A stretch of 63,364 nt of DNA, the filler included, from Chrysochromulina tobinii (taxonomy: Eukaryota): the NCBI GenBank assembly GCA_001275005.1. It is 6 parts of 6 records of this genome, joined end to end, with 100 filler letters (N's around TTAATTAATTAA, not from the genome) between each part and the next. Parts side by side here need not be neighbours in the genome. Positions count along the whole stretch, not along the records: positions 27,424 to 47,888 come from JWZX01001446.1; positions 47,989 to 55,561 come from JWZX01001451.1; positions 55,662 to 59,509 come from JWZX01001473.1; positions 59,610 to 63,364 come from JWZX01001486.1; 2 more parts are not named here. One strand, given 5' to 3'. The notes beneath the pieces were generated by a model, which did no database searches, was not told the DNA's origin, and saw nothing but the letters and a program-made list of their open reading frames with translations. The translations under genes and the position numbers were made by a program. Below, one piece after another: positions 1 through 63,364 of this stretch (the stretch's first letter is position 1; the number at the start of each line of letters is the position of its first letter).

Positions 1-438
1 GCTCGCCGCGCCCCGGACGCGCCCACGGCCGGGCCGGCCCCGACGCACGGCGTCCCCCATGTCGGCCGGTGCGCGTACAACAAACCCGTACGAACCGCGC
101 TCGCCATGGCACTCGCGCGCGTCGCGGCCGTGTGTGCACGACGACGCACAGTGTGTGCGTGGCGGGGCCTGGGTCGGGTGGCGCCACCGGTCTCGGCCTT
201 GGCCCGAGGCAGTCCCGTCTCCGAGACGGACCTCAAACGTAACTGAACACACAGCCGCGCGCATTCGCTCGTCCATCCTCGCACATTCCTCAGACCCCGT
301 GCAAGTGCACCCCATCGTCGACATCCTCCTCGCCCGGCATCTCTTCGCGACGCCTCCGAGCTCCAAGCTGCCCGTGCTCGAGCATGTCGTCGTCCCTAGC
401 GTTGCCCACCAGTCGATGGCTTTCACAGTTGATGGCTT

Positions 439-1869
439 TCACAGTTGAGACATGATGTGCTTGATGCGCGTGTACTCTTCGAAGCCATAGACAGACAGGT
501 CTTTACCATAGCCGCTCTGTTTGAAGCCGCCGTGCGGCATCTCGGCGACAATGGGGATGTGCGTGTTGATCCAGACGCAGCCAAAGTCGAAGGCGAGCGA
601 GCAGCGCATGGCAACGTCGTGCGTTTTGGTCCACACGGACGAGGAGAGGCCGTACTTCGTGCCGTTCGCCATAGCAATCGCCTCGGCCTCGCCATCGAAC
701 TTTTGCACCGTGATCACCGGCCCGAAGATCTCTTCTTGGATGAGCTCGTCGTCTTGCTTCAGGTCAGCGATCACCGTCGGTGGCACGAAGAAGCCCGGGC
801 CCTTGATGGGCTGCCCTCCGCAGACGACCTTAGCGTGCCTGGGCACGCACGAAAGCAGGGCAGACACGCGCTCAAACTGCACCTTGTTGTTCAGAGGGCC
901 GACGAGGATGCCCTCGTCGTGCAGGGTGGTTGCTGTGCCGAGCTTTGCCTCCATGGCTTGCTCTGCCAGGAGCCTCACAAACTCTTCGTACGCAGGCGCC
1001 TCGACAATGACGCGCGTTGCGGCGGTGCAGTCCTGGCCCGCGTTGAAGTACCCCGCGATCGCAATGTCCGCCGCTGCCTTTTTCAGGTCTGCGTCCGCAA
1101 AGACGACCACGGGGGCCTTGCCTCCAAGCTCGAGGTGCGTGCGTACCAAATTAGGAGCTGCCGCGGCCGCAACCTCTTTGCCGGCGCGCACGGATCCGGT
1201 GACGGAGCACAGAGCAGGCGTCGGGTGCCGGACGAGCATCGCGCCAGTCTCCTTGGCGCCGCAGACGACGTTGATGACGCCGGGTGGCAGGATCTCGCCC
1301 ATCAGCTTGGCCATGAGCAGCGTCGATACGGGCGTCGTTTCCGAGGGCTTCAGCACCACGCAGTTGCCCGCAGCGATCGCCGGCGCCCACTTCCACACTG
1401 CCATCATGATAGGATAGTTCCAGGGCGTGACCTGGGCACAGACGCCGATGGGCTCGCGCACGATCATCGAGAACTTGCCCTTCATGTACTCGCCCCCCGA
1501 CCTGCCATCCAGGTTGCGAGCTGCGCCGGCGAAGAAGCGGATCTGGTCGATCATTGGAGGAATCTCCTCAGACAGGAAGAGAGGGCGGGGTTTGCCACAA
1601 TTGCGGCACTCGGCATCGGCGATGGACTCCTTGGCGCTCTCCAGGGCGTCAGCAATCTTGAGGAGCGCCATCATGCGCTCCGACGGCGTCGTCTTCTTCC
1701 ATTTCGCAAATGCTTCTGTCGCGGCAGCCATCGCCATGTCAATGTCCGCCTGGTTTGAGTCGGGTGACGTCGCGTAGACCTCTCCCGTGCTAGGGTCGAT
1801 GATGTCGAGAGTCTTGCTCGAAGCGCTTGGGACCATGTGGCCATTAATGAAGTTCTGCAGCACGAGCAT
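439..1869 (-). CDS. NAD-dependent aldehyde dehydrogenase, gamma-aminobutyraldehyde dehydrogenase (PatD/YdcW)-like, intronless
   Basis: 476-aa ORF with ALDH motifs PWNYP, LKPSE, TGS, LELGGK, catalytic FNAGQDC, EEIFGPV and C-terminal HGGFKQSGYGKDLS. Confidence 0.92.
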   Translation of the reverse strand: MLVLQNFINGHMVPSASSKTLDIIDPSTGEVYATSPDSNQADIDMAMAAATEAFAKWKKTTPSERMMALLKIADALESAKESIADAECRNCGKPRPLFLSEEIPPMIDQIRFFAGAARNLDGRSGGEYMKGKFSMIVREPIGVCAQVTPWNYPIMMAVWKWAPAIAAGNCVVLKPSETTPVSTLLMAKLMGEILPPGVINVVCGAKETGAMLVRHPTPALCSVTGSVRAGKEVAAAAAPNLVRTHLELGGKAPVVVFADADLKKAAADIAIAGYFNAGQDCTAATRVIVEAPAYEEFVRLLAEQAMEAKLGTATTLHDEGILVGPLNNKVQFERVSALLSCVPRHAKVVCGGQPIKGPGFFVPPTVIADLKQDDELIQEEIFGPVITVQKFDGEAEAIAMANGTKYGLSSSVWTKTHDVAMRCSLAFDFGCVWINTHIPIVAEMPHGGFKQSGYGKDLSVYGFEEYTRIKHIMSQL

Positions 1870-2161
1870 TTTTCCGTCCTCTCGTCACGCCAAACATAGA
1901 AGCTTTGACGAAATTTAGGCGTGCTTGTTTTTCCTCGCAGGTGGTCTGAACAGTTGACGTATTGTCCTCTTCAAACAAATTCTTCTGGAAAACCTCTAGG
2001 GCGATTGTTAGACTTTGTACCCCCCGAAGCGCCCCGACGCTCCTTTCCACGCCTCCTCCGTGCGTCACCCGCACGGAGAGGCTTGCGGGTGGACTGGCCG
2101 AGAGGCACTGACACGGAACGGAATTTCTTCCTTCACGCACTCGCGGGAAGAGTCACCGCTC

Positions 2162-2803
2162 ATGGGTCTAATAGCGCCCCCCAGAGCTGTGCAGGAGACG
2201 TGCTTGTGGCAGTTCGCCCACGCTCTTTTTTTCCTCATCGGCGGCATCACTTTCATCTTTGGTACCGCGTGCTACTACTTTCCCGACTGGCCTGAAAGCT
2301 ACCTCACGGGAGGAGTTCTCTACACGATCGGCTCCTGTGGCTTCTTGGGCGTCGACGTCATGGAGCTGTTCACCTACACGTCCAATACAATATTGACCCT
2401 CAACATCTTCATGTCCGCCACCGGATCGTTCCTTTATGTTGTTGGCTCAATTGGTTTCATTCCCGCTGTCTATGAGTCGACGGGGTGGAACTTCGCCGGC
2501 TTCACTCCAGCGACGACGGGCGTCTACGGTTTCATCGCCGGCTCGTTTTTCATCGGCTGCTCGCAGTTTTGGAAGGTGGGGCGCATCATGACCACCACAA
2601 AGGACATGACCGCCGTCGGCGTCGAGCTCAACCCTGGCCTCGGAGCGTGGTGCTTCTTTGTCGGCACTATGATGTACAACAATCCCTACTACCTCGAAAA
2701 CTACTACGGAATCATAGTCAACATCTGGGAGGTCGGCTCGGTCCTGTTCACCATGGGAGCGCTCTTCCTAACCTTTCGCCACTTTGTGATGGGCGTTGCA
2801 TAG
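2162..2803 (+). CDS. YrhK-like multi-pass membrane protein
   Basis: Starts at ATG 2162 (MGLIAPP). Repeated hydrophobic hairpins FLIGGITFIFGT..YF / YTIGS.GF / YVVGSIGF / FIAGSFF. Confidence 0.6.
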   Translation: MGLIAPPRAVQETCLWQFAHALFFLIGGITFIFGTACYYFPDWPESYLTGGVLYTIGSCGFLGVDVMELFTYTSNTILTLNIFMSATGSFLYVVGSIGFIPAVYESTGWNFAGFTPATTGVYGFIAGSFFIGCSQFWKVGRIMTTTKDMTAVGVELNPGLGAWCFFVGTMMYNNPYYLENYYGIIVNIWEVGSVLFTMGALFLTFRHFVMGVA

Positions 2804-3436
2804 AAACGAGCTTCGCAGCGCCGCGTCGTCTGGTCCTTCGTCCCCTCCGAGTCGATCCCGTGGCTGTTTTTGCAGTTTGGTCTCCGCAGCTCTCGCATCC
2901 GTCGGTTTCGAGACGCGTGCGAGTCTGAAAGCCGGACGGAGCCAGGCCCAGGGGCGGTGGGAGGTGTAGCTTGAGCGACCACGCGCGGATATGGCGGATC
3001 GGCGAGGTGCTTTCTTTGGCGTGTGAGGATCGACGGAGAGTTTCAGTTTGTAGTCGCAGCTGTGACAAGCTGTGACGTAAAACGTACGTTGACGCCACGA
3101 CGGTGCTCACGACGCGCGGCACAATCAAGAATCATCCTCGCTGCAACCCGGCATGAGCCGCACCCGACCGGTCCCGTCCGACGATAAAGTGTGGCCCCCA
3201 CGAGTCCCACATACGGTACTGCGCATCTCAGACGCTCCGAGGCTCTAACCGCTCCTGTGCGCACGCGTGCAACGGTCGAGTTGAGCCTAGTTGAGCCTAA
3301 TTGAGCCTAATTGAGCACCGCTCCATGTCATGTTGTGCAAACCTGTGCGGTGAGGCCCCGCGGGGGAACCGTCGAGGCTAACCGCAGACACATTTCACCT
3401 GGGCTTCCCACGTGCGGCCACGATTCATGAGCGCAG

Positions 3437-4035
3437 TCACCCTGGTGCGCCCAGCCTACTCCAGTTTACGGTGCTCAAGCACGGCATGAGAGGAAACACG
3501 ACGCTCAACCCGATCACGATAGGGCGGCATGGTATGGCAAGCACATAAGAGGGCTGTTCGTCCTCGGAATGGTAGTCGGGCAGCGTGTCGAGCAGGACCT
3601 TGAGCTGGTCGAGATTTCGCAACTCAACAGGCAGCTGCGCAGTGACCTGCGGGTGCACAATGAGCTCAAAGAAGGTTTGCAATGCCTGCTGGAAGTTTTG
3701 AACCGAGAGCCCTTCAATTGTGGGTGGAGTGAGATTCGGCGCATGCAAGGGGCCCGGAGGCACCGGCGGGATAGCGCCACGGTTCGGTCGATTGGGTCCA
3801 CCAGGAACTGCCGGCATGCCAGGCACAAGCAAGCGGCGGTGAGATTGGATGCTGCAAGGCCGGTTGTGACAGGAGCACCAGCGGGCTGTGTTGCACCTAT
3901 ATACTTTCCAACGTGGCCGCAGATATCGCACTTGACTCCTTGCACGTGGTTGTGGCCGCAGACGTCGCATATAGGGTCTCTTTCGCGCTTCGCGAGAGCC
4001 TTCGTATCAGCCGTGCAGAACGTGCCGTTCAACAT
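3437..4035 (-). CDS. Hypothetical protein with tandem CxxCGH zinc-ribbon motifs, probably spliced
   Basis: CDVCGHNHVQGVKCDICGHVG in one frame. A GT..AG intron at about 3897-3809 would join it to the globular-looking 3437 frame. Confidence 0.4.
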
Positions 4036-4503
4036 GATCGGTGGTGATTCGCGCTTCGTGCATCGCTGCGTGTCGGTCGTGAAGAACAGTGCTTCACACC
4101 ACATGTTTTCAACAAAATTCGCCGATACCGACACAGACATGAATATCTCCAAGCGGAAGCGCGGCACCTCCTTAATTAATAGCGGGCGCCCCGCCCGCTT
4201 CGCGCTTGCTGGCCTCACCTGCCAGTTGTCATGTAACTTGTAAGCGCGCCACCCCGCCGGGCGCGCTCACATGAGCGCCGCTGTACTGTGTCGGACCCGT
4301 TTGAATTTGTTCGACACATCGCACTCAGACAGACACACGGGACACGGCACGTTAGCCATAAAGTTAGCCATACTTGTGGTTGTGCGCCGAGCGGAGTAGT
4401 TACAGCTTTTTCACATTTCCGTCGGCGTAGCGCGCCTGAGTGCGTCAAGAGGCACCAAGTCGACGGTGACGGCCAGATCTGCCACCCTCACATGGTCTCT
4501 CTC

Positions 4504-5364
4504 TCAGTAGTACATGCCGCGTCGGCGGCGCCCGCCGCCAAGCACATTCTGCACGAGGTTCATAAACATGAGCATCTGGAACATGTCCATATTGCGAACG
4601 GAGTGGAAGAAGTGTCCGAGCGACCAGCCGTTGGCCGTATTGCCGCCGCCGAGCCGCCACACCATGTTTGCGAGCATTGCCGCGCCGAGCATGAACGAGA
4701 GGTCAAAGCCTGAGCCAAAGCCAAACACGCCTCCGCCGCCACTCCGATCGATCCCGTAGCTGCTACCACCGCTCCCGTACCCACCAGGCCCAGACGAGGA
4801 CTTGCCAGTGCGCCCTGTGCCCGCGGTCGTGGCCGCGGAGCCGAAGCCGATGAGCTGCCACCAGACGAGCAAGGCCGCGGCGACAACAAAGAAGCCTGCC
4901 TGCACTGGCGACAGCTGGACGCCGATAGCTCGCCCCAGGACCTCGGCCGCCTGATCTGCGGCGAAGTAGGCTGCTGGCACGATGCCGCCGTGCTTCGCCG
5001 CCGCCGAGTGCACGAGCACAACTAGGCCACATGCAAGCGCTGCATTCATCAAGCTCCACTGGAAGACAAGCACGAGCACAGCTCCGACGACCATTGCGAC
5101 GTGCCTGGGCTCGACGCCGGCGAGATTCGGCATTGCTGGCATTGCTGGCCGCGCTGCAGCACCGCCGCCACCACCAGCTCCGTCACCGCCACCTCCAATC
5201 ACGCGCAAGTTGGCTGGTTTGAGTGCTACAGTCTCGCCACTGTTGGTGAGGATGACGTGGTAGCGCCCTGAGGCGTGATCTAGTTCAATGGCACGGCCAC
5301 GCCTTCCGTTGAGCTCTGGCTTCGAGGCGAGGCCGTGCACTTCGACCATGCAAGGCGTCTGCAT
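4504..5364 (-). CDS. Hypothetical membrane protein with an N-terminal SH3-like barrel
   Basis: VEVHGLASKPELNGRRG...GRYHV...LKPANL module common in algal proteins, followed by hydrophobic segments and Gly-rich linkers. Confidence 0.6.
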   Translation of the reverse strand: MQTPCMVEVHGLASKPELNGRRGRAIELDHASGRYHVILTNSGETVALKPANLRVIGGGGDGAGGGGGAAARPAMPAMPNLAGVEPRHVAMVVGAVLVLVFQWSLMNAALACGLVVLVHSAAAKHGGIVPAAYFAADQAAEVLGRAIGVQLSPVQAGFFVVAAALLVWWQLIGFGSAATTAGTGRTGKSSSGPGGYGSGGSSYGIDRSGGGGVFGFGSGFDLSFMLGAAMLANMVWRLGGGNTANGWSLGHFFHSVRNMDMFQMLMFMNLVQNVLGGGRRRRGMYY

Positions 5365-5491
5365 CGCTCGTGGTGATCCGCGTATACTGTGCCAGGTTGG
5401 GAGTCACGCACGTCTCGATGCTCAACAGTGTGACGAAACTGTGGGTTGCGCTTAAGTTTGTTGGCACGAGGAGGCTGAGACGACTGCAAAC

Positions 5492-6574
5492 TTACTTGGG
5501 CTCGGGCGGCGGGCCGCCCGAGAAAACCGACCACGGCAGAAGCCAGTCGGGCACCGCAGACTTCATCCAGTCGGGGACTGGCTTCCCGCTCTCGCGTTCG
5601 ATGGCCGGGAAGACAAAGTTTGGAGCGAGATACTTGAGCGAGCGGATGGAGGGCGGCACGGAGCCATCGTCCTCGGCAAACCCGAGCTCCTTTGCGAGCT
5701 CGGCCACCACAGCTACCTTGCCCGAATACTTGGTCAGCAGCACGTCGGCGCCCAGGCCGGCGAGCGCACACACGGCCTTTCCGGACAGTGCGGGGGTCTC
5801 GCCAGTCATCAAGTCGAGGCCACCGCTCGCCGCCGCCCACGTCCCCTGTTTCTCCATCTCCAGATTGCCCTCAGTCTTCACTACGCCTGGATACAGGGAG
5901 ATCGTCCCGATCCGGTGCTTGGCGAGCTGGAAGGCCATGTCTGAGGCGAGCCGATCGATGGCGGCCTTGCCCACACCGTAGGCGACGTTGAAGGTGTATG
6001 ACTTGCCTCCAAACGAGCTCACCAGGATCACCAGAGGCGGCGGGCCGTCGCTAGCGCCGCTACTCCGGCTGCTCTCTAGGAGCGCCGGCATCGCATGGAG
6101 GCATGTGGCGTACACGCCACGAAGCCCAACGTTGTTGCATGCATCCCACATCTCCATGCCTTGGGTCCAAAACTCGCCTCGTAGATCGCCGGGCGGCGTC
6201 GTGTACGCCGAGCAAACAAGGATGTCGATCTTGCCACCTTGCTCGGCAGAGATCTTCAAGAGCGAGTTTCGGATCTCTGCATCGTTGCTGGTATCGCACG
6301 CAAGTCCGTGGCCGACCCCTCCCGCCGCAGTCACCGCCTCAGCTGTGCTTTCGACCGTCAGATCAAGCCCAGCTGCGACTGGCCGATCTCTTGTCTGCCG
6401 ACCTCTAGAGGACCGACCGAGCGCATACACAGTGTGGCCCAACCGGCCGAGTTCGATTGCGATGCCGCGACCGATGCCGCGAGTGGCGCCTGTGACTACG
6501 GCCACGCGGGCAGAGCACGCAGGTGGCAGCGCGAGTGCGCAAAGCGCGGCTAGAAGTGGGCTGTGGCCCAACAT
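5492..6574 (-). CDS. Short-chain dehydrogenase/reductase, DHRS1-like
   Basis: VAVVTGATRGIGRGIA, SSFGG..YTFNVAYGVGKAAIDRL (YxxxK) and LYPGVVKTE. Signal-like N-terminus from ATG 6574. Confidence 0.88.
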   Translation of the reverse strand: MLGHSPLLAALCALALPPACSARVAVVTGATRGIGRGIAIELGRLGHTVYALGRSSRGRQTRDRPVAAGLDLTVESTAEAVTAAGGVGHGLACDTSNDAEIRNSLLKISAEQGGKIDILVCSAYTTPPGDLRGEFWTQGMEMWDACNNVGLRGVYATCLHAMPALLESSRSSGASDGPPPLVILVSSFGGKSYTFNVAYGVGKAAIDRLASDMAFQLAKHRIGTISLYPGVVKTEGNLEMEKQGTWAAASGGLDLMTGETPALSGKAVCALAGLGADVLLTKYSGKVAVVAELAKELGFAEDDGSVPPSIRSLKYLAPNFVFPAIERESGKPVPDWMKSAVPDWLLPWSVFSGGPPPEPK

Positions 6575-7997
6575 CGTAAGGGTCGGTTCGGCACAGGATT
6601 GGACTTCCGAGGTCGCAACTGATTCGAGCCCAACCAAAGCTAGGGACGACACCGGGTGACTACCCTGAGTGGTCCCGGCTATTTTTTTCATGGAAAAATG
6701 ACATTCACACTTGTGCCTCCTATGAACCCACGTTAAATGCGGGACTGGCCGCCATCGCCGCCGTCGTGCGCTTGCTGCTCCATGTTCGCGCCACGCCGCA
6801 GCCCCCGTCGTGGCACGTACCCGCAGCCGGTGTGTGGGCAGCGCTACGCCGCCTCAACACCGCACTTGCGCTCGACCTGAGCCCGTTTGGAGCTCGGGAA
6901 GCAAACGCCGCCTGGAAGGTACTCGATGAGCACGGTGTGGCAGTCAGACGAGCGGAGCTTTGCACGCGCTGTTCTCCCCTGCCCCGTATACCCATTTCTG
7001 ACCTGGAACCGAACCGCGAGGTTGTGTCGCGCCCGCAGGCTGACGGAGAGCGGCATCCTCAAGACCTTGCAGCACTCACCGCACCTGCACCACGGCTGAT
7101 GGCTGGCCAGGGACGTGGACGAGGCGCTGCTGGTGGCATCGCCAACAAGCTACTTCGCGTACTAGCTCATTGCGTTGTGGGATGAACTCGCGTCGGCGCT
7201 TGATGGTCTTTAGCTCTGGTCCGTGTGGATGGTCTTTAGCTCTGGTCCGTGTGACACAGCCGTGCGGGACTGCAGGCTCCATGGGCACGAAGATGACCTG
7301 CATGAGGCTCCGATCACGACGCCATAGACGCCAGCTGGCGGGCTAGGCGCGAAGGAACCCCCAGTTAGTGTGCAGCTGCCACAGTTGCCCGCTCAGAATC
7401 CGCCCTGTGCACTGACGGATGCGTCGGCTGTGGTTGAATCTGCGAAGCAAGCCGCCTGAGCTCCGATCCTAGGTGTCTCTAGCCGTTATGTAATCTTTGA
7501 CATGCATGTGTGGGGAAACAGCAGCTGCTCTTCCCAAGCCTATCGAGTATCGTACCCTGAACCCGCAACCCTGTGAAACCCTTAAGAGAACCGGCCTACC
7601 GCGGCGCGGCGGCGCCAAACCCTGTCGTGTCTCGTGTGACGCCTCCCGAGACTCCCGTCGTCCGGCGTCGAAGCCGCGCCCGGCCGTCACAAAAACTTTA
7701 CCTGTGTACATGTGTGCATATTTTCGCGTATCGCGACGCTGAAGGTAAAGGCCTAAAGTTGTACACATATATACAGTTGTACACGTCGGTCTCGGAATGA
7801 ACCTCGACGGACCCGACCCCTGTGCGCCCTGTACACCGAATCTCAGGCAAGCACAGTATCGCGCTATCCGAACGTGACCTGCGCACGTGAAGCTCTCGCG
7901 CTGTACATGCCAAGTGCCAGAGCCGCGCATTTACAACCGGAGCGTGGCACCCACGATCCATGTGAAGCTGGCAGCTGCGCCACAGCATCCTCCTGCC

Positions 7998-8456
7998 TTA
8001 TGGCGTGCGCATGATAATTGCCTCCCCCATCGGCGTGCGCGCCGTGCGCACGTTGCTCCGCACAGCTCTCGGCCGGCTCAACGCCGAAGGCGACGCACCT
8101 GCGAGGGAGGTCCATACATGCGTTGGTACGGTATCGGAGATCGGGCTTGCGTGTGATGTGATGTGTGCGCGTGCGTACTTGACACGAGCATAGTACTCAA
8201 GCAGGAAGTGCCGTTCTCTGAAAATCTGCACAGTCTCTCCTGTCAAGCGTTTGATGCCCGCCTTCAAGGTCGCAGCCTTATCGCCTGTGAGGCAGCCACA
8301 CTCGGACAGCAGCGCATCGAGGTCCTCTTGGCTGAGGCCGAAGCGGACGCAGAGTGCGCTGGCATCGTTGCTCGCCACCATGCAAGGCAGCGCCTCAAGG
8401 GCATACTGCACGCCGTCCGACAGACCATGCTCGCTTCTGTGCACGAAGACCGTCAT
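7998..8456 (-). CDS. Hypothetical protein
   Basis: Protein-like composition from ATG 8456. No recognisable domain and the 3' end is uncertain. Confidence 0.3.
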   Translation of the reverse strand: MTVFVHRSEHGLSDGVQYALEALPCMVASNDASALCVRFGLSQEDLDALLSECGCLTGDKAATLKAGIKRLTGETVQIFRERHFLLEYYARVKYARAHITSHASPISDTVPTHVWTSLAGASPSALSRPRAVRSNVRTARTPMGEAIIMRTP

Positions 8457-9000
8457 GGCCTCGAGTGATGTCACGCTGCAGGAGAAACGACGTAGGTGGC
8501 GGAGAACAGCCGGTGAGCTCGCAGGCTTCGCCGCGATGGAAGAGGGCTTAGTGTGATCGATGGCGGGTGCCGTGCGGCAGCTCACCTGCGCCGCGCCTGC
8601 TCGTTGGCGCGAGTGCTCATGATGAGGGTCGACCACCGACGCCAGCTTGGGCGTCGGGGTCCGTCGTCGGGGGTCCGAAGACACAGTGACGAAGGGCGAA
8701 TTTTGCATTCACAGTCCGTCTGGGCTGAGAATGAGGATTGTACTTGAACAAACCACAGATTCCGAAAGCCCCAAGCACCCCGATGATAGCCCTGGGGTCT
8801 GTGCAAGTACAGTCAGTTGTTTAAAATTAAGTCTCATCACGTTGTGAATCGACCCGTAAAGCTCTCTCCGCATGTTTCAATCCAATTAAAGAATTGTTTC
8901 TGTGACAAATGAGCTCATCGGGGAAGTGCATGAGTGTTGCTGCATGTTTCCCCCATTTTTGTCCTGCAAAACCCCCGAGATCATTCACGCGGGAACGAAA

Positions 9001-9999
9001 ATGTTCGTGGCCGCCCGCCGCCTCGCTAGCCACGGCCGCCTCGCAAGGCTCTCAACAGCAGCGGCGCCCCTGTACGCACCGTTGGTCGGAGAGCACGTTC
9101 ACCCGACAGCGGTGATCGAGCCAGGTGCGAGGCTCGGCAGCGGCGTCAGCGTCGGCCCATTCTGCGTGGTCGGTAATGACGTGGTACTCGGCGACGGCGT
9201 GCGGCTCGAGTCGCACGTACGTGTCGCCGGTCACACGGTTGTCGGTGCTGGCAGCGTTATACACGCGTTCGTCACGCTCGGAGCCACGCCGCAGGACCTC
9301 AAGTACGCGGGAGAGCCATCGCACTTGATCATCGGTGAGCGGTGCCGGATCGCCGAATACGCGCTGCTGAGCGGCGGCACGGCGGTTGGCGGCGGTGTCA
9401 CCTCGCTCGGTGACGGCTGCTTCATCATGTCGCACTGCCACGTGGCACACGATTGCCACCTCGGCCACGACGTGCTCCTCGCATCGAACGCCGCGCTCGC
9501 TGGCCACGTTCAGGTGGGCGACGGCGCGCGCATCTCAGGTTATGCGTGCGTGCAGCAGCGGGTGAGCGTTGGCAGCGGTGCCTTCGTCGGCGGCGGATCG
9601 GTGCTCGCACATGACCTAATTCCGTACGGTCTGGCCGTCGGTAACCGAGCGCAACTGCTCTCGATCAACTTGCGCGGGCTGCGACGGCAGCATGCGTCGC
9701 CAGCGGAACAGCGTGCGCTGCTATCGACATATCGCTACTTGTTTGACGTGACGTCTGTGGGATTTTACGAGGCGCTGCCGTTGCAGCCGCTGCCAACGCT
9801 TCGTCAGCGGGCCGAATGCGTACTGGAAGACGATGTGGCTGAGTATCCTCGTGTTCGCCAGCTCCTCCGCTTCGTGCTCGGTCAGCGATCGGTCGTCACG
9901 CAATCTGGAAGCGGAGCCGAGGCTGTGCCGCTCTCACACCGCGCGCTCTGCCTGCCACCAATACGGACCAGCCGTGGGCTGCACGACGGCTTGAGCTGA
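9001..9999 (+). CDS. lpxA: Acyl-ACP--UDP-N-acetylglucosamine O-acyltransferase with predicted mitochondrial presequence
   Basis: HPTAVIE hexapeptide repeats, PQDLKYAGE, HVAHDC, NAALAGHV and C-terminal INLRGLRR helix. N-terminus MFVAARRLASHGRLARLS is Arg/Ala-rich with no acidic residues. Confidence 0.9.
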   Translation: MFVAARRLASHGRLARLSTAAAPLYAPLVGEHVHPTAVIEPGARLGSGVSVGPFCVVGNDVVLGDGVRLESHVRVAGHTVVGAGSVIHAFVTLGATPQDLKYAGEPSHLIIGERCRIAEYALLSGGTAVGGGVTSLGDGCFIMSHCHVAHDCHLGHDVLLASNAALAGHVQVGDGARISGYACVQQRVSVGSGAFVGGGSVLAHDLIPYGLAVGNRAQLLSINLRGLRRQHASPAEQRALLSTYRYLFDVTSVGFYEALPLQPLPTLRQRAECVLEDDVAEYPRVRQLLRFVLGQRSVVTQSGSGAEAVPLSHRALCLPPIRTSRGLHDGLS

Positions 10000-10206
10000 T
10001 CTCGTCGCTAGACGAAGTGGAGAGACTCAGACTGTCATGCCAGCACGGCTGTGAGCAACCCCGAGCCCTCGGTTCTCAATAGTGTGTGTTCGATGGTAGC
10101 CTGCGAATCAGACATGGGCATATGTACGTCTCTAAAAGGAGGTGTATTAAGATGTCTCAGTTACTATGGACGTGAGGCCTTTACTTGAAGATCTTGTTAC
10201 AATGTA

Positions 10207-10386
10207 TTACGCTTTGGATTTCTGCTTCAGAGCGGCGGGGCTCTTGACGACTGTCGCTGGGCCCTTCCCTTGCCGCTGCGCCTTTGAGATGTCCTGCTGC
10301 TGAACCTTCGGCTTGGGCTTGGTTTGTCTCTCCACTTTTGCAGCTTTTAAGCCTTGCATTCGAAACGCCTTGGCCGACTTGCCCAT
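10207..10386 (-). CDS. Possible small basic (Lys-rich) protein
   Basis: MGKSAKAFRMQGLKAAKVERQ... short highly basic ORF, no homology recognised. Confidence 0.3.
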   Translation of the reverse strand: MGKSAKAFRMQGLKAAKVERQTKPKPKVQQQDISKAQRQGKGPATVVKSPAALKQKSKA

Positions 10387-10618
10387 TGTGCACGCTTTTG
10401 CCACACCTTTTTCGAAGGCCCCGGATGAGACGCGTGTGCGTAGACGTTGTCGTGAGCACTAGAAGGAACCAAAAGCAGTAAGTGTTGAACGCATGGGTCG
10501 CTGGCTGTGGGAGGACGATAGAAAATTCCTCCCAATACGCTTGCACGAACTACGCTGTGAATTATGCGTCATCATGAGGGCACACCTTTGCCGCGCCGCC
10601 AACCCAAAGGGCGTGCTC

Positions 10619-11440
10619 ATGTCACACTCATGTGCCGCGCCCACAATCGTGACTCACTCGGACGATGCCACGTTCAACCCGGCGGCGGAGCTGACGACAA
10701 CGAAGCTCCATGAGAGCATCCTCGAGTTGCGTACTCTTGCTGCTGCAATTGAGACGCAGATCCTCGAGGGCTTGGCATCACCGCACGCGGCAGGCCGCTC
10801 GTTGAAGCAGCACGTGGATACGTTGCAGACTGCCTTGGAGCTCAAACAACGGAGTGTGCAGGTGCTGCGCCTTCGTGCGCACTTCTCTCCGGCAAACGAG
10901 CTGCAACTCGAGGAGAGACAGGGATTTGGCCGCTGTGTCTCGATTCGGCGACAGCTGGCTACTATTCTGACCGAGACCGCCGTAGATCCGGCGAGCGAGG
11001 CCGTGCCCGCCACGCGCGCCGCGGAGACGACGGCGACACGCTCCGATGGCGACACGCAGCAACCCGATGGCTGGGGCCATGTAGCGGCGCTCATCTCCGA
11101 GATCGCCTGTGAGCTCCCTACGCTACAGGCTCGGATGAACGAGTCATTCGAGCTCAGCCTAGCGCTGCAGCGCGACGCCGCAGCCGTCGACGCTGAACGC
11201 TCGAGCCATGAGGCGGCAGAGCTCGCTGAGCTGTTGGACCAGGTTGAGGCTGCCAAGGCCGAGTTGGCGAGGTTGCGAGAGGGTCGTGCGGGCACCGGTA
11301 GCTCGAGGGCCGACGAGATTGCCTTGGACAAGCTCCTTGGCCGATTGCAGAACGAGGCAAGCTCGCTGCTCCAAACCAAGGTCGAGCTCGAAGACGAAGT
11401 GGCGTCGCTTCGGCGCACGCTACGTGCGGTGACGGAATGA
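10619..11440 (+). CDS. Hypothetical coiled-coil protein
   Basis: Long ORF with heptad Leu/Glu-rich segments. Confidence 0.5.
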   Translation: MSHSCAAPTIVTHSDDATFNPAAELTTTKLHESILELRTLAAAIETQILEGLASPHAAGRSLKQHVDTLQTALELKQRSVQVLRLRAHFSPANELQLEERQGFGRCVSIRRQLATILTETAVDPASEAVPATRAAETTATRSDGDTQQPDGWGHVAALISEIACELPTLQARMNESFELSLALQRDAAAVDAERSSHEAAELAELLDQVEAAKAELARLREGRAGTGSSRADEIALDKLLGRLQNEASSLLQTKVELEDEVASLRRTLRAVTE

Positions 11441-12222
11441 AAGCATGCCGTTGTGGCGGTACTACTACTGCTCACCTATCTGCTCAGGGCTCTCCTCGAG
11501 TTAGAGAGTATCCGTACGTCCTCATAACGAGAAAGTAAGAGTAAGCGTGCAAAGCTCGCGTTTTGGAAAAAGAGAGTGGACTGAGTGCGAGAGCCGAGAG
11601 AGTCTTCGAGTTTGCGCTCTGACGTGAGCCGCGGCCCCGCGGCCGCGCCCAACCGCGGACAACCGCGCGCGCGCCCGGGCCCCGGCGCCCCCGCGCCCCG
11701 CCCCGGGGCCCCTACGGGGCCCCCGGCGTCCGACTGAGTGTCACCGTGGCCGTCCCGCACAGCCCCACTGACAGGCCACATCAGCATTTTAAGGTAAACA
11801 AGTGTTGAAATGCGCGATAACAGGAAGCTAATGTGCAGGACCTCCGGCCGGTGGGGGCCACAGTACCCCCAGGACGCGCATTCGACTCGTTGAATACTCA
11901 ATACAAGAGCCGCCACGTGGTCCCACGACGTGCGGTGCTCCTGCACCTCTCGTTCGGGGACGATGGTGGCACGCTACCGCCACTCGCCAGCACGCCAGCA
12001 CGCCAAGACCTTGGGAAGGACCAGTCTCGCTCTCCTACTCGCCCCCCGCAGTCTCATCTCCGCGGTCTCACTCCACTTCCTTGCACGTAGAGCCCTTGTA
12101 GTAGAGCCCTTGTAGTAGACAGCCCTATTCCATGCCACCATGCATCATGCATCATGCTCGGTATACGGCTTCATCCTCCTTTACTCACTGCGAGGGCCAT
12201 GCTCGCTCAAGATCGCTCACCA

Positions 12223-14827
12223 TCATCCTTCATGTTCTGCCTGGTGCTCGGCCCCTGAGACCCCGGCTGTGTCCATGTAGCTCGCCGCGCGCGCGCTCGG
12301 GGGCGGACTTGGCATGGGCGATGCATTAGGGGACAGCTGCACCTCCGGGCGCGCGCGGCCTCCCGCCCGTGTGGCTTTAGGGCTCATCTGCAGCTTTTCT
12401 ATTTGCGACGCCTCCTCAGACGCCTCCGGGAATATCTTCGCCAGGGCCAGCCGCCGCTGCCGCAGCATGTACACGACAAGAGCCGCGCCGATGCCAATCG
12501 CAATCGCGATCACAAAGACGGAGAGGCTGATCGCCCCCTCGAGGCTGAGCGCAGAACCGGCCTCCGAAAGAGGCGGCGTCTTATAGAATGTCACGTTGAA
12601 ACGGGGGAGCGTTAAGGCGTCAGGCGCACCCGTGGCCGCCAGGAAGGCGTTGAGTGCGTCGGTGGATGCAGTGTGCGGCTCCAGGCTGGCTCGAACGGCG
12701 CGCAGCTGTGTGGCGCCGTACACGTCGTAGCTCGCCGTGAAGACCACGGAGCCTGCACGGACTGCGAGGCCCGTGCGCATCGGGTCGCGCGCAGGGTGCA
12801 GGATTGTGAAGGTACTGTGCATGCTGCCGAGGGTGGCCTCGGAGACCGCACTCACGTCAGCATCGGCCACGTACTCCATTTCCAGCCGAAACATGAAGGC
12901 ACGGATGCTAGGGTCGTTGGCGGCTGCCAACTCGGCGCTCGCAATCTGCCCATCGATCTCACTGGCGAGCGCGGCGGTGCTCGAGGTGAAGTAGTTGCAC
13001 ACGGATGCAGCGTGTACTGTGACCACGCCTGACGCCGTAGGACCGCCTATGATGGAGTGGCTGCTGTCCATGGCGCACGGGGTGGGCATCGTGGCGCCAT
13101 TCGAGCCGCACCGGTAGTTGAAGGCCGCTGGATCGAGGCAGCCCTGCACCCGCTCGTAGCAATACCCGTGATGCCGGGCGCTCACATCAAAGTTGAGGGC
13201 GGTCGGCGAGGTGCAGCCGCGGCGCATCGTCACGCATGCACTCACATTGTCCACGGTCGCGAACGGGTTGTAGTTGAATGCCAACGGGTCCAGGCAGCCG
13301 GTCACGCGTGGCACGCACCAGGAGCCCTGGTTGATGGTCGCATTGGGGTCGAAGTTGGCTGCATTCACATCCATGCACCCTTCGACGGCAATGACGCAGC
13401 CTTCGAGCACATTGGCTGCTGGATTGTGGGCCACCACAGCGCCATATGTGGCGAATGGCACGAGCCCTCGGAAGGGTATGCCAACGTACCGGGGCATCAT
13501 GGCCGTGGGCCTCGTCCTCCGTTCGCTGCTGGCGTTGACGCTGTGGCTCTCATTGCTCAGGGCACCAGTCGCGTTACTTCTCGCGGCGAGATTGCGATCG
13601 GCGGCGGAGAGCAGCAAGGTCGAGAAGGGGCTGAGCGCCGGCAGCGTGCAGCCGCGCACGCCAGGGAGGCACGAGCCGTCGTCCTGGGTGGCGCGCGCGT
13701 TGTAGTTGATCGCTGTCGGATCGGTGCAGCCGGACGTCGGGTATTGACAGAAAGCGGACTCTCGCGCACCCGGGTTGTAGTTGAGCGCGCCAGGGAAAAG
13801 GCAGCCCGGGTAGAAGTGAGTCGGGATGGCGCACGCCTGCGGGATGTGCACCTCCGCCGTGCGCTCGTAATTATTGTCGTCGGGGACCATGCAGCCTGCG
13901 AAAAGGAGCCGCCGAGCGTACATGGGGCGAAAGGTCGCACCCCCGGCCTCGATGGTGGTGCGCCACGGACATGGCAGGATGCGCGTGAGCGTCTGGATCG
14001 ATTGCCCACTCGCGTAGTTCGGCGCGCGCATAGCGGTCAACGGAGCGTGACGGCTGTGCACGTTGGTCGCGCGGCCGCATTCGAGCGTGCGCGCGGAAGA
14101 CGCGTAGCACAGACCTTCGAGGCCGAGGTGCGAGCAACGCGAGCCCACGTACATGCGTCGCTCGGGCGTGGATGGGCACCGGCCGTACGTTTCACACGTC
14201 GTGTACCCGAACATGTGGCCGCCATCGATGAGCGTCTCTTCGGAGGCCATCTCGCCGTGCTGGTACGTGGCGACCATCTCGACGCCGTCGAAGGCGCCGA
14301 GACGGATGACGTCGTCGGCGCGCACGAAGTGAGAATCGAGCGCGTCGTTGGCCTCGGCGAGCATGCTCTCGTCGATGCCGCCGCGTGAACCGATGATCAG
14401 ATCGGACACGTTCGTCTCCGCCACGAAGATGTCCACCGAATTGTCATACACATACTTGCGTAGGACCGAGAGCTTGGCAGCTTCGGTCCAGGGGTGCACG
14501 AGCGTCGGCATCGTGAGCGGCTCGCTCTCTGTCGAGGGGCGCTCGAGACTCGCGTATAGGCACACCTTGTTGCAGTGTCGCTCGGCCGGAGGCGGCGGCA
14601 ACGGCGGCGGGAACGGTGGCGGCGATGGCGGAGGCGAGGGTGGCGGCGGTCTTGGTGGCGGCAGCGGTTCAGGCGATGGGGCTGGCGGCGGTGGCGAGGG
14701 CGGCGGCGGTGGCGAGGGCAGCGGCGACGGAGGCGGAGGCCTTCTGGGCGGTGGCGAGGGCGGCGAGGGCGGCGGCCGACGCGGCGGCCGAGGCGGCGGG
14801 GGCGAGGGCGGCGGCGGTGGCGAGGGC
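12223..14827 (-). CDS. Single-pass cell-surface protein with Cys-rich GC(T/M/L)DxxAxN(Y/F) repeats and a Pro-rich stalk, 5'-truncated by gap
   Basis: Repeats such as GCTDPTAINYNARATQDDGSC, GCMDVNAANFDPNA and GCLDPLAFNYN. C-terminal TM followed by RQRR. Poly-Pro coding stretch runs up to the gap. Confidence 0.75.
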
Positions 14828-14927
14828 NNNNNNNNNNNNNNNNNNNNNNNNNNNNNNNNNNNNNNNNNNNNTTAATTAATTAANNNNNNNNNNNNNNNNN
14901 NNNNNNNNNNNNNNNNNNNNNNNNNNN
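14828..14927. other. Artificial contig-join spacer (N44-TTAATTAATTAA-N44). Also at 27324-27423, 47889-47988, 55562-55661 and 59510-59609
   Basis: Identical 100-nt spacer with stops in all six frames, occurring five times. Confidence 0.97.
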
Positions 14928-14930
14928 GGT

Positions 14931-17900
14931 TTGGACGCAGACACGCGGACTTGGGACGACGAGGAGGAGCGCAGGGCACGAATAGACCTGGTGGCCGAGA
15001 TGGATGCGGCTGCTGCGGGTCCCCTGCAAGCGGATCCATCACCCGAGATCAAGCGTGAGCTCTTCAAGGCAGCGCCGCCGCCGCACCGCCCCGCAATCGG
15101 CCCCGCGCGGCCCGATGCCTTCCGCGACGACGGGGACGACACCATCCTCGACGACATCGACGACGACGACGCTGTGCGGCCCATTGGCGCACCGTCCGAG
15201 CTGCTTGCATCTCGGACTTCTATGGAAGGCCCTACACCGTTGCCGCCAAAGCTGCGTCAGGCACTCACAGAGCTCGACCAAATCGTCATACACGTCCTCA
15301 TGTGTGGAGCGATTCGGTTTCTATGCGTCAAGTGGCTACTGATGCAGGAAGACAACTTCAAGATGCCGAATCGGCAGGCGCTCGAGGAGATTGAAAGGAG
15401 CGGGGCCTCGCCGTCGCCGCTGCTGAGCCCTCAAGAGGCCGCAGCGCTCGTCGAGCGTGGAGATCGGAGCATCGGCGCGCTTACCTATGGCTGGCTCAGT
15501 CCAGGCGATCCAGATCCAGACGGCTCGCGAATCCGCGTGCTTCGACGCGCTCTGATGGGGATGGCAATTCGAACTGAAGCCTTGTTCTGGGACTTTGGAT
15601 CGCTGTATCAGGCACCAAGGACACCGGAGCAGAGTGCTTCCTTTCAGCTCGCCCTCGAGGGTGGGGCGATGAATCAGCTTTATGCGTCGATCCTTGCAAC
15701 GACCGTGCTCCAGATCGAGGAGATCCCACCCCGGCCAGCCGAGTTTGATGGCGTTGTCTGCTTGTTCAAGTTGAGCGCAAATGTCGACGAGGACAAAGTA
15801 CGCGCGGCGCTCGTCGGGTTCGGAACTATCAAGAGCTACGACCTCAAACGCACCCCCGCCATCGTGCGCTTCGCCTCGCACGCCTCTGCCGTCGCGGCCA
15901 AAAAGGTGGGGGATGCGGCCAAGGATGCGGGGATGAGTGCCTGGCCCGGCCTATTCGAGGGGCTCGACACGCTCTACAATGAGACGCCGTACTTTTCTCG
16001 CGGATGGTGAGCGCTGCCCGTCCGATTCTGCAGACGTTACTGGATCCCCTTTCATAACCCTCACGCGCCTGCCACACTCTCCCACGCAGGTGCTGCTGCG
16101 AAGACTCGTTGAGCCGAGAGCTCATGAAGCGGTTGACGGCCTACCCCGCGCTCCGGGAGCCCCTCGATCAGCTTCAGCCCAAGGTCTTTGCGCTGAGCAG
16201 CAAAGCGGATGCAACCCCCATTGAGGTTGAGGCAATCGAGAACGACGTAGCCGCTGACATTGAGCGGATCAACAAGTCCAAGTTCACGAGCAAGGGCGAC
16301 AAGCCCAAGGTCATCAGCCTTTATATGGAGTACGTGCACAACACCGTTGGCGCGCTGCAGAAGACGCTCGGGTCGCTTCAGATGCTCGCGTTAGGCAGCG
16401 CGACGGCCGCGCCGGCGGAGCCGCTGCCGCAGGTCGATGCGCCGGCCGCGGAGCCGCTGCGCCTTGCCGAGGGACAGCCGCTGCTCCTGCTCTCGTCGCA
16501 GGGCAGCGGCGCGGGCGGCGGGCCGCGCTTTGGCGTCGTCGATGCGACCGGGGGGCGTGTTGCCGCCGCCGTCACGGGCGAAGACGACGCCGAGCTTGCC
16601 TACGACCGATGCAGCCAGGCGGTGCTCCCGTGGCGGCCGCCCGCTGCCGGCTGGGACGCCGCGTTCGTCGGCGATGCGCGTGCGCTTCGCGACCTCGTCG
16701 AGCCCGCACGCCGCCTGGCGGACGATGCTCGGAATATGGAATCGGAATCGGCTCTGCGGGCCGTGGGCGAGCGGGCGCGCGAGATCGCCGACGGCGCGGC
16801 GCGATGCCAAAGCATCGCGCACGCGGTGCGCGAGGTGGGTGGCGCCGTGCGGTCGTGCGTGGATGCGGCGGCGACACTCTTCAAAAAACAACAACAGGGC
16901 GATCCCAAGCAGCTCCAAGCCGCTCTCGACAAGGTGCGCGCGGCGGTCGAGACGCTGCAGCCCGTCGCGCTCGAGGCCGCGCTCACTGCGGCGCTGCGCT
17001 CCAGCGGCGCCAGCGGCGCCCGGCGCTACGCCGCCGGCCAGCCGCTCACCGTGCATACGACCGGCGGCTGGCGCGATGCCGACGTGGCCACGGCGGGCGC
17101 CGAGGGCCTCTTCCACGGCCTCACCTTCTTGGACGGCAGCGGCGAGCCACCTGCCACGCTCACGCTGCACCCGTGGAACCACGCGCCGCGCGAGCTGCCG
17201 CACGCCGCCTTCGAGGCGATGCGCGACTGGTGGGCGCGCTCGCTCCGCGCGAACCATACTCACATTCCCGACGCGCTCACGGGCAAGCGGCTCGACGCAC
17301 TGCAGCAGTGCGTCGCCATCCGCGTGGACGCCGGCGTCGGCGGGGTGGTCGTAGCACCTGCAGCAGCCCTCAGGGCAGCGCCTCCAAGCGGCGCTGCTGC
17401 GCCTGCGCCCAGACGCCTGTCTGGGGGCCTCTTTGCCGCACCTTCACCTGCCTCTGCCTTTGGCATTGATGCTCCGGCAGTGCCTGCCTTCACCATTGGC
17501 GCCCCCCCCGCGCCCGCTCGTCCGGCGGCCGCAACACCCACATTTTGCGGCGGCGCCGCCTCCTGTAGCTATCTCTTTGGTGGCACGCCCGCAGCGCCAG
17601 GTGGACTCTTCAGCAATCTTGCCTCCGGCACCGCCACGCCGACGACGTCCTTGTTTGGCGCGGCCGCGGCCACGCCACAGCTCGCCGCTGCCGTGCCCTG
17701 CACAGCCCCGGCCCCATCGTCTGCAGCCTTCTCCTTCGGCGGCGGTCTGTTTGGAGGAGGCGGCGCTGCAGCCCCGGTCACATCGTCTGCAGCATTCTCC
17801 TTCGGCGGCGGTCTGTTTGGAGGCGGCGGCGCTGCTGCGCCTGCACCCGCGTACGGCGGCGGTCTGTTTGGAGGCGGCGGCGCTGCTGCGCCTGCACCCG

Positions 17901-20900
17901 CGTACGCCGGCAGTCTGTTTGGTGGTGGCGGCAAGGCTGCTTGCGGCCTTGTCCTCCCTGGCAACTCGTTTTTCCCGGCGGGCCCGGCGATGGGTGGCGG
18001 CCACTTCGACACCTTTATAGTCAGCTCCTCACCTTTCTTCGGCGGGGCGGCTGCGGCCGGCATGGGCAACACAGCACCATACCAGCCCTCTCCCGCGCCT
18101 GCCACCTTTAGCAGCTTCGGTGCTGCTCCCGCGGGTGGAGCTCGCAGTCCCTTTGGCGCTGCACCGGCTGGAGGCGGATTCGGCGCGGCTCCGTCGCCAC
18201 TCGGAGGGTCCGCCGCTGCGCCACCAGCATTTGGAGCGGGCGCTGTGCCAACATTCGATGCGATCGCGATGCCAGAAGTCAATGCCTCTACCTCCTTCGG
18301 CGCGACGTTGGAGTTCGGTGGTTTGAGTGCGGCCAGTGCGGGGGCCGCCGGCTTCGGCGGGGCGGCCGCGGCCGCGGCTGGTACGCCAGAAATCGTAGTC
18401 CGCGACGCGCACAGCCTGACCGCATGGTTGCTTGCGCAGCACGGCGCGCGGCTCGAGGGCGGCCCAACGGAGGGTCCACTCGCGGTGCTGCTCACCGCCG
18501 GCCCCGCGAGCGGCAAGACGACGCTGCTGTCGCAGGTGGTGATGATCGCGCTCCAAGACGAGCGCACGGAGCTCGTGCCCATCCTGGTCAAGGTGCAGGT
18601 CTTGCAGCAGCGGCTGCTCAAGGTGCCCGACGCCTTCGCCGGTTCGTGGAACTACATTGACGCCTTCCTGCGCCTTGAGCACGAGGCGAGCCGCCCCGCG
18701 CTCTACCGCATGCTGCGCCAGGCGATGATGGCGCGTCGGGCGCTGCTCCTCCTCGACGGGCTCGACGAGGCCGGCGCCAAGCGCGCCGAGATCGAGCGCC
18801 ACGTGGTCGACGCGCTCGCGCCGCAGGGCCACGTGCTTCTCTGCACCTCGCGGCCGGCGGGCGTCGATGAAGCGCGCTTTTCCGCCTTCCGCCGTCTCGC
18901 GCTCGCGCCGCTCTCGGATGCTCAGCAGGAGCGCGCCCTCGAGCAGCGCCTCGGCGCCGAGCGCGCGGCTGTGCTGCTGACGTACGTGCGCGACGTGATG
19001 CCGCGCGACGACACGGGCCAGAAGGTGACGAGCAACCCGCTGATGCTCTCGATGGTTGCTGCCGTGTACGAGCTGCGGCAGGGCGTGGGCATGCCCCGGA
19101 CGGTCGCCGAGCTGTACGCGACCGCGTCCGACGCGATGCTCGCGCGCGGAGGCGTTAAGACGGCTGAGCTTGCGCGGCTGCTGCGGCGCATCTTCTTCGA
19201 GGCGCACGTCGCGCAGCGCCGCCTCATTGAGGACCGGCAGCTGGACGAGGCGGCGCTCAGCCTGGAGGCGCCCGAGGTGCTAGCACAGATTCGGTCCTCC
19301 TCGGGCCTCGTCAGTGAGACGGCCGCGCTCCAGCGCGCCATGGATGCGAGGGCGCCCGCCGTGCGCGCGGCGTGCGAGGCGAGCCTGTCGGTGGAGCTGC
19401 TTGAGGCGCTGCGCACGGTGCGCGAGCGCGTGCTCGTCGACGCGCTGCCGCTGCTCAGCCTGTGGCAGTCCGAGCCGCTGCAGCTGCAGTCGTCGCACCT
19501 CTCCTTCCAGGAGTACTTTGCTGCGATCGCGCTCTGCGACGAGGGCACCGAGCTCTCGGGCACGCCGCCGTGGCAGTGGCCCGCGTGGTGGGCGAACGTG
19601 GTGAAGCTCGGTGCCGAGATGCAGGGCGACCGCTTTGGTCGTGGGCTGCTGCGCGCGGCCGGGGTGACGGGCGACACGCTCAACCTCTCGCAGAAGCTCG
19701 GCGGCGACCGGCCGACGGTGCGGCGCGTGCTGGCGGCCGTGGTCGCCAGTGCCGGCGAGCTGATTACGCTCAACCTGAGCAAGAATGAGCTCGATGCAGA
19801 GGATGCTCGAGCGCTTGCCCCTGCTTTGACGAAGACCACACTCGCGCGCGTCGACATGCGCAGAAACAAGATCGCGGGCGACGGCGCTGCCCGGCTCTCA
19901 ACCGCTGTCCTCAGCAACCTCAAGATCGAGATGTTCAACGAGATCCCGATCAAGGAGATGCGCGCCGACACGTTCGCAGAGCTGGACCTGAAGGAGAAGG
20001 ACGTCGGAGTCGAGGGAGGCATGGTCGTGGCGGGTCTTTTACCCGTCATGGGCGGGCTGACGAGCATGGACCTCTCCAGAAACCAGCTGTGCGGCATCTG
20101 GACTGACGGGAGAGGCCATCGACAAGGCACCTACACCGCAGAGGGCATCACTGCAATCGCCAAGGCCCTGCGCGTTAATGTCGGGCTGACGGCCCTGGAT
20201 TTGTCCTCTAACGACCTCGCGGATGAGGGCATAAGCGCAGTCTGCGAGGCCATCCAGAGTAACGAGGATACCAAGCTCGCGTCGCTCAACTTCAGTGACA
20301 ACGGCATCGGTCCAGTTGGAGCAAACGCTGTGGCGGCTATGGTTGCTGTGACAGGCGCGTTGACATGCGTCGACGTCAGCACCCAAGGATATAACATTGC
20401 GGGCAACGACGCTGCGCAGCTCGCAGCCGCTATCCTAGGCAACCTCAAGATCGAGAGGTTCAACGAGATCCCGATCAAGGAGATGCGCGCCGACTCGCTC
20501 AAGGAGCTGGACCTGAATGGGAAGGACGTCGGAGTCGAGGGAGGCATGGTCGTTGCGGGTCTCATACCCGTCATGGGCTCGCTGACAGCCCTGGATTTGT
20601 CCTCTAACTGCCTCAAGGATGAGGGCGTAAGCACAGTCTGCAAGGCCATCCAGAGTAACAAGGAGACCAAGCTCGTGTCGCTCAACTTCAGTGACAACGG
20701 CATCGGTCCAGTTGGAGCAAACGCTGTGGCGGCTATGGTAGCCGTCACAGGCGCCTTGACAGAGGTACTCTGAACTCTGGCCCAGCGTTTTGGACCTCAA
20801 ATTGTGACCTGTTCTGACTGGAGAGCTTGCCCTCTCTGTGTACAGGTGAACCTCGACGGCTATGCGCTACCCATCAAGAAGCTCAAGGGCACCGAGCCAG

Positions 20901-22234
20901 TCGAGTTGCTCGACCTATGTGACAAGTGCCTCGGTGTTGCCTCCGCCTTCGTGATCGCCTCACTGATCGGCGTCAACGGCGTGCTGATGAAGCTGTCGCT
21001 CGCCAGAAACAATTTGGAGGAGGGCATACAAGCCATCTGTGAGGCACTAGAACAGAACACGACGCTCAAGGAGCTCGACATCAGCGGTGATTCGCGTGGC
21101 AGCAACATTGATGGGTCAGCAGGAGCCAAGCACGTGGCCAAGTTGCTTGGCGTCAACGGCGCTCTGACGGAGTGCAATCTCCAGAGCAATCATCTAGGCG
21201 CCAAAGGCTGGACCGTCGTCTTCACAGCACTGCGCAACAGTAAGGTAAGCAAGATCTCCACGTGGGATCTCCGTGCTGAGTTCCGTGCTGAGTATGACAT
21301 CAAGGTGAGCATCAAAAGCATCAAACCTTTGGCTGAGTACATCGCCGTCAGCGGCGGGCTGACAGCCCTGGATTTGTCCTTCAACAACCTCATAGATGAG
21401 GGCGTAAGCGAAGTCTGCGAGGCCATCCAGAATAACAAGGAGACCAAGCTCGCGTCGCTCAACTTCGAGCGCAATCGCATCGGCCCAGTTGGAGCAAACG
21501 CTGTGGCGGCTATGGTAGCCGTCAACGGCGCCCTGACGGTGGCCAACCTCCTACGCAATCCGCTTGATGCAGAGTCCGCCAAGATGCTTGCTGAAGTCGC
21601 CAAGCAGAAGGGCATCTCGCTCTGCGGCATCCGGCGCGATCAGACCACCGCTGACTTCCACGATCAATACCTGAAGCCGCCTGATGCGATCCTGCTGGCG
21701 TCGGACCTGACGCAGGCCGTTGTCACAGGTGGGCTGACAAGCATCAACCTGTCCGGAAATCACCTCACCAACTTAGGAACGGACATGACGGGCATCAAGG
21801 AGCTCGCCGCCGCTCTTGGCGTCAACGGCGGGCTGACCAAAATATCTCTCGCCAAAAACAAGTTAGGGGAGGAGGGCACCAAGGCCATCTGCGAGGCAAC
21901 AGAACAGAACACGACGCTCAAGGAGCTCGACATAAGCGGCGGGTTTGGAGAATGCAACATCGGAGGGTCAGCAGGTGCCAAGCATGTGGCCAAGATGCTT
22001 GGCGTCAATGGCGCGCTGACGGTGACCAACCTCCTGGGCAATCAGCTTGATGCAGAGTCAGCCAAGATGCTTGCTGAAGTTGCCAAGGAGAAGGGCATCT
22101 CGCTCTGCAGCATCCAGCGCGACCAGACCACCGCTCACTTCTCCAACCAGGACCTCAAGCCGCCCCCGGCAGTCTTAGACTCACACCGTCATCGACAAAC
22201 CAAGACCTTTCGACGAAACCCGCCATCGACTTAA
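14931..22234 (+). CDS. NLR-like protein: HET-like domain - FG-rich insert - NACHT - RI-type LRRs. Introns 16007-16089 and 20765-20845. 5' end may lie beyond the gap
   Basis: HET-like TYGWLSPGDPDP, LFWDFGSLYQ, MNQLY and RGWCCCE (rebuilt across the intron). Walker A GPASGKT, Walker B LLLLDGLDE, TSRP, SNPLMLSM, HLSFQEYF, many LxxLxLxxN repeats. Both GT-AG introns restore the frame. Confidence 0.88.
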
Positions 22235-22355
22235 AAATCATGGCGCTCATGCAAGCGCGTCCCCGAGTGGCGCGCTTACATGACTACTGGCTGTGATCCG
22301 TGTGCCCGTGTGCGTCCGTGTGTCCCTTGTGTGTCCCGGCTCCCCCGGTGTCTTT

Positions 22356-23150
22356 TTACCGGTACCCACCGGTACAGTCCCGGCTCCCCCGGTGTCTCAT
22401 CTCCTTGGCCATCTTTTTGGCTTCCTCCTTAGCTCTTCTACCGCGCTCGGCCGACTGCACGCGAGTCGCCGCGGCCGTCTCGATGGCGTCTTTCCGGATG
22501 ATCTCATGTGCCGCCGGCTCCACTGTCGCCGGCCCCATTGCCGCCGGCTCCGCTGCCGCCGGCTCCGTTGCCGCCGCCTGGTCCTCGGCACTCCTGGCCC
22601 GGATCAGCTGCGAGACCGGCGAGCCGCGCTCAGCCGCTGCCTCCGCCTCTGCCGCCTCCGCCGCGGCCGTCGCCGCCACCTCCGCCACCTCCGCCTCTGC
22701 CGCCGCGGCCGATGCTGCTGCTGCCTCCGCCTCCGCCGCCTCGGCCGCTGCCTTATCGGCATCCTCCGCCGCGGTCGCCGCCGTGGCCGCCTCCGCCGCC
22801 GCCGTTGCCGCCGCCGCCGCCGCCTCTGCGGCGGCTGTCTCGGCTTCCGCCGCATCCTTTGCAGCCGCCTCCGCCGATGCCGCCTCAGGCGGCCACTGCT
22901 TCAGCCGCCGCCTCCGCCGATGCCGCCTCGGCGGCCACTGCTTCAGCCGCCGCCTCCGCCTCCGCCTCCGCCGCCTCCGCCGCCGCAGCAGCAGCCGGAG
23001 CTGCCTCTGCCTCCGCCTCCGCCTCCGCCTCCGCCTCCTCTGTGGCTGCTGTCTCGGCCTTTGCCGCCTCCTTTGCAGCCGCCTCCGCCGATGCCGCCTC
23101 GGCGGCCACTGCTTCAGCCGCCGCCGCAGCCGCAGCCGCCGAGGGTGCTG
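22356..23150 (-). pseudogene. 3' fragment of an Ala/Glu-rich IQ-motif protein gene, abutting the LINE 5' end
   Basis: EAAAK/AEAE low-complexity coding sequence and IQ-like AAATRVQSAERGRRAK. A frame change occurs within the repeats. Confidence 0.4.
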
Positions 23151-26100
23151 CACGACCTGCTCGCGACTCGGGTGGCGTCAAATTCGACTTCACGACCGTT
23201 CAGTCGCGGTGTGGCTACTTCCAGGGGTGCCTCCTCTCTACCGAAAAGGCCAAGATTTTTATGGCCAGCCTCAGCGAGGCGATCGACACGCTGGTCGGCG
23301 GCGGCGGGGTTCGTCTGTGGAACGGCACTTTCCACGGGGGACGGCGGTACCCGAGCATTCTTTGCGCCGACGACCTGCTTGGTAGCTTGACGAGCTGGGT
23401 GGCTGGCATCGTCTTCATTCGCCTTCTGGACGAGTGGGCCGACGTCTCGGCTAGCCACTTTGGCATCGCCGACGACGCGTCCAAGACTACGTTCTCTGCC
23501 ATCTTTGTCGATGGCTCCGGCGTGCCGCACGAAGCCCCGGCGCCGCCTGCATTCCTCGCCGCCGCGCGCATTGGTGGCCGCGCCATCCCGCGCCTCCCGT
23601 ACGACGCCGAGTACGCACACGTCGGCGATCGACGCAAGCTCAATGGCGATCAGAGCCCCACCCGGGGCAAAGCGGTTGGCCTCTGCATGGCGTGGCTCAA
23701 GCGCGTTGAGCAGATGTGCCGGTGCAGCCCTCGCGAGTTTGCTCATGCCACGACCGTCGGCCTCGCTTCCATCATCGACGCGTACGCCCCGTTTGCGCCG
23801 TTGACTTTTGCGCAAGCCGAGGCAATTGAAAAGGTCCGGCGCGCCATTCATAAGCGACGCTTCCGCGGGCTGGTATCTGCAGCCTGTGCTGACCGGTATC
23901 TACCTGATGCTCTGCACGCGGCTCCACAGTACGGCCTCCTCACGGCAGGCCTTCTTGAGGCCTTGCGCGTTGGCGATGGGTGGATGCACTGCGCCTCTCT
24001 CAACGCCGCCAGCATCCACGCAGTTATCTCCGACGCCATCTCCGATGGCATCGACAGTCAGCTTCGATTCTGTGCCCGGGCGCTTCTTTCCCTTACGTGC
24101 TTTCTCTGGGGCAGCTTTGGTGCCCATCCGGCCACTTGGTCTTGGGTACATCTTGAACATCTTCTTGCAAACCCAGATCCGTCCGTTGGCTCCTCCTCGG
24201 TGGGCCGTGTCTACGCCACCGAGGTCTACATGAAAAACGTAGCTTTGCTTCGCCGACTCGCCGCATTGACCAACGGAGATCTAGCGCCCTCGTTCAACTT
24301 CACCTTCGAACACGTACCGCCCGCTGGAGATCCCTTTGATCGGACCGCCCTCATCTACTCTTCCAAGCTGGCGCATGATACCCTACGTTTGTTTGAGGGC
24401 GACCTTATCTCGGAAACCACGTGCGTGCAACTTGGGCGACGTCGTCGACCGGTGTGGCTTCTCCTCTCCGCAGGCATTGTCGTCCGGTCGCATGTATGTC
24501 GTGCGGACGGCTCCGACTTTATGACCTTTGCTGAAGCGGCACTGGTCGTTCCTGCGTTTGCGCGACGTGCGGGTACTACGCTCCTCGCCTCGCAACGCGC
24601 GTGGGATCAACTGATTACCGACCTTCGCGATCTCGACGTCGAGTCGGTCCCGAGAGAAGCCGTCCTCGACGCTCAGGCGATTTGGAGGGGCACGTCGTTT
24701 AACATGGCCGGAGCGCCTGACGGCTCCGCCGGCACTGGGCCTCGCGACGAGCTCGACGACCTCATCCAGCGCATGGCGAAAGGTGACGTCGCCGCCGCGA
24801 GCGAGTGGACGGCTGCTTATCGCACCTGGTCCGCGGCACCGCCTCCCCCGCGATGCGAACGGCCGCTGCCGTCACCCACCGCTGCGGAACTCTGCGGCCC
24901 CCACACTCGATTTCTCGTCCCTGCGCGCGGGGGCGAGATTGAGACCATTGTTCGAGGACGGCCCGCTCCTCCCTGCTCTGCGGCTGATGCGGCCGTGCTT
25001 GCGCGGTTCCGGTCGCAATCGTGGCGCGTCGCCCGCGACGGCCGCTCGATTGCCTGCTCACACGGCACCGAGCTCCAGCAGGCGTCCGTCATCGTACAAC
25101 TCTACGCGGCCGCGCTCCCCATCGCCATCGCTGCGTTTGATCGAGAGCAAGCAGCCAAGGCTCAACGTCGTCTCAAAGTCAACGAGAAGCGCAACCTCGC
25201 TGGACTTGACCCGCTGCCGCCCGATGAGCCTACTCCCGAGGAGATTTCCTGGCAAGGGGGACCGGGCTTCTGTGTCGCTCTCGCCAATGCTACCCTCGAC
25301 GAGATGCTCGCCGATGAACAGCGCCAAGGGTTCGCCTACACGGCCGCGGTCGTTGGCGACGGGTCGTGGGACCCTCGGCGGAAGCGCCTCTCTCGCGCCG
25401 CGCTGATGCACACCGGTGCATGTCTCGGCGGTGCTCTCGACGCCGACGACTTGATTGGAGGCACCCGCGACAATTACGATGCCGAGCTCGCGCACCGCGT
25501 CGATGCGCTCGCAAGGCTCGAGGGACAGCGCGTTTTCTATATCTTTGACTCCACCTCTCCCATTCTCGCAGGGGAGCACTTTCGCCGCCTGAGCCTCCCA
25601 GCTCGTTCACGCATGCTCTGCGACAACTGGCTCGCCTGGGCCATGGCGTTTGAGCAGCGCCTCGAAACGCTCACCTACTGGTGGTCGCACTCTCACTGCG
25701 GCCACTTGCCCGAAGCCGCCTTCGACGCGCTCGCCAAATCGTTTCTCTCGGGCGATCCGGTGCCCCTTCCTCGCCCTCTCGAACCTCCTCGCCACCGGTC
25801 CATTCGGCACTATGCCAAGGGCTCCGAGCGCGACCTCATGCTCCACGTGTACAATTTACACGTCGTGCGGACGCACTACACCACGCCCTCTTCGATGTTC
25901 GCACGCCCAGGGTGCCTCGAGTTTCTGCGGGTTGCCAAGCTCAACGACCAGCAGCGCTCCACCGTGCTGGCTGTTCGGGATGATCGAGTACGGCTCTTGG
26001 GCAGCCGCGTCTTTCGTGACACGGGTCCGCACTCCCTCGGAGCGGTGCTTACCAAACTAGGCTGCCCGTGCGGCAAGGGGCGACAGACTGTCGAGCATGT

Positions 26101-27323
26101 TCTCTGGGAGTGCGAGCTCTCCAGCGTCGTCACGCGGCGCGCGACGCTCCTCACTCCTGCCTGCACCGCCCTTGGTACCGCGCTCGATCGCTGCGAACCC
26201 ATCACACGCGATCACGCCGTCTCCTCGATTGCGCACCGTGCTCTTGAACGCGGACAACGTCCGGAGGCGTACCGTACGCTAACGGGTGCTGGGACACCCT
26301 TGAGCATCTCGCGAGACGAGGCGCGACAGGCCGCTCTCGCGCACGTGCTCGGCGTCGTTCAGGAGCCTTTGAACTGGTTTCGCCCGACCATCCAGCTCGC
26401 CCGCCCTCTCCTCCATGCCTCTCTTGCTATGATTGCTGCCGCGATTCAGGCCTCCACGACCACACTTCGGCACGCAATCCTCACCAGCCGTCGCCGAATG
26501 ACACTCTACTGCGCCCTACAGCGGCTTCGGTATCAGACTTGGACCCACCCTAAGCCAGCAGGCACGCCGTGCAGGTGCTGTGCAATTCCCGGCTCGCCCG
26601 CGCCGGGCGTTCACGTCCTAGGGTCGCGCCGTCCGATCGATGGTGCCCGCGCCGTTCAAGCTGTTCAACAGCGGGAAGGCGTCCGCGCCCAGGGTCCCCC
26701 CCAGCTCTCGAGCATTCGCTCTTTCGTCACTCGTGCTCGCGAGGAGGCGTTCCAATCGAGCAGCGCTGCTCGCGAGGTCTCTTTTCGGCTACAGCAGGAT
26801 TGCCTCGCACGGGACGACGACGCATCCGCCGCGCTTGCACGAGCCAACGACGCTCGGGCGCTTGCTGACGACGCTCGGGCGTCTGCTGACGACGCTCTGG
26901 CGCTTGCTGATGCCCTCGACGGGATCGACGAACTTTCTTCTACGCAAGCATGTGCAGACGCGGAGCGTGCACGCGCAGACGCGGAGCGTGCACGTGCAGA
27001 CGCGGAGCGGGCACTCGCTGCGCATCGCGCGGCCGCCATCGAAGCCGCCAATGCTGCTCGACTCTCGAACGCGGCGGACGCCCGCTATCGTGCCCTCGAT
27101 TCGCACGCCCATCGTGTCTCGGACTTCACGTATTTCGCCGCCCAACATGTCTCCGGTATCATTCTCGACAGCCAACGTGCAGCGGTTCGATCACATCGGG
27201 CTCAGAAAGCGGCCGCGGCGGCGAGGGCGGCGGCGACGCCGCGCCTCACCCCTGCGGAACGCCGGGTGCTCACGGTCCAGCGTAAGCGGCGGCGAAGGGA
27301 GGAGCAGGAGGCAGACTCAACCG
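23150..27323 (+). mobile_element. 5'-truncated non-LTR retrotransposon ORF2 (partial RT, RNase H-like domain, CCHC zinc finger)
   Basis: RT motifs GYFQGCLLS, LCADDL, SKT and YAHVG. RNase H-like VVGDGS...AE...IFDS...SHCG...D. Zinc finger CPCG...EHVLWEC. Upstream RT motifs and endonuclease are absent. Confidence 0.8.
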
Positions 27324-27802
27324 NNNNNNNNNNNNNNNNNNNNNNNNNNNNNNNNNNNNNNNNNNNNTTAATTAATTAANNNNNNNNNNNNNNNNNNNNN
27401 NNNNNNNNNNNNNNNNNNNNNNNGTTCCGAGATCTGTCGATTGGCACCCTGCATTATGGTGCATTATCTCGCTAATAATGCGTAATAACGATGGTAATCA
27501 AGTTGCCCCGCCGACGCGAGAGCACCCCCGTCGCCGTTACACCCCCGTCGACTACCCTTGTTCCTTTCTTTATTCCATATTCGCGAATTCGTATTCCGGA
27601 GTTTCCCGTGCCGGCGTGGTCTGGCGTCTGCGGCCAGTGCGCGGGTCGCCGTGCGATGTGGATCAAGAATCAACTATCATGTTACAGCTTACACATGATG
27701 ATCACAATTCACATATAAATTGTAATGTCAAATGTGATATTTTTGTTCAGAAACGAAAGCTTCTTCTTTATACAGTTTCCTCACTCGCCCTGCCGACTTA
27801 AC

Positions 27803-28942
27803 CTAATTCAGGGTAGCAGGCGTCTTCGTCAAGCCGCCGTTGACGCTGGTCGCGGACGCCCCCGCTGAGCTGCTGATGTTGAGGGTCAGAGTGCCTGAGC
27901 CCTTCGGCTTGCCGCCTGTACTCTGCGTGGGGCTCGAAGCGCCCGCATTGGCCGTCGTCTTGGCGGCGGCGGGATCGTCGGCCGAGCCGGCCGCCCCCTC
28001 TCGCAACCTCTGGGGTAGCGCGTACGAGCCGTTGATATTCGACTGGGATGCCTGGAAGCCCGCGGCCCCAACCTCCTTGACGATGCACTGCAGATCGCAC
28101 ACGCGCTCGCAGATGGCTTCTAGATAGCTCATGTGGTCATGCAGCTGCCCGGGACGGCGCGCCTTGGCGCAGCGGCCGTAGATGTTCTCGATGGCCATCT
28201 TGACCTCGCCCAGCCCGCGCGTGCTCTCCTTGGTTTTGTTGAACTGGGCGGAGAGGGATGCGTCCCGCCCTTGAATCTCAAAGCGCATCTTATCAACTTC
28301 GGTCTGCTTGCTCGCGATCTCCGAATTGTAGACGAGCATGTCGTTGGTGCGCTGCTTGATGTAGCTGTGCACCTCGGCATTCTCGGTCTCGAAATTCTTC
28401 TGGCCGTGCAAGACGCGCCCGCTCAAGTCAGCATGCGCAGCCGAGAGCGTCTCGTACCGCATCGTGATGTTCTCGATGCCCTCAAAGTACTCGGCCATCG
28501 CCGGATCTTCGACGACGGAGTCGAGGAAGCGCTGATACTTGCTGTTTTTCTCCACCTCGGCCTTGAGCGCCAGCCGCTTCTGGTCCTCGCGCTGCAAAAA
28601 CTGGATGAGCTCCTGCTTCTCGCGCTCCTTCTGCTCCGCCGCCTTGCGCTCCTCCTGGACCTTGCGGTCCGCGCGCACGCGTTTCGCGTCGTTATCCTTG
28701 AGGAACTTGTCAAACTTTTGCACCTGCTCCTTGATGTCCTCCTGCCGCGACGCAAGGGCGACCTCCTTCTCCTGACACCGCTGCATGCGTGAGCGGAATT
28801 CCTCCTTCTTGCGGTCGAGCTGCTGCTGAACTTCGGCCATCTCCTTGAGTTTTTGCAGCAGCAGCGTCGATTGCGACGCTTGTGGCAGGTCGTCCAAAGG
28901 CGGCTGCGTCACGAAGCCGCTGCCGGTGATCATCGGGTTCAT
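27803..28942 (-). CDS. CFAP73: Cilia/flagella-associated coiled-coil protein, CFAP73/CCDC42 family (DUF4200)
   Basis: STLLLQKLKEM...KKEEF..RM...KFDKFLKDNDAKRVRA signature. Confidence 0.8.
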   Translation of the reverse strand: MNPMITGSGFVTQPPLDDLPQASQSTLLLQKLKEMAEVQQQLDRKKEEFRSRMQRCQEKEVALASRQEDIKEQVQKFDKFLKDNDAKRVRADRKVQEERKAAEQKEREKQELIQFLQREDQKRLALKAEVEKNSKYQRFLDSVVEDPAMAEYFEGIENITMRYETLSAAHADLSGRVLHGQKNFETENAEVHSYIKQRTNDMLVYNSEIASKQTEVDKMRFEIQGRDASLSAQFNKTKESTRGLGEVKMAIENIYGRCAKARRPGQLHDHMSYLEAICERVCDLQCIVKEVGAAGFQASQSNINGSYALPQRLREGAAGSADDPAAAKTTANAGASSPTQSTGGKPKGSGTLTLNISSSAGASATSVNGGLTKTPATLN

Positions 28943-29234
28943 GGTGAAGAGGCCACCGCAGCCCAGGCCAGCACCACCCTAACGACGGAAAACACGTTTT
29001 CCCCACAGGCCGCGCAGACTCGGTTGGAATCCTTTCTTCCCTCACTCCATGCGTCGTCGCCTCTTCGGAGTGAATAGAATATATTTGACAGACTCATCCT
29101 GATAACTTGACAAGAGACGGTTTTCGTCAAGCCAACTCTGATTTTGGAAAATCGCAATTCAGGGGAGCGCTGGCTGCGCTCGGAGGCGGCACACGCACGA
29201 ACGCTCAGGCGTGATTCGGTTCACCAAGCAAGCC

Positions 29235-31366
29235 ATGTTTGGCCGGATGAAGAAGGGCCACTTCGGTGGTTTGACTCCGCCACTGCCGGTGGACGAGAGC
29301 AGCAATGCGCCGGAGGCGGGCTCCTCTTCCGATGACGCCGTTGGAACTGAAGATGTAGTGGGATCGAAGAGGCCCCATCATCCGCCGGAAGTTCCAAAAG
29401 GCGAAGCAGCACCAGCAGCACCAGCAACGCTGAAGCTCAGCATGCCACCGCAGCACCAGCACCAATCAACACAGAGTCCTTTCGGTGCAGGGCTGCCCCC
29501 ACCGTCGGCCGCAACGATGGTGCCCTTGGCGGCGGCGCCGCCGCCGAAGCTGCAGGCCTCCAAGAGCGCGCTCTCAAACTTGAAGCTCCAAATCCCCGAT
29601 GCGGTGATGAAGGCGAGCGGGACAAGATTGACCTGCTGCACAGAGTGCGGGATGCGGGCTCAGCGCACGTTTGGCGAGTGCTCGCGCTGCTTCGGCATAA
29701 GCGTGTCGGCCGCATACTTGGGCCTTCGGCTGCTGCTGGCGGTGCCGCTCGGGCTGGCCGTCGGCGCGGCGGTGCTAGCGCTGCAGCTGCTCCTGTTCCT
29801 CGCGCTGCTGCTGCTGCTGCCGCTCGCGGCGCTCTTCGGCCTTCTGATGCCCGCCGAGAATGAGACACGCGCCAGCCCGATGGCGCTGCCCTCGAGACAC
29901 GTGGTCATACTCGGAGGCGGGGAAGGGCTCACGCGCGAGATCGCGCTCGAGTGCGTGCGGCGCGGCGCCGACGTCACCGTCCTCGCCGCCGAGTCGGACG
30001 CCCTCACTGCGACCTACGAGCTCATGAAAACGATTTCCCTCGAGCGACCGACGCAGGTGAGCGGTGCAAGGGCAGCAGCTGTGCTGCCTGCAAGTGCTCA
30101 CCACGGCGTCCTCACCTCTCCCCGCAGGCGAGCGAGCAACGCCAGCAGCTGCGCTGCTCGCCGCTCGAGCTCTCAGATGGGCCGATGGCCTGCTTCGTCG
30201 GGATGCAGAACGTGCTCGAGATCGTCGGCCGAATCGACTGCTTCGTGTGCCACCCGTCGGAGCTCTTTCTCGAGGTGCCCGGTGGTGTGAATGTGAAGAG
30301 AGGGACGTCGAACACTGGCAGCGACGGCGCTCAAGACGCCCACGACGGCGCTTCAGGCGCCCACGACGGCGCTTCAGGCGCCCCTGCAAGTGCGAACGCC
30401 CCTCTCGCCGATGCGCTCTGATGACGCCTCTGATGACCTCTCTGATGACGCCTCTGATGACATCCCTCATCAGGTGCAAGTGCGATCGCTCCTCTCGCCG
30501 ATGCGCGCATTGCCGAGGCGGTTCTGTGCTGCGTGTGGGCTGTACGCGCCATCGTATTCCCCATGCAACGGCAGGCGCACGGGCGCGTGATGGTGCTCGG
30601 CACGGCGCCTCCAGCTGCCTCGGCCGTGACTCGCCTCTCGTACAAGCTCGCTATGCAACGGCTCGCGCGCTCGCTCCGCGCCGAGTTGGGCGAGTTTGCC
30701 ATCCCCGTCTCGCTCGCATCGCCCCTCGGTGCCGATGAACCCTCGCCCAGGCGCGCCGACGCCAGCAGCGGCAGTGGCAGCAGCGGTGGCAGCGGCGGCA
30801 GCGGCGGCGGTTACGGCGGCGGCGGCGGCGGCTACGGCGGCGGCGGCGGCAGCTGCGCCGGGTGCTGGGCCGGCGCGTCGTCTCGGGCACCTCACCCCCT
30901 TGAGTACGCGGGCCACGTGGTGAGCAGCATGCTCGAAGGGGGTGCCCTCCATCTTCCCCAGCATGCAAGCGCTCACCACGGCGCCCTCTCCTCTCCCCAC
31001 AGGTGAGCAGCATGCTCGAGGGGGTGCCCTACATCTTCCCCCCCGGTGGCAGTCGACCGACGATGCGTTCCGGGTTGGGCGCCGTACTGGGCGCCCCGCT
31101 CGGCTACAATCGGCTCTGGCTGACGCTGCTGCTGCTGCACGCCTTCTCGCTGCCCATCGCCTCGCTCTACGAGGTAGGCCTACCGACCGCGTGGCTGCCC
31201 AGCAAGCAAGTGCTCACCACGGCGCCCTCTCCTCTCCCCACAGGTGGGCCTACCGACCGCGTGGCGCGAGGCCTGCACTCGCGCCCGCCTGCGCCTCGAG
31301 ACTTTCAGAACACAAAAGGAAGCTGCTAGACAGGGCTTCGCTCCCCTGCAAGAGCTCGAGGCGTAG
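29235..31366 (+). CDS. Membrane-anchored divergent SDR (KDSR-like fold). Introns 30057-30127, ~30378-30473 (donor uncertain), 30920-31002 and 31174-31243
   Basis: TM segment followed by HVVILGGGEGLTREIALECVRRGADVTVLA, GRIDCFV, PMQRQAHGRVMVLG and YKLAMQRLARSLRAELG. Splicing restores one continuous frame to TAG at 31366. Confidence 0.65.
30057..30127 (+). mobile_element. Introner-like intron, family A (GCAAGTGCTCACCACGGCG cassette). Other copies at 30920-31002, 31174-31243, 37095-37175 and 39331-39405
   Basis: A near-identical ~40-nt 3' cassette in five introns of three unrelated genes. In four of them the 5' part copies the downstream exon. Confidence 0.75.
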
Positions 31367-31744
31367 CGCCGTCCCGGGCAGATGTGCGTGTGGCTCATAT
31401 CATTCTCACATCTGGTCAGTATCTGCGGCGTACCCTCACGCTCGCAGGCGACGGCGGCAGCAGTCGACGAAAGTCTGCGGGATGCGAGATGCAGATAGTT
31501 TTGATCCCTTTACGCCATACGGTGAGTGCAGGGATGTGAGTCTGTGTCATTTTGGGGCCTGGCTCGTTACCCGGTACGTGTGTGGGTGAATTTAAAACAG
31601 GACCACACAGTACAGCGGCGCTCATGCAGGCGCGTCCCCGGGGGGGCGCGCTTACATGTGTGGGAAACACAGACTACAAACTCCGTCCTCACACCAATCC
31701 CTCACGGTGGAGACTTGTGTGCGCGGCCCAAGGGTGCGCGCGCG

Positions 31745-34700
31745 ATGTTGCACCTCATCGAGCAGGATTTGCGTGCGTTATCCGAGGTGCGCGATGCCCG
31801 CAAGTTTCCCGAGGTCAAGGAGGCGGCGGAACGGGCCCTTCTGCGTCTCCGCAGCATTGCGAAGGCCACTTCACCCTCTGCGCCAGCTGCGGAGCAGGCC
31901 CAGCAGGTGGCAGCCTCGGAGGAAATCCTCGTGCCCTTCATGCTTGCGCTTGCGAGCAAGAGCGAAGGGCTGCCGCTGGCAGCACTTGGTTCCGTCCAGC
32001 GCATGATCTCACACAATGCGGTCGCACCGCAACGGTTGCCGACAATCACGTCCCAGCTGATAGCACGGGCGCAGCTGCCCTCTGCGGACGAGCCCTCGCT
32101 CCTCAAGGTGTTGCAGACTGTGTTGACAATTGCCAGCTCTCCTGCACTCTTGCAATCGGACACGATCGTCGCACAACTTCTGCTACTGTGCCTGACGTTG
32201 CAGCAGTCCCGGGCGCCCACTGTCAAGGGTACGGCCTCGGCGATCGTTCAGCAATTCGTGGCGCTCCTGCTCGATCATGTGGCTGCCGAGGGCTTGCCAG
32301 CGGCGCCTGCTAAAGAGGGCGCTCTCGCGGCACCGACGGAGGAAGCGCTCAAATCTCTGAGTGTCGCGACGCGCTGTTCCTACCTCGCCATACGAGACCT
32401 GTGCTACTTGGCCAACGGCGAGCCCGCTCTCTGGCTACCGGGCTCTGGGCCCGTGGGCGTGCCATTCGCGCTCGAGGTCATTCAGCGCACGCTCCAGAGC
32501 CATAAGGCATTGTTCATCTCGCTCACGCCCTTCCGCTACTTGCTCCGTGAGCGCGTGTGTTCGCTGGTGCTCAAGACCATGCAGGCTCCGCAGCAAGAGT
32601 GGCCGGCGGCGCTGCGGCTGGCGCATCTCACCTCGACGCTCCTCTCGGGCTACGCCGCCGTGCTGCGCACGGAGTGCGAGATCCTCCTCTCGATGCTCGT
32701 CAAGACGGCCGCGGCCGAGGCCTCGCCCCTATGGCATCGGGCGCTCGCTCTCGAGGCTTGCCGGGTAGTTTCAGCGGACCCTCCGGGGCTCTACTCCCTC
32801 TTCGCGGCGTACGACATGGCCGCCAAGTCGGCGCCCCCCCCCAGCCTCACCAGCAGCCTCCGTGCTGAGCCCGCTGGCGTCTTCGCCTCCTTCGTCGCCT
32901 CCTTGTGCGGCCTGCTCAAGTCGCCGACGGTCAACTTTGCGATGCATGCCGAGTACATCGAGGCGCACTTTTTGCGCCAGCATCGCCAGATGCCCTCCGT
33001 CGAGCGGACCGCCACCTTCAACGTTGGGTTGTACTCCGAGGCCGATGGCACGCACCTCACCAATGATTACGCCGCATCGCTCGCCGTCGAGTGCCAAGTC
33101 TTCCTGGCGCGAGCAATCGGCTCCCTCGGCGAGACGCTGCGTGCCCGCGACGAGGCGGCGGCGGCGGACGATGCAGCCGGCGGACCGGCTACGAAGCCGT
33201 CGGCGTTGGAGAGCAAGTCGTCGGTGGCGCTCTCCGAGCCGATGGATCCGGCGGTGATGCGCGAGATGGTCGGCGTTTGTTGGCAGCCGCTCCTGTCCGC
33301 GCTCTCAGTCCTGATGGCACGCTTCAGCTCGGAAGAAGCGATCCAACTGATCCTTAAGTGCTATCAGGCCTTCACACAAGCCTGCGCGGCGCTGGAGCTC
33401 ACCGCGCCCAAAGAGGCCTTTCTGGCCTCCCTGTGCCATTCCTCTCTGCCGCAGGACCGGGCGTCGCGGGCGGGCGACACCACCTCCTTTTCTAGCCTCC
33501 AGGCCATGATCGACACCGCGTACGAGCCGCTGCCCCAGACGCGCCTCTCGGCGAAGAATGTGCAGGTGCGATCTCCTGGATGGTCCTTGATTTCGTTTGA
33601 TTGCGTGTGAATGCCCTCAACGCCGCGAAGAACGTGCAGGTGCGATCTCCCTTGATGGTCCTTGATTGCGTTTGATTGCGTTTGAATGCCCTCAACGCCG
33701 CGAAGAACGTGCAGGTGCGATCTCCCTTGATGGTCCTTGATTGCGTTTGATTGCGTTTGAATGCCCTCAACGCCGCGAAGAACGTGCAGGTGCAATCTCC
33801 CTGGATTGCGTCTGATTGCGTCTGATTGCGTCTGATTGCGTCTGATTGCGTCTGATTGCATCTGATTGCGTCTGATTGCGTCTGATTGCGTCTCACTGCC
33901 CTGTGTGCCGCGGAGCAGGCTCTCAAAGCGGTCTTCAACGTCGCGCACTGCATGGGAGACATGCTCGGCACCTCGTGGAATCTCGTGCTGAACGTGCTCG
34001 AGCACCTCGACAGGATCATTGCAAACTCGAAGACGACCACGGCCGGCGGGCAGACTACCATTGAGCGCGCCATCGCGACGGTCCACGGCGCGACTCCCGA
34101 GGCCACCTCGAACGAGCTCGCCATCCTGTCCGCGGCGCTCAACAACCTCTTTTCGGCGTCGACGAAGCTGAGCGACGTGGCGATCTCCCACTTCCTCACG
34201 GCGCTCTCGACGCAGAGCTTCTCCTCCCTCGCCCATGAGGCGACCTCCAAGGAGAAGCTCGCCACGCCTGGCTCGGCGGCGGCCCAGCCCACGCGCCTGT
34301 TTGCGCTCAACAAGTTTGTCGAGACCACGCTGATCAACCTGGAGCGTATCGCGGTGCTCTGGCCGATTGCGACGCAATTCTTGCTGCCCGTGGCCAACCA
34401 CCAAACGCAGCGGATCCGCGTCCTCGGTGTCGAGTCGCTCTCCAAGGTCGTCATCGCGGCGATGCGCCTCTACCTGAGCGACTCGCAGGCGATCGAGACG
34501 GGCTCGGGCGCGGAGGCGGCGCTCGGGACGGCGCGATGGCCACCGCACAAGGAGGGCAGCGCACGCGGCCTCGTGGGCACCTTTCCGAGCTCCTGGGACC
34601 GCGTGCTCCTCGCCCCCTTGGAGGAGTTGCAGCGTCGCTGCGCCTATCGTGAGACGCATGAGCGCATCTTGAGCTCCACTCACCAGGTACTGCAGGCATG

Positions 34701-37700
34701 CGGCGTCGGCCTGCGCGATGGCTGGCTGATGCTGCTCTCGATCCTTCATTGGGCGGCGACGAAGCAGAAGAATTTGGTGTCACTCGCCTTTCGTTCGGTC
34801 GAGTTGATCGCGTCTGACTTTTTGACCTTCCTTCCGTTGGCCTGCCTGCCCGCGTATGTCGAGGTCGCTGCCGCGTATGCGACTCAGACGGATCACCTCA
34901 ACGTGGCCCTGACGGCCATCGGCTTGCAGTGGACGATTTGTGACCACCTCTTCAAGGTCCAGTCGTTCGATGCCTCGGACGCGAGCAGCGACGCGGACGC
35001 GGCGTCCGACGCCCGCGACGGCGCCTCGGACGGCCTCGGGCCTGCTGCGCCCGGGACGGCGCCCGGGACGGCGCCCGGGACGGCGCCCGACGGCTCCGCC
35101 GTTGAGGAGGAAGGGGTCGCGTCCACGCCGCGCTACGCGCACCTCAACGTGCGCGATGACGTGCGCACTCCCGACGTGTGGCGTGCGAGTGTCACGTCCG
35201 TCCGCCGCCTGTGCGTCGACGTGCGCCCCGAAGTGCGCACGTGCGCGATGCACTCGTTCGTGTCCATCATCTCGTCGCATGGCAAGAACCTGCCCGGTCC
35301 CTTTTTGGACCATCTGCTCACCCGCACGCTGCATCCCATGCTGGACGAGATCGTGACCAAGACGGCGTCCGCCTCGACGATCTCGTCGGCGAGCGCCGCG
35401 AGCGCCAAGCTGGGCACCGAGGGCGGGCGGGATGTGATGATGATGGTCCATCACTCGCGTGACACGGAGGCTAAGCAGTGGGACGAGACATGGGTGCTCG
35501 CGCTCGATGCGGCCGTGCGGCTGTACCGCGGCTTCCTGCCTCAGCTGCTCAGCTGTGCTTCCTTTGAGCGAGCCTGGTCGACGCTGCTCGGGTTCGTCAA
35601 AAAGTCGCTCCTCTCGATGCCGCGCTCCTCGGAAGTGGCGCTCGCAAGTATCACCGCGGTGCACTCGCTCATGCTCTCCTCCGTGCAGCTCTCGACCCAG
35701 GGTGGCTCCTCTCCGCGCACCTCGTCCGACGATCCGGCCGCCACCGCGCCGGCGTCGCCCAAGTCGCCCCCGAGCTTGCAACGCGCCAACACAGTGCCCG
35801 CCAAGGCGCTGGTGCCCGTCGCGTCGCCAGCCGACGGGCCGGGGTCCGCCGTACAACTGGCCAGTGGTCTGATGAGCATCGCCGCCAGCACGGCCCCCGT
35901 CGAGCGCGAGCGCCTGCCGCCGAAGCTGTGGGCTTCTGTCTGGTCGATGCTCGAAACGGCCATCGAGCAGGCGACCTCGGACGCCAGCACCTTCGCCACG
36001 CATGAGAAGATGCTCTGCGCCCTCGCGAACCGCACCGCCGATCTGTACGAGGGCGGCCGCGGCTATTTCGAAGAGGCGGACGTGCTCCGGCTGCTCCAGC
36101 TCGCCGAGCGTCTCGTGCGCTCTCCGGAGCGCCCCCTTGGCTGGGAGCCAACGGAGCCTACGTGTGCCCCGAGCGCGCTCCAGAACGCGGTGCTCAACCT
36201 GCTCTCGAAGCTGCCTCCGTTTCTGATTGCATGCTGATTGCATCGCTGAGTGCATGCTGATTGCCTCCTCCCTCATCAGGTGCTCAACCTGCTCTCGAAG
36301 CTGCCTCCGTTTGGGTCGCCGGGCGTGAGGGAGGACGAGATGTGGCCGCTGCTGCTCTGGCTGCTCCTCAAGCTGCTCGAGCCGCCGTCCGCCCCGACGC
36401 CCGTCGCGCTCACCAGCCCAGCGGCGACGGCCAAGGCGCCCGCCGTGGCGGGCGGCCGAGGCGCCGTGGCGGGCGGCCCGACCGGATTCGGCGAGAAGTG
36501 CTACCAGCTGCTGCACCGGCTGCTGACCGAGGAGGCGAGCCCCGCTGCCAAGATGGCCTCTAATGAACGCTAATGAGCGCTGATGACCTCTGATTGCTGA
36601 CCGAGGAGGCGAGCCCCGCTGCCACGATGGCCTCTAATGAACGCTAATGAGCGCTCATGACCTCTGATTGCTCCCCTCATCAGGCGAGCCCCGCTGCCAA
36701 GATGGCCGTCGCCGAGGATGTCCTCAACGTGACGCGTCGAATTATGGCCTGGCGCCTCAACGAGGCCTGCCAGTCTCCCGGGCTGCCACGCGCCGTCGCG
36801 GCCGGGTTCGTCACTCTCCTCGAGGCGATCTTGGCGCATCTCCCGTCGCCCGCCGCCGACCCCATGCTCGCCGAGCGAGCGCACCACGAGCTCGTCGAGG
36901 CGCTCTGGACGCGCCTCTCGCCACAGGCGCTTGTGGCGTCCTCGGGCTTCGCCGAAGCCTCAATCGGGCCGCCCGTGGCGGCGCCTCTCGGACCGGTCAC
37001 CGCCGAGGTGGACCTGCTTCCTTTTCTGCTCTCGGTCTGCTCGGACTTGGAGGAGACGAAACTCATGGAGAGCACGCTGACGGGCGCTCGTTCGGTACTC
37101 CGCGCGGCGTCCATGAAGTCGGAGCATCGCTCGCATGCAAGTGCTCACCACGGCGCCCCGTCCCCTTCCCCACAGGTACTCCACGCGGCGTCCATGAAGT
37201 CGGAGCATCGCACGCGGCTGCTGCTGATGCTGTGTGCCGTTCTCCGTCTCCCGATGCATGCAGCCGTCGCGTGCGATGCATGCTGGCGCGAGGCCGTCAC
37301 AGCGCTCTGCATGCTGAGCTCCTCCACGGGTGGTGCTCAGGACGGCGCGTGCGCGAGCTTGACCGTGCCTAATGGTGCTCAGGACGGCGCTCGAGGAGCT
37401 CAGGACGGCGCGTGTGCGAGCTTGGCCGCGCCTAAGCTGCTGCAGGTAGCACGCGTCGTCCTCAACGGCTGGGCCGACGTGGAGGGCGTCAAGGAGGAGG
37501 GCGCGCCCGTTACGGCGCGTGGCGGTGTTGCGGGCGTGGAGGACGTCAAGGAGGAGAGCATGCTCGCGCTGAGGGCGGCCCAGATCGCGCATTTGCTTTC
37601 ACACCTGAGCAGCATGCGGCTCGCTGAAGGCGCCCTGCCGGCTCCCAACTCGCAAGGTCGTTCGATCCCCGCGCGGATCGCACCTGCGATGATCCAGTGT

Positions 37701-37856
37701 ATCGGCGAGCCCAGAGCCCTCTTCGCGCGGGGCAAGGTCCCAGTGCAGGTGCTCGAGCTCCAATCTGCGATCCGGACTGCTATGCAAGGGGTGGCCGCCG
37801 AGCTGGGCCTTGGGACGGAGTCTTCGGTCTCGTCCGTTTCGTCAGAGGTGCACTGA
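31745..37856 (+). CDS. MON2: Protein MON2 homolog. Introns 33566-33918, 36190-36279, 36535-36683 and 37095-37175
   Basis: DLRALSE..KFPEVKEAAE N-terminus, LKVLQT, KNVQ|ALKAVFNVAHC across a splice, NVALTAIGLQW and MVHHSRDTEAKQWDET. Confidence 0.9.
36190..36279 (+). mobile_element. Introner-like intron, family B (CTGAT repeats ending CCTCATCAG). Other copies at ~30378-30473, 36535-36683, 61790-61961 and 62130-62297. A related intron lies at 33566-33918
   Basis: 33-bp perfect copy of the downstream exon, then CTGATTGC-type repeats and the shared CCTCATCAG acceptor. Confidence 0.75.
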
Positions 37857-38115
37857 GGGACGTGCGGCGCTGAGGGACGCGCGGTGCTGAGCGTGCAGTC
37901 GGCGCCCGCCATGGCGTGACTGCGTCCGACCGGTGCACTGTGCAAGAGCTCGGAACAGGGAACATGCGTCCGGGGTCTTCGGTGAGAAACTGGAAAGTAT
38001 GTGTGTGTGTGGGCGTAGGCGGTGAACGCAGTGTGATTGTATAAAGAGAGGGTGCGCGTAATGTTCACAGCCTATACACCTGTATTCACACGGCGCTTCG
38101 CGGGTGCCAACGACT

Positions 38116-40161
38116 ATGCCGCCGAGAGGCAGCCGGCTGCTCTCCTCCGTGCTGGCCGCACGTGCCGGCGGTGGCGCAGAGGTGCTGGCCTTCAAGGCAT
38201 CGGTCGATGAGCTCTCGCGCCTCAGCACCGCGCGAGCTCAGGACGAGGCGCTGCTCCAGCAGATCTCGGCGCAGCTGCACAGCCTTGAGCCGGCCGTCTG
38301 CGCGCGGCTGCTCACCGAGTGCCGCTTCCGCGACGAGTGGCGTCAGGAGAAGTGCGAGCGTGCACTGCAGCAGCTGCCCAGCAGCGAGCAGGATCCGGAG
38401 ACCGTCGACCGCATGCGCGAGTACATCGCGATGCTGGCGCCTGACGAGGACCTCGGCCCACTCGAGCCCGGCTGGCAATCGGAGCTGCTGCGGCAGCAGC
38501 GCACGCTCGCGAGCCTTCTGACGCTGTGCGCGGGCGGCTCGTCGGACCGCGTGCAGACCGTGCTCAGCGACTTTATGGAGAACTCGCGCAGCCGGCTGCA
38601 CGCGGCGCTCACCTCGGTGCACGAGGAGCTCCTCGAGGCGGCGGCGAGCGGCCACTGCGCACGCGCGCCGGCGCGCGTGTCGGGGTGCGGAGGAGGGCTG
38701 TCGCCGAGCTCGTCGCCGCTCAAGCAGCAGCCGCAGCCGCAGCCGCCGCCGTTCCGGTCCGCACCGGGCGCGCCCCACCCCATTTATGCTGAGGCGGCGT
38801 GGGGGGGGGCTCCGCCGCAGCTCTCGCCCAGGCACGTGTGGGGTTCCGAAACGGAGGCGGCCGCGCGCCCCGGTACAGCTGAGGTGCGCGGCGCGCCGGT
38901 CAAGCCCGGCGGTCCCGGCGGTTCAACGGGCGGCGTGCGCGGCCTCTCTGCGGAGGGCTTCGTCGCGCAGCTGCGAGGGCAGCACCGCGCCGTATGCACC
39001 ATTCAGGCAGCCGTCCGAGGTCGGAGGATGCGGGCGGCGTACCGACGGCGGGTGAACCGTCGGATCGGGGCGGCGGTGCGGCTCCAGTGCTGCGCACGCC
39101 GGTGGGTCGCGAGGCGCGCTCTCCGGGTGCAGCGCGAGCGACGCGTACTGGCCGCCCGACGAGCGCTGCGAGAATGGCACGCAGCTCGGCGGGTGCAGCG
39201 CGCGTGGCGCTGGGCGCGGCGCAAGCGGCGCTGGACGGCGGCGTGGCGCGCGCAGATGGCGCACGCGGCCGGTGCCGACGACAAGGCGTGGCGCGCCATG
39301 CTCAAGCGTTCGCTGCTCCCCAAGACGCAGGTAACCTCGAGGAGAGCTGGGAAGCGGTTCAAGCATGCATGTGCTCACCACGGCGCCGTGCCCCTTTGTT
39401 CACAGGAGGCGACTGGATTCTCGCAGTACGCCCTGTACACCGAGTCCAAGGTGCTCGCGACGCGACGGGCGAAGGAGGAGGGGAGCGCGCAGCGGCTGCA
39501 GGCGGCGGTACGCGCCTTGAAGGTTCGGGTGCTCTGGCGCAAGCTGCACCGCGCCGCGAGCGTGCTACAGGCCGGTGTGCGCCGCTGGCGTGTCTGCAAT
39601 CGAGAGTGCCCATGGCGGCGCGCGCTGCGACGGCACCACGCAACAAGGCGCTCGCGACGGCGCTGGCGCTCGCAGCGCGCGGCGGCGCTCGCGCTCCAGC
39701 CGCTCCAGACGCGCGCTGTGCTGGTGCAGCTGCACGTGAGCAAGGAGCTGGAGCATGTGTACGAGGAGGTGCTGCGCGAGAAGCGCGACTTTGAGAGCGC
39801 CTTCCGCAAGTGGGCGGCCAAGATGGAGAAACTCACGCTGGCGAAGAAGCTGCATGCGGACTGGATCCCGCAGATGAACGTGGAGCGGGGCGAGTCTTAC
39901 TTTTTCAACGTGCGTACCGGGGAGTCGTCCGAGGAGCACCCGAACATGAAGGAGGTGCGTAAGACGGAGAAGAAGCAACGCAAGCTCGCCGAAGAGGCGA
40001 TGGAGGAGAGGCTCGCGCGCCTGCAAGGCTACGAGGAGCAGCTGCGCGACGCGCTGCGCACGGAGCTCGAGGCCTACGCCGAGCAGGCCGCCAAGGTGGC
40101 CGCCGAGGCGGCCGTGCTCGCGCAGGTGGCGCAGCAAGGCATTCGATATGTAGTTCGGTAG
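38116..40161 (+). CDS. IQ-motif and WW-like domain protein. Probable in-frame intron 39331-39405
   Basis: Multiple IQ motifs (TIQAAVRGRRMR, RLQAAVR, VLQAGVRRW) and WW-like DWIPQMNVERGESYFFNVRTGESSEEHP. Confidence 0.75.
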   Translation: MPPRGSRLLSSVLAARAGGGAEVLAFKASVDELSRLSTARAQDEALLQQISAQLHSLEPAVCARLLTECRFRDEWRQEKCERALQQLPSSEQDPETVDRMREYIAMLAPDEDLGPLEPGWQSELLRQQRTLASLLTLCAGGSSDRVQTVLSDFMENSRSRLHAALTSVHEELLEAAASGHCARAPARVSGCGGGLSPSSSPLKQQPQPQPPPFRSAPGAPHPIYAEAAWGGAPPQLSPRHVWGSETEAAARPGTAEVRGAPVKPGGPGGSTGGVRGLSAEGFVAQLRGQHRAVCTIQAAVRGRRMRAAYRRRVNRRIGAAVRLQCCARRWVARRALRVQRERRVLAARRALREWHAARRVQRAWRWARRKRRWTAAWRAQMAHAAGADDKAWRAMLKRSLLPKTQVTSRRAGKRFKHACAHHGAVPLCSQEATGFSQYALYTESKVLATRRAKEEGSAQRLQAAVRALKVRVLWRKLHRAASVLQAGVRRWRVCNRECPWRRALRRHHATRRSRRRWRSQRAAALALQPLQTRAVLVQLHVSKELEHVYEEVLREKRDFESAFRKWAAKMEKLTLAKKLHADWIPQMNVERGESYFFNVRTGESSEEHPNMKEVRKTEKKQRKLAEEAMEERLARLQGYEEQLRDALRTELEAYAEQAAKVAAEAAVLAQVAQQGIRYVVR

Positions 40162-40352
40162 TACATCATGATCTCAAGGGGGCGGCGACATTTAGTTTAT
40201 TTTGAGAGGTTGACACACGTGTCAAATGTGAAAGAGGATCGCGTGAAAGACTCGTGAAAGTGTGCCCAGTGTTCAAGTTTTCACACGTGTCAATGTGAAA
40301 AGAGCACTGCACGCAGGCCTCGTGTCTATCTGTGCGGTCGTCTGAAAGGACC

Positions 40353-41435
40353 ATGGGTGACGAGGTGCGCTGACGCTGTCCCACGGCTGGCTGAGATGGC
40401 GCACGCCTGCGATGATCTTGTCTGAGGGGCGTGCCTGTAGCCGCTGCGACCGCTGGCGCGCACGACCGCCGAGCAACTTCGGTGAGCTGTCGCTCGCCAA
40501 ACGACCACGCTGACCAGGCCTCGCTTCTGTCGTTTTCAGGATGAGAACGTCATGCGCAAGCTGAAGGTCGAGAAGCTGATCCTCAACATCTCCGTCGGCG
40601 AGAGTGGCGATCGTCTCACCCGCGCCGCCAAGGTGCTCGAGCAGCTCAGCGGACAGCAGCCCGTCTTCAAGAAGGCGCGCTACACTGTTCGCCAATTCGG
40701 CATTCGTAGGAACGAGAAGATCGCGTGCCACGTTTGCATGCGCGGCGAGAAGGCGGAGGAGATCCTCGAGCGTGGCCTGAAGGTGAAGGAGTACGAGCTG
40801 CGGAAGAAGAACTTCTCCGCGACGGGCAACTTCGGCTTTGGCATCAGCGAGCACATCGATCTCGGTGCGCGCCCGCTACGCCCGAACGCTCGCCGCCGCG
40901 CGGACGATGAGGCGGCAGCGGCGGCGCAAGCAGTCGGGGCGAAGCCGGCCGGGATGTTCAAGGGACGGCGGCGGCGGAAACGGCGACGGATGGGGGCCAC
41001 AGCAAGGACAGCAGCGGTTCCGATGGGGCTGTGGGGTGGCAGCACACACCGCCTCCAGTGGCGACATTTCTTGATGGGACAGGCCTGCGACGCGGCGAAG
41101 CGGGCGGATGCTCGGCGGTGGCCGCCTGCGGGTTGCCGGCGATGGATGGACAATCCGAGTGGCTCTTGGTTCACACGTGCCGCCCGTTCACACGTGCCGC
41201 CCGCAACTGCTCTGACGTGCCCCTCGTGCGCGTGTCGCGTGTCGCAGGCCTCAAGTACGACCCGTCCACTGGCATCTACGGCATGGACTTTTACGTCGTG
41301 ATGAAGCGCACGGGCGGCATGCGTGTGGCGAAGCGGCGCGCCAAGCAGACGCCCATGGGCATTAGCCACCGCATTAACAAGAAGGAGACGCAGCAGTGGT
41401 TCAAGAACAAGTACGAGGGCGTCCTGATGAACTGA
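40353..41435 (+). CDS. RPL11: 60S ribosomal protein L11 (uL5). Introns 40365-40539 and 40865-41247
   Basis: [32 protein letters not shown] and [29 protein letters not shown]. Canonical GT-AG introns restore the frame. Confidence 0.97.
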
Positions 41436-41779
41436 TGCAATGAGAGGCGACGGGAGGCGCGCGAGTCGCCCGACGCGCGGAGTGTACTGCGCCAGCTCCA
41501 CTCGTACCCCCGGCAGCTGAACTAGGGGAGCGCGTGTGGTCACTGCGGCGTGCCGGGCCCGGGTAGTCGCTGTCCTGTGCGTCTGCGCTTGAACATGGTC
41601 ATGTGAAGCAGGATCCGTGTATCGAATCGTTGTGCTCAAAGTCACACACTACGCTGAAGAAATCGAATTTCCCGAGATATCCTGCTTACAAGCATGCAAG
41701 CGGTGATCATGAACGTCACGAAACGCCGTCTTGGGCACATCGCGCCGCACGGCGCTCGGTCGAAGTTGTTGCGCTCCGC

Positions 41780-42058
41780 ATGGCCACCAAAAAGTACACG
41801 GCTGCCGAGGAGAAGGCGCTAGCGCTGGAGCTCCAGAAGCAGCTCGCCAAGAACACCGAGCTGGTGCGCGTCCTGTACACGCTGCGAGGAGAGGCGCCGC
41901 CCAACAACAACTCGGATGACCACTCGGTGATGGGCGAGCCGCACGAGGAGGAGCGTCCACGCTCGTGGGAGGTGTATTCAGCGATGCCGGGCGTCGACAG
42001 CTTGCATACGGGCCTGTCGAAGCGGACACCTAACGGTATGCACGCCACCATTTTGTGA
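41780..42058 (+). CDS. Small hypothetical protein
   Basis: ATG 41780 with a short coiled-coil-like N-terminus. Confidence 0.35.
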   Translation: MATKKYTAAEEKALALELQKQLAKNTELVRVLYTLRGEAPPNNNSDDHSVMGEPHEEERPRSWEVYSAMPGVDSLHTGLSKRTPNGMHATIL

Positions 42059-42497
42059 CATGCGTCGATCCCTGCTGCTCACCTCAGCATGCGTTTGCCA
42101 TCTCCGCAGGCGGCTTCTTCACTTCGTGAGACAGCTTCTATGTGCTTGAGTCATGGTCGCGCCGTAAGTCTGCATGCGAGCAGACTTCTGTATTCCCGGT
42201 GAGATAATGGTAGCCGCTGCGTGTAGCCTCCTCAACCTCGTAGTCGCTAGCATGGTCGTTACGCGCTTCGTAAGACCGCTTCCACGGTCATCCGAGCGGA
42301 TACGTCGGACGTCGCTCGTCGGTCGTCGCTCGTACCATACCTCTATCCTCTTACGTGCGCGTCGCGCCTTCCTCAGCGGGGTCTAAGCGTGCGTGCCGGA
42401 TGGTTTTCGTACTTGTCGTCACGATGAGCTTGAACGACCACTAGTCACTACAGTCTACACGATGTTCACCCGCGCCGCGGCTGCCCATTATTTTATT

Positions 42498-43211
42498 CTA
42501 TCCTCCGCGATCCAGCTGAACCGCTCCACTCGAGCCGCTCTTGGTAATCACCTTCCGACTCCTAGGAACATACGGCTCGAGTGATCCGAGCTGCTTGAGT
42601 CCACGCTGTCCGGTGTTAATGTGCCACCCTCGCGAGAGCGCAGTGCCCACGTCGACGCCAACGGTCGCGGGCTGTGTCGATTTGATCACCTTGGAAGGTT
42701 GAAAGAGTGAGGAAGGCCGAGGCGATAGGCTGCCGCTCCCGCCGCTCGTGGCAGTAGCACTGTGGCGTGCTGGTATCGTGGTCGGGCTGGGCACCAGCAT
42801 CGCCGCCTTGTCCAGCGCTTGACCGAGGATATGCTCCCAGGCTTTGTTTGTGTACGCGTCGTGCGCCTCAAAGCGGAGAGGTGGTGCGCCGGCACAGCGA
42901 ATCTGGAAGGTGTGGTCATTGATGTGCTCGAGACCACGGAGCATCGAGGTCGGGTACCGCGTGCACTGGTCCATTGGCGCGCCCTTGACCCTCGAAAGAA
43001 GCAGCTCGTTGTTCTCCAGTCGTAGGAACCGCAGCTGAAGTGTTGAGGGCTGCGCGGAAGAGCCGACAACGAGCGCGCCCTCGGGTGGTATTGCAGCGAG
43101 AGATCCCGCAGCGGCGCTCGAGGCAGGTGAAAGACGGCTGTCGCCAACGTCAATCGCTGGAAGCCGCGCCGCCATGCGCGCCTTCGGATTGATGGACATG
43201 CCGCGCCGCAT
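42498..43211 (-). CDS. PH-like domain protein
   Basis: RFLRLENNELLL...HTFQI.....LRFEA......AWEHILGQA pattern typical of PH domains. Confidence 0.55.
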   Translation of the reverse strand: MRRGMSINPKARMAARLPAIDVGDSRLSPASSAAAGSLAAIPPEGALVVGSSAQPSTLQLRFLRLENNELLLSRVKGAPMDQCTRYPTSMLRGLEHINDHTFQIRCAGAPPLRFEAHDAYTNKAWEHILGQALDKAAMLVPSPTTIPARHSATATSGGSGSLSPRPSSLFQPSKVIKSTQPATVGVDVGTALSRGWHINTGQRGLKQLGSLEPYVPRSRKVITKSGSSGAVQLDRGG

Positions 43212-43651
43212 TATGACAGTCCTTTTCCGCGACGTTGAGAAAAAACGTCGTTCTCACTCACGTGAAGTCGTGAAAGAACCTTTTGAACAAACAAGCAAGC
43301 AAACAACCTTTTCGACAACACTTTGGGTCGCAGATGTGTGGAAAGCAAAGTGCGCGAAAGCAGAGCACATTTCCATCTCAGAATTAAGATTTCGTCACGT
43401 ATTTCGACAGTCACGACACCCGTACCAATTGACCCGTACCCGGAGACCCGGACGTGTTACATTGTACTGTCACCTTACGTGTAGCCGAGGTTTTTTATTT
43501 CATGATTTACTACATATCGAGATGAATTACTAATTCTCCGCCCGGACCGGAATCAGACTTGGCCACCGCACTAATAGGCCGATATTTAGCCGATATCCTA
43601 GAGATAGAGCTGCACAGGCCCACTGCCGCCGCCTCCCAGCAGCTATGGGCC

Positions 43652-44584
43652 CTAATACGACTTGAGGAGCGCGGGATCCAGAGGCGCTCGCTCCTTGAGC
43701 AATCGCCTCGACGCGTACGCCATGTTCTCCCGGTGGACCCAATCGTGAAGGTCGCGCAGCGTGGGTGTAGAGGACTGCCACGGGCCACCCGGTGCGAACT
43801 TGGGAAGGGCTGCCTCCTCCTTCTGCAGCCGCACCTCGAGCACATCGCGTGGCAAGCGGTCGTCCACCTCTACGAAGTCCAGCTCGTATGCCGCGTCGGG
43901 CGCTCCCTCGCGCGGTGGAATACGGAATACGTGTCCAAAGACGGCGCGCGTGCGAGGCATGTGGAAGTGGTTGTTGATGACGACGAGTCGGCGCAGCGCG
44001 CGCACGTCGGTGTGCATTACGCGCGCAAAGTACGCATTGCCCACCGTCTCGAGCGACACCGACTCCTCGAGAATACGCGACGGGTCCACGCCGTGCGATA
44101 GCAAGTACTTGGCATTGTCCTGCGCCTCATGGCGCTCAAAGCCGCTGGCGTCCTGCGGGCACGGCTTATGTGGCGTGCCCCATGCTGTGGTGATCACGTA
44201 CGGCTTCGGGTCGGGCGACATCTCGTACAGGTGTACCGCCCGCTCCAGCCGGGCAAGCACGTGCGGCGGCGGGCCATCGGCCGTTTGCCCACCGGCGGGG
44301 ATGAGGATGGCATGGTAGCCGCCCGCAAGCGGCGGATCCGCAGGCGTCGTCCCAGACGCACGCGATCGGTGTGCGTCCTCGTCGCTCAAGAGGACCAATT
44401 GTACCTGGTTGAAGCACCAAGAGAAGCCGATCCCAACGCTGGCGCCGAGCAAAAACGACTGGCTTGTGACAATGCGCTGCCAGCGCGAGGCGCCGTCCTT
44501 GCGGCGCTGCGTCTTGGAGGGCTCGGGTAGAACTGGGCTCGCCGCGTAGCCGCGCGCCCGAGACCAAGAATCCATGTCCTGCAT
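43652..44584 (-). CDS. YdcF/DUF218 (ElyC/SanA-like) family protein
   Basis: ARLERAV, EAQDNAKYLLSHGV, ILEESVSLETVGNAYF and VINNHFHMPRTRAVF. N-terminal TM segment. Confidence 0.85.
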   Translation of the reverse strand: MQDMDSWSRARGYAASPVLPEPSKTQRRKDGASRWQRIVTSQSFLLGASVGIGFSWCFNQVQLVLLSDEDAHRSRASGTTPADPPLAGGYHAILIPAGGQTADGPPPHVLARLERAVHLYEMSPDPKPYVITTAWGTPHKPCPQDASGFERHEAQDNAKYLLSHGVDPSRILEESVSLETVGNAYFARVMHTDVRALRRLVVINNHFHMPRTRAVFGHVFRIPPREGAPDAAYELDFVEVDDRLPRDVLEVRLQKEEAALPKFAPGGPWQSSTPTLRDLHDWVHRENMAYASRRLLKERAPLDPALLKSY

Positions 44585-44746
44585 GAATGGGACCCGTCGG
44601 GCCTACCAGAGAGTCAGAGAGAGGTGTTCATTATGAAGGGTTCATTTGGTTTTCGTCAATTTCTGGTTTCCGACAAAACGTCTTCGTCTCGCGCTCGGCT
44701 GCTCGCGGGAGCCTCTCCTCTCGTCGGCGTCGTCGAGCCGCGCTGA

Positions 44747-47476
44747 ATGGTGAAAACGGGGCGAACGGGGGCGCAGAATGGACGCGCTGGTGGGCGCCTC
44801 AGCGCTGGCGTGAGAACTGCCAAGGCTCTGGCTGCGGCCCCCCGAGTGCGCGTCGTGGCCGAAGGGTCACGACCCTCGAAGCGTGCAAAGCGAGATGAGC
44901 CGATGGCGACGCCGACTCCGGTGATGCTCGATGAGCTCACGGCGGCCAAGGGGCGTGCGCAGGCGATGGCCGAATCGCTGGGCCTCTCGCCAGGCTCGAT
45001 CAAGATCATGGTGGCCTCAGCCCTGGGCACATTTGCAGGCTCAGCGATGGCGGCCCAGGCGCCAGCAGCAGCAGCTGTCACCAGCACCCGTGTGGGCAAG
45101 CAGCCCGTGCGGCCAGAGCCACAAGCCATGGCCGGTGCATCGTCCTCAGCATCAGAGCCCCTCGGCCTCAAGGGGCGGCCGCGCGGCTCGCAGGTCCTCG
45201 TGCAGGTGGCGGCCGAGTATGGTGCGCGCAAGGTGTACACCTTCAGCGACGTCTGCGCCCTCGCCACTCGCATCATGGCCGGCACACTGATGGTCGCCGA
45301 CTTGCAGCAGAAGAATAGCGACGGCGCGTGGACGTTCGGCATCCCGCGCTCGACCATGCTCGACAAGTGGCTCAAGGATGACCACAGCGTCATGCAGTCG
45401 CAGAACCCGCCGCGGCTCGGTCTCGCGGGCTCGCCGCACTGGCTCGTCGAGCGCGACGTGCGCGGCCGCACGGAGCTGTCAAAGCCCGGTCCCGGCACGG
45501 TGATGGGCGCAGCCGAGACGCAGCTGATGCATACCCTCGCCACTGCCGCCAAGAAGGGGTGGGCCTACATGGAGGAGGAGATCGACGACCTCGTGCGCAA
45601 CACGTGCATCGAGCTCGAGGTTCTCGACCCACGCACGAAGACGCTGTACTCGGAGACGTCGAATGTGAACACGCTTGTGAAGAACTTCCTCAACCGCTGC
45701 GAGGAGAAGGGAATCGTGTTCATCTATTCCAACGGCCGCAAGCTCGGGCTGCAGCGCGCGATCAAGAGCAACTGGGAGGCTCTCGATCATTATGGCCGGA
45801 TAGTCGCCACGCCGGCGCTGGTGGCCTTCCAGCGCCGGCACGATGTGAAACTCACGCTCCTCGACGTGGGCAACTTCGACGAGGCGCAGGTCGACCTTTG
45901 CGACTTCGCCGAGAAGGGCATGTTCCTCATACTGCCTAGCCACGGCAAGAACATCGTGGTCCCCTTCGAGCAGTGCCCACACTTTACCATCAAGTGGGGC
46001 TTCATAGGCAAGCAGCTCATGGTGAGCATGCTGATCAAGATAGGCAGCGACGAGACCGCGCCACACCCCCACCACTGCCAGCTGCTGCAGAGCTCGCGGG
46101 TGATCGTGCTCGCACAGTCGGTGAATGGGTGGACGAACACCACTCTGACGACCGCCTTCCTGCAGCTGCAGTATGACGACCCGATCATCGAGCTAGGCCC
46201 AACTTCTGCCCCAGCACCCGCCGCAGCCGCGACTGCCACTGCGATGCCTGTCGATGATGAGCCTGATGGCGCTGCGGGTGATGCACTACGTGCAGCCATC
46301 CGCGCTCGTGGCGAGGCACAACTTGCCGCCGAAGCGGCGGCCGGAGGCGATGGCGGTGCAGCGGCTGCAGCGGCGGCAGGAGGCTGCGGTGCAGCGGCGC
46401 CAGCGGCGGGTGCTGGGGCTCGCCTGCCTGCACGGCCGAAGGTCCTCAACTTCGACGGGCACTCGGCACACCTCTACAACGAGGCGCTCAAAGATGGCTT
46501 CACCGCCAACAAGATCCTCGGCCTTTGTCCGTGCTCGCACACATCGGCGCCGACGCAGCAGCTGCCCGGCACGCAGCAGGCCGACTATGGCACCAAGCAT
46601 GGCGGGGGCATCGCGAGCTTGAAGGGCAAGCTGCGCCCCATGTTATGCAAGCAGTTCCGGGCGTCGCTCATGCGAGCGCCAGGCGACCCGAAGCGCGGCA
46701 AGATCGATGTCGCCGAGCTGCTGGCGATGTGTGAGAAGGCACTGCTGGTCTCGTGGGATGGCTCGATGGCAGAGCACCTGAACGAGCAGGTGGGCTACTA
46801 CGTCGACCCGACGGACGGCTTCCTGAAGCTCGACGTGCTCCGCATGCATCGAGCGGAGGTCCCGGTCGACGGCACGGTGCGTAAGCGCACCTCGGCGGAC
46901 GTGCTCAAGGAGATGAAGGATAAAGAGGCCAAGGCGATCGAAAAGGCGCGCCTCGAGATGAATGCGGCCGGCGCGGCGGTCGCCATGCAGAACAAGGCTG
47001 TGGTGGACCGCCCCGACAAGGAAGTTCGCAAGGTGCGCAAGGATGCACCGAACAAATTTGGTTGCGTCGTGAGCCGCGAGGAGTCGATCATGCAGACGGC
47101 CCTCGACGTGGCCGCCGCCGCAACCGCAGCAGCCAAGGACGCCGATAAGGAGAATAAGGCCTGGCCCGCCGATCGGCGCAAGGCCATCCGCGGCCTCGAG
47201 GAGATCCTCGAGCAGAAAGGCACGCCATCAAAGCTTGCCGTGGGTCAGCTCAAGCAGCTCATCTTCTCTCGAACGGGCCATCACCCGCACGCCAAGAACA
47301 ACAAGACGGAGGAGGGCGAGGAGGAGGGCGCTATGCTGCGTGAGGCGCGTGCTGCAATGGCGAAGCAGCCAACGAGCCTCTGCCCACCCTCCCCCGCCGC
47401 CGCCCCAGCCACCGCCATGGAGGAGGATGAGGAGGACAACAGCGAGGATGAAGACGAGGACGGAATGGGTGAGTAA
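44747..47476 (+). mobile_element. pogo/Fot1-like DDE_1 transposase, intact ORF, TIRs not identified
   Basis: HTH-psq-like FGIPRSTMLDKW. Catalytic NFDE, S.NGW, NFDGHSAH and SHTS...QQAD motifs. Confidence 0.8.
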
Positions 47477-48137
47477 GAGTAGAGATTTTTGGTTTCGAGA
47501 CGTACATACAGTAGACAGTATACTGAGTAGAGCAGTACAAGACGCCCCGGTATATAATGTACAGCAGAAGCAATCATCAAAAAGACAAAACCGCCGAGAA
47601 CGGTCGCATACGAGCATGGCCTTTTTCATGCTCGTCACGGCCGACGACCCAAAGAGCACCAAGACGGCCATGCGCCGCATGCGACCGTTCTCGATGGGTC
47701 CGTCGAATTGGGACGATTCCTTTTGCAGGAAGCATCTCATGAGTGATATCTAGGCGCTCGCAGCGACGATGAGGGGCGCTGACGCGGTCCGTTCACACCC
47801 TATTCTCTCTTCGTTCACAGTTCGTCGATCTGTGAACTGAACTGTGAATGGTTGGGTACTGACCCCAGGCCGAGGCTACATTGAGCTGNNNNNNNNNNNN
47901 NNNNNNNNNNNNNNNNNNNNNNNNNNNNNNNNTTAATTAATTAANNNNNNNNNNNNNNNNNNNNNNNNNNNNNNNNNNNNNNNNNNNNCGGGGACGACAA
48001 GCCCGTCGCTCAACGTGGCGGCGCTCAAGTCGAGGCTGGCGAGGCTGCGTGCGCGCCCGTGAAGGGCTTGAGAGAGAGCCTGGGGCGCGGGCGGGCGGCG
48101 CGGTGGTCGTGGTGCATGGCGTGGCATGGCATGGCGT

Positions 48138-48285
48138 GCACAATCGGTGTGCCCTGTGGAGGGCGCATGCAATTGGTGTGCCCTGTGGAGGGCGCATGCA
48201 ATCGGTCTGCCCAGTGGAGGGCGCATGCAATCGGTTTGCCTTGTGGAGGGCGCATGCAATCGGTTTGCCCTGTGGAGGGCGCATG
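48138..48285. repeat. 30-bp tandem repeat, about 5 copies
   Basis: (G/T)CCCTGTGGAGGGCGCATGCAATCGGTxT units. Confidence 0.85.
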
Positions 48286-49063
48286 GCGGCGACGTGACGC
48301 ATGAGGGCATCAGGGGAGCGGTGTCCCCGCTGTGCGTCGCAAGAGCCGTGCAAACTGTACTGAGTACTGGGCACCATCTCCGGTCTGCAGAGTGATAGAG
48401 GGCGAGAGGCTGCAAGGGCGGATGTGCGGATGGGGCCTTGTGGGCGAGAATCGCGCTTTGCGGTTGGCGCGGGTCGGCATCCTTTGGGCATCCTCCACGC
48501 CATCGACCACGCCAAGGCGGCGTCGGGGGACCGGAGATAGTGATAAACCGGAGAGCGGAGCCCAGCCGGTGTATGTGCGTGCGGCGTGGCTGAGTGCGGA
48601 ACGGCGATGCCGATGACTCCGCGATGCGCGGGGCGCGTGCTGGCGCGGTCGTCCGACGGCGACGCCCGACGGTTTGCGGTGAGCGCCCCGGGGGGGGCAG
48701 TGGGCCGCTCTTTAAGTCATAACCGACGCAATCATGATCGAAACCATACAAGTTGCAACGAAACCCGGCCGACCGGAGCGAAGATCATGAGCAACCGCGC
48801 GAGCGTACCGTACGATAATTATACGGAACGTACCGTCACCCGACGACTGAGTATTCTGTATACGCCGGGACGCGACGAACGTCATGATACCCTGCGAAGC
48901 ACAGCCTCGAACTCCTTTTCTCACCTACCTGTGGGCTGTGGGGACGCCGAGAGGAAGTTTGATCTTGAGCAGCCGCGCGTCGTCGCTCTGGACTGTCTCT
49001 GCCCTGAAACTCCGCCCTCTCCAGGAACACGCAAAATCTGATTGCCGACGCTATCAGAACTTG

Positions 49064-49285
49064 CTATGACTGATAGGGACTGTCGGTCGTGCGCAGCTTC
49101 TCGCCGCCATTGCAGCGGTGGTAGGCGATGACGTAGTCGATGTGCACGTACTCGGAGTGGAAGAGAACAAACTCGCGGTAGCGCACGATAACGGGGCCCA
49201 GCTCGGCGATCAGCGAATGGTGGAAGATAGGTGGCGTGACGCCCGGCACCGCCGAGAGCTCACGGTAGTTGACGGGCCAGTATTG
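49064..49285 (-). pseudogene. 3' fragment of a PARP-like ADP-ribosyltransferase domain
   Basis: HSLIAELG...RYREFVLFHSEYVHIDYVIAYHR resembles the PARP C-terminal E(F/Y)V...YPxYxIxY strand. No upstream domain is found in frame. Confidence 0.45.
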
Positions 49286-49934
49286 GCAAACGCCCGAACC
49301 CCTCGTGCCTGGTGAGCGGTCCTTTCGAAGACCAAGCCGCCGCAGCCCAACGCGGATTCTCTGTGCGCTGCTGGGTGAAAAAGGGCGACAAGAAGGTGCG
49401 TCACCACAGCCCGAGCCCATACCCCACCACACCTATGACTCCGTGTTGCCTGCCACCATTCCGCAGTACTACTTTGTGATTATAATTACAGCGCACCCGC
49501 GGACAGGCTGCGCCTACGCCAGGGAGCTGACGGTGCTCGCGCTCCTCGGCATTCCTTCGATTCCCGGCTCGTTTGAATTCCGGCGCCCCCCGCGCACCGC
49601 GGAAGACGTGGCGAAGTACATGAACCGCGATCCACCGTTTCAATCACTTCCGCGGCGCTTCGGCCAAACGATCACGGGTGTGCTGCCGGAACCAGCCTCC
49701 AGCTTGTACGCAGCCTCGCTAGTGAGCCAGGCCGAGAGTCTCCGGTTGGAAGCGAGTTTGTCTACAGGGGACGCATTGTGAGCCTGCGCCGTGCAGGTGG
49801 TGGCGTAGAATAGCGTCTAAGCGGCAGCGGCGAGAGCCTACATATGTGTAACGTATGTTTTTGAATCGTGGCGCGCAGATGCGGCTATTACAACTGCAAA
49901 AAAATGCAATAAAATGGGCGGGGGGAGGGATGGT

Positions 49935-52880
49935 TTACGGCCGCCAGTGTCCCAAGCCGACCCGAGGAGGCCACGTTTTATGATCCGAGGCGGTCGAAGG
50001 GTCCGTCGGGATACTATCGATACCCCCTGATAAAAAACGGCTCACCTCGGTGCGCGACGGGTCGGCTCCGGGTGGCTTTGTGCGAGGGGGTCCGGGTTGC
50101 CGGCGGCGGGGGGGGGGAAGGCTCACCGGCCGGCAGGGCCCCAAGACGACCCGAGGAGGCCACAGGTGGAGATCTGAGGCGGCAGAAGGGTCCGTCGGGA
50201 TGCTATCGATACCCTCTGATAGTAAACGGCTCACCTCGGCGCGCGACGGGTCGGCTCCGTGTGGCTTTGTGCGAGGGGGTCCGGGTTGCCGGCGGCGGGG
50301 GTGGGAAGGCTCACCGGCTGTCTGTGTCCCAAGACGACCCGAGGCGGCTTCAGGTGGAGATCCGAGGCGACAGAGAAGTCCGTCGGGATGCTATCGATAC
50401 CCTCTGATAGTAAACGGTTCGCCTTGGCGCGCGATGGGTCGGCCCCGGGTGGCATTTACGCGAGGGGGGTCCGGGTGGCCGGCGGCGGGTGGTGGGAAGG
50501 CTCACCGGCCGTCAGTGTCCCAAGACGACCCGAGGAGGCTTCAGGTGGAGATCTGAGGCGGCAGAGAGGTCCGTCGGGATGCTATCGATACCCTCTGATA
50601 GTAAACGGTTCGCCTTGGCGCGCGATGGGTCGGCCCCGGGTGGCGTTTACGCGAGGGGGATCTGGAAGCCGGCGGCGGGGGGTGGGAAGGCTCACCGGCC
50701 GGCAGGGCCCCAAGACGACCCGAGGAGGCCACAGGTGGAGATCTGTGGCGGCAGACAGGTCCGTCGGGATGCTACCGAGACCCCCTGATAGTGAATGGCT
50801 CACCTCGGTGCGCGACGGGTCGGCTCCGGGTGGCGTTTGTGCGAGGGGGATCTGGAAGCCGGCGGCTGGGGGTGGGAAGGCTCACCGGCCGGCAGTGTCC
50901 CAAGACGACCCGAGGAGGCCACAGGTGGAGATCTGAAGCGGCAGAGAGGTCCGTCGGGATGCTACCGAGACCCCCTGATAGTGAATGGCTCACCTCGGTG
51001 CGCGACGGGTGGGCTCCGGGTGTCTTTGTGCGAGGGGGGTCCGGGTGGCCGGCGGCGGGGGTGGAAAGGCTCACCGGCTGTCTGTGTCCCAAGACGACCC
51101 GAGGAGGCCACAGGTGGAGATCTGAGGCGGCAGAGAGGTCCGTCGGGATGCTATCGATACCCTCTGATAGTAAACGGTTCGCCGTGGCGCGCGACGGGTC
51201 GGCTCCGGCCGGCTTTGTGCGAGGGGGATCTGGTGGCCTGCGGCGCGGGGGATGGGAAGGCTCACCGGTCGTCAGTGTCCCAAGACGACCCGAGGAGGCC
51301 ACAGGTGGAGATCCGAGGCGGCAGAGAGGTCCGTCGGGATGCTATCGATACCCCCTGATAGTAAACGGCTCACCTCGGCGCGCGACGGGTCGGCTCCGGG
51401 TGGCGTTTACGCGAGGGGTATCTGGAAGCCGGCGGCGGGGGGTGGGAAGGCTCACCGGCCGGCAGGGCCCCAAGACGACCCGAGGAGGCTACAGGTGGAG
51501 ATCTGAGGCGGCAGAGAGGTCCGTCGGGATGCTATCGATACCCCCTGATAGTAAACGGCTCGCCTTGGCGCGCGATGGGTCGGCCCCGGGTGGCGTTTAC
51601 GCGAGGGGGATCTGGAAGCCGGCGGCGGGGGGTGGGAAGGCTCACCGGCCGGCAGGGCCCCAAGACGACCCGAGGAGGCCACAGGTGGAGATCTGAAGCG
51701 GCAGACAGGTCCGTCGAGATGCTATCGATACCCCCTGATAGTAAACGGCTCACCTCGGCGCGCGACGGGTCGGCTCCGGGTGGCGTTTGTGCGAGGGGGA
51801 TCTGGAAGCCGGCGGCTGGGGGTGGGAAGGCTCACCGGCCGGCAGGGCCCCAAGACGACCCGAGGAGGCCACAGGTGGAGATCTGTGGCGGCAGATAGGT
51901 CCGTCGGGATGCTACCGAGACCCCCTGATAGTGAATGGCTCACCTCGGTGCGCGACGGGTGGGCTCCGGGTGGCGTTTGTGCGAGGGGGTCCGGGTGGCC
52001 GACGGCGGGGGGTGGGAAGGCTCACCAGCCGGCAGTGTCCCAAGACGACCCGAGGAGGCCACAGGTGGAGATCCGAGGCGGCAGAGAGGTCCGTCGGGAT
52101 GCTATCGATACCCCCTGATAGTAAACGGCTCACCTCGGCGCGCGACGGGTCGGCTCCGGGTGGCTTTGTGCGAGGGGGTCCGGGTGGCCGGCGGCGGGGG
52201 GTGGGAAGGCTCACCGGCTATCAGTGTCCCAAGACGACCCGAGGAGGCTTCAGGTGGAGATCTGAGGCGGCAGAGAGGTCCGTCGGGATGCTTTCGATAC
52301 CCTCTGATAGTAAACGGTTCGCCTTGGCGCGCGATGGGTCGGCCCCGGGTGGCATTTACGCGAGGGGGATCTGGAAGCCGGTGGCAGGGGGTGGGAAGGC
52401 TCACCGGCCGGCAGGGCCCCAAGACGACCCGAGGAGGCCACAGGTGGAGATCTGTGGCGGCAGAGAGGTCCGTCGGGATGCTACCGAGACCCCCTGATAG
52501 TGAATGGCTCACCTCGGTGCGCGACGGGTGGGCTCCGGGTGGCGTTTGTGCGAGGGGGATCTGGAAGCCGGCGGCGGGGGGTGGGAAGGCTCACCGGCCG
52601 TCAGTGTCCCAAGACGACCCGAGGAGGCTTCAGGTGGAGATCCGAAGCGGCAGAGAGGTCCGTCGGGATGCTATCGATACCCCCTGATAGTAAACGGCTC
52701 ACCTCGGCGCGCGATGGGTCGGCTCCGGGTGGCTTTGTGCGAGGGGGTCCGGGTGGCCGGCGGCGGGGGGTGGGAAGGCTTTAGGAAGGCTCACCGGCCG
52801 GCGGTGTCCCATGACGACCCGAGGAGGCCACAGGTGGAGATCAGAGGCGGCAGAGAGGCCCGTCGGGATGCTATCGATAC
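49935..52880. repeat. Satellite array of ~190-bp units, about 16 copies
   Basis: Anchor CAAGACGACCCGAGG recurs at about 50142, 50330, 50521, 50711, 50901, 51090, 51281, 51471, 51661, 51851, 52041, 52230, 52420 and 52610, with degenerate end copies. Confidence 0.97.
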
Positions 52881-53020
52881 CCTGACCCTAACCCGAATCC
52901 TAATACCTAAAAAAAGTCAAGTTCGATCGCGGCGAGCACGCGCGCGCGGCTGTCCGCAAGTCGTGTCGCATTTCGTTTCACACCGGCATGCAACACGTCA
53001 TCATTAAGCAACTTAACGAT

Positions 53021-55561
53021 CTAACCTCTACCGACGTTTGGCCAACTATCTCCTTCGAGAAGGAGCTTAAAACCTGCCTTTCCTTGCAGTGCGTTGCGAA
53101 TCAAGGCCCTAGCTTCCTCGCCCTCGCTTCCTTGCCCAAAATCGGGCCCAAGACATGTGGACAGGTCGATGCTCGTCAGCGCGCCATTCACGCTGAGGGC
53201 ATCAGCGAGAACCTTGACACCGGACAAGTCTGGCAAATCGGAGTACCAGAGGTCGCCGTTATTAAGGAAATCAAGGACGATGCGTCCACCTTTCAATCTT
53301 TGGCCAACTTCGAAATAATCGTCCCCTTCAGAGTTAACACCTTGATATCTGTTGCCTCCTTTACAATAATCTTCGTCTTCATAGTCAACGCCAGAGCCGC
53401 CTTTGAAGGTGTGCGTGATGGTCCAACCACAGAGATTGTTGGACGAGAGATTGAGACTCATCAGCGCGCCGTTGACGCGCATGGCATCGGCAATCGCTGT
53501 TAAGCCCTTTGCACAGTAAGTTCCGCGGTTGTATTTGGAACAGTTCTGACCTGGCCCGCTAACCAGCCTTGCGGCGTCCAACTCGACGCCGCACAGCTCG
53601 TTGTTGCTGAGGCTCAGCTGCGTGAGCGTCGCGTTCGTCTGGAGCGCCTCGCCCATCGCCTTGCCGCTCTCCGCGCCGAGCTCGTTGCCCCCCAAGTCGA
53701 GCTGCGTCAGCGTCGTGTTCGTCTGGAGCGCCATCGCGAGCTCGCAGCCGCCCGCATCGCCCAGCTTGTTGTTGTTGAGGCTCAGCTGCTTCAGCGTCGT
53801 GTTCGTCTGGAGCGCCTCGCCCATCGCTTTGCCGCTCTCCGCGCCGAGCTCGTTGCCCCCCAAATCGAGCTGCGCCAGTGTCGTGTTCTTCTTGAGCGCC
53901 ACTGCGAGTGCGCAGCCGCCCGCATCGCCCAGCTTGTTGCTCTTGAGGCTCAGCTGCTTCAGCGTCGTGTTCGTCATGAGCGCCTCGACCACCGCCTTGC
54001 CACTCTCCGCGCCGAGCTCGTTGCCCCCCAAATCGAGCTGCGCCAGTGTCGTGTTCTTCTTGAGCGCCACTGCGAGTGCGCAGCCGCCCGCATCGCCCAG
54101 CTTGTTGCTCTTGAGGCTCAGCTGCTTCAGCGTCGTGTTCGTCATGAGCGCCTCGACCACCGCCTTGCCACTCTCCGCGCCGAGCTCGTTGCCCCCCAAG
54201 TCGAGCTGCGCCAGCGTCGTGTTCTTCTTGAGCGCCACTGCGAGTGCGCAGCCGCCCGCATCGCCCAGCTTGTTGTTGTTGAGGCTCAGCTGCTTCAGCG
54301 TCGTGTTCGTCATGAGCGCCTCGACCACCGCCTTGCCACTCTCCGCGCCGAGCTCGTTGCCCCCCAAGTCGAGCTGCGCCAGCGTCGTGTTCTTCTTGAG
54401 CGCCACTGCGAGTGCGCAGCCGCCCGCATCGCCCAGCTTGTTGCTCTTGAGGCTCAGCTGTGTCAGCGTCGTGTTCGTCTGGAGCGCCTCGACCATCGCC
54501 TTGCCGCTCTCCGCGCCGAGCTGGTTGCCACCCAAGTCGAGCTGCGCCAGCGTCGTGTTCGTCTGGAGCGTCGCAAACACCTGCAGGCCCTCGCCATCAG
54601 TCAACTTGTTCTCTCGCAGGCTGAGCGACGCCAGCCCACGCATCAACTCGGCCACCGCAGCGACCATCGTCGGCCGATCTCCCCCAATGAGTTTCTGGCT
54701 CAGGTCGAGCTCATCACCGGCCCCGGCTGTCTGCTTCAGCCCCTTGCCAAAGGCGTCGCCCATCTCGCTGCCGAGCGTGACCGCATTGGCCCAAAACGCA
54801 GGCCATTGCCACGGTGGCGGCGACCCCTCAGGGAGGCGGTACTTTCCCGAGCAGATGGCGTTTACTGCAAAGTACTCTTGGAAGGAGAGGTGCGCCGACT
54901 GCATCTGGAGCGGCTCGACCTGCAGCAGGCTGAGAAGAGGGAGCCTATCCTGTCCCACGCGCTCGCCAACCTGCGCGACCGCCGTCCGCTCCTCATCACG
55001 CAGCGCCTGGACCGCGCCGTCCAGGGCAGGAAGGCGCTCCGCGTCCGCTCTCGCCATCTGCGCCCGGCAAGCAGCTTCATCCAGCCCGGACGATACGAGC
55101 TGCCTGGGCTCCAGCCACCCCGTTGTGGCGCCGTCCGCCAGCTTGACCTTGTATGGCTTGTCTGTTTTGTCGTCCTCGACGATCACGCCACGTTGGCCCT
55201 TCCGCTCGCCGTCCAGCAGCTCCACGTAGTGGCCCTTCTCCGGCCGGCCCTTGAACGTCTGGAAGGGGTTTGCCACCTTCGCATCCAGGTCGGCGAGCGT
55301 CCCCGGCGGCGCAAAGGCGCCCAGCGCCGCGCGGAGGAGCTGCACCTCGGTGATCACGCGCGCCTGCGCCACGTGCGCCTCGAAGAACACGGCTTCCAGC
55401 AGCGTGCGCACTTCTGCCGTCACGCCGCCGCCGCGCGCGAGCATCGCGTCCGATGCGAACGCGTACAGCTCGGCGACCGTCTTCGGCATGCCCAGCCCTT
55501 TGCGGATCTCGAAGACCGACGCGACCATCGAGAGCATCAGCGGGTTGGCCGTGACGCGATG
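53021..55561 (-). CDS. NACHT-LRR (NLR-like) protein, C-terminal part, 5'-truncated by gap
   Basis: TANPLMLSM, PKTVAELY, FFEAHVAQ, HLSFQEYF and PPWQWPAFWAN are shared with the first NLR. Alternating 28-aa RI-type LRRs follow. Confidence 0.88.
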   Translation of the reverse strand, partial: HRVTANPLMLSMVASVFEIRKGLGMPKTVAELYAFASDAMLARGGGVTAEVRTLLEAVFFEAHVAQARVITEVQLLRAALGAFAPPGTLADLDAKVANPFQTFKGRPEKGHYVELLDGERKGQRGVIVEDDKTDKPYKVKLADGATTGWLEPRQLVSSGLDEAACRAQMARADAERLPALDGAVQALRDEERTAVAQVGERVGQDRLPLLSLLQVEPLQMQSAHLSFQEYFAVNAICSGKYRLPEGSPPPWQWPAFWANAVTLGSEMGDAFGKGLKQTAGAGDELDLSQKLIGGDRPTMVAAVAELMRGLASLSLRENKLTDGEGLQVFATLQTNTTLAQLDLGGNQLGAESGKAMVEALQTNTTLTQLSLKSNKLGDAGGCALAVALKKNTTLAQLDLGGNELGAESGKAVVEALMTNTTLKQLSLNNNKLGDAGGCALAVALKKNTTLAQLDLGGNELGAESGKAVVEALMTNTTLKQLSLKSNKLGDAGGCALAVALKKNTTLAQLDLGGNELGAESGKAVVEALMTNTTLKQLSLKSNKLGDAGGCALAVALKKNTTLAQLDLGGNELGAESGKAMGEALQTNTTLKQLSLNNNKLGDAGGCELAMALQTNTTLTQLDLGGNELGAESGKAMGEALQTNATLTQLSLSNNELCGVELDAARLVSGPGQNCSKYNRGTYCAKGLTAIADAMRVNGALMSLNLSSNNLCGWTITHTFKGGSGVDYEDEDYCKGGNRYQGVNSEGDDYFEVGQRLKGGRIVLDFLNNGDLWYSDLPDLSGVKVLADALSVNGALTSIDLSTCLGPDFGQGSEGEEARALIRNALQGKAGFKLLLEGDSWPNVGRG

Positions 55562-56100
55562 NNNNNNNNNNNNNNNNNNNNNNNNNNNNNNNNNNNNNNN
55601 NNNNNTTAATTAATTAANNNNNNNNNNNNNNNNNNNNNNNNNNNNNNNNNNNNNNNNNNNNTGCCGGCAACCATCGTCGTACTCATCCTTCCGGAATCGT
55701 GAGGGAGTACAAGGTCAGACCCGCTTTCAGGCACTGTTCTTCACAGCCAGAGAGAACTTTGTAACTTACCAAGCTACCCACACATTGGCAGGACCCCCTG
55801 AATTGCGGTGGGGGAATTTGAAGGGGGTGTCAGCGTGGGAGTAAGGCGGCATGCGGCATGGAACATGGAACGGCACCTGTTGACACGACGGGACCCGGGC
55901 ATGGAAACCTGCTTGTTCTCCTCGTTGCTTGTTCTCCCCGTTGCTTGCCGTGGGCTCGGTGCTCGTCGTCAGTCCTTACTGTCGGGGCTTGAACCCCTCC
56001 GGTCTCTTGTTGTCTGTTTCATATCGTCGTTCACAGTTCTCGCCTCGCTCTGGAACCGTGACTGTGACGCTTTTTCATGGGCGTGTCGTCCCGCGCACTC

Positions 56101-59100
56101 TCAAGGCGGCCGCCGTGTACACGCTGTTCGTTCTCTTCTCCGGCCCGTGACGCTCCCCGGGCCTTTGGCATTGTGCCCCTCTCCTTCCTCCAGCCACCAC
56201 CATAGCCGGATTCCTTCTTTGACTCCCTCCATCGCCGTTTGTGCTCTGCCTCGCCTCCTGCCTTCCGCCTGTCGTTGCTGCCCTTCCATGTCCGCCGTCG
56301 TGTCAATCCCTTCCGCCGTGCCACTCCCTTCCGCCGTTTCGACTTCCGCCGTCCGCCCTCGTCCTTTCCCTTTGACATACCATGTCGTGGTCGTGCCTCT
56401 CACCAGTCTCGCCCACGTTGCTAGCGCCCTGATCTTCTGTCCCAACCTCGCCCACCACACCTCAGTGCTCATCCGTCGGAGCCGTCGCGTGGCTCCTCGG
56501 CCTTCTGCAATGGTCATCATCGCTCTCCTCTTTGTTCTGGTACTTTCTGCCTGGGCCTGCGCTTCTCCCTCCGTGAGTTTGTCCAGCCGGATCCTCTGAT
56601 GAGCGTGCCCTGTTGCAGCGTCCCGCCATGCTCGGATCACCAGCTTACTCCATCCCCTGTGCTCCTCTCGTTCCCTCTTCCATGTCTCCGCCTTCCGTCC
56701 TGTCTCAATCGCTGTGTGTTTCAGGTCAAGCGCCAGGTGTACGAGCTGCCTTCTGCGCCCGTCTATTTCCTTCTCGAGCTTCGTGGACGCCTCCGGTACG
56801 TTCGGCAGCTGCGCTGACATGACCTGCGCGTATGCTCGCCATTCCATGTCCGTGACCCTGTCCCCTTGCACCGCTCTGTTCGCTGCCGCCATGGCCCTTA
56901 CGCACACCGCTTTCACCTCCTTTGCGCCCTCACCTTTCAAGTTCTTTACCGCCTTGAAGATGTCCTTCATACCTTCTGCGACCTCCTTTCTGATGACCAC
57001 GCTCGTTCCCGCGCACCTCCCCGTCAGCCAGTGGCGCATCGTGGCCAGGGGCGCCGCATCATCAGGTACCTGTCCTCCACCTGCTGTGATTTCCCTCCTT
57101 GCCCTGAGGCACGCCGCGCATCCCCATTCCCCACATCGCGTCGCCGGGCCTCCCTCCGCTCCCTCTGACCGCTTCCGCCGTTCCCAGGTCTGTTCATGCG
57201 TCGCGCCAATCGTGTCACCGTTCCTAAGGCCCATGATGACTCCCACGCACTGATTGTGTGTTTGCACGTCTTCCCAGGTCGGCTTTGTGATCGTGCACTT
57301 CTCCGACACTTGCACTTTCGTCATGTGTAGTGCTCCGGCTCCCAGCTCTTTCCAGATGGCCCCTTCCTGCCCCGCTGTGATCCTGCCCTTCTCTACTCCC
57401 TTTTCCATGTGCTCCCTTACGTGCTCCGTCGCCCTCTGTCTCGTTCCGCTGTACATGGCGAGGTCTGACATCACCCAGCCCTCACTCGTCCACCATTCGC
57501 AGATCCGCGGTCGTGTCTCATTCCACTTTGCCACTCGGTTCGTGGCGTCCTCGAGTTCGGCATCCAGGTGTGTTTTCGCGCTCGCGTCCGCGTATTCGTT
57601 TGGGGAGCATCCGGTGTGCGCGGGTACATACATGATGACCACGATCCCCATGTGCGCCCGGATTCTACAGATGGCCTCGAGCAGCGCTCGGCGGTCTCCT
57701 TTGGTCTCGTGCCGCACCTCCCCTTCCCTCCATGCTCTCTCGATCTCCTTGATGGCGCTCTGGCAGTCGGATAGGATCAGGATCCTTTTCGCACTCACGG
57801 CCTCCGCTCCCTCCGCGCTTCTCGTTTCCAGGTACACCCGCAGCAGCGCTCGGAACACCGCGTACATCTCCGCGTCCATGACCTCCCACGTTGCAGGCAG
57901 CCGGCCCCCTTCCATACCCCGTCCCGTAGCGCGCTCCTCCATTCCCGGCTCAGCTTGCAGCATTCTGAGTCCCTCCTCCTCGTACGCCCCTTGCTCCCGC
58001 AGCCGGGCTCCCGACCAGATTCCGAACGCCGTCCTCCCGTCGCGATGCTTTGAGCCGTCCGTCGCGAACCGTCTCGCCCCAGTGCACTCTAGCCACTCTC
58101 TGTACGAGGTGTGCACGAGCTTATTCCGCCGGGCCTCTTCGAGCATCTCCTTCATCTCCCTTGTGTTCCGCATGTGTGTCGCCTTCTCCCACGTATCCTC
58201 ATATCCCCCTTCCCACCTGATTCGATATTCCCATCCTCCAAAGCACTCCGGCGCCTTCCTCGCTGCCAGCACTTCGCTCATCGCCCACGTGCCCTCCCCC
58301 CAGTTCTCTTCGGCAAGCCCCTCGTTCCCCTCCCGTCTCGTCTCCTGCGCCGGGGGCCTCCCTTCCGCCGCTCTCATCGTCGCTCTCACGTTCTGTTGTG
58401 CACTCATTTCTGTCATCAGGTGCTCGTACTCTTGCTTCGCCTTTTGTGCACTCCCTTTGAATCCCCACTCCCCTCGTATCTGAGCCCACGTCTTCAATTC
58501 TCGTGTGTGTCCGTCGATGACGTCCTCCCAAGTCGCCATTCCCGCCGCCGCCAGTCGTCTCGAGAAGGTGCATCCCTTTGTCCCCTCCCACGGTCCATTG
58601 ATTGTATCTTCCCAGAGCAGCGGCCCAGCTTCCCGTCGTTGATTTTCCGTCATGATCCACCGCGCTTCCGCGAGTGGTCCCTGCAGCTTCCTTCCCCCCT
58701 GTGTGAGTCTCCCTCGCATGCCCAGCCTCACCCTTGCCTTCAGGTACGCTTCCATGATCACATCCTCTCGGAGCTGATCTGGTCCCTCCATCAGGTGCGT
58801 CGGATGCCATTCGAGCGGGTTCACATCCCTGCATCCGAGCCGCGCGCACGTGTTTGCGAGTTCCGCCTCCACGACCGCTCTCGCTGCCACCCCTTCCCCT
58901 CCCTGCAGCGCCCTTTCCACCTGATCGCAGAGCGCCGCCGCCGCCATCGCGTAGGCGTGCGTGTGCTCTAACCCCGTTCCTCGATTCACGTACATGGTTG
59001 CCTTTGGCAGACCCGTTGTGAAGCCCTTCGCCCTGAGCGCCTCCCCTCTAGCGTTTTCTATTTGTACCGCATCTTCCCAGGTGATCACGGTGGACCTCCC

Positions 59101-59509
59101 GTAGTACCCTATAATTCCCGCCAACGCCAGCTCGATTGCCTTGGCGAGCTGTTCCTCGGAGAGCAGCGGGATGCGTGCGATCAGCCCGATTGCCTGTCTG
59201 CACTTCGCCACCACCTTCTTTCTGACCGCAGTCTGTGCCTCCCCTCGATTCCATCCGGTCGTAAGCTCCGTGCCCAGGTACTTGTACTTGTCGTCTCCTT
59301 CCAATTGCGGGATCGTGGTTCCGTCTGGCATGACCATCTCCCACCCCGTCACATCTCTCTCCGTGCCGTCGCTCTCCCAGTAGGTTGCCGACCAGGCAGT
59401 CTTCTTCTTCCCCTTTACTTGGAGCTTCAGCCCCGCCACTCTGGCTACGATCCACATCGCCTCGAATGCCCTCCTGAGTGTTTGCACGTCGTCTGCGAGA
59501 ATGAGCCCC
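56101..59509 (-). mobile_element. Non-LTR retrotransposon ORF2, 3' part: end of RT, chromodomain, RNase H, Cys/His finger
   Basis: GLKL..KKT and YKYLG (RT C-terminal motifs). Chromo-like EVLAARK...WEYRIRWEGGYEDTWE. RNase H FATDGS / DAEMYA / LSDCQSAI / VPAHTG..PNEYAD. CAAC...HW...C finger. Confidence 0.88.
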
Positions 59510-59690
59510 NNNNNNNNNNNNNNNNNNNNNNNNNNNNNNNNNNNNNNNNNNNNTTAATTAATTAANNNNNNNNNNNNNNNNNNNNNNNNNNNNNNNNNNN
59601 NNNNNNNNNGCGCCGCACCCCCGCGTGCTCGCCCACGCTCCTCGCGTGCTCTGGCACTCGATGACGCCGCGTGTGCTGCATTTGCCACAG

Positions 59691-62348
59691 TTCGGAGCCA
59701 CAGCTTTGATAATGGCCTCAGAGAGAGAGCACGAAGGGTGCGTCCGCCTCCTCCTTGAGGCCGAGGCGATCGAGGTCAACGCCAAGGTAAGCCTCGAGCA
59801 TGCCCTCCCCCAGCACATGCGATGGGTCCGCTTGCATGTACTCATTCCGTTTGGCCTCTCGTTTGTCTTTAGAACATCTACGATTATACAGCATTGCATC
59901 AAGCGGCATACTACGGCCGCCTCGCGATCGCCAAGCGCCTTCTCGAAGGGGGCGCCGATCCGACCCTTCGAACCAGGTCCGGCGAGACGGCCATCAACAT
60001 CGCACGGAGGCAGGGCAAGAGCGAGGTCGTGGCCCTGCTGAGCGAGCCCAGGTACGCGGATGAAGAGCGAACGATGAACGCGACTGCCACGCAGCGGCCG
60101 CGCCGTCCTGGGCACACGCCGTCGGCGGATGGCTCGCCGACGGCGAACAAACGGCGGCGACTCGCCATGGGATGCGGCCGAGAGGACGCGACGGCCGACC
60201 TGCCTCGCGTAAGAGTGCCTTGCGATTGCGCTTCCTTCCCAAGCGATGATTGCTGCCGAGTTGGCGCGTGCCCAGCGCGCCGTGGCCGTGATGGGCACAC
60301 CGGGAGTCGGCGGCACTGGCGGCCTGCGTGGCCACTCTCGTTGCGGCTGCGCCACCGACAGCGCCCCGACGCACGCTCAGGCGCGCGCTCAGGCGCACTC
60401 GGGCGCCACTCAGGCGCACTCACAGGCAGCACTCAGGCAGCAATCAGGCAGCACTCACGAGCAATCACGAGCAATCAGTAGCACTCGGTCGACCCACGCC
60501 GTCGCCCCACGCCGTCGTCCTCGGCGAGGGCGCTGCTGCCGCCACTGCCTCTGACTGCCTAGCCACCTTCACGACCACCCTTCGCAAGCCCTCGCGCTTC
60601 CTGATTGCATGCGATGACGCGCCGTTCTGGGCGCCACTGCACAGCGCCAACAGCGTGCGTTCCCCGTGCGCTTCGAAACAGGGATTGGAAGGCGGAGGCG
60701 GCCAAGGCGAATGCCGACAAGGCGGCGGCCGCGAAGGCGGCAGCGGACAAGGCTGCGGTCGCGAAGGCGGCGGCTGCGAAGGCAGCGGCGGACAAGGCGG
60801 CGGCCGCGAAGGTGGCAGCGGACAAGGTGGCGGCTGACAAGGCGGCGGCTGACAAGGCGGCGGCGGACAAGGCGGCGGCGGACAAGGTGGCGACGGACAA
60901 GGCGGCGGCGGACAAGGCGGCGGCGGACAAGGTCGCGGCGGAGGAGCTGCGGCGCCGAGCCACGGCGCTGGACCTGCTGCAGGTGCTCACGACTGTCGAC
61001 ATCGCCGACGACGCGACGTTGAAGAAGTCGATCGCGTTTTGCGACGAGCACGGCGTGACGAGCGTGTCCGACATGGTTGAGTGCGACCTGGTCGACGACT
61101 TTGTTCGCCATCTCGGCCTAAAGACGGTCCCCGGCAAGAAGCTGCTCAGCATGCTGCAGACACCGACATCCGGACTCGCCGCCCAGTTGAGCGACCACCT
61201 GGCCTCCCCGAGCAGCAGCAGCAACAAGCCCTCGCCAGAGAGTGTGGCCCAGCAGGCGGCGGCGGAGAAGGCCGCAGCGCAGAACGCAGCAACAGAGGGC
61301 ATGGAGTGCAGTTTCTGGTTCGTCAACGCGGACAGCCTGCGGCACGCTGCGACGCCAAGCCTGCCGATGATGCAGACGCTGCGCACACAGGAGCCGCACC
61401 GACTCGTCCAGAAAACGATCGGCTTCGTCGAGGGCATCAGCGGCGCCTATAAGAATCTTCTCGTCGTGAGCCATCGATGGGAGACGCCGACAGATCCAGA
61501 TCCGGACGGCGCGCAGGCTTTGGCGGTGCAGGCCTACCTGAAAGAGCATCCGGAGATCGACGCCGTGTGGTTCGACTTCAGCTCGATGCCCCAAGGGAGA
61601 AACAAGACTCCGAGCGAGTCCGCCGAGTTCAAAGAGATGCTCCCCAACATCAACCTGCTCTACCTGACGTGCTCCGTCCTCATTCTCATGGATCGGAGCT
61701 ACATGAACCGATTCTGGACGCAGTTCGAGGCGTACCTGAGCATGCGGGCGATCACGAGCGACGGTCTGACGAACGCTCGGGATCCAAAGGCGCGTGTGAC
61801 CATCAAGACGGCTGATGACCCCTGATGACCCCTGATGACCCCTGATGATCCTTGATGAGCCCTGATGACCCCTGATGACCCCTGATGACCCCTGATGATC
61901 CTTGATGAGACCTGATGACCACTGATGAGCCCTGATGACCACTGAGTGCCTCCCTCATCAGGCGCGTGTGACCATCACGACGCTCCACAAGCTTCCCGCA
62001 AGCATGGGCGGGGTGCTCGTGGACGAGTGGTCGAACAAGACGCCTGATGAGGCGCACGCGATCCTCGCGGGGCAGGATGTGATTGTCACCAACCAGAGCG
62101 ACAAGGACATCCAGCTCGCCAAGCTCAAGGTGCTCAACGAGCGCCCACTGATTACCTTTGATGGCCTCTGATTGCTCATGATTGACTCAAGTTGACTCTG
62201 ATTCCTTTTGTATGCTCACTAAGCTCAAGACGCTCAAAGCGCCTCTGATTGGCCTCGGTGGTTTCACCTGATGACCACTGAGTACCTTCCTCATCAGGTG
62301 CTCAACGAGCGAGCCCAGTTGGCGTACGCGGTCTCTCGCAATGCCTGA
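59691..62348 (+). CDS. Ankyrin - AADK low-complexity - SAM-like - HET-like domain protein, 5'-partial. Introns 59787-59872, 60052-60681, 61790-61961 and 62130-62297
   Basis: Ankyrin GATALIMAS, TALHQAAYYG and GETAINIA. HET-like VVSHRW..P.DPDPDG, VWFDFSSMPQ, NINLLYL and YMNRFWTQFE. All four introns restore the frame. Confidence 0.8.
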
Positions 62349-63364
62349 GCCATCGATGCCGTTGAGAAGAGAAGATCGAAAGAGAAGAAAGGGTGGGGGG
62401 GATGGGGAGGCGCCGAACATGGCGCTGAATCAAGCCCCCCAACGGGAAACGGCCGCGCTGGGGGGGACTGGGGGGTGGTGGGGAAGGTAACCTACATGGG
62501 TGAGTGCATGGGTGCAAGCAGCATGGGTGCGGGGCATCAAGGTGGGCACCGCATCAAGGTGGTGCCCACCTTCTTGGGCGACGACAACGGCTCCAAGCAG
62601 ATCGACAAGTGTGGTCGCGCGCTACCGCGATCACGCGGCGTTCGGGTGCATTCTTACGCGAAAACGCGCGCGACATGCTCAACAGCAAAACGACGTGCAG
62701 GTGACCCGGACGCTCGAGCACCTGTCGACGCTGCGCTGACGGGGCCGCATGGCGCATGCCGAGGGGCGGCCGCGTGCGGGGTGGGTCTGGGTGTGTTGCC
62801 TGTGAGCTCTCCGCACGTGCAGAGCCAAGGAAAGTGTGTGCATGATGTGTGTGTATGTGGTTCCAGGGTGGGTCGCGGTGCGTCTGGGCGCTTGAGGACG
62901 CGGGGCGGACACGTTGCGGCATGGTGCGCGCTTGGGGAAACGGTGTATCGGGTACAGCTGGAAGTGTGGCGGTGACTATATCTAACAAAGTTACGAGGCA
63001 GTAGTTCCTACTTCCTTGCGTCCCGTCGTACCTCGTGTTTCACGAGACAGCAGCCGATAAGCTACAGCTCGGACGGCGAGGCTGCCCAGGCTTTGACGCG
63101 CACGCGCCGGCTGTATCTGCGCCGGCCGAGGCCGTCGCCTCCGTCTGCTTGAGCTCTCTCTCAGACCCTGGCGGGCTCGCGTCAGGGCGTTGGCGATGTC
63201 GAGAGCTCGCATGTCGCATGGTAACGGCATGGCGGCAAGGAGGGCCTCACGCGGCTGCACCGCCGTCGTAGCAGCTTGCAGGGCCTGCGGCGCTGCCGAC
63301 GAGGCCTGCGCGGTGAAGATGGTGTTGGAAGCTTCAGAAGTCGCACACTCGGTGGCGTACTCAA

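What the first reader, a model, noticed from the sequence alone, without database searches (positions are those of the whole stretch)
14931..22234. Algal NLR with a fungal-type HET effector and animal-type NACHT-LRR
Seen: a HET-like domain, NACHT and RI-type LRRs in one spliced gene. Known: fungal HET-domain NLRs use WD40, ankyrin or TPR sensors rather than LRRs, and HET is a TIR-related cell-death effector. Inference: a candidate innate or antiviral receptor in a unicellular alga.
Basis: partly seen in the sequence, partly recalled or inferred. Interest (0 to 1): 0.7.

Follow-up and report, generated by a model that had tools for sequence, protein, structure and literature searches.

The report
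Algal NLR family carrying nuclear-pore modules
This alga has a large, fast-changing family of spliced genes built like animal and plant immune receptors, some carrying copies of the cell's own mRNA-export parts that likely act as baits for viruses, although the copy in this window is probably two family members joined by the assembler.

The parts
14931..16006 (+). Exon 1 (open from the contig start, 5' end missing): acidic/proline-rich linker, first part of the HET/TIR-like domain and the inserted RRM
   Evidence: L001 gives the upstream start; RNA contigs with 0-3 differences in 4 of 4 runs
15264..16360 (+). HET/TIR-like effector domain (about aa 112-450, split by intron 1); conserved blocks begin at 15477, 15582, 15669 and 15999; predicted catalytic Glu363 at 16100-16102 in exon 2
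   Evidence: conservation; positions; models of homologues pLDDT 95.5 and 90.6; weak TIR/SEFIR fold matches
15747..15966 (+). RRM-fold domain inserted between strand C and the Glu helix of the effector domain; lacks the usual RNP aromatic residues
16007..16089 (+). Intron 1 (83 nt, GT..AG), inside the Trp codon of the RGWxxxE motif
   Evidence: skipped in RNA contigs of 4 of 4 runs; same position in 16 of 16 loci tested
16090..20764 (+). Exon 2
16361..17305 (+). Conserved middle region of unknown fold between effector and NACHT
   Evidence: 105 homologues; no Pfam family above cut-off; dN/dS 0.54
17321..18397 (+). FG-nucleoporin-like low-complexity insert (355 aa, 17 FG, 6 xLFG, 12 charged residues) in a loop just before Walker A that takes foreign domains in other paralogues
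   Evidence: shares a 13-residue exact peptide with the FG region of P0308, a Nup214-NTD/FG/Gle1 protein
18398..19702 (+). NACHT module: Walker A at 18497, Walker B at 18743, sensor 1 at 18842, HD1 at 19031, winged-helix motif at 19496; a KOW/SH3-like insert present in many paralogues is absent at about 19297
   Evidence: PF05729 28.7 bits; motif positions (motif names recalled); 192-nt indel against L002; KOW E 0.009 in one paralogue
19402..19488 (+). Switch zone: upstream identical to gene A (L001/P0350), downstream identical at protein level to gene B (P0252/P0384); likely assembly misjoin
   Evidence: RNA contigs crossing it follow gene A
19703..22234 (+). RI-type LRR array (belongs to gene B), interrupted by intron 2 at 20765-20845 (81 nt, predicted)
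   Evidence: surface-position pN/pS 1.45 across family units
53024..55561 (-). Second family member on another contig of the window (3' half: HD1, KOW-like insert, winged helix, LRRs with a 168-nt unit repeated 5.8 times)
   Evidence: 99.8% identical to L009

Best explanation
This is a member of a large, recombining family of haptophyte effector-NACHT-LRR genes that likely work as intracellular immune receptors: the LRRs and inserted host-protein copies would sense a virus or its damage, the NACHT would then oligomerise, and the clustered HET/TIR-like domain is predicted to cleave NAD or a related nucleotide with Glu363 and kill the infected cell. Shown: the architecture, splicing of intron 1, family size, sensor swaps (LRR or ankyrin), foreign domains at recurring slots, purifying selection on the core and positive selection on LRR surface positions. 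Also shown: the true 5' partner of this window's effector, gene A, carries an FG-rich insert and ends in Dbp5 plus the Gle1 C-terminal domain, copies of factors that release mRNA at the cytoplasmic face of the nuclear pore. Inferred from plant and animal NLRs: the nucleotide switch, oligomerisation, enzyme output, cell death and the bait role of the inserts. The window's own sequence is probably (about 65%) a misjoin of gene A and gene B.
Confidence: 0.55

Rival explanations
1. The NACHT-LRR family is a signalling family, but the extra domains are passengers: a recombination-prone genome fuses gene pieces often, and FG, Dbp5, Gle1, SPRY and the rest are tolerated additions with no sensing role.
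For: Gle1 C-terminal domains are fused to unrelated partners too (P0308, P0310, P0312). Patchy divergence between L001, L002 and P0357 indicates frequent conversion. One allele has a frameshift in exon 3 (L002 and RNA contigs of 3 of 4 runs). Retroelement-like ORFs lie nearby.
Against: Fusions stay in frame over 800 or more residues and fall at recurring slots. Gene A carries three parts tied to one process (FG repeats, Dbp5, Gle1), kept in two diverged alleles.
Confidence: 0.22
2. The FG, Dbp5 and Gle1 modules dock the receptor at the nuclear pore or let it shut down mRNA export on activation; they are address labels or outputs, not baits.
For: The fused Dbp5 keeps its helicase motifs and is 82-91% identical to four stand-alone Dbp5 proteins. 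An RRM fold sits in the effector domain of most family members (94 of 97 measurable).
Against: Most paralogues have no pore modules, and the same slot takes unrelated domains (SPRY, C1 with SH3, PDZ-like by eye), which fits variable sensing better than a fixed address.
Confidence: 0.12
3. The family serves self versus non-self recognition between algal cells or toward prey and bacteria, as fungal HET NLRs do in incompatibility, not antiviral defence.
For: The HET domain is the death effector of fungal allorecognition NLRs with hypervariable repeats (PMC4986451, PMC10197012). Allelic polymorphism is high here.
Against: No cell-fusion incompatibility is known to me in this alga (recalled). Only a small share of fungal HET genes act in allorecognition (PMC10890737).
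Confidence: 0.1
4. Separate question, about the window's sequence only: it is a true recombinant allele joining the effector-FG-NACHT of gene A to the LRR sensor of gene B, not an assembly misjoin.
For: An independent assembly (L002) also joins an A-type 5' part to the B-type LRR array and 3' flank. Sensor swapping is common in the family.
Against: L002 switches about 150 codons earlier, and its product is on 1 contig, against 10 plus 1 for gene A and 7 plus 2 for gene B. The window switches inside an 87-nt stretch where it matches both L001 and L002. The two listed RNA contigs that cross the zone follow gene A: 0 against 2 differences, and 12 against 50; only 32 records per call were shown. 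The window's exon-2 product was not found in the protein collection (weak, exact match only).
Confidence: 0.33

Closest known systems
Fungal HET-NACHT-WD40 NLRs (Podospora HET-E, HET-D, HET-R; PMC4986451 passages and section 16 read)
   Same: N-terminal HET/TIR-related domain with a conserved Glu, central NACHT, variable C-terminal repeats, domain reassortment and repeat exchange between paralogues.
   Different: Sensor is an RI-type LRR (no LRRs were found among 5,616 fungal NLR candidates in that paper); the effector does not score on PF06985 and holds an inserted RRM; foreign domains sit inside the NACHT and after the LRRs; host is a unicellular alga.
Plant NLRs with integrated decoys (RRS1-WRKY, RGA5-HMA; PMC7982415 passages read)
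   Same: Copies of host proteins fused in frame into an NLR, varying between paralogues; TIR-type effector; selected LRR surface.
   Different: NACHT instead of NB-ARC; bait role untested; the integrated parts in gene A are mRNA-export factors.
Animal NACHT-LRR receptors (NOD2, NLRP1, NLRP3)
   Same: NACHT followed by RI-type LRRs; LRRs match these chains at E 6e-10 to 5e-7.
   Different: No death-fold domain; the NACHT region shows no detectable sequence match to solved animal NLRs, so the order of domains may be convergent (inference).
Gephyrocapsa (Emiliania) huxleyi TIR, NACHT and LRR genes induced in virus-resistant cells (PMC12489294 passages read; supplements not opened)
   Same: Same algal phylum; same domain classes linked to resistance against a giant virus.
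   Different: The TIR genes there carry no NBS or LRR; no effector-NACHT-LRR protein or HET domain is described (0 occurrences of HET or NLR in the main text).
Deposited unannotated homologues: Chrysochromulina tobinii Ctob_001341 (P0013) and Ctob_005934 (P0020)
   Same: Same effector, RRM, middle region and NACHT; P0013 also has the LRRs.
   Different: Listed as hypothetical proteins; no FG insert.

Membership tests
NLR / STAND NACHT class | NACHT nucleotide-binding domain above the Pfam cut-off | tested here: met
   28.7 bits against 26.7; 27.1 in the whole exon-2 product
NLR / STAND NACHT class | Walker A, Walker B, sensor 1, HD1 and winged-helix motifs in order | tested here: met
   all located; Walker and sensor residues invariant in 25 sequences; motif names recalled
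NLR / STAND NACHT class | C-terminal LRR sensor | tested here: met
   both parent genes have LRRs
NLR / STAND NACHT class | Ligand-triggered oligomerisation and immune output | not testable with these tools
   needs biochemistry and infection experiments
Animal-lineage NLR NACHT | NACHT closer to NOD/NLRP proteins than to other NACHTs | tested here: inconclusive
HET domain (PF06985) | Match to the Pfam HET model | tested here: not met
   0 of 4, 0 of 12, 0 of 62; not among the 25 shown of 75 families for 102 members
HET domain (PF06985) | Three conserved blocks on strand A to helix C, with a conserved Glu | tested here: inconclusive
   blocks and Glu are conserved in this family and fall on the expected strands and helices; their match to fungal HET blocks rests on recall and PMC4986451, no fungal sequence was aligned
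TIR / SEFIR fold | Flavodoxin-like TIR fold | tested here: inconclusive
TIR / HET effector | NAD cleavage or cell death dependent on the Glu | not testable with these tools
   no assay possible; activity is also unknown for fungal HET (PMC10890737)
NLR with integrated decoy | Foreign domain in frame within the NLR, varying between paralogues | tested here: met
   LRR-Dbp5 junction bridged in 4 of 4 runs
NLR with integrated decoy | The domain copies a host protein that also exists on its own | tested here: met
   stand-alone Dbp5 (82-91% identical) and Gle1 proteins in relatives; not shown within one genome, and only suggestive for the FG insert
NLR with integrated decoy | A pathogen factor targets the domain and so activates the receptor | not testable with these tools
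   no data
RRM | RRM fold | tested here: met
RRM | Aromatic RNP1 and RNP2 residues for canonical RNA binding | tested here: not met
   the exposed positions are mostly Cys, Val, Ala, Pro or Arg; consensus positions recalled

The most novel reading that the evidence does not exclude
A unicellular alga has independently evolved NLRs with integrated decoys and uses them to guard mRNA export: one receptor carries FG repeats, Dbp5 and Gle1 as tripwires for viruses that attack or exploit the nuclear pore, and signals through a new TIR-like enzyme that has an RRM fold built into its catalytic core.
Probability: 0.25. Interest if true: 0.87.

Novelty: new variant of a known kind. Interest (0 to 1): 0.64.

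Why it matters
Antiviral mechanisms of microalgae are largely unknown, and a recent study found algal TIR genes without nucleotide-binding or LRR domains (PMC12489294). This family offers concrete, expressed receptor candidates in a genus with cultured strains and isolated viruses. If the inserts are baits, they list the host processes that algal viruses attack, starting with mRNA export, and show that the plant integrated-decoy strategy arose again in a single-celled lineage. The domain is also a soluble, confidently modelled relative of HET, whose biochemistry is an open question in fungi.

Tried and rejected
No genome was held for the window, so copy number per genome is unknown. Pfam HET: no hit. 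NCBIfam and PADLOC: nothing for the effector. ESM Atlas: only haptophyte clusters below 0.9, unnamed or MORN-bearing; leads only. Foldseek on the RRM-containing model returned only RRMs; on the RRM-less model nothing at E 0.001. The second-look VIA job never ran. No relative in viral contigs for the effector or the NACHT, in prokaryote genomes or in phages (best E 0.2); these pattern searches find close relatives only. Rfam: 0 matches in the window. Dropped as repeat artefacts although some pass the whole-protein cut-off: eIF2-alpha, YycC, DUF4030 and SpoU_sub_bind hits inside LRR arrays, with no stretch passing alone. Dropped P0112 from the insert count (regex artefact). The idea that the RRM is the hypervariable sensor was rejected: dN/dS 0.46, like the rest of the core. 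The idea that a shared flanking motif marks a mobile element around the genes was rejected: found in 2 of 18 loci, both the same locus, and not in the window. Gaps in RNA cover over Dbp5-Gle1 were not used as evidence. No complex prediction was run. Urbach and Ausubel 2017 (PMC5293065) was not held, and Richter and Levin 2019 was seen only as a citation; either may already list haptophyte NACHT-LRR proteins.

Full report
What the window is. The window is a set of contigs joined by N spacers; the gene lies at the very start of the contig 14928-27323. No whole genome is held. The closest named proteins are from Chrysochromulina tobinii and C. parva (75-84% identity over exon 1), then Emiliania huxleyi (49% and 38%), so the host is a haptophyte alga.

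The observation. Exons 14931-16006, 16090-20764 and 20846-22234, with GT..AG introns of 83 and 81 nt, give 2,379 residues without a stop. NACHT scores 28.7 bits (cut-off 26.7) and LRR_6 81 and 50 bits. The LRRs match ribonuclease inhibitor, NOD2-like and NLRP chains. RNA contigs of 4 of 4 runs laid (19 RNA runs were listed) skip intron 1 exactly. That laying allowed 90% likeness, so it shows splicing for the family; contigs with 0-3 differences show that exon 1 of this gene is in the libraries, which may also hold DNA. The intron is at the same place in 16 of 16 loci tested, of 18 fetched. It splits the motif RGWxxxE, so splicing supplies Glu363. The intron-2 joint was not among the 15 of 22 joints shown; one stored paralogue reads through the equivalent place. 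The 5' end is missing; locus L001 adds 68 codons back to the Met shared with P0001.

The NACHT. All core motifs are in order (names recalled). Neither the single sequence nor a 25-sequence profile matched the NACHT of a solved animal NLR, so 'animal-type' holds only as a domain order.

The family. The middle region finds 105 proteins, most with NACHT and LRRs and a subgroup with ankyrin repeats instead. Core regions are under purifying selection (dN/dS 0.32-0.57, 12 sequences). In 70 distinct LRR units from the 18 loci and both window copies, the variable positions of the LxxLxLxxNxL motif give pN/pS 1.45 against 0.43 for the rest (28 disjoint pairs; bootstrap 1.15-1.81; Fisher p 0.009). This is a simple count, open to gene-conversion effects.

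Inserted domains. The loop before Walker A is 33-86 residues in most proteins; 6 of 101 measurable (of 112 given; P0112 dropped as an artefact) carry 118-880, including SPRY and C1 with SH3; P0255 adds a PDZ-like insert seen by eye. The window carries here a 355-residue insert with 17 FG, 6 xLFG and 12 charged residues; 2 of 99 paralogues have FG-rich inserts. It shares a 13-residue peptide with the FG region of P0308, a protein with a Nup214 N-terminal propeller (E 3e-8) and a Gle1 domain. One RNA contig laid on the insert at 17803 runs on, upstream, into sequence that translates to the P0308 FG region. Because the insert is low in complexity this is suggestive only. Other relatives carry Vint with Fic, a dynein stalk or CUE after the LRRs, DUSP, SAM or SPRY, or a kinase in place of NACHT-LRR. 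I scanned 55 of the 99 paralogues with Pfam (27 less none repeated, the rest, counts approximate to within the listed ids); hits inside LRR arrays with no passing stretch were dropped.

The window gene is a mosaic. L001 is identical to the window over 14928-19488 and then differs (56 differences to 20062). From about residue 1511 the window's exon-2 product is identical to P0252 and P0384, whose 5' parts are a different paralogue without the FG insert. So the window joins gene A (L001 = P0350, on 10 contigs; allele P0357 on 1) to gene B (7 plus 2 contigs), switching within 87 nt where it matches both L001 and L002. The two listed RNA contigs that cross the zone follow gene A (0 against 2 differences; 12 against 50), with 32 records shown per call. 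L002 is another A/B join with a different switch point, on 1 contig. I put a misjoin at about 65% and a true recombinant at about 33%. Both parents have effector, NACHT and LRRs, so the architecture stands.

Gene A. Its short LRR array continues in frame through a GLFG-like linker into a DEAD-box helicase and a Gle1 domain (121.7, 96.8 and 109.2 bits), about 2,810 residues in all. The junction near L001:15367 is bridged by a 381-nt contig with 0 differences in three RNA runs and by a 610-nt contig with 9 differences in a fourth run of unrecorded kind; a contig does not prove one full-length transcript. The helicase is 82-91% identical to four stand-alone Dbp5/DDX19 proteins and the Gle1 part 79-86% to six relatives and 54% to a seventh. 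Dbp5 and Gle1 release mRNA at the cytoplasmic side of the pore, and animal viruses degrade nucleoporins including Nup214 (PMC3738964, passages). Against a special meaning: Gle1 domains are also fused to Nup214-NTD and to ankyrin-WWE-PARP proteins.

Mechanism. Shown: architecture, splicing, expansion, swapped sensors, in-frame foreign domains, selection pattern. Inferred from NLR biology: an off state held by LRR and NACHT; sensing by LRRs or by damage to an integrated host copy; oligomerisation; Glu363-dependent nucleotide cleavage; death of the infected cell. I give the immune-receptor reading 0.55, passenger fusions 0.22, pore docking or export shut-off 0.12 and allorecognition 0.10.

Literature. 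Eight searches on the question found no description of HET-like NACHT-LRR proteins or integrated domains in haptophytes; two more were for context. Passages read: PMC12489294 (supplements not opened and may list such genes), PMC2939053, PMC10890737, PMC10197012, PMC4986451, PMC12085832, PMC7982415, PMC3738964, PMC9815663. PMC5293065 was not held. The library lacks most subscription papers. Earlier scan notes: one on a haptophyte NACHT-LRR beside a RhoGAP on other DNA, unchecked by me; no look-alike by sequence.

Verdict. A real and apparently undescribed variant of the NLR design in an alga, more interesting as a family with integrated domains than as the single gene reported, whose sequence in this window is probably chimeric. 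Interest 0.64.

Noticed in passing
window 53024-55561 (-), then 49917-52882: A second NACHT-LRR paralogue, followed by degenerate TTAGGG-like repeats and a 190-bp tandem array (15.6 copies); possibly subtelomeric.
   Followed up: partly
P0308, P0310, P0312: Gle1 C-terminal domain fused to a Nup214 propeller with FG repeats, and to ankyrin-WWE-PARP with FG repeats, while ordinary Gle1 proteins also exist. A recurrent reuse of mRNA-export parts worth its own study.
   Followed up: partly
P0094, P0130, P0147, P0167 and others: The same HET/TIR-like domain is joined to MORN repeats without NACHT in 15 of 102 aligned homologues; also to EF-hands, a C-type lectin and a kinase.
   Followed up: no
window 21237; L002: L002 and RNA contigs of 3 of 4 runs carry one extra base here, shifting the frame of exon 3; a truncated-LRR allele or paralogue appears to be present in the libraries.
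   Followed up: partly
window 22502-27322 (+) and 56104-59508 (-): Long ORFs with RNase H-like motifs by eye (retroelement-like); no Pfam hit at E 0.1.
   Followed up: no
L001:2400-7296: Upstream neighbour of gene A looks by eye like a RecB-family nuclease plus superfamily-1 helicase, a pairing more usual in bacteria (label recalled).
   Followed up: no
P0231: An NLR paralogue whose tail after the LRRs holds a hydrophobic stretch and what looks like the start of a second HET/TIR-like domain.
   Followed up: no
window 12226-14826 (-): Proline-rich protein with repeated Cys-Asp-Pro-Asn-Tyr motifs and a C-terminal membrane helix, cut by the contig end; no Pfam hit.
   Followed up: no

What the first reader, a model, noticed from the sequence alone, without database searches (positions are those of the whole stretch)
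29235..62348. Introner-like system: introns built from a long copy of the downstream exon plus a shared acceptor cassette
Seen: in the SDR, MON2 and ankyrin-HET genes, at least 9 introns start with a copy of the exon that follows them. Copy lengths: 36190 (33 bp, perfect), 36535 (24 bp, perfect), 37095 (36 bp, 1 mismatch), 30920 (~39 bp, 2 differences), 31174 (22 bp, 1 mismatch), 61790 (21 bp, 1 mismatch), 62130 (14 bp, perfect), 30057 (~30 bp, diverged) and ~30385 (~32 bp). Each copy is followed by one of two shared cassettes ending in CAG. Splicing removes one copy plus the cassette and restores the protein exactly. Known: algal introners (Micromonas, Aureococcus) co-opt a splice site from a short, fixed-length target-site duplication. 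Inference: these duplications are long and variable, with no terminal inverted repeats. That points to staggered-nick or target-primed insertion, or break repair, and near-perfect copies imply recent activity. The RPL11 and NLR introns in this window lack the pattern and serve as an internal control.
Basis: partly seen in the sequence, partly recalled or inferred. Interest (0 to 1): 0.92.

Follow-up and report, generated by a model that had tools for sequence, protein, structure and literature searches.

The report
Self-copying introns with long exon duplications
In a freshwater haptophyte alga, many introns consist of a 10–56-base copy of the neighbouring exon plus a shared piece found in other introns and are spliced out of the RNA; they likely arise when break repair duplicates a stretch of gene and fills the gap from an existing intron, which would be a route to mass intron gain that standard introner screens miss.

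Summary
Confirmed and extended. All nine copies are present. Seven lie in the stretch tested with RNA: six show splice joints and one a spliced loose end. Corrections: the 30385 intron uses a donor 6 nt inside its copy; 30057 is often retained; 39331 has the cassette without a copy.

In metagenome loci, 87 of 109 cassette-A acceptors carry a 10–56-nt copy, against 3 of 431 shuffled pairs. One insert is present in L111 and absent in a 98.5%-identical allele; its filler is identical to the next intron's 3′ 48 nt. There is also a mirror form that copies the upstream exon end, and short, mostly in-frame inserts that stay in exons, one antisense. No terminal inverted repeats.

Best reading: break repair or template switching duplicates the site and copies a branch-point piece from another intron, and selection keeps the spliceable or in-frame products. 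Target-primed reverse transcription is the main rival. The host is Chrysochromulina parva-like; a 2025 introner screen lists C. tobinii with zero families. This scan noted the same family earlier on other DNA (e1-2577349).

The parts
29235..31366 (+). Host gene, SDR-like (607 aa when all four introns are removed)
   Evidence: weak adh_short hit below cut-off
30057..30127 (+). Intron, 71 nt: diverged ~29-nt copy of next exon plus cassette A; often retained
   Evidence: joint in X15, retained in X14 and X17
30385..30473 (+). 32-nt copy (30385-30416) plus 12-mer repeats and B-type acceptor; spliced intron is 30390-30473
   Evidence: joints in X14 and X17
30920..31002 (+). Intron, 83 nt: 40-nt copy plus cassette A
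   Evidence: spliced loose end in X17
31174..31243 (+). Intron, 70 nt: 22-nt copy plus cassette A, near-identical to that of the 30920 intron
   Evidence: joints in X14, X16, X17; retained in one X15 contig
31745..37856 (+). Host gene MON2 (1812 aa spliced)
33566..33918 (+). Intron, 353 nt, mirror-like: tandem 75-nt units holding the upstream exon end and donor, then 10-mer repeats
   Evidence: joint in 4 of 4 RNA runs
36190..36279 (+). Intron, 90 nt: perfect 33-nt copy plus B-type cassette
   Evidence: joint in 4 of 4 RNA runs
36535..36683 (+). GC-AG intron, 149 nt: perfect 24-nt copy, internal tandem duplication, B-type cassette
   Evidence: joint in X16 only
37095..37175 (+). Intron, 81 nt: 36-40-nt copy plus cassette A (core 37133-37157)
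   Evidence: joints in X15 and X16
37332..37435 (+). In-frame exonic repeat (period 63) holding core-like 16-mers (2 mismatches each); likely an exonised insert of the same kind
39331..39405 (+). Cassette-A intron with no recognisable copy (counter-example, or decayed)
   Evidence: ORF restored, splicing not shown in RNA
61790..61961 (+). GC-AG intron, 172 nt: 21-nt copy plus 10-mer array and B-type acceptor
62130..62297 (+). Intron, 168 nt: perfect 14-nt copy plus B-type cassette resembling that of 61790
40865..41247 (+). Control: RPL11 intron with no copy or cassette
   Evidence: joint in X15 and X16

Best explanation
These spliced introns are a long duplication of the gene's own sequence around a piece shared with other introns, and they likely form when repair of a staggered break (or a replication template switch) duplicates 10-56 bases and fills the gap by copying part of an existing intron, probably from DNA. 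Steps. (1) Shown: the flanking repeat is the target sequence; one empty allele has it once. (2) Shown: the filler matches pieces of other introns, carrying a branch-point-like motif and usually the 3' AG or the 5' GT; in one case it is identical to the next intron of the same gene. (3) Inferred: the process is blind to splice sites and strand, and selection keeps products over about 64 nt that have a GT/GC in the left copy or an AG in the right copy as introns, and shorter in-frame ones as peptide insertions. (4) Inferred: each new intron becomes a template, so the core spreads copy-by-copy without element ends or a transposase. (5) Not known: the enzyme, and why the 25-nt core has such a sharp 5' edge.
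For: Copies: 87 of 109 cassette-A acceptors against 3 of 431 shuffled pairs; lengths 10-56 nt, median 29; GT/GC starts in 82 of 87. B acceptors 22 of 50 against 5 of 465; mirror form 22 of 86 loose donor candidates against 1 of 813 (both sets include tandem units). Empty site: L054/L015 against L111, with a perfect 33-nt repeat and a 48-nt filler identical to the next intron in L054. Local source: tails at least 0.8 similar in 8 of 69 linked pairs against 100 of 8316 unlinked; linkers of 4 nt or more in 11 of 69 against 261 of 8316, permutation 0 of 1000. Distant source: unlinked loci share 5' extensions of up to about 29 nt, with nested truncations. Non-intron inserts: 39 of 56 cores lacking a pyrimidine tract lie between direct repeats. 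Period 63 nt or less is a multiple of 3 in 22 of 29, longer periods in 40 of 118; one per locus 13 of 20 against 27 of 81, P=0.012. L088, a DNA-methylase gene, holds an intron-type insert, a sense in-frame insert and an antisense in-frame insert with the same rare variant. No TIRs. Precedents: tandem duplications at breaks with 3' overhangs (PMC8355091 abstract); intron gain at staggered breaks in Daphnia (PMC4202315 passages).
Against: Local copying explains only a minority of neighbours; mean tail similarity is marginal (48 of 1000 permutations) and core variants are not locally enriched (611 of 1000). There is no extra microhomology beyond GT between neighbouring targets (2.07 against 2.06 nt). 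The core's 5' edge is sharp (positions 1-4 97-98% conserved, position -1 85 of 173), as a defined element end would be. The 3' end falls exactly at AG even in the 16 of 87 cases with no G before the copy, which fits an RNA template. There is only one empty-site pair; its direction has no outgroup, and its 81-nt insert is in frame without a stop and untested for splicing. The antisense case rests mainly on L088. 45 of 400 random sites also lie between repeats. No enzyme was identified.
Confidence: 0.55

Rival explanations
1. Target-primed reverse transcription: a non-LTR retrotransposon enzyme nicks the target and copies intron-containing RNA (excised intron or nascent pre-mRNA) from its AG end, with 5' truncation and a long variable duplication.
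For: The fixed AG end abuts the start of the repeat while the other junction varies, with nested 5' truncations. In 14 of 87 the copy overlaps the core start. Two long ORFs in the window look like RT/RNase H retroelements (atlas lead at 0.85-0.89 for one of them; motifs read by eye). Local sources fit cis use of nascent RNA.
Against: The mirror form has a fixed GT end and a truncated 3' end. One insert is antisense. There is no poly(A) tail. The ORFs had no Pfam hit and only weak chromodomain hits or none in PDB. No link was found between these ORFs and the core.
Confidence: 0.27
2. Partial intron loss: old introns whose 5' or 3' half was overwritten by cDNA of the spliced mRNA, giving a copy of the next or previous exon; the cassette is a conserved splice signal, not a mobile piece.
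For: It explains both mirror forms and exact registration at the junction. 22 of 109 cassette acceptors lack a copy, like 39331. An empty allele could arise by collapse between the repeats.
Against: It does not explain filler identical to a neighbouring intron, linkers shared between unlinked genes, or exonic in-frame and antisense inserts. MON2 orthologues at 44-61% identity are recorded as full-length proteins, one on 31-kb contigs, and align across all four junctions; this suggests intron-free orthologues, but the gene caller is unknown.
Confidence: 0.1
3. A MITE-like DNA introner mobilised by a transposase, as in Micromonas, Aureococcus or Symbiodinium.
For: A shared core with a sharp edge. 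A donor co-opted from the duplication and an acceptor carried by the insert, like Polarella classes 4, 5, 6, 8 and 10.
Against: Duplications run 10-56 nt, against 3-9 nt and fixed per family. No TIRs: longest exact terminal inverted repeat 3 nt in 87. Both ends vary between copies.
Confidence: 0.05
4. Assembly duplications or reverse-transcriptase template-switch artefacts.
For: Direct repeats promote both artefacts. Two RNA joints cannot be placed within their repeats (34 and 26 nt ambiguity). RNA libraries may contain DNA.
Against: DNA contigs of X11 run through copies and on into cassettes (29000-30753, 36670-37158). Separate assemblies give 100% identical loci. Four joints resolve at GT..AG within 4-8 nt, before the first mismatch and not in the longer identical run. 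ORFs need the removal.
Confidence: 0.02

Closest known systems
Introners with TSD-derived donor and carried acceptor (Symbiodinium; Polarella glacialis classes 4/5/6/8/10; bioRxiv 10.1101/2020.10.14.339549, parts 1-2 of 4 read; PMC9860276 passages)
   Same: Families of similar introns; donor recruited from a duplicated target; acceptor carried by the insert.
   Different: Their TSDs are 3-8 nt and fixed per class, often with TIRs and defined ends. Here duplications are 10-56 nt, insert ends vary, there are no TIRs, and mirror and exonised forms occur.
Chrysochromulina sp. TARA MAG introner family 5 (PMC9860276 Fig. 2C legend) and Emiliania huxleyi fam24 (PMC12130899 supplement file 8, one row)
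   Same: Haptophyte hosts. No TIR in the first. Fam24 is 'co-opt 5', carry 3'' and noted with 10-bp terminal direct repeats.
   Different: The first has a 4-bp TSD and carries its donor; fam24 has 5 copies. C. tobinii is listed with 0 families. Their sequences were not seen, so kinship is untested.
Intron gain at staggered double-strand breaks in Daphnia pulex (PMC4202315 passages)
   Same: Polymorphic new introns flanked by direct repeats of variable length; secondary internal duplications.
   Different: Repeats there are 4-12 bp and the source of most fillers is unknown. Here repeats are several times longer and the filler is a recognisable piece of other introns.
Intron transposition and tandem genomic duplication models (PMC3443670 passages)
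   Same: A new intron homologous to an existing intron; splice sites supplied by duplicated exon sequence.
   Different: Reverse splicing would copy the whole intron with no duplication (my reasoning), and the AGGT duplication model has no foreign filler. This system combines partial intron copies with a long duplication.

Membership tests
Introner (operational definition, PMC9860276) | Four or more non-paralogous introns with similar sequence | tested here: met
   156 unique cassette-A contexts in 143 loci
Introner (operational definition, PMC9860276) | Similarity reaching both intron ends | tested here: not met
   5' ends are locus-specific exon copies in 87 of 109
Introner (operational definition, PMC9860276) | Insertion creates a spliced intron at a new site | tested here: inconclusive
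   Splicing shown for window copies; empty allele shown for one other locus; not both at one locus
MITE/TIR DNA introner | Terminal inverted repeats of 6 nt or more | tested here: not met
   Longest exact terminal IR 3 nt; longest IR within the 15-nt ends 5 nt; n=87
MITE/TIR DNA introner | Short, fixed-length TSD | tested here: not met
   10-56 nt, median 29
Non-LTR/SINE-like retro-introner (features recalled) | Variable TSD, fixed 3' end, 5' truncation | tested here: inconclusive
   Met by the main form; reversed in the mirror form
Non-LTR/SINE-like retro-introner (features recalled) | 3' end shared with an autonomous RT element, or a tRNA/known-RNA head | tested here: inconclusive
   No core match in the two retro-like ORF regions of the window; no Rfam hit at gathering score in 5 loci; whole genome not available
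Break-repair intron gain (Daphnia type) | Direct repeat of adjacent exon at the opposite end of a polymorphic new intron | tested here: met
   L111 against L054: perfect 33-nt repeat, single copy in the empty allele; splicing of this insert untested
Break-repair intron gain (Daphnia type) | Made by end-joining enzymes at a break | not testable with these tools
   Needs induced breaks or repair mutants

The most novel reading that the evidence does not exclude
A transposase-free, self-propagating intron system: a genome-wide duplication-plus-template-switch process copies branch-point pieces from intron to intron, often within a gene and on either strand, making on the order of a thousand new introns and also short peptide insertions in proteins. 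It is invisible to introner screens because one end of every copy is host exon.
Probability: 0.4. Interest if true: 0.93.

Novelty: new variant of a known kind. Interest (0 to 1): 0.82.

Why it matters
The source of most new introns is an open question. Here source, target and an empty allele can be read directly, in a culturable alga with RNA data, so intron-to-intron copying and break-repair gain become testable at scale. The architecture defeats the both-ends test used in introner surveys, and C. tobinii is scored zero in the 2025 survey, so such systems may be undercounted elsewhere. The same process appears to add short in-frame repeats to proteins. Retention of some of these introns shows the splicing cost of young or decaying introns.

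Tried and rejected
No whole genome is held, and the metagenome records could not be opened as handles, so no genome-wide count was possible. Viral contigs: 1 cassette hit and 0 for the 5' extension. Prokaryote genomes: 5 scattered hits, treated as chance and not examined. Rfam on 5 loci: 4 weak hits, all below gathering score.

Extended microhomology between source and target exon starts was tested and not found. Mismatches that improve the donor are not enriched at the first positions of the copy. A 5-bp hairpin in the core (-5.1 kcal/mol) is compatible with the common variants but not with all; it is left as a lead. L029/L068 differ only by tandem-unit number inside an intron, not by presence or absence. 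Summed contig depth at cassettes in X11 is far above the ~40 base, but the tool states this is not a copy number, so it is used only as a hint. An earlier-findings search by sequence returned nothing.
Full report
SETTING. The window is six pieces joined by N-linker gaps; no genome is held. A window protein falls in a 90%-identity cluster with a Chrysochromulina parva protein, so the host is a Chrysochromulina (haptophyte); C. parva is a freshwater species (listing of PMC12085832). Eighteen public runs hold the stretch, six of them RNA.

OBSERVATION. A scan of every YAG against upstream GT/GC donors recovered seven of the nine copies; the two others (30057 and 30385) appear on local alignment. 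Five control introns scored 5-6.5 against 14-35 (four control coordinates there were off by 1-2 nt, which does not affect local scores). Removing the introns gives MON2 of 1812 aa, a 607-aa SDR-like ORF only when all four are removed, and an open 3' frame for the 60.6-62.3 kb gene. MON2 orthologues align without meaningful gaps across the four junctions.

SPLICING. Four RNA runs on 29700-37500 gave joints at 30057 (X15), 30390 (X14, X17), 31174 (X14, X16, X17), 33566 (4 of 4), 36190 (4 of 4), 36535 (X16) and 37095 (X15, X16), and a spliced loose end at 30920 (X17). Four joints resolve within 4-8 nt at GT..AG, before the first mismatch between copy and exon, which argues against RT template switching; 36190 and 36535 cannot be resolved inside their perfect repeats. 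Against clean splicing: X14 and X17 contigs (depth 21-22) retain 30057, the X17 one while spliced at 30390, so it is mRNA; retention truncates the ORF at 351 aa. One X15 contig spans 31174 unspliced, and another runs 33 nt into the 30390 intron. The 30390 donor lies 6 nt inside the copy, so two codons are added. These are contigs, not reads, so no rates can be given. DNA contigs of X11 run through copies and into cassettes.

GENERALITY. One metagenome scan for the cassette-A motif gave 142 loci from 3 of 64 parts, about 2700 stretches estimated in all; many are the same genome in different assemblies. With L001 this gave 175 matches and 156 unique contexts. I dropped 47 (14 with no YAG within 60 nt, 11 at an edge, 22 with no pyrimidine tract). 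Of 109, 87 carry an anchored copy of the downstream exon (score 10 or more) against 3 of 431 shuffled pairs. Copies are 10-56 nt, median 29; they start GT in 76 and GC in 6; introns are 57-140 nt with no frame bias (30/32/25). A few of the 109 are alleles of each other. 22 of 87 copies are perfect, 24 have indels, and the ungapped ones differ at 5.2% of sites. Copy and linker lengths are inversely related (rho -0.53), as a minimum intron size would give, though copy decay contributes. B-type acceptors found in the flanks show copies in 22 of 50 against 5 of 465 (some are tandem units). No TIRs.

(a) Empty site. L111 and L054/L015 are the same gene, 1025 matches to 16 mismatches; L111 has an 81-nt insert with a perfect 33-nt repeat, L054 has the repeat once. 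The 48-nt filler is identical to the 3' end of the next intron, 453 nt downstream, in L054, and one base off in L111. The insert is in frame with no stop, its splicing is untested, and direction lacks an outgroup.

(b) Sources. Linked cassettes share tails (8 of 69 against 100 of 8316) and linkers (11 of 69 against 261 of 8316; permutation 0 of 1000) more than unlinked ones. Most neighbours are unrelated, pairs are not independent, mean tail similarity is marginal (48 of 1000), and core variants and exon-start microhomology show no local signal. Unlinked loci share extensions of up to about 29 nt, including nested truncations of a form that begins with its own GT and contains the 10-mer of cassette B, so A and B are probably linked in origin (inference).

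(c) Mirror form. Here the insert supplies the GT and the intron ends in a copy of the upstream exon end that supplies the AG: 22 of 86 loose candidates against 1 of 813 (the candidate set includes non-introns and arrays). Examples are L006, L029, L049, L058, L079 and L114; window intron 33566 resembles it.

(d) Non-intron inserts. 39 of 56 cores without a pyrimidine tract sit between direct repeats, some as tandem arrays. Periods of 63 nt or less are multiples of 3 in 22 of 29, longer ones in 40 of 118; one per locus 13 of 20 against 27 of 81, P=0.012. The split at 63/64 was chosen after seeing the data; my splice/no-splice classes did not differ (P=0.21), and 45 of 400 random sites also had flanking repeats. 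L088, a C5-methylase gene, carries an intron-type insert, a sense in-frame insert and an antisense in-frame insert sharing a rare variant. MON2 37332-37435 looks like such an exonised insert. Only 4 of 49 multi-core loci have both strands.

(e) The 25-nt core has a sharp 5' edge: its first four bases, outside my search pattern, are 97-98% conserved, and the base before is 85 of 173. This is unexplained: either an essential extended branch signal or a preferred copying boundary.

MECHANISM. Shown: long variable duplication, intron-derived filler, both mirror forms, in-frame exonic forms, splicing of window copies, and one empty allele. Inferred: a break with complementary 3' overhangs, or a polymerase slip-back, duplicates the target; synthesis switches to another intron and back; selection sorts the products by length, frame and splice sites. 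Tandem duplication at 3'-overhang breaks is established in mammalian cells (PMC8355091, abstract only). I put this at 0.55. Target-primed reverse transcription (0.27) fits the main form well, and two retroelement-like ORFs lie in the window (22502-27379, 56101-59553; atlas lead only for the second; no Pfam hit), but it does not readily give mirror or antisense products. Partial intron loss through cDNA (0.10) gives both mirrors but not shared linkers or exonic inserts; full-length MON2 orthologue proteins, one on 31-kb contigs, hint at intron-free relatives, with the gene caller unknown.

COMPARISON. It works like an introner that co-opts its donor from a TSD, but it fails the both-ends similarity test (PMC9860276 section 15), the TIR test and the fixed-TSD test. 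Published TSDs are 3-9 nt and 3-8 nt in Polarella. Daphnia break-repair introns have 4-12-bp repeats and mostly unknown sources. C. tobinii was among the genomes in the 2022 survey (one mention, Table 1, file cut when stored) and has 0 families in the 2025 one. The nearest catalogue entry is E. huxleyi fam24 (5 copies, '10bp terminal direct repeats'). Nine searches showed no description of this architecture. The library lacks most subscription papers; supplement files 13-14 of PMC12130899 and the family consensus sequences were not seen; and I recall, without having seen the text, that 10-11-bp intronic repeats were reported for E. huxleyi. Also read as passages: PMC3443670, PMC4580454, PMC8469720, PMC11282704, and PMC12130899 section 6.

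VERDICT. Real, spliced, widespread in this alga and probably still active. It is a new variant between introners and break-repair intron gain, possibly a transposase-free copying system. Interest 0.82.

Noticed in passing
window 56101-59553 (-): Truncated ORF of 1150 aa that looks like a non-LTR retroelement, with RT and RNase H-like motifs (read by eye; atlas lead 0.85-0.89) and a weak chromodomain match at residues 408-452 (E 0.007).
   Followed up: partly
window 22502-27379 (+): Second long ORF (1625 aa) with RT-like and RNase H-like motifs by eye; no Pfam or PDB hit.
   Followed up: partly
window 49990-52880: Tandem array of ~190-nt units, about 15 copies, ending near a single telomere-like CCCTAA motif at about 52884-52892.
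   Followed up: no
window 439-1869 (-): Intronless aldehyde dehydrogenase about 68-70% identical to proteins that include freshwater Actinomycetota entries; possible horizontal transfer from bacteria.
   Followed up: no
window 30057-30127: Intron retained in two of three informative RNA runs, giving a premature stop; the SDR-like gene may be leaky or regulated by retention.
   Followed up: partly
window 30322-30384: Three 21-nt exonic repeats resembling the core's 3' half; perhaps another exonised insert.
   Followed up: partly
window 14950-22230 (+) and 53021-55560 (-): Two NACHT/LRR-like (NLR-type) genes by eye, the first with an FG-rich low-complexity stretch; their introns lack the pattern.
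   Followed up: no
window 44747-47476 (+): 909-aa ORF with no Pfam hit; transposase-like by eye.
   Followed up: no
L008, L050, L091, L096, L100, L102, L105, L108: The 25-nt core forms tandem arrays with 20-35-nt locus-specific spacers; L091 and L096 share the same spacer in different genes.
   Followed up: partly
L029 vs L068; L052 vs L070: Alleles differ in tandem-unit number, in L029/L068 inside a mirror-form intron, pointing to a high duplication rate.
   Followed up: partly
core, window 37133-37157: The core is bounded by two 6-nt palindromes and folds into a weak 5-bp hairpin with the branch-like motif at the loop.
   Followed up: partly
L001 (viral contigs): A 4.5-kb record filed as viral carries cassette A with an upstream duplication; probably host DNA.
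   Followed up: no

What the first reader, a model, noticed from the sequence alone, without database searches (positions are those of the whole stretch)
30057..39405. Family A cassette: fixed ~40-nt 3' module in five introns of three genes
Seen: (GCA)AGTGCTCACCACGGCGCCC-pyrimidine tract-CACAG closes the introns at 30057-30127, 30920-31002, 31174-31243, 37095-37175 and 39331-39405 (70-83 nt), always in sense orientation. It contains a branch-point-like GCTCAC, a pyrimidine tract and CAG, so it is a portable 3' half-intron. The 39331 copy has little remaining exon similarity, which may reflect an older insertion.
Basis: partly seen in the sequence, partly recalled or inferred. Interest (0 to 1): 0.8.

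Follow-up and report, generated by a model that had tools for sequence, protein, structure and literature searches.

The report
Introns built from copied half-introns
In this genome, likely a haptophyte alga's, many introns consist of a short copy of the next exon joined to the back half of another intron, likely pasted in through an RNA template, which makes a likely still-active route of intron birth traceable from parent to daughter.

Summary
The five copies are real (5 matches, 0.06 expected). RNA contigs splice three cleanly, one weakly and the fifth not at all.

A metagenome scan gave 223 distinct sites. Only a 24-nt branch-point core and the CACAG end are fixed; the pyrimidine tract differs in 118 of 132 copies. 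In 120 of 171 testable introns the 5' part copies the next exon's first ~14-44 nt and starts at GT/GC in 109, so the duplication supplies the donor and splicing restores the mRNA.

Some daughters carry 19-34 nt of a named parent's exon-derived 5' part, two with its private tract, between unrelated genes and within one gene. One 81-nt intron is present in one strain and absent in a 98.4%-identical one.

Best reading: 3'-anchored intron-to-intron copying with a long target duplication (0.9), probably RNA-templated (0.55). The introner survey I read needs similarity at both intron ends and would filter this out. 'Older insertion' for 39331 is untested.

The parts
30057..30127 (+). Family A intron 1 (71 nt): diverged copy of the next exon (30057-30087), core 30086-30109, tract and CGCAG; often retained
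   Evidence: spliced in X13, X14; unspliced in X15-X17 contigs; exon copy alignment
30920..31002 (+). Family A intron 2 (83 nt): 40-nt copy of exon 31003-31041, core 30961-30984, tract and CACAG
   Evidence: 12-nt junction loose end in X17; stop if retained and 38/40 match
31174..31243 (+). Family A intron 3 (70 nt): 22-nt copy of exon 31244-31265, core 31202-31225; tract identical to intron 2's, 241 nt away
   Evidence: spliced in X15, X16, X17, not in DNA X1
37095..37175 (+). Family A intron 4 in MON2 (81 nt): 40-nt copy of exon 37176-37215, core 37133-37156
   Evidence: spliced in X13, X14, X18; 38/40 match; junction gap-free against P0001 and P0002
39331..39405 (+). Putative Family A intron 5 (75 nt, in frame): core 39363-39386; 5' 32 nt match neither flanking exon nor any held locus
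   Evidence: no RNA joint seen
29235..31340 (+). Host gene 1, short-chain dehydrogenase-like; frame open to at least 31340 when four introns are removed
31745..37856 (+). Host gene 2, MON2 homologue (about 1813 aa, four introns)
38116..40161 (+). Host gene 3, no Pfam hit in the two exon pieces scanned
30390..30473 (+). Sister-family intron (CTGAT repeats, CCTCATCAG end) with the same next-exon copy
   Evidence: spliced in X15, X17
36190..36279 (+). Sister-family intron with a 33-nt next-exon copy
   Evidence: spliced in 4 of 4 RNA runs
33566..33918 (+). Intron of another family in MON2: GT-bearing module followed by copies of the upstream exon end, repeated in tandem
   Evidence: spliced in 4 of 4 RNA runs; sequence

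Best explanation
These are young spliceosomal introns whose 3' part is copied from an existing family member and whose 5' part is a duplicate of the next exon's first 14-44 bases, likely made when a nick at a cryptic GT donor primes reverse copying of intron-bearing RNA. Shown: the anatomy (exon copy X, linker, 24-nt core, tract, AG, X again); splicing from the GT at the start of the first X to the AG removes the insert without changing the protein; copying is anchored at the parent's 3' end and reaches a variable distance 5', from just past the core to nearly the whole parent intron; parents lie in the same gene or in unrelated genes; one site differs between strains. Inferred: the template-strand nick at the start of X, copying of spliced-out intron or pre-mRNA from its AG end, joining of the copy to the end of X by microhomology, a second nick 14-44 nt downstream that yields X twice, and selection for totals of at least about 65 nt. 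GCTCAC as branch point is predicted from consensus and its distance (median 27 nt) to the intron end. The enzyme is unknown. Odds: intron-to-intron copying with target duplication 0.9; RNA template given that, about 0.6.
For: Exon copy anchored at the acceptor in 120 of 171 sites versus 0.3% of mismatched controls; it starts GT in 99 and GC in 10 of 120. Rebuilt targets are donor-like: G at -1 in 74% versus 28% of other exonic GT, G at +5 in 67% versus 34%. Parent-daughter sharing limited to the intron: L096 to L023 89 nt at 96.6%, L019 to L105 69 nt at 100%, both with the same private tract; L116 to L029 73 nt at 93% reaching back to the parent's donor; L026 3976 to 5674 within one locus; the shared 5' bases match the parent's own exon, which gives direction. 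L032 has an 81-nt intron that L004 lacks, flanks 98.4% over 1514 nt; its tract and 8 upstream bases equal those of the intron 524 nt away. For an RNA or transcription link: same strand as other intron motifs in 109 of 112 informative AG copies and 27 of 28 core-only copies; 2 of 142 sites in non-coding runs that make up 13% of 303 kb; neighbours share core variants in 26 of 73 pairs versus 10.3 expected.
Against: No reverse transcriptase or autonomous element was found or searched for, as no genome is held. Mirror-image introns exist (donor-bearing module plus upstream-exon copy), and core-only inserts truncated at the 3' side occur (48 sites without tract and AG by the strict rule, 23 by the loose rule), while 5'-truncated cores are few (4 listed of 124); both fit DNA template switching better. 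At least one copy looks antisense (L051/L121) and one inverted (L030). Selection alone can give sense bias, since the antisense core holds a GTGAGC donor. L016 gives 10 of the 26 shared pairs, and mean tract distance within loci is no lower than between (5.6 vs 5.9, p 0.23). 51 of 171 sites have no anchored duplication. The L032/L004 difference could be loss between the repeats. Loci were picked by a cassette match, so genic enrichment is partly built in.
Confidence: 0.55

Rival explanations
1. Same copying, but at DNA level: during replication or break repair the new strand leaves the end of X, copies a nearby or distant intron by microhomology, and returns upstream at a GT that resembles the parent's AG|GT junction. 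Selection keeps the sense, in-register products.
For: Microhomology at 5' junctions (X reaches the core in 20 of 94, examples); 3'-truncated core-only inserts flanked by duplications; mirror-type introns; local copying; tandem re-duplication in 17 of 120; L019/L105 share 7 exon bases past the AG (1.2% of random pairs).
Against: Neutral products should be common in silent DNA and in both orientations; only 7 of 223 sites are standalone without an AG and 2 of 142 lie in non-coding runs. The other traced pairs with an acceptor share only 1-4 exon bases, as random pairs do.
Confidence: 0.3
2. A short non-autonomous element (SINE- or MITE-like introner) with one master copy and fixed ends that makes an unusually long target-site duplication.
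For: Sharp 5' edge at GCATGC and a conserved 24-nt core; introners are reported in many Chrysochromulina MAGs; Replitron-1 makes variable duplications and carries parental flanks (PMC10288648 passages).
Against: No terminal inverted repeat, no Rfam match, no stable fold (z -1.2 to +1.4), 118 tracts in 132 copies, and many different parents.
Confidence: 0.08
3. A generic branch-point enhancer kept or spread by gene conversion in old introns.
For: 51 of 171 sites lack an anchored exon copy; neighbours share variants.
Against: Exon copies in 120 of 171; an empty allele in an open frame; other spliced introns of the same genes lack the core.
Confidence: 0.03

Closest known systems
Introners, including the Symbiodinium type that carries its 3' splice site and takes the 5' site from the target duplication (10.1101/2022.06.06.494994 / PMC9860276; passages and supplement rows seen)
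   Same: Many related introns at new exonic sites; strong gene bias; acceptor carried, donor taken from the duplication; haptophyte genomes host introners.
   Different: There the duplication is 3-9 bp (4 bp in the examples) and similarity must reach both intron ends. Here the duplicate is 14-44 nt and forms the intron's whole 5' part, there are no TIRs, and parents are ordinary family introns. The paper's Chrysochromulina example carries the 5' site instead.
Intron transposition / reverse-transcription template switching (PMC3443670 passages; fungal introner-like elements as discussed in PMC8469720 passages)
   Same: An existing intron is the source; sense orientation; RNA step proposed; enzyme unknown.
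   Different: Those are described as whole introns inserted seamlessly, without duplications in the Hypoxylon case. Here mostly the 3' part moves and a long duplication supplies the donor. L029 looks like the near-whole-intron limit.
Intron gain by tandem genomic duplication (PMC3443670 passages)
   Same: Duplicated exon sequence supplies a splice site and splicing restores the mRNA.
   Different: There both sites come from a duplicated AGGT. Here branch point, tract and AG are imported from another intron.
Intron gain by staggered double-strand-break repair in Daphnia (PMC4202315 passages)
   Same: Direct repeats at young introns; presence/absence in populations; later internal re-duplication.
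   Different: There the source of most inserts is unknown. Here the source is traceable to other introns of one family.
Target-primed reverse transcription of non-LTR elements (recalled, no call)
   Same: Fixed 3' end, variable 5' reach, variable duplication, microhomology at the 5' junction.
   Different: No poly(A) or repeat tail, no master RNA or enzyme found; 3'-truncated and mirror products occur.

Membership tests
Introner (as defined in PMC9860276) | Multi-copy family of spliced introns at unrelated sites | tested here: met
   223 sites; three window copies spliced
Introner (as defined in PMC9860276) | Similarity between introns reaches near both splice boundaries | tested here: not met
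   5' part is site-specific exon copy in 120 of 171; criterion read
Introner (as defined in PMC9860276) | Recent gain, presence/absence | tested here: met
   1 whole intron and 2 tandem copies one-sided versus 22 shared in 15 strain pairs; polarity inferred
MITE-type DNA-transposon introner | Terminal inverted repeats | tested here: not met
   no shared terminal arms in the five window introns
MITE-type DNA-transposon introner | Short fixed-length target duplication (3-9 bp) | tested here: not met
   median 26 nt, 5-95% range 14-44
SINE / non-LTR retroelement | Variable duplication and variable 5' end | tested here: met
SINE / non-LTR retroelement | tRNA/7SL/5S head or poly(A)/repeat tail from a master copy | tested here: not met
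   no Rfam match in the window; no tail in listed copies
SINE / non-LTR retroelement | Partner reverse transcriptase in the genome | not testable with these tools
   no genome held
Fungal introner-like element | Whole-intron copy, stable hairpin, no duplication | tested here: not met
   fold z -1.2 to +1.4; long duplications
Tandem-duplication intron | Both splice sites from the duplicated exon | tested here: not met
   acceptor lies in the imported module; 23 of 94 targets share no base upstream with the AG end
U2-type spliceosomal intron | Branch at the A of GCTCAC | not testable with these tools
   consensus-like, median 27 nt from the intron end; needs lariat reads

The most novel reading that the evidence does not exclude
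A transposon-free intron factory: host repair or reverse-transcription machinery copies halves of ordinary introns into cryptic splice sites of transcribed genes, every copy can parent the next, several families and both polarities use it, and it has made thousands of introns in haptophytes while staying invisible to introner screens that need both ends to match.
Probability: 0.4. Interest if true: 0.9.

Novelty: new variant of a known kind. Interest (0 to 1): 0.76.

Why it matters
How new spliceosomal introns arise is a long-standing question, and the source of most young introns is unknown (PMC3443670, PMC4202315 passages). Here each event records its parent (carried-over exon bases, private tract), its target (the duplicate) and its age (duplicate divergence), and one site differs between strains. 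One good assembly could therefore give a genealogy of intron birth and separate RNA from DNA templating. The family fails the both-ends filter of the introner survey I read, so such gains may be undercounted elsewhere.

Tried and rejected
No whole genome is held, so a genome-wide count was replaced by a metagenome scan that stopped after 9 of 64 parts. Rfam: 0 matches. RNA folding of the five introns: not significant. Terminal inverted repeats: none shared. Guide-like pairing of core to target, suggested by a 16-nt inverted match at 30910-30925: rejected, 3.72 matches outside the donor versus 3.85 expected over the GT-donor sites. Age correlation: none. Codon-model orientation: too noisy, 139 of 172 sense and 16 strongly negative, mostly windows running into the next intron; replaced by intron-motif markers, 83 of 223 sites uninformative. 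Source of the 39331 5' part: no match in 438 kb held. Viral contigs: one hit, L129, which looks like host DNA in the 661 bases read; no sign of a viral vector. Of 51 shared-linker pairs (controls 0-5) I set aside those that were one site in two assemblies, tandem arrays, or a shared CTGAT-type linker. The negative link between duplicate and module length (rho -0.75, n 65) is partly built in by how the duplicate's end is called. Earlier scan findings: none. Literature: ten searches listed nothing describing this anatomy; I read passages of eight works only, and the introner supplement was cut when stored and seen in part.
Full report
Observation. The 19-mer occurs five times in the window, all on the + strand at the stated introns, against 0.06 expected (alignment). 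The host genes are an SDR-like gene, MON2 and an unnamed gene. MON2's best named hit is Emiliania huxleyi at 44%, so the organism is probably a haptophyte; I did not determine the species.

Splicing. RNA contigs join 30057-30127, 31174-31243 and 37095-37175 at GT..AG. A DNA run laid on 30000-31400 shows no such join. 30920-31002 rests on a 12-nt loose end in one contig and a stop if retained. 39331-39405 is in frame, stop-free and unseen in RNA. 30057-30127 is read through in X15, X16 and X17 contigs, one of which splices the next intron, so it is often retained.

Family sample. No genome is held. A metagenome scan gave 128 loci from 9 of 64 parts; with the window that is 438 kb. These hold 302 core hits (0 in a shuffle), 223 distinct sites, 175 with a tract and AG, 171 testable. 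Seventy exact 26-mer sites were seen in assemblies I grouped as one strain; Chao1 gives about 340. Exact copies are a minority (1 of 5 in the window, 4 of 92 off-centre sites), so the total is likely in the thousands; this is a rough inference.

Anatomy. The fixed part is a 24-nt core and the CACAG end; the tract takes 118 forms in 132 copies. In 120 of 171 sites the intron begins with a copy of the next exon's start (controls 0.3%), median 26 nt, beginning GT in 99 and GC in 10; about half of the other 11 follow a CAG. Rebuilt targets look like donors. Splicing from the first copy's GT to the AG leaves the mRNA unchanged: the 37095 junction aligns without a gap to P0001 and P0002, while P0003 is gapped nearby and P0004 does not align there. 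Young introns are 65 nt or longer, which suggests the duplicate also pads the module to a spliceable size; the supporting correlation is partly artefactual.

Source. Fifty-one site pairs share sequence just upstream of the core, against 0-5 in shifted controls; some are one site in two assemblies or a shared repeat linker and were set aside. The rest include cases where the shared bases match one member's own exon, which marks it as the parent. L096 to L023 (89 nt, 96.6%) and L019 to L105 (69 nt, 100%) also share a private tract, and the loci are otherwise unrelated. L096 also gave L014, L116 gave L029 and L026, and within L026 one intron seeded another 1.7 kb away. L029 carries the parent's 5' part back to its donor and has no duplicate of its own. 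Neighbours share core variants in 26 of 73 pairs (10.3 expected, p 0.0006), 10 of them from L016; mean tract distance shows no local effect (p 0.23), though near-identical tracts do (7 of 90 versus 1.3%, p 0.001).

Activity. L032 holds an 81-nt intron that L004 lacks, with flanks 98.4% identical. The empty site lies in an open frame, the duplicate is exact, and the tract equals that of the intron 524 nt away. Across 15 strain pairs (22.5 kb aligned) 22 sites are shared and 3 one-sided, two of them tandem re-duplications. Gain is the simpler reading; loss between the repeats is not excluded.

Orientation and place. Copies lie on the strand of other intron motifs in 109 of 112 informative AG sites and 27 of 28 core-only sites, with 83 uninformative. 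On reading, two of the three AG exceptions look sense and L051/L121 looks antisense. A codon model was weaker: 139 of 172. Two of 142 sites fall in non-coding runs covering 13% of 303 kb; 7 of 223 are standalone without an AG. Loci were chosen by a cassette match, which inflates this.

Mechanism. A fixed 3' end at the parent's AG, variable 5' reach, variable duplication, junction microhomology, sense and gene bias together resemble target-primed reverse copying (recalled from non-LTR elements), with intron-bearing RNA as template. Against it stand 3'-truncated core-only inserts, few 5'-truncated cores, and mirror-type introns that carry a donor and copy the upstream exon end (a catalogue that includes false antisense reads). 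These fit DNA template switching with selection. I put copying from existing introns at 0.9, RNA-templated copying at 0.55 overall, DNA switching at 0.3. No TIR, Rfam family, stable fold, guide pairing or viral link was found.

The 39331 copy. Its 5' 32 nt match neither exon (score 14 versus 13 control) nor any held locus. Duplicate divergence does not track core divergence. It may be old, may carry an unsampled parent's 5' part, or may not be spliced.

Known systems. Introners that carry the acceptor and take the donor from a 4-bp duplication are described, and Chrysochromulina MAGs have many families. That survey required similarity near both intron ends, which this family fails. Passages of PMC12130899, PMC11282704, PMC3443670, PMC8469720, PMC4202315, PMC10288648 and PMC4580454 describe neighbouring mechanisms but not this anatomy. 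Ten searches listed no such report; the library lacks most subscription journals, and the introner supplement was seen only in part. Verdict: a new variant of intron transposition, works like an introner but fails its definition; interest 0.76.

Noticed in passing
window 14828-14927, 27324-27423, 47889-47988, 55562-55661, 59510-59609: Five N-runs with a TTAATTAATTAA spacer: the window is several contigs joined by an artificial linker, so neighbours across them are not real.
   Followed up: yes
window 30390-30473, 36190-36279, 36539-36684, 61790-61961, 62130-62297: A second family (CTGAT-type 10-nt repeats, CCTCATCAG end) with the same next-exon copy; the first two are RNA-confirmed. At 30390 the used donor lies 6 nt into the copied stretch.
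   Followed up: partly
window 33566-33918; L026, L046, L064, L065, L002: Mirror-type introns: a GT-bearing repeat module followed by a copy of the upstream exon end that can supply the AG.
   Followed up: partly
L020, L021, L028, L039, L044, L053, L071: Hybrid subfamily in which a CTGAT-type stretch precedes the Family A core, often with the same core variant.
   Followed up: partly
window 30057-30127: Intron retained in the main contigs of three RNA runs and spliced in two; retention gives an early stop. Could be weak splicing or regulation.
   Followed up: partly
window 49920-52853 and 53590-54729: Tandem arrays of about 190 nt (15 copies) and 84 nt (11 or more copies).
   Followed up: no
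window 30910-30925 with 30971-30986: The core's reverse complement reads like an exon end plus a GTGAGC donor and pairs 14/16 with this intron's own donor region; not general across sites. The core may descend from an inverted donor region.
   Followed up: yes
L129: One 4.5-kb contig of the viral collection holds the core next to intron-type repeats; looks like host DNA.
   Followed up: partly
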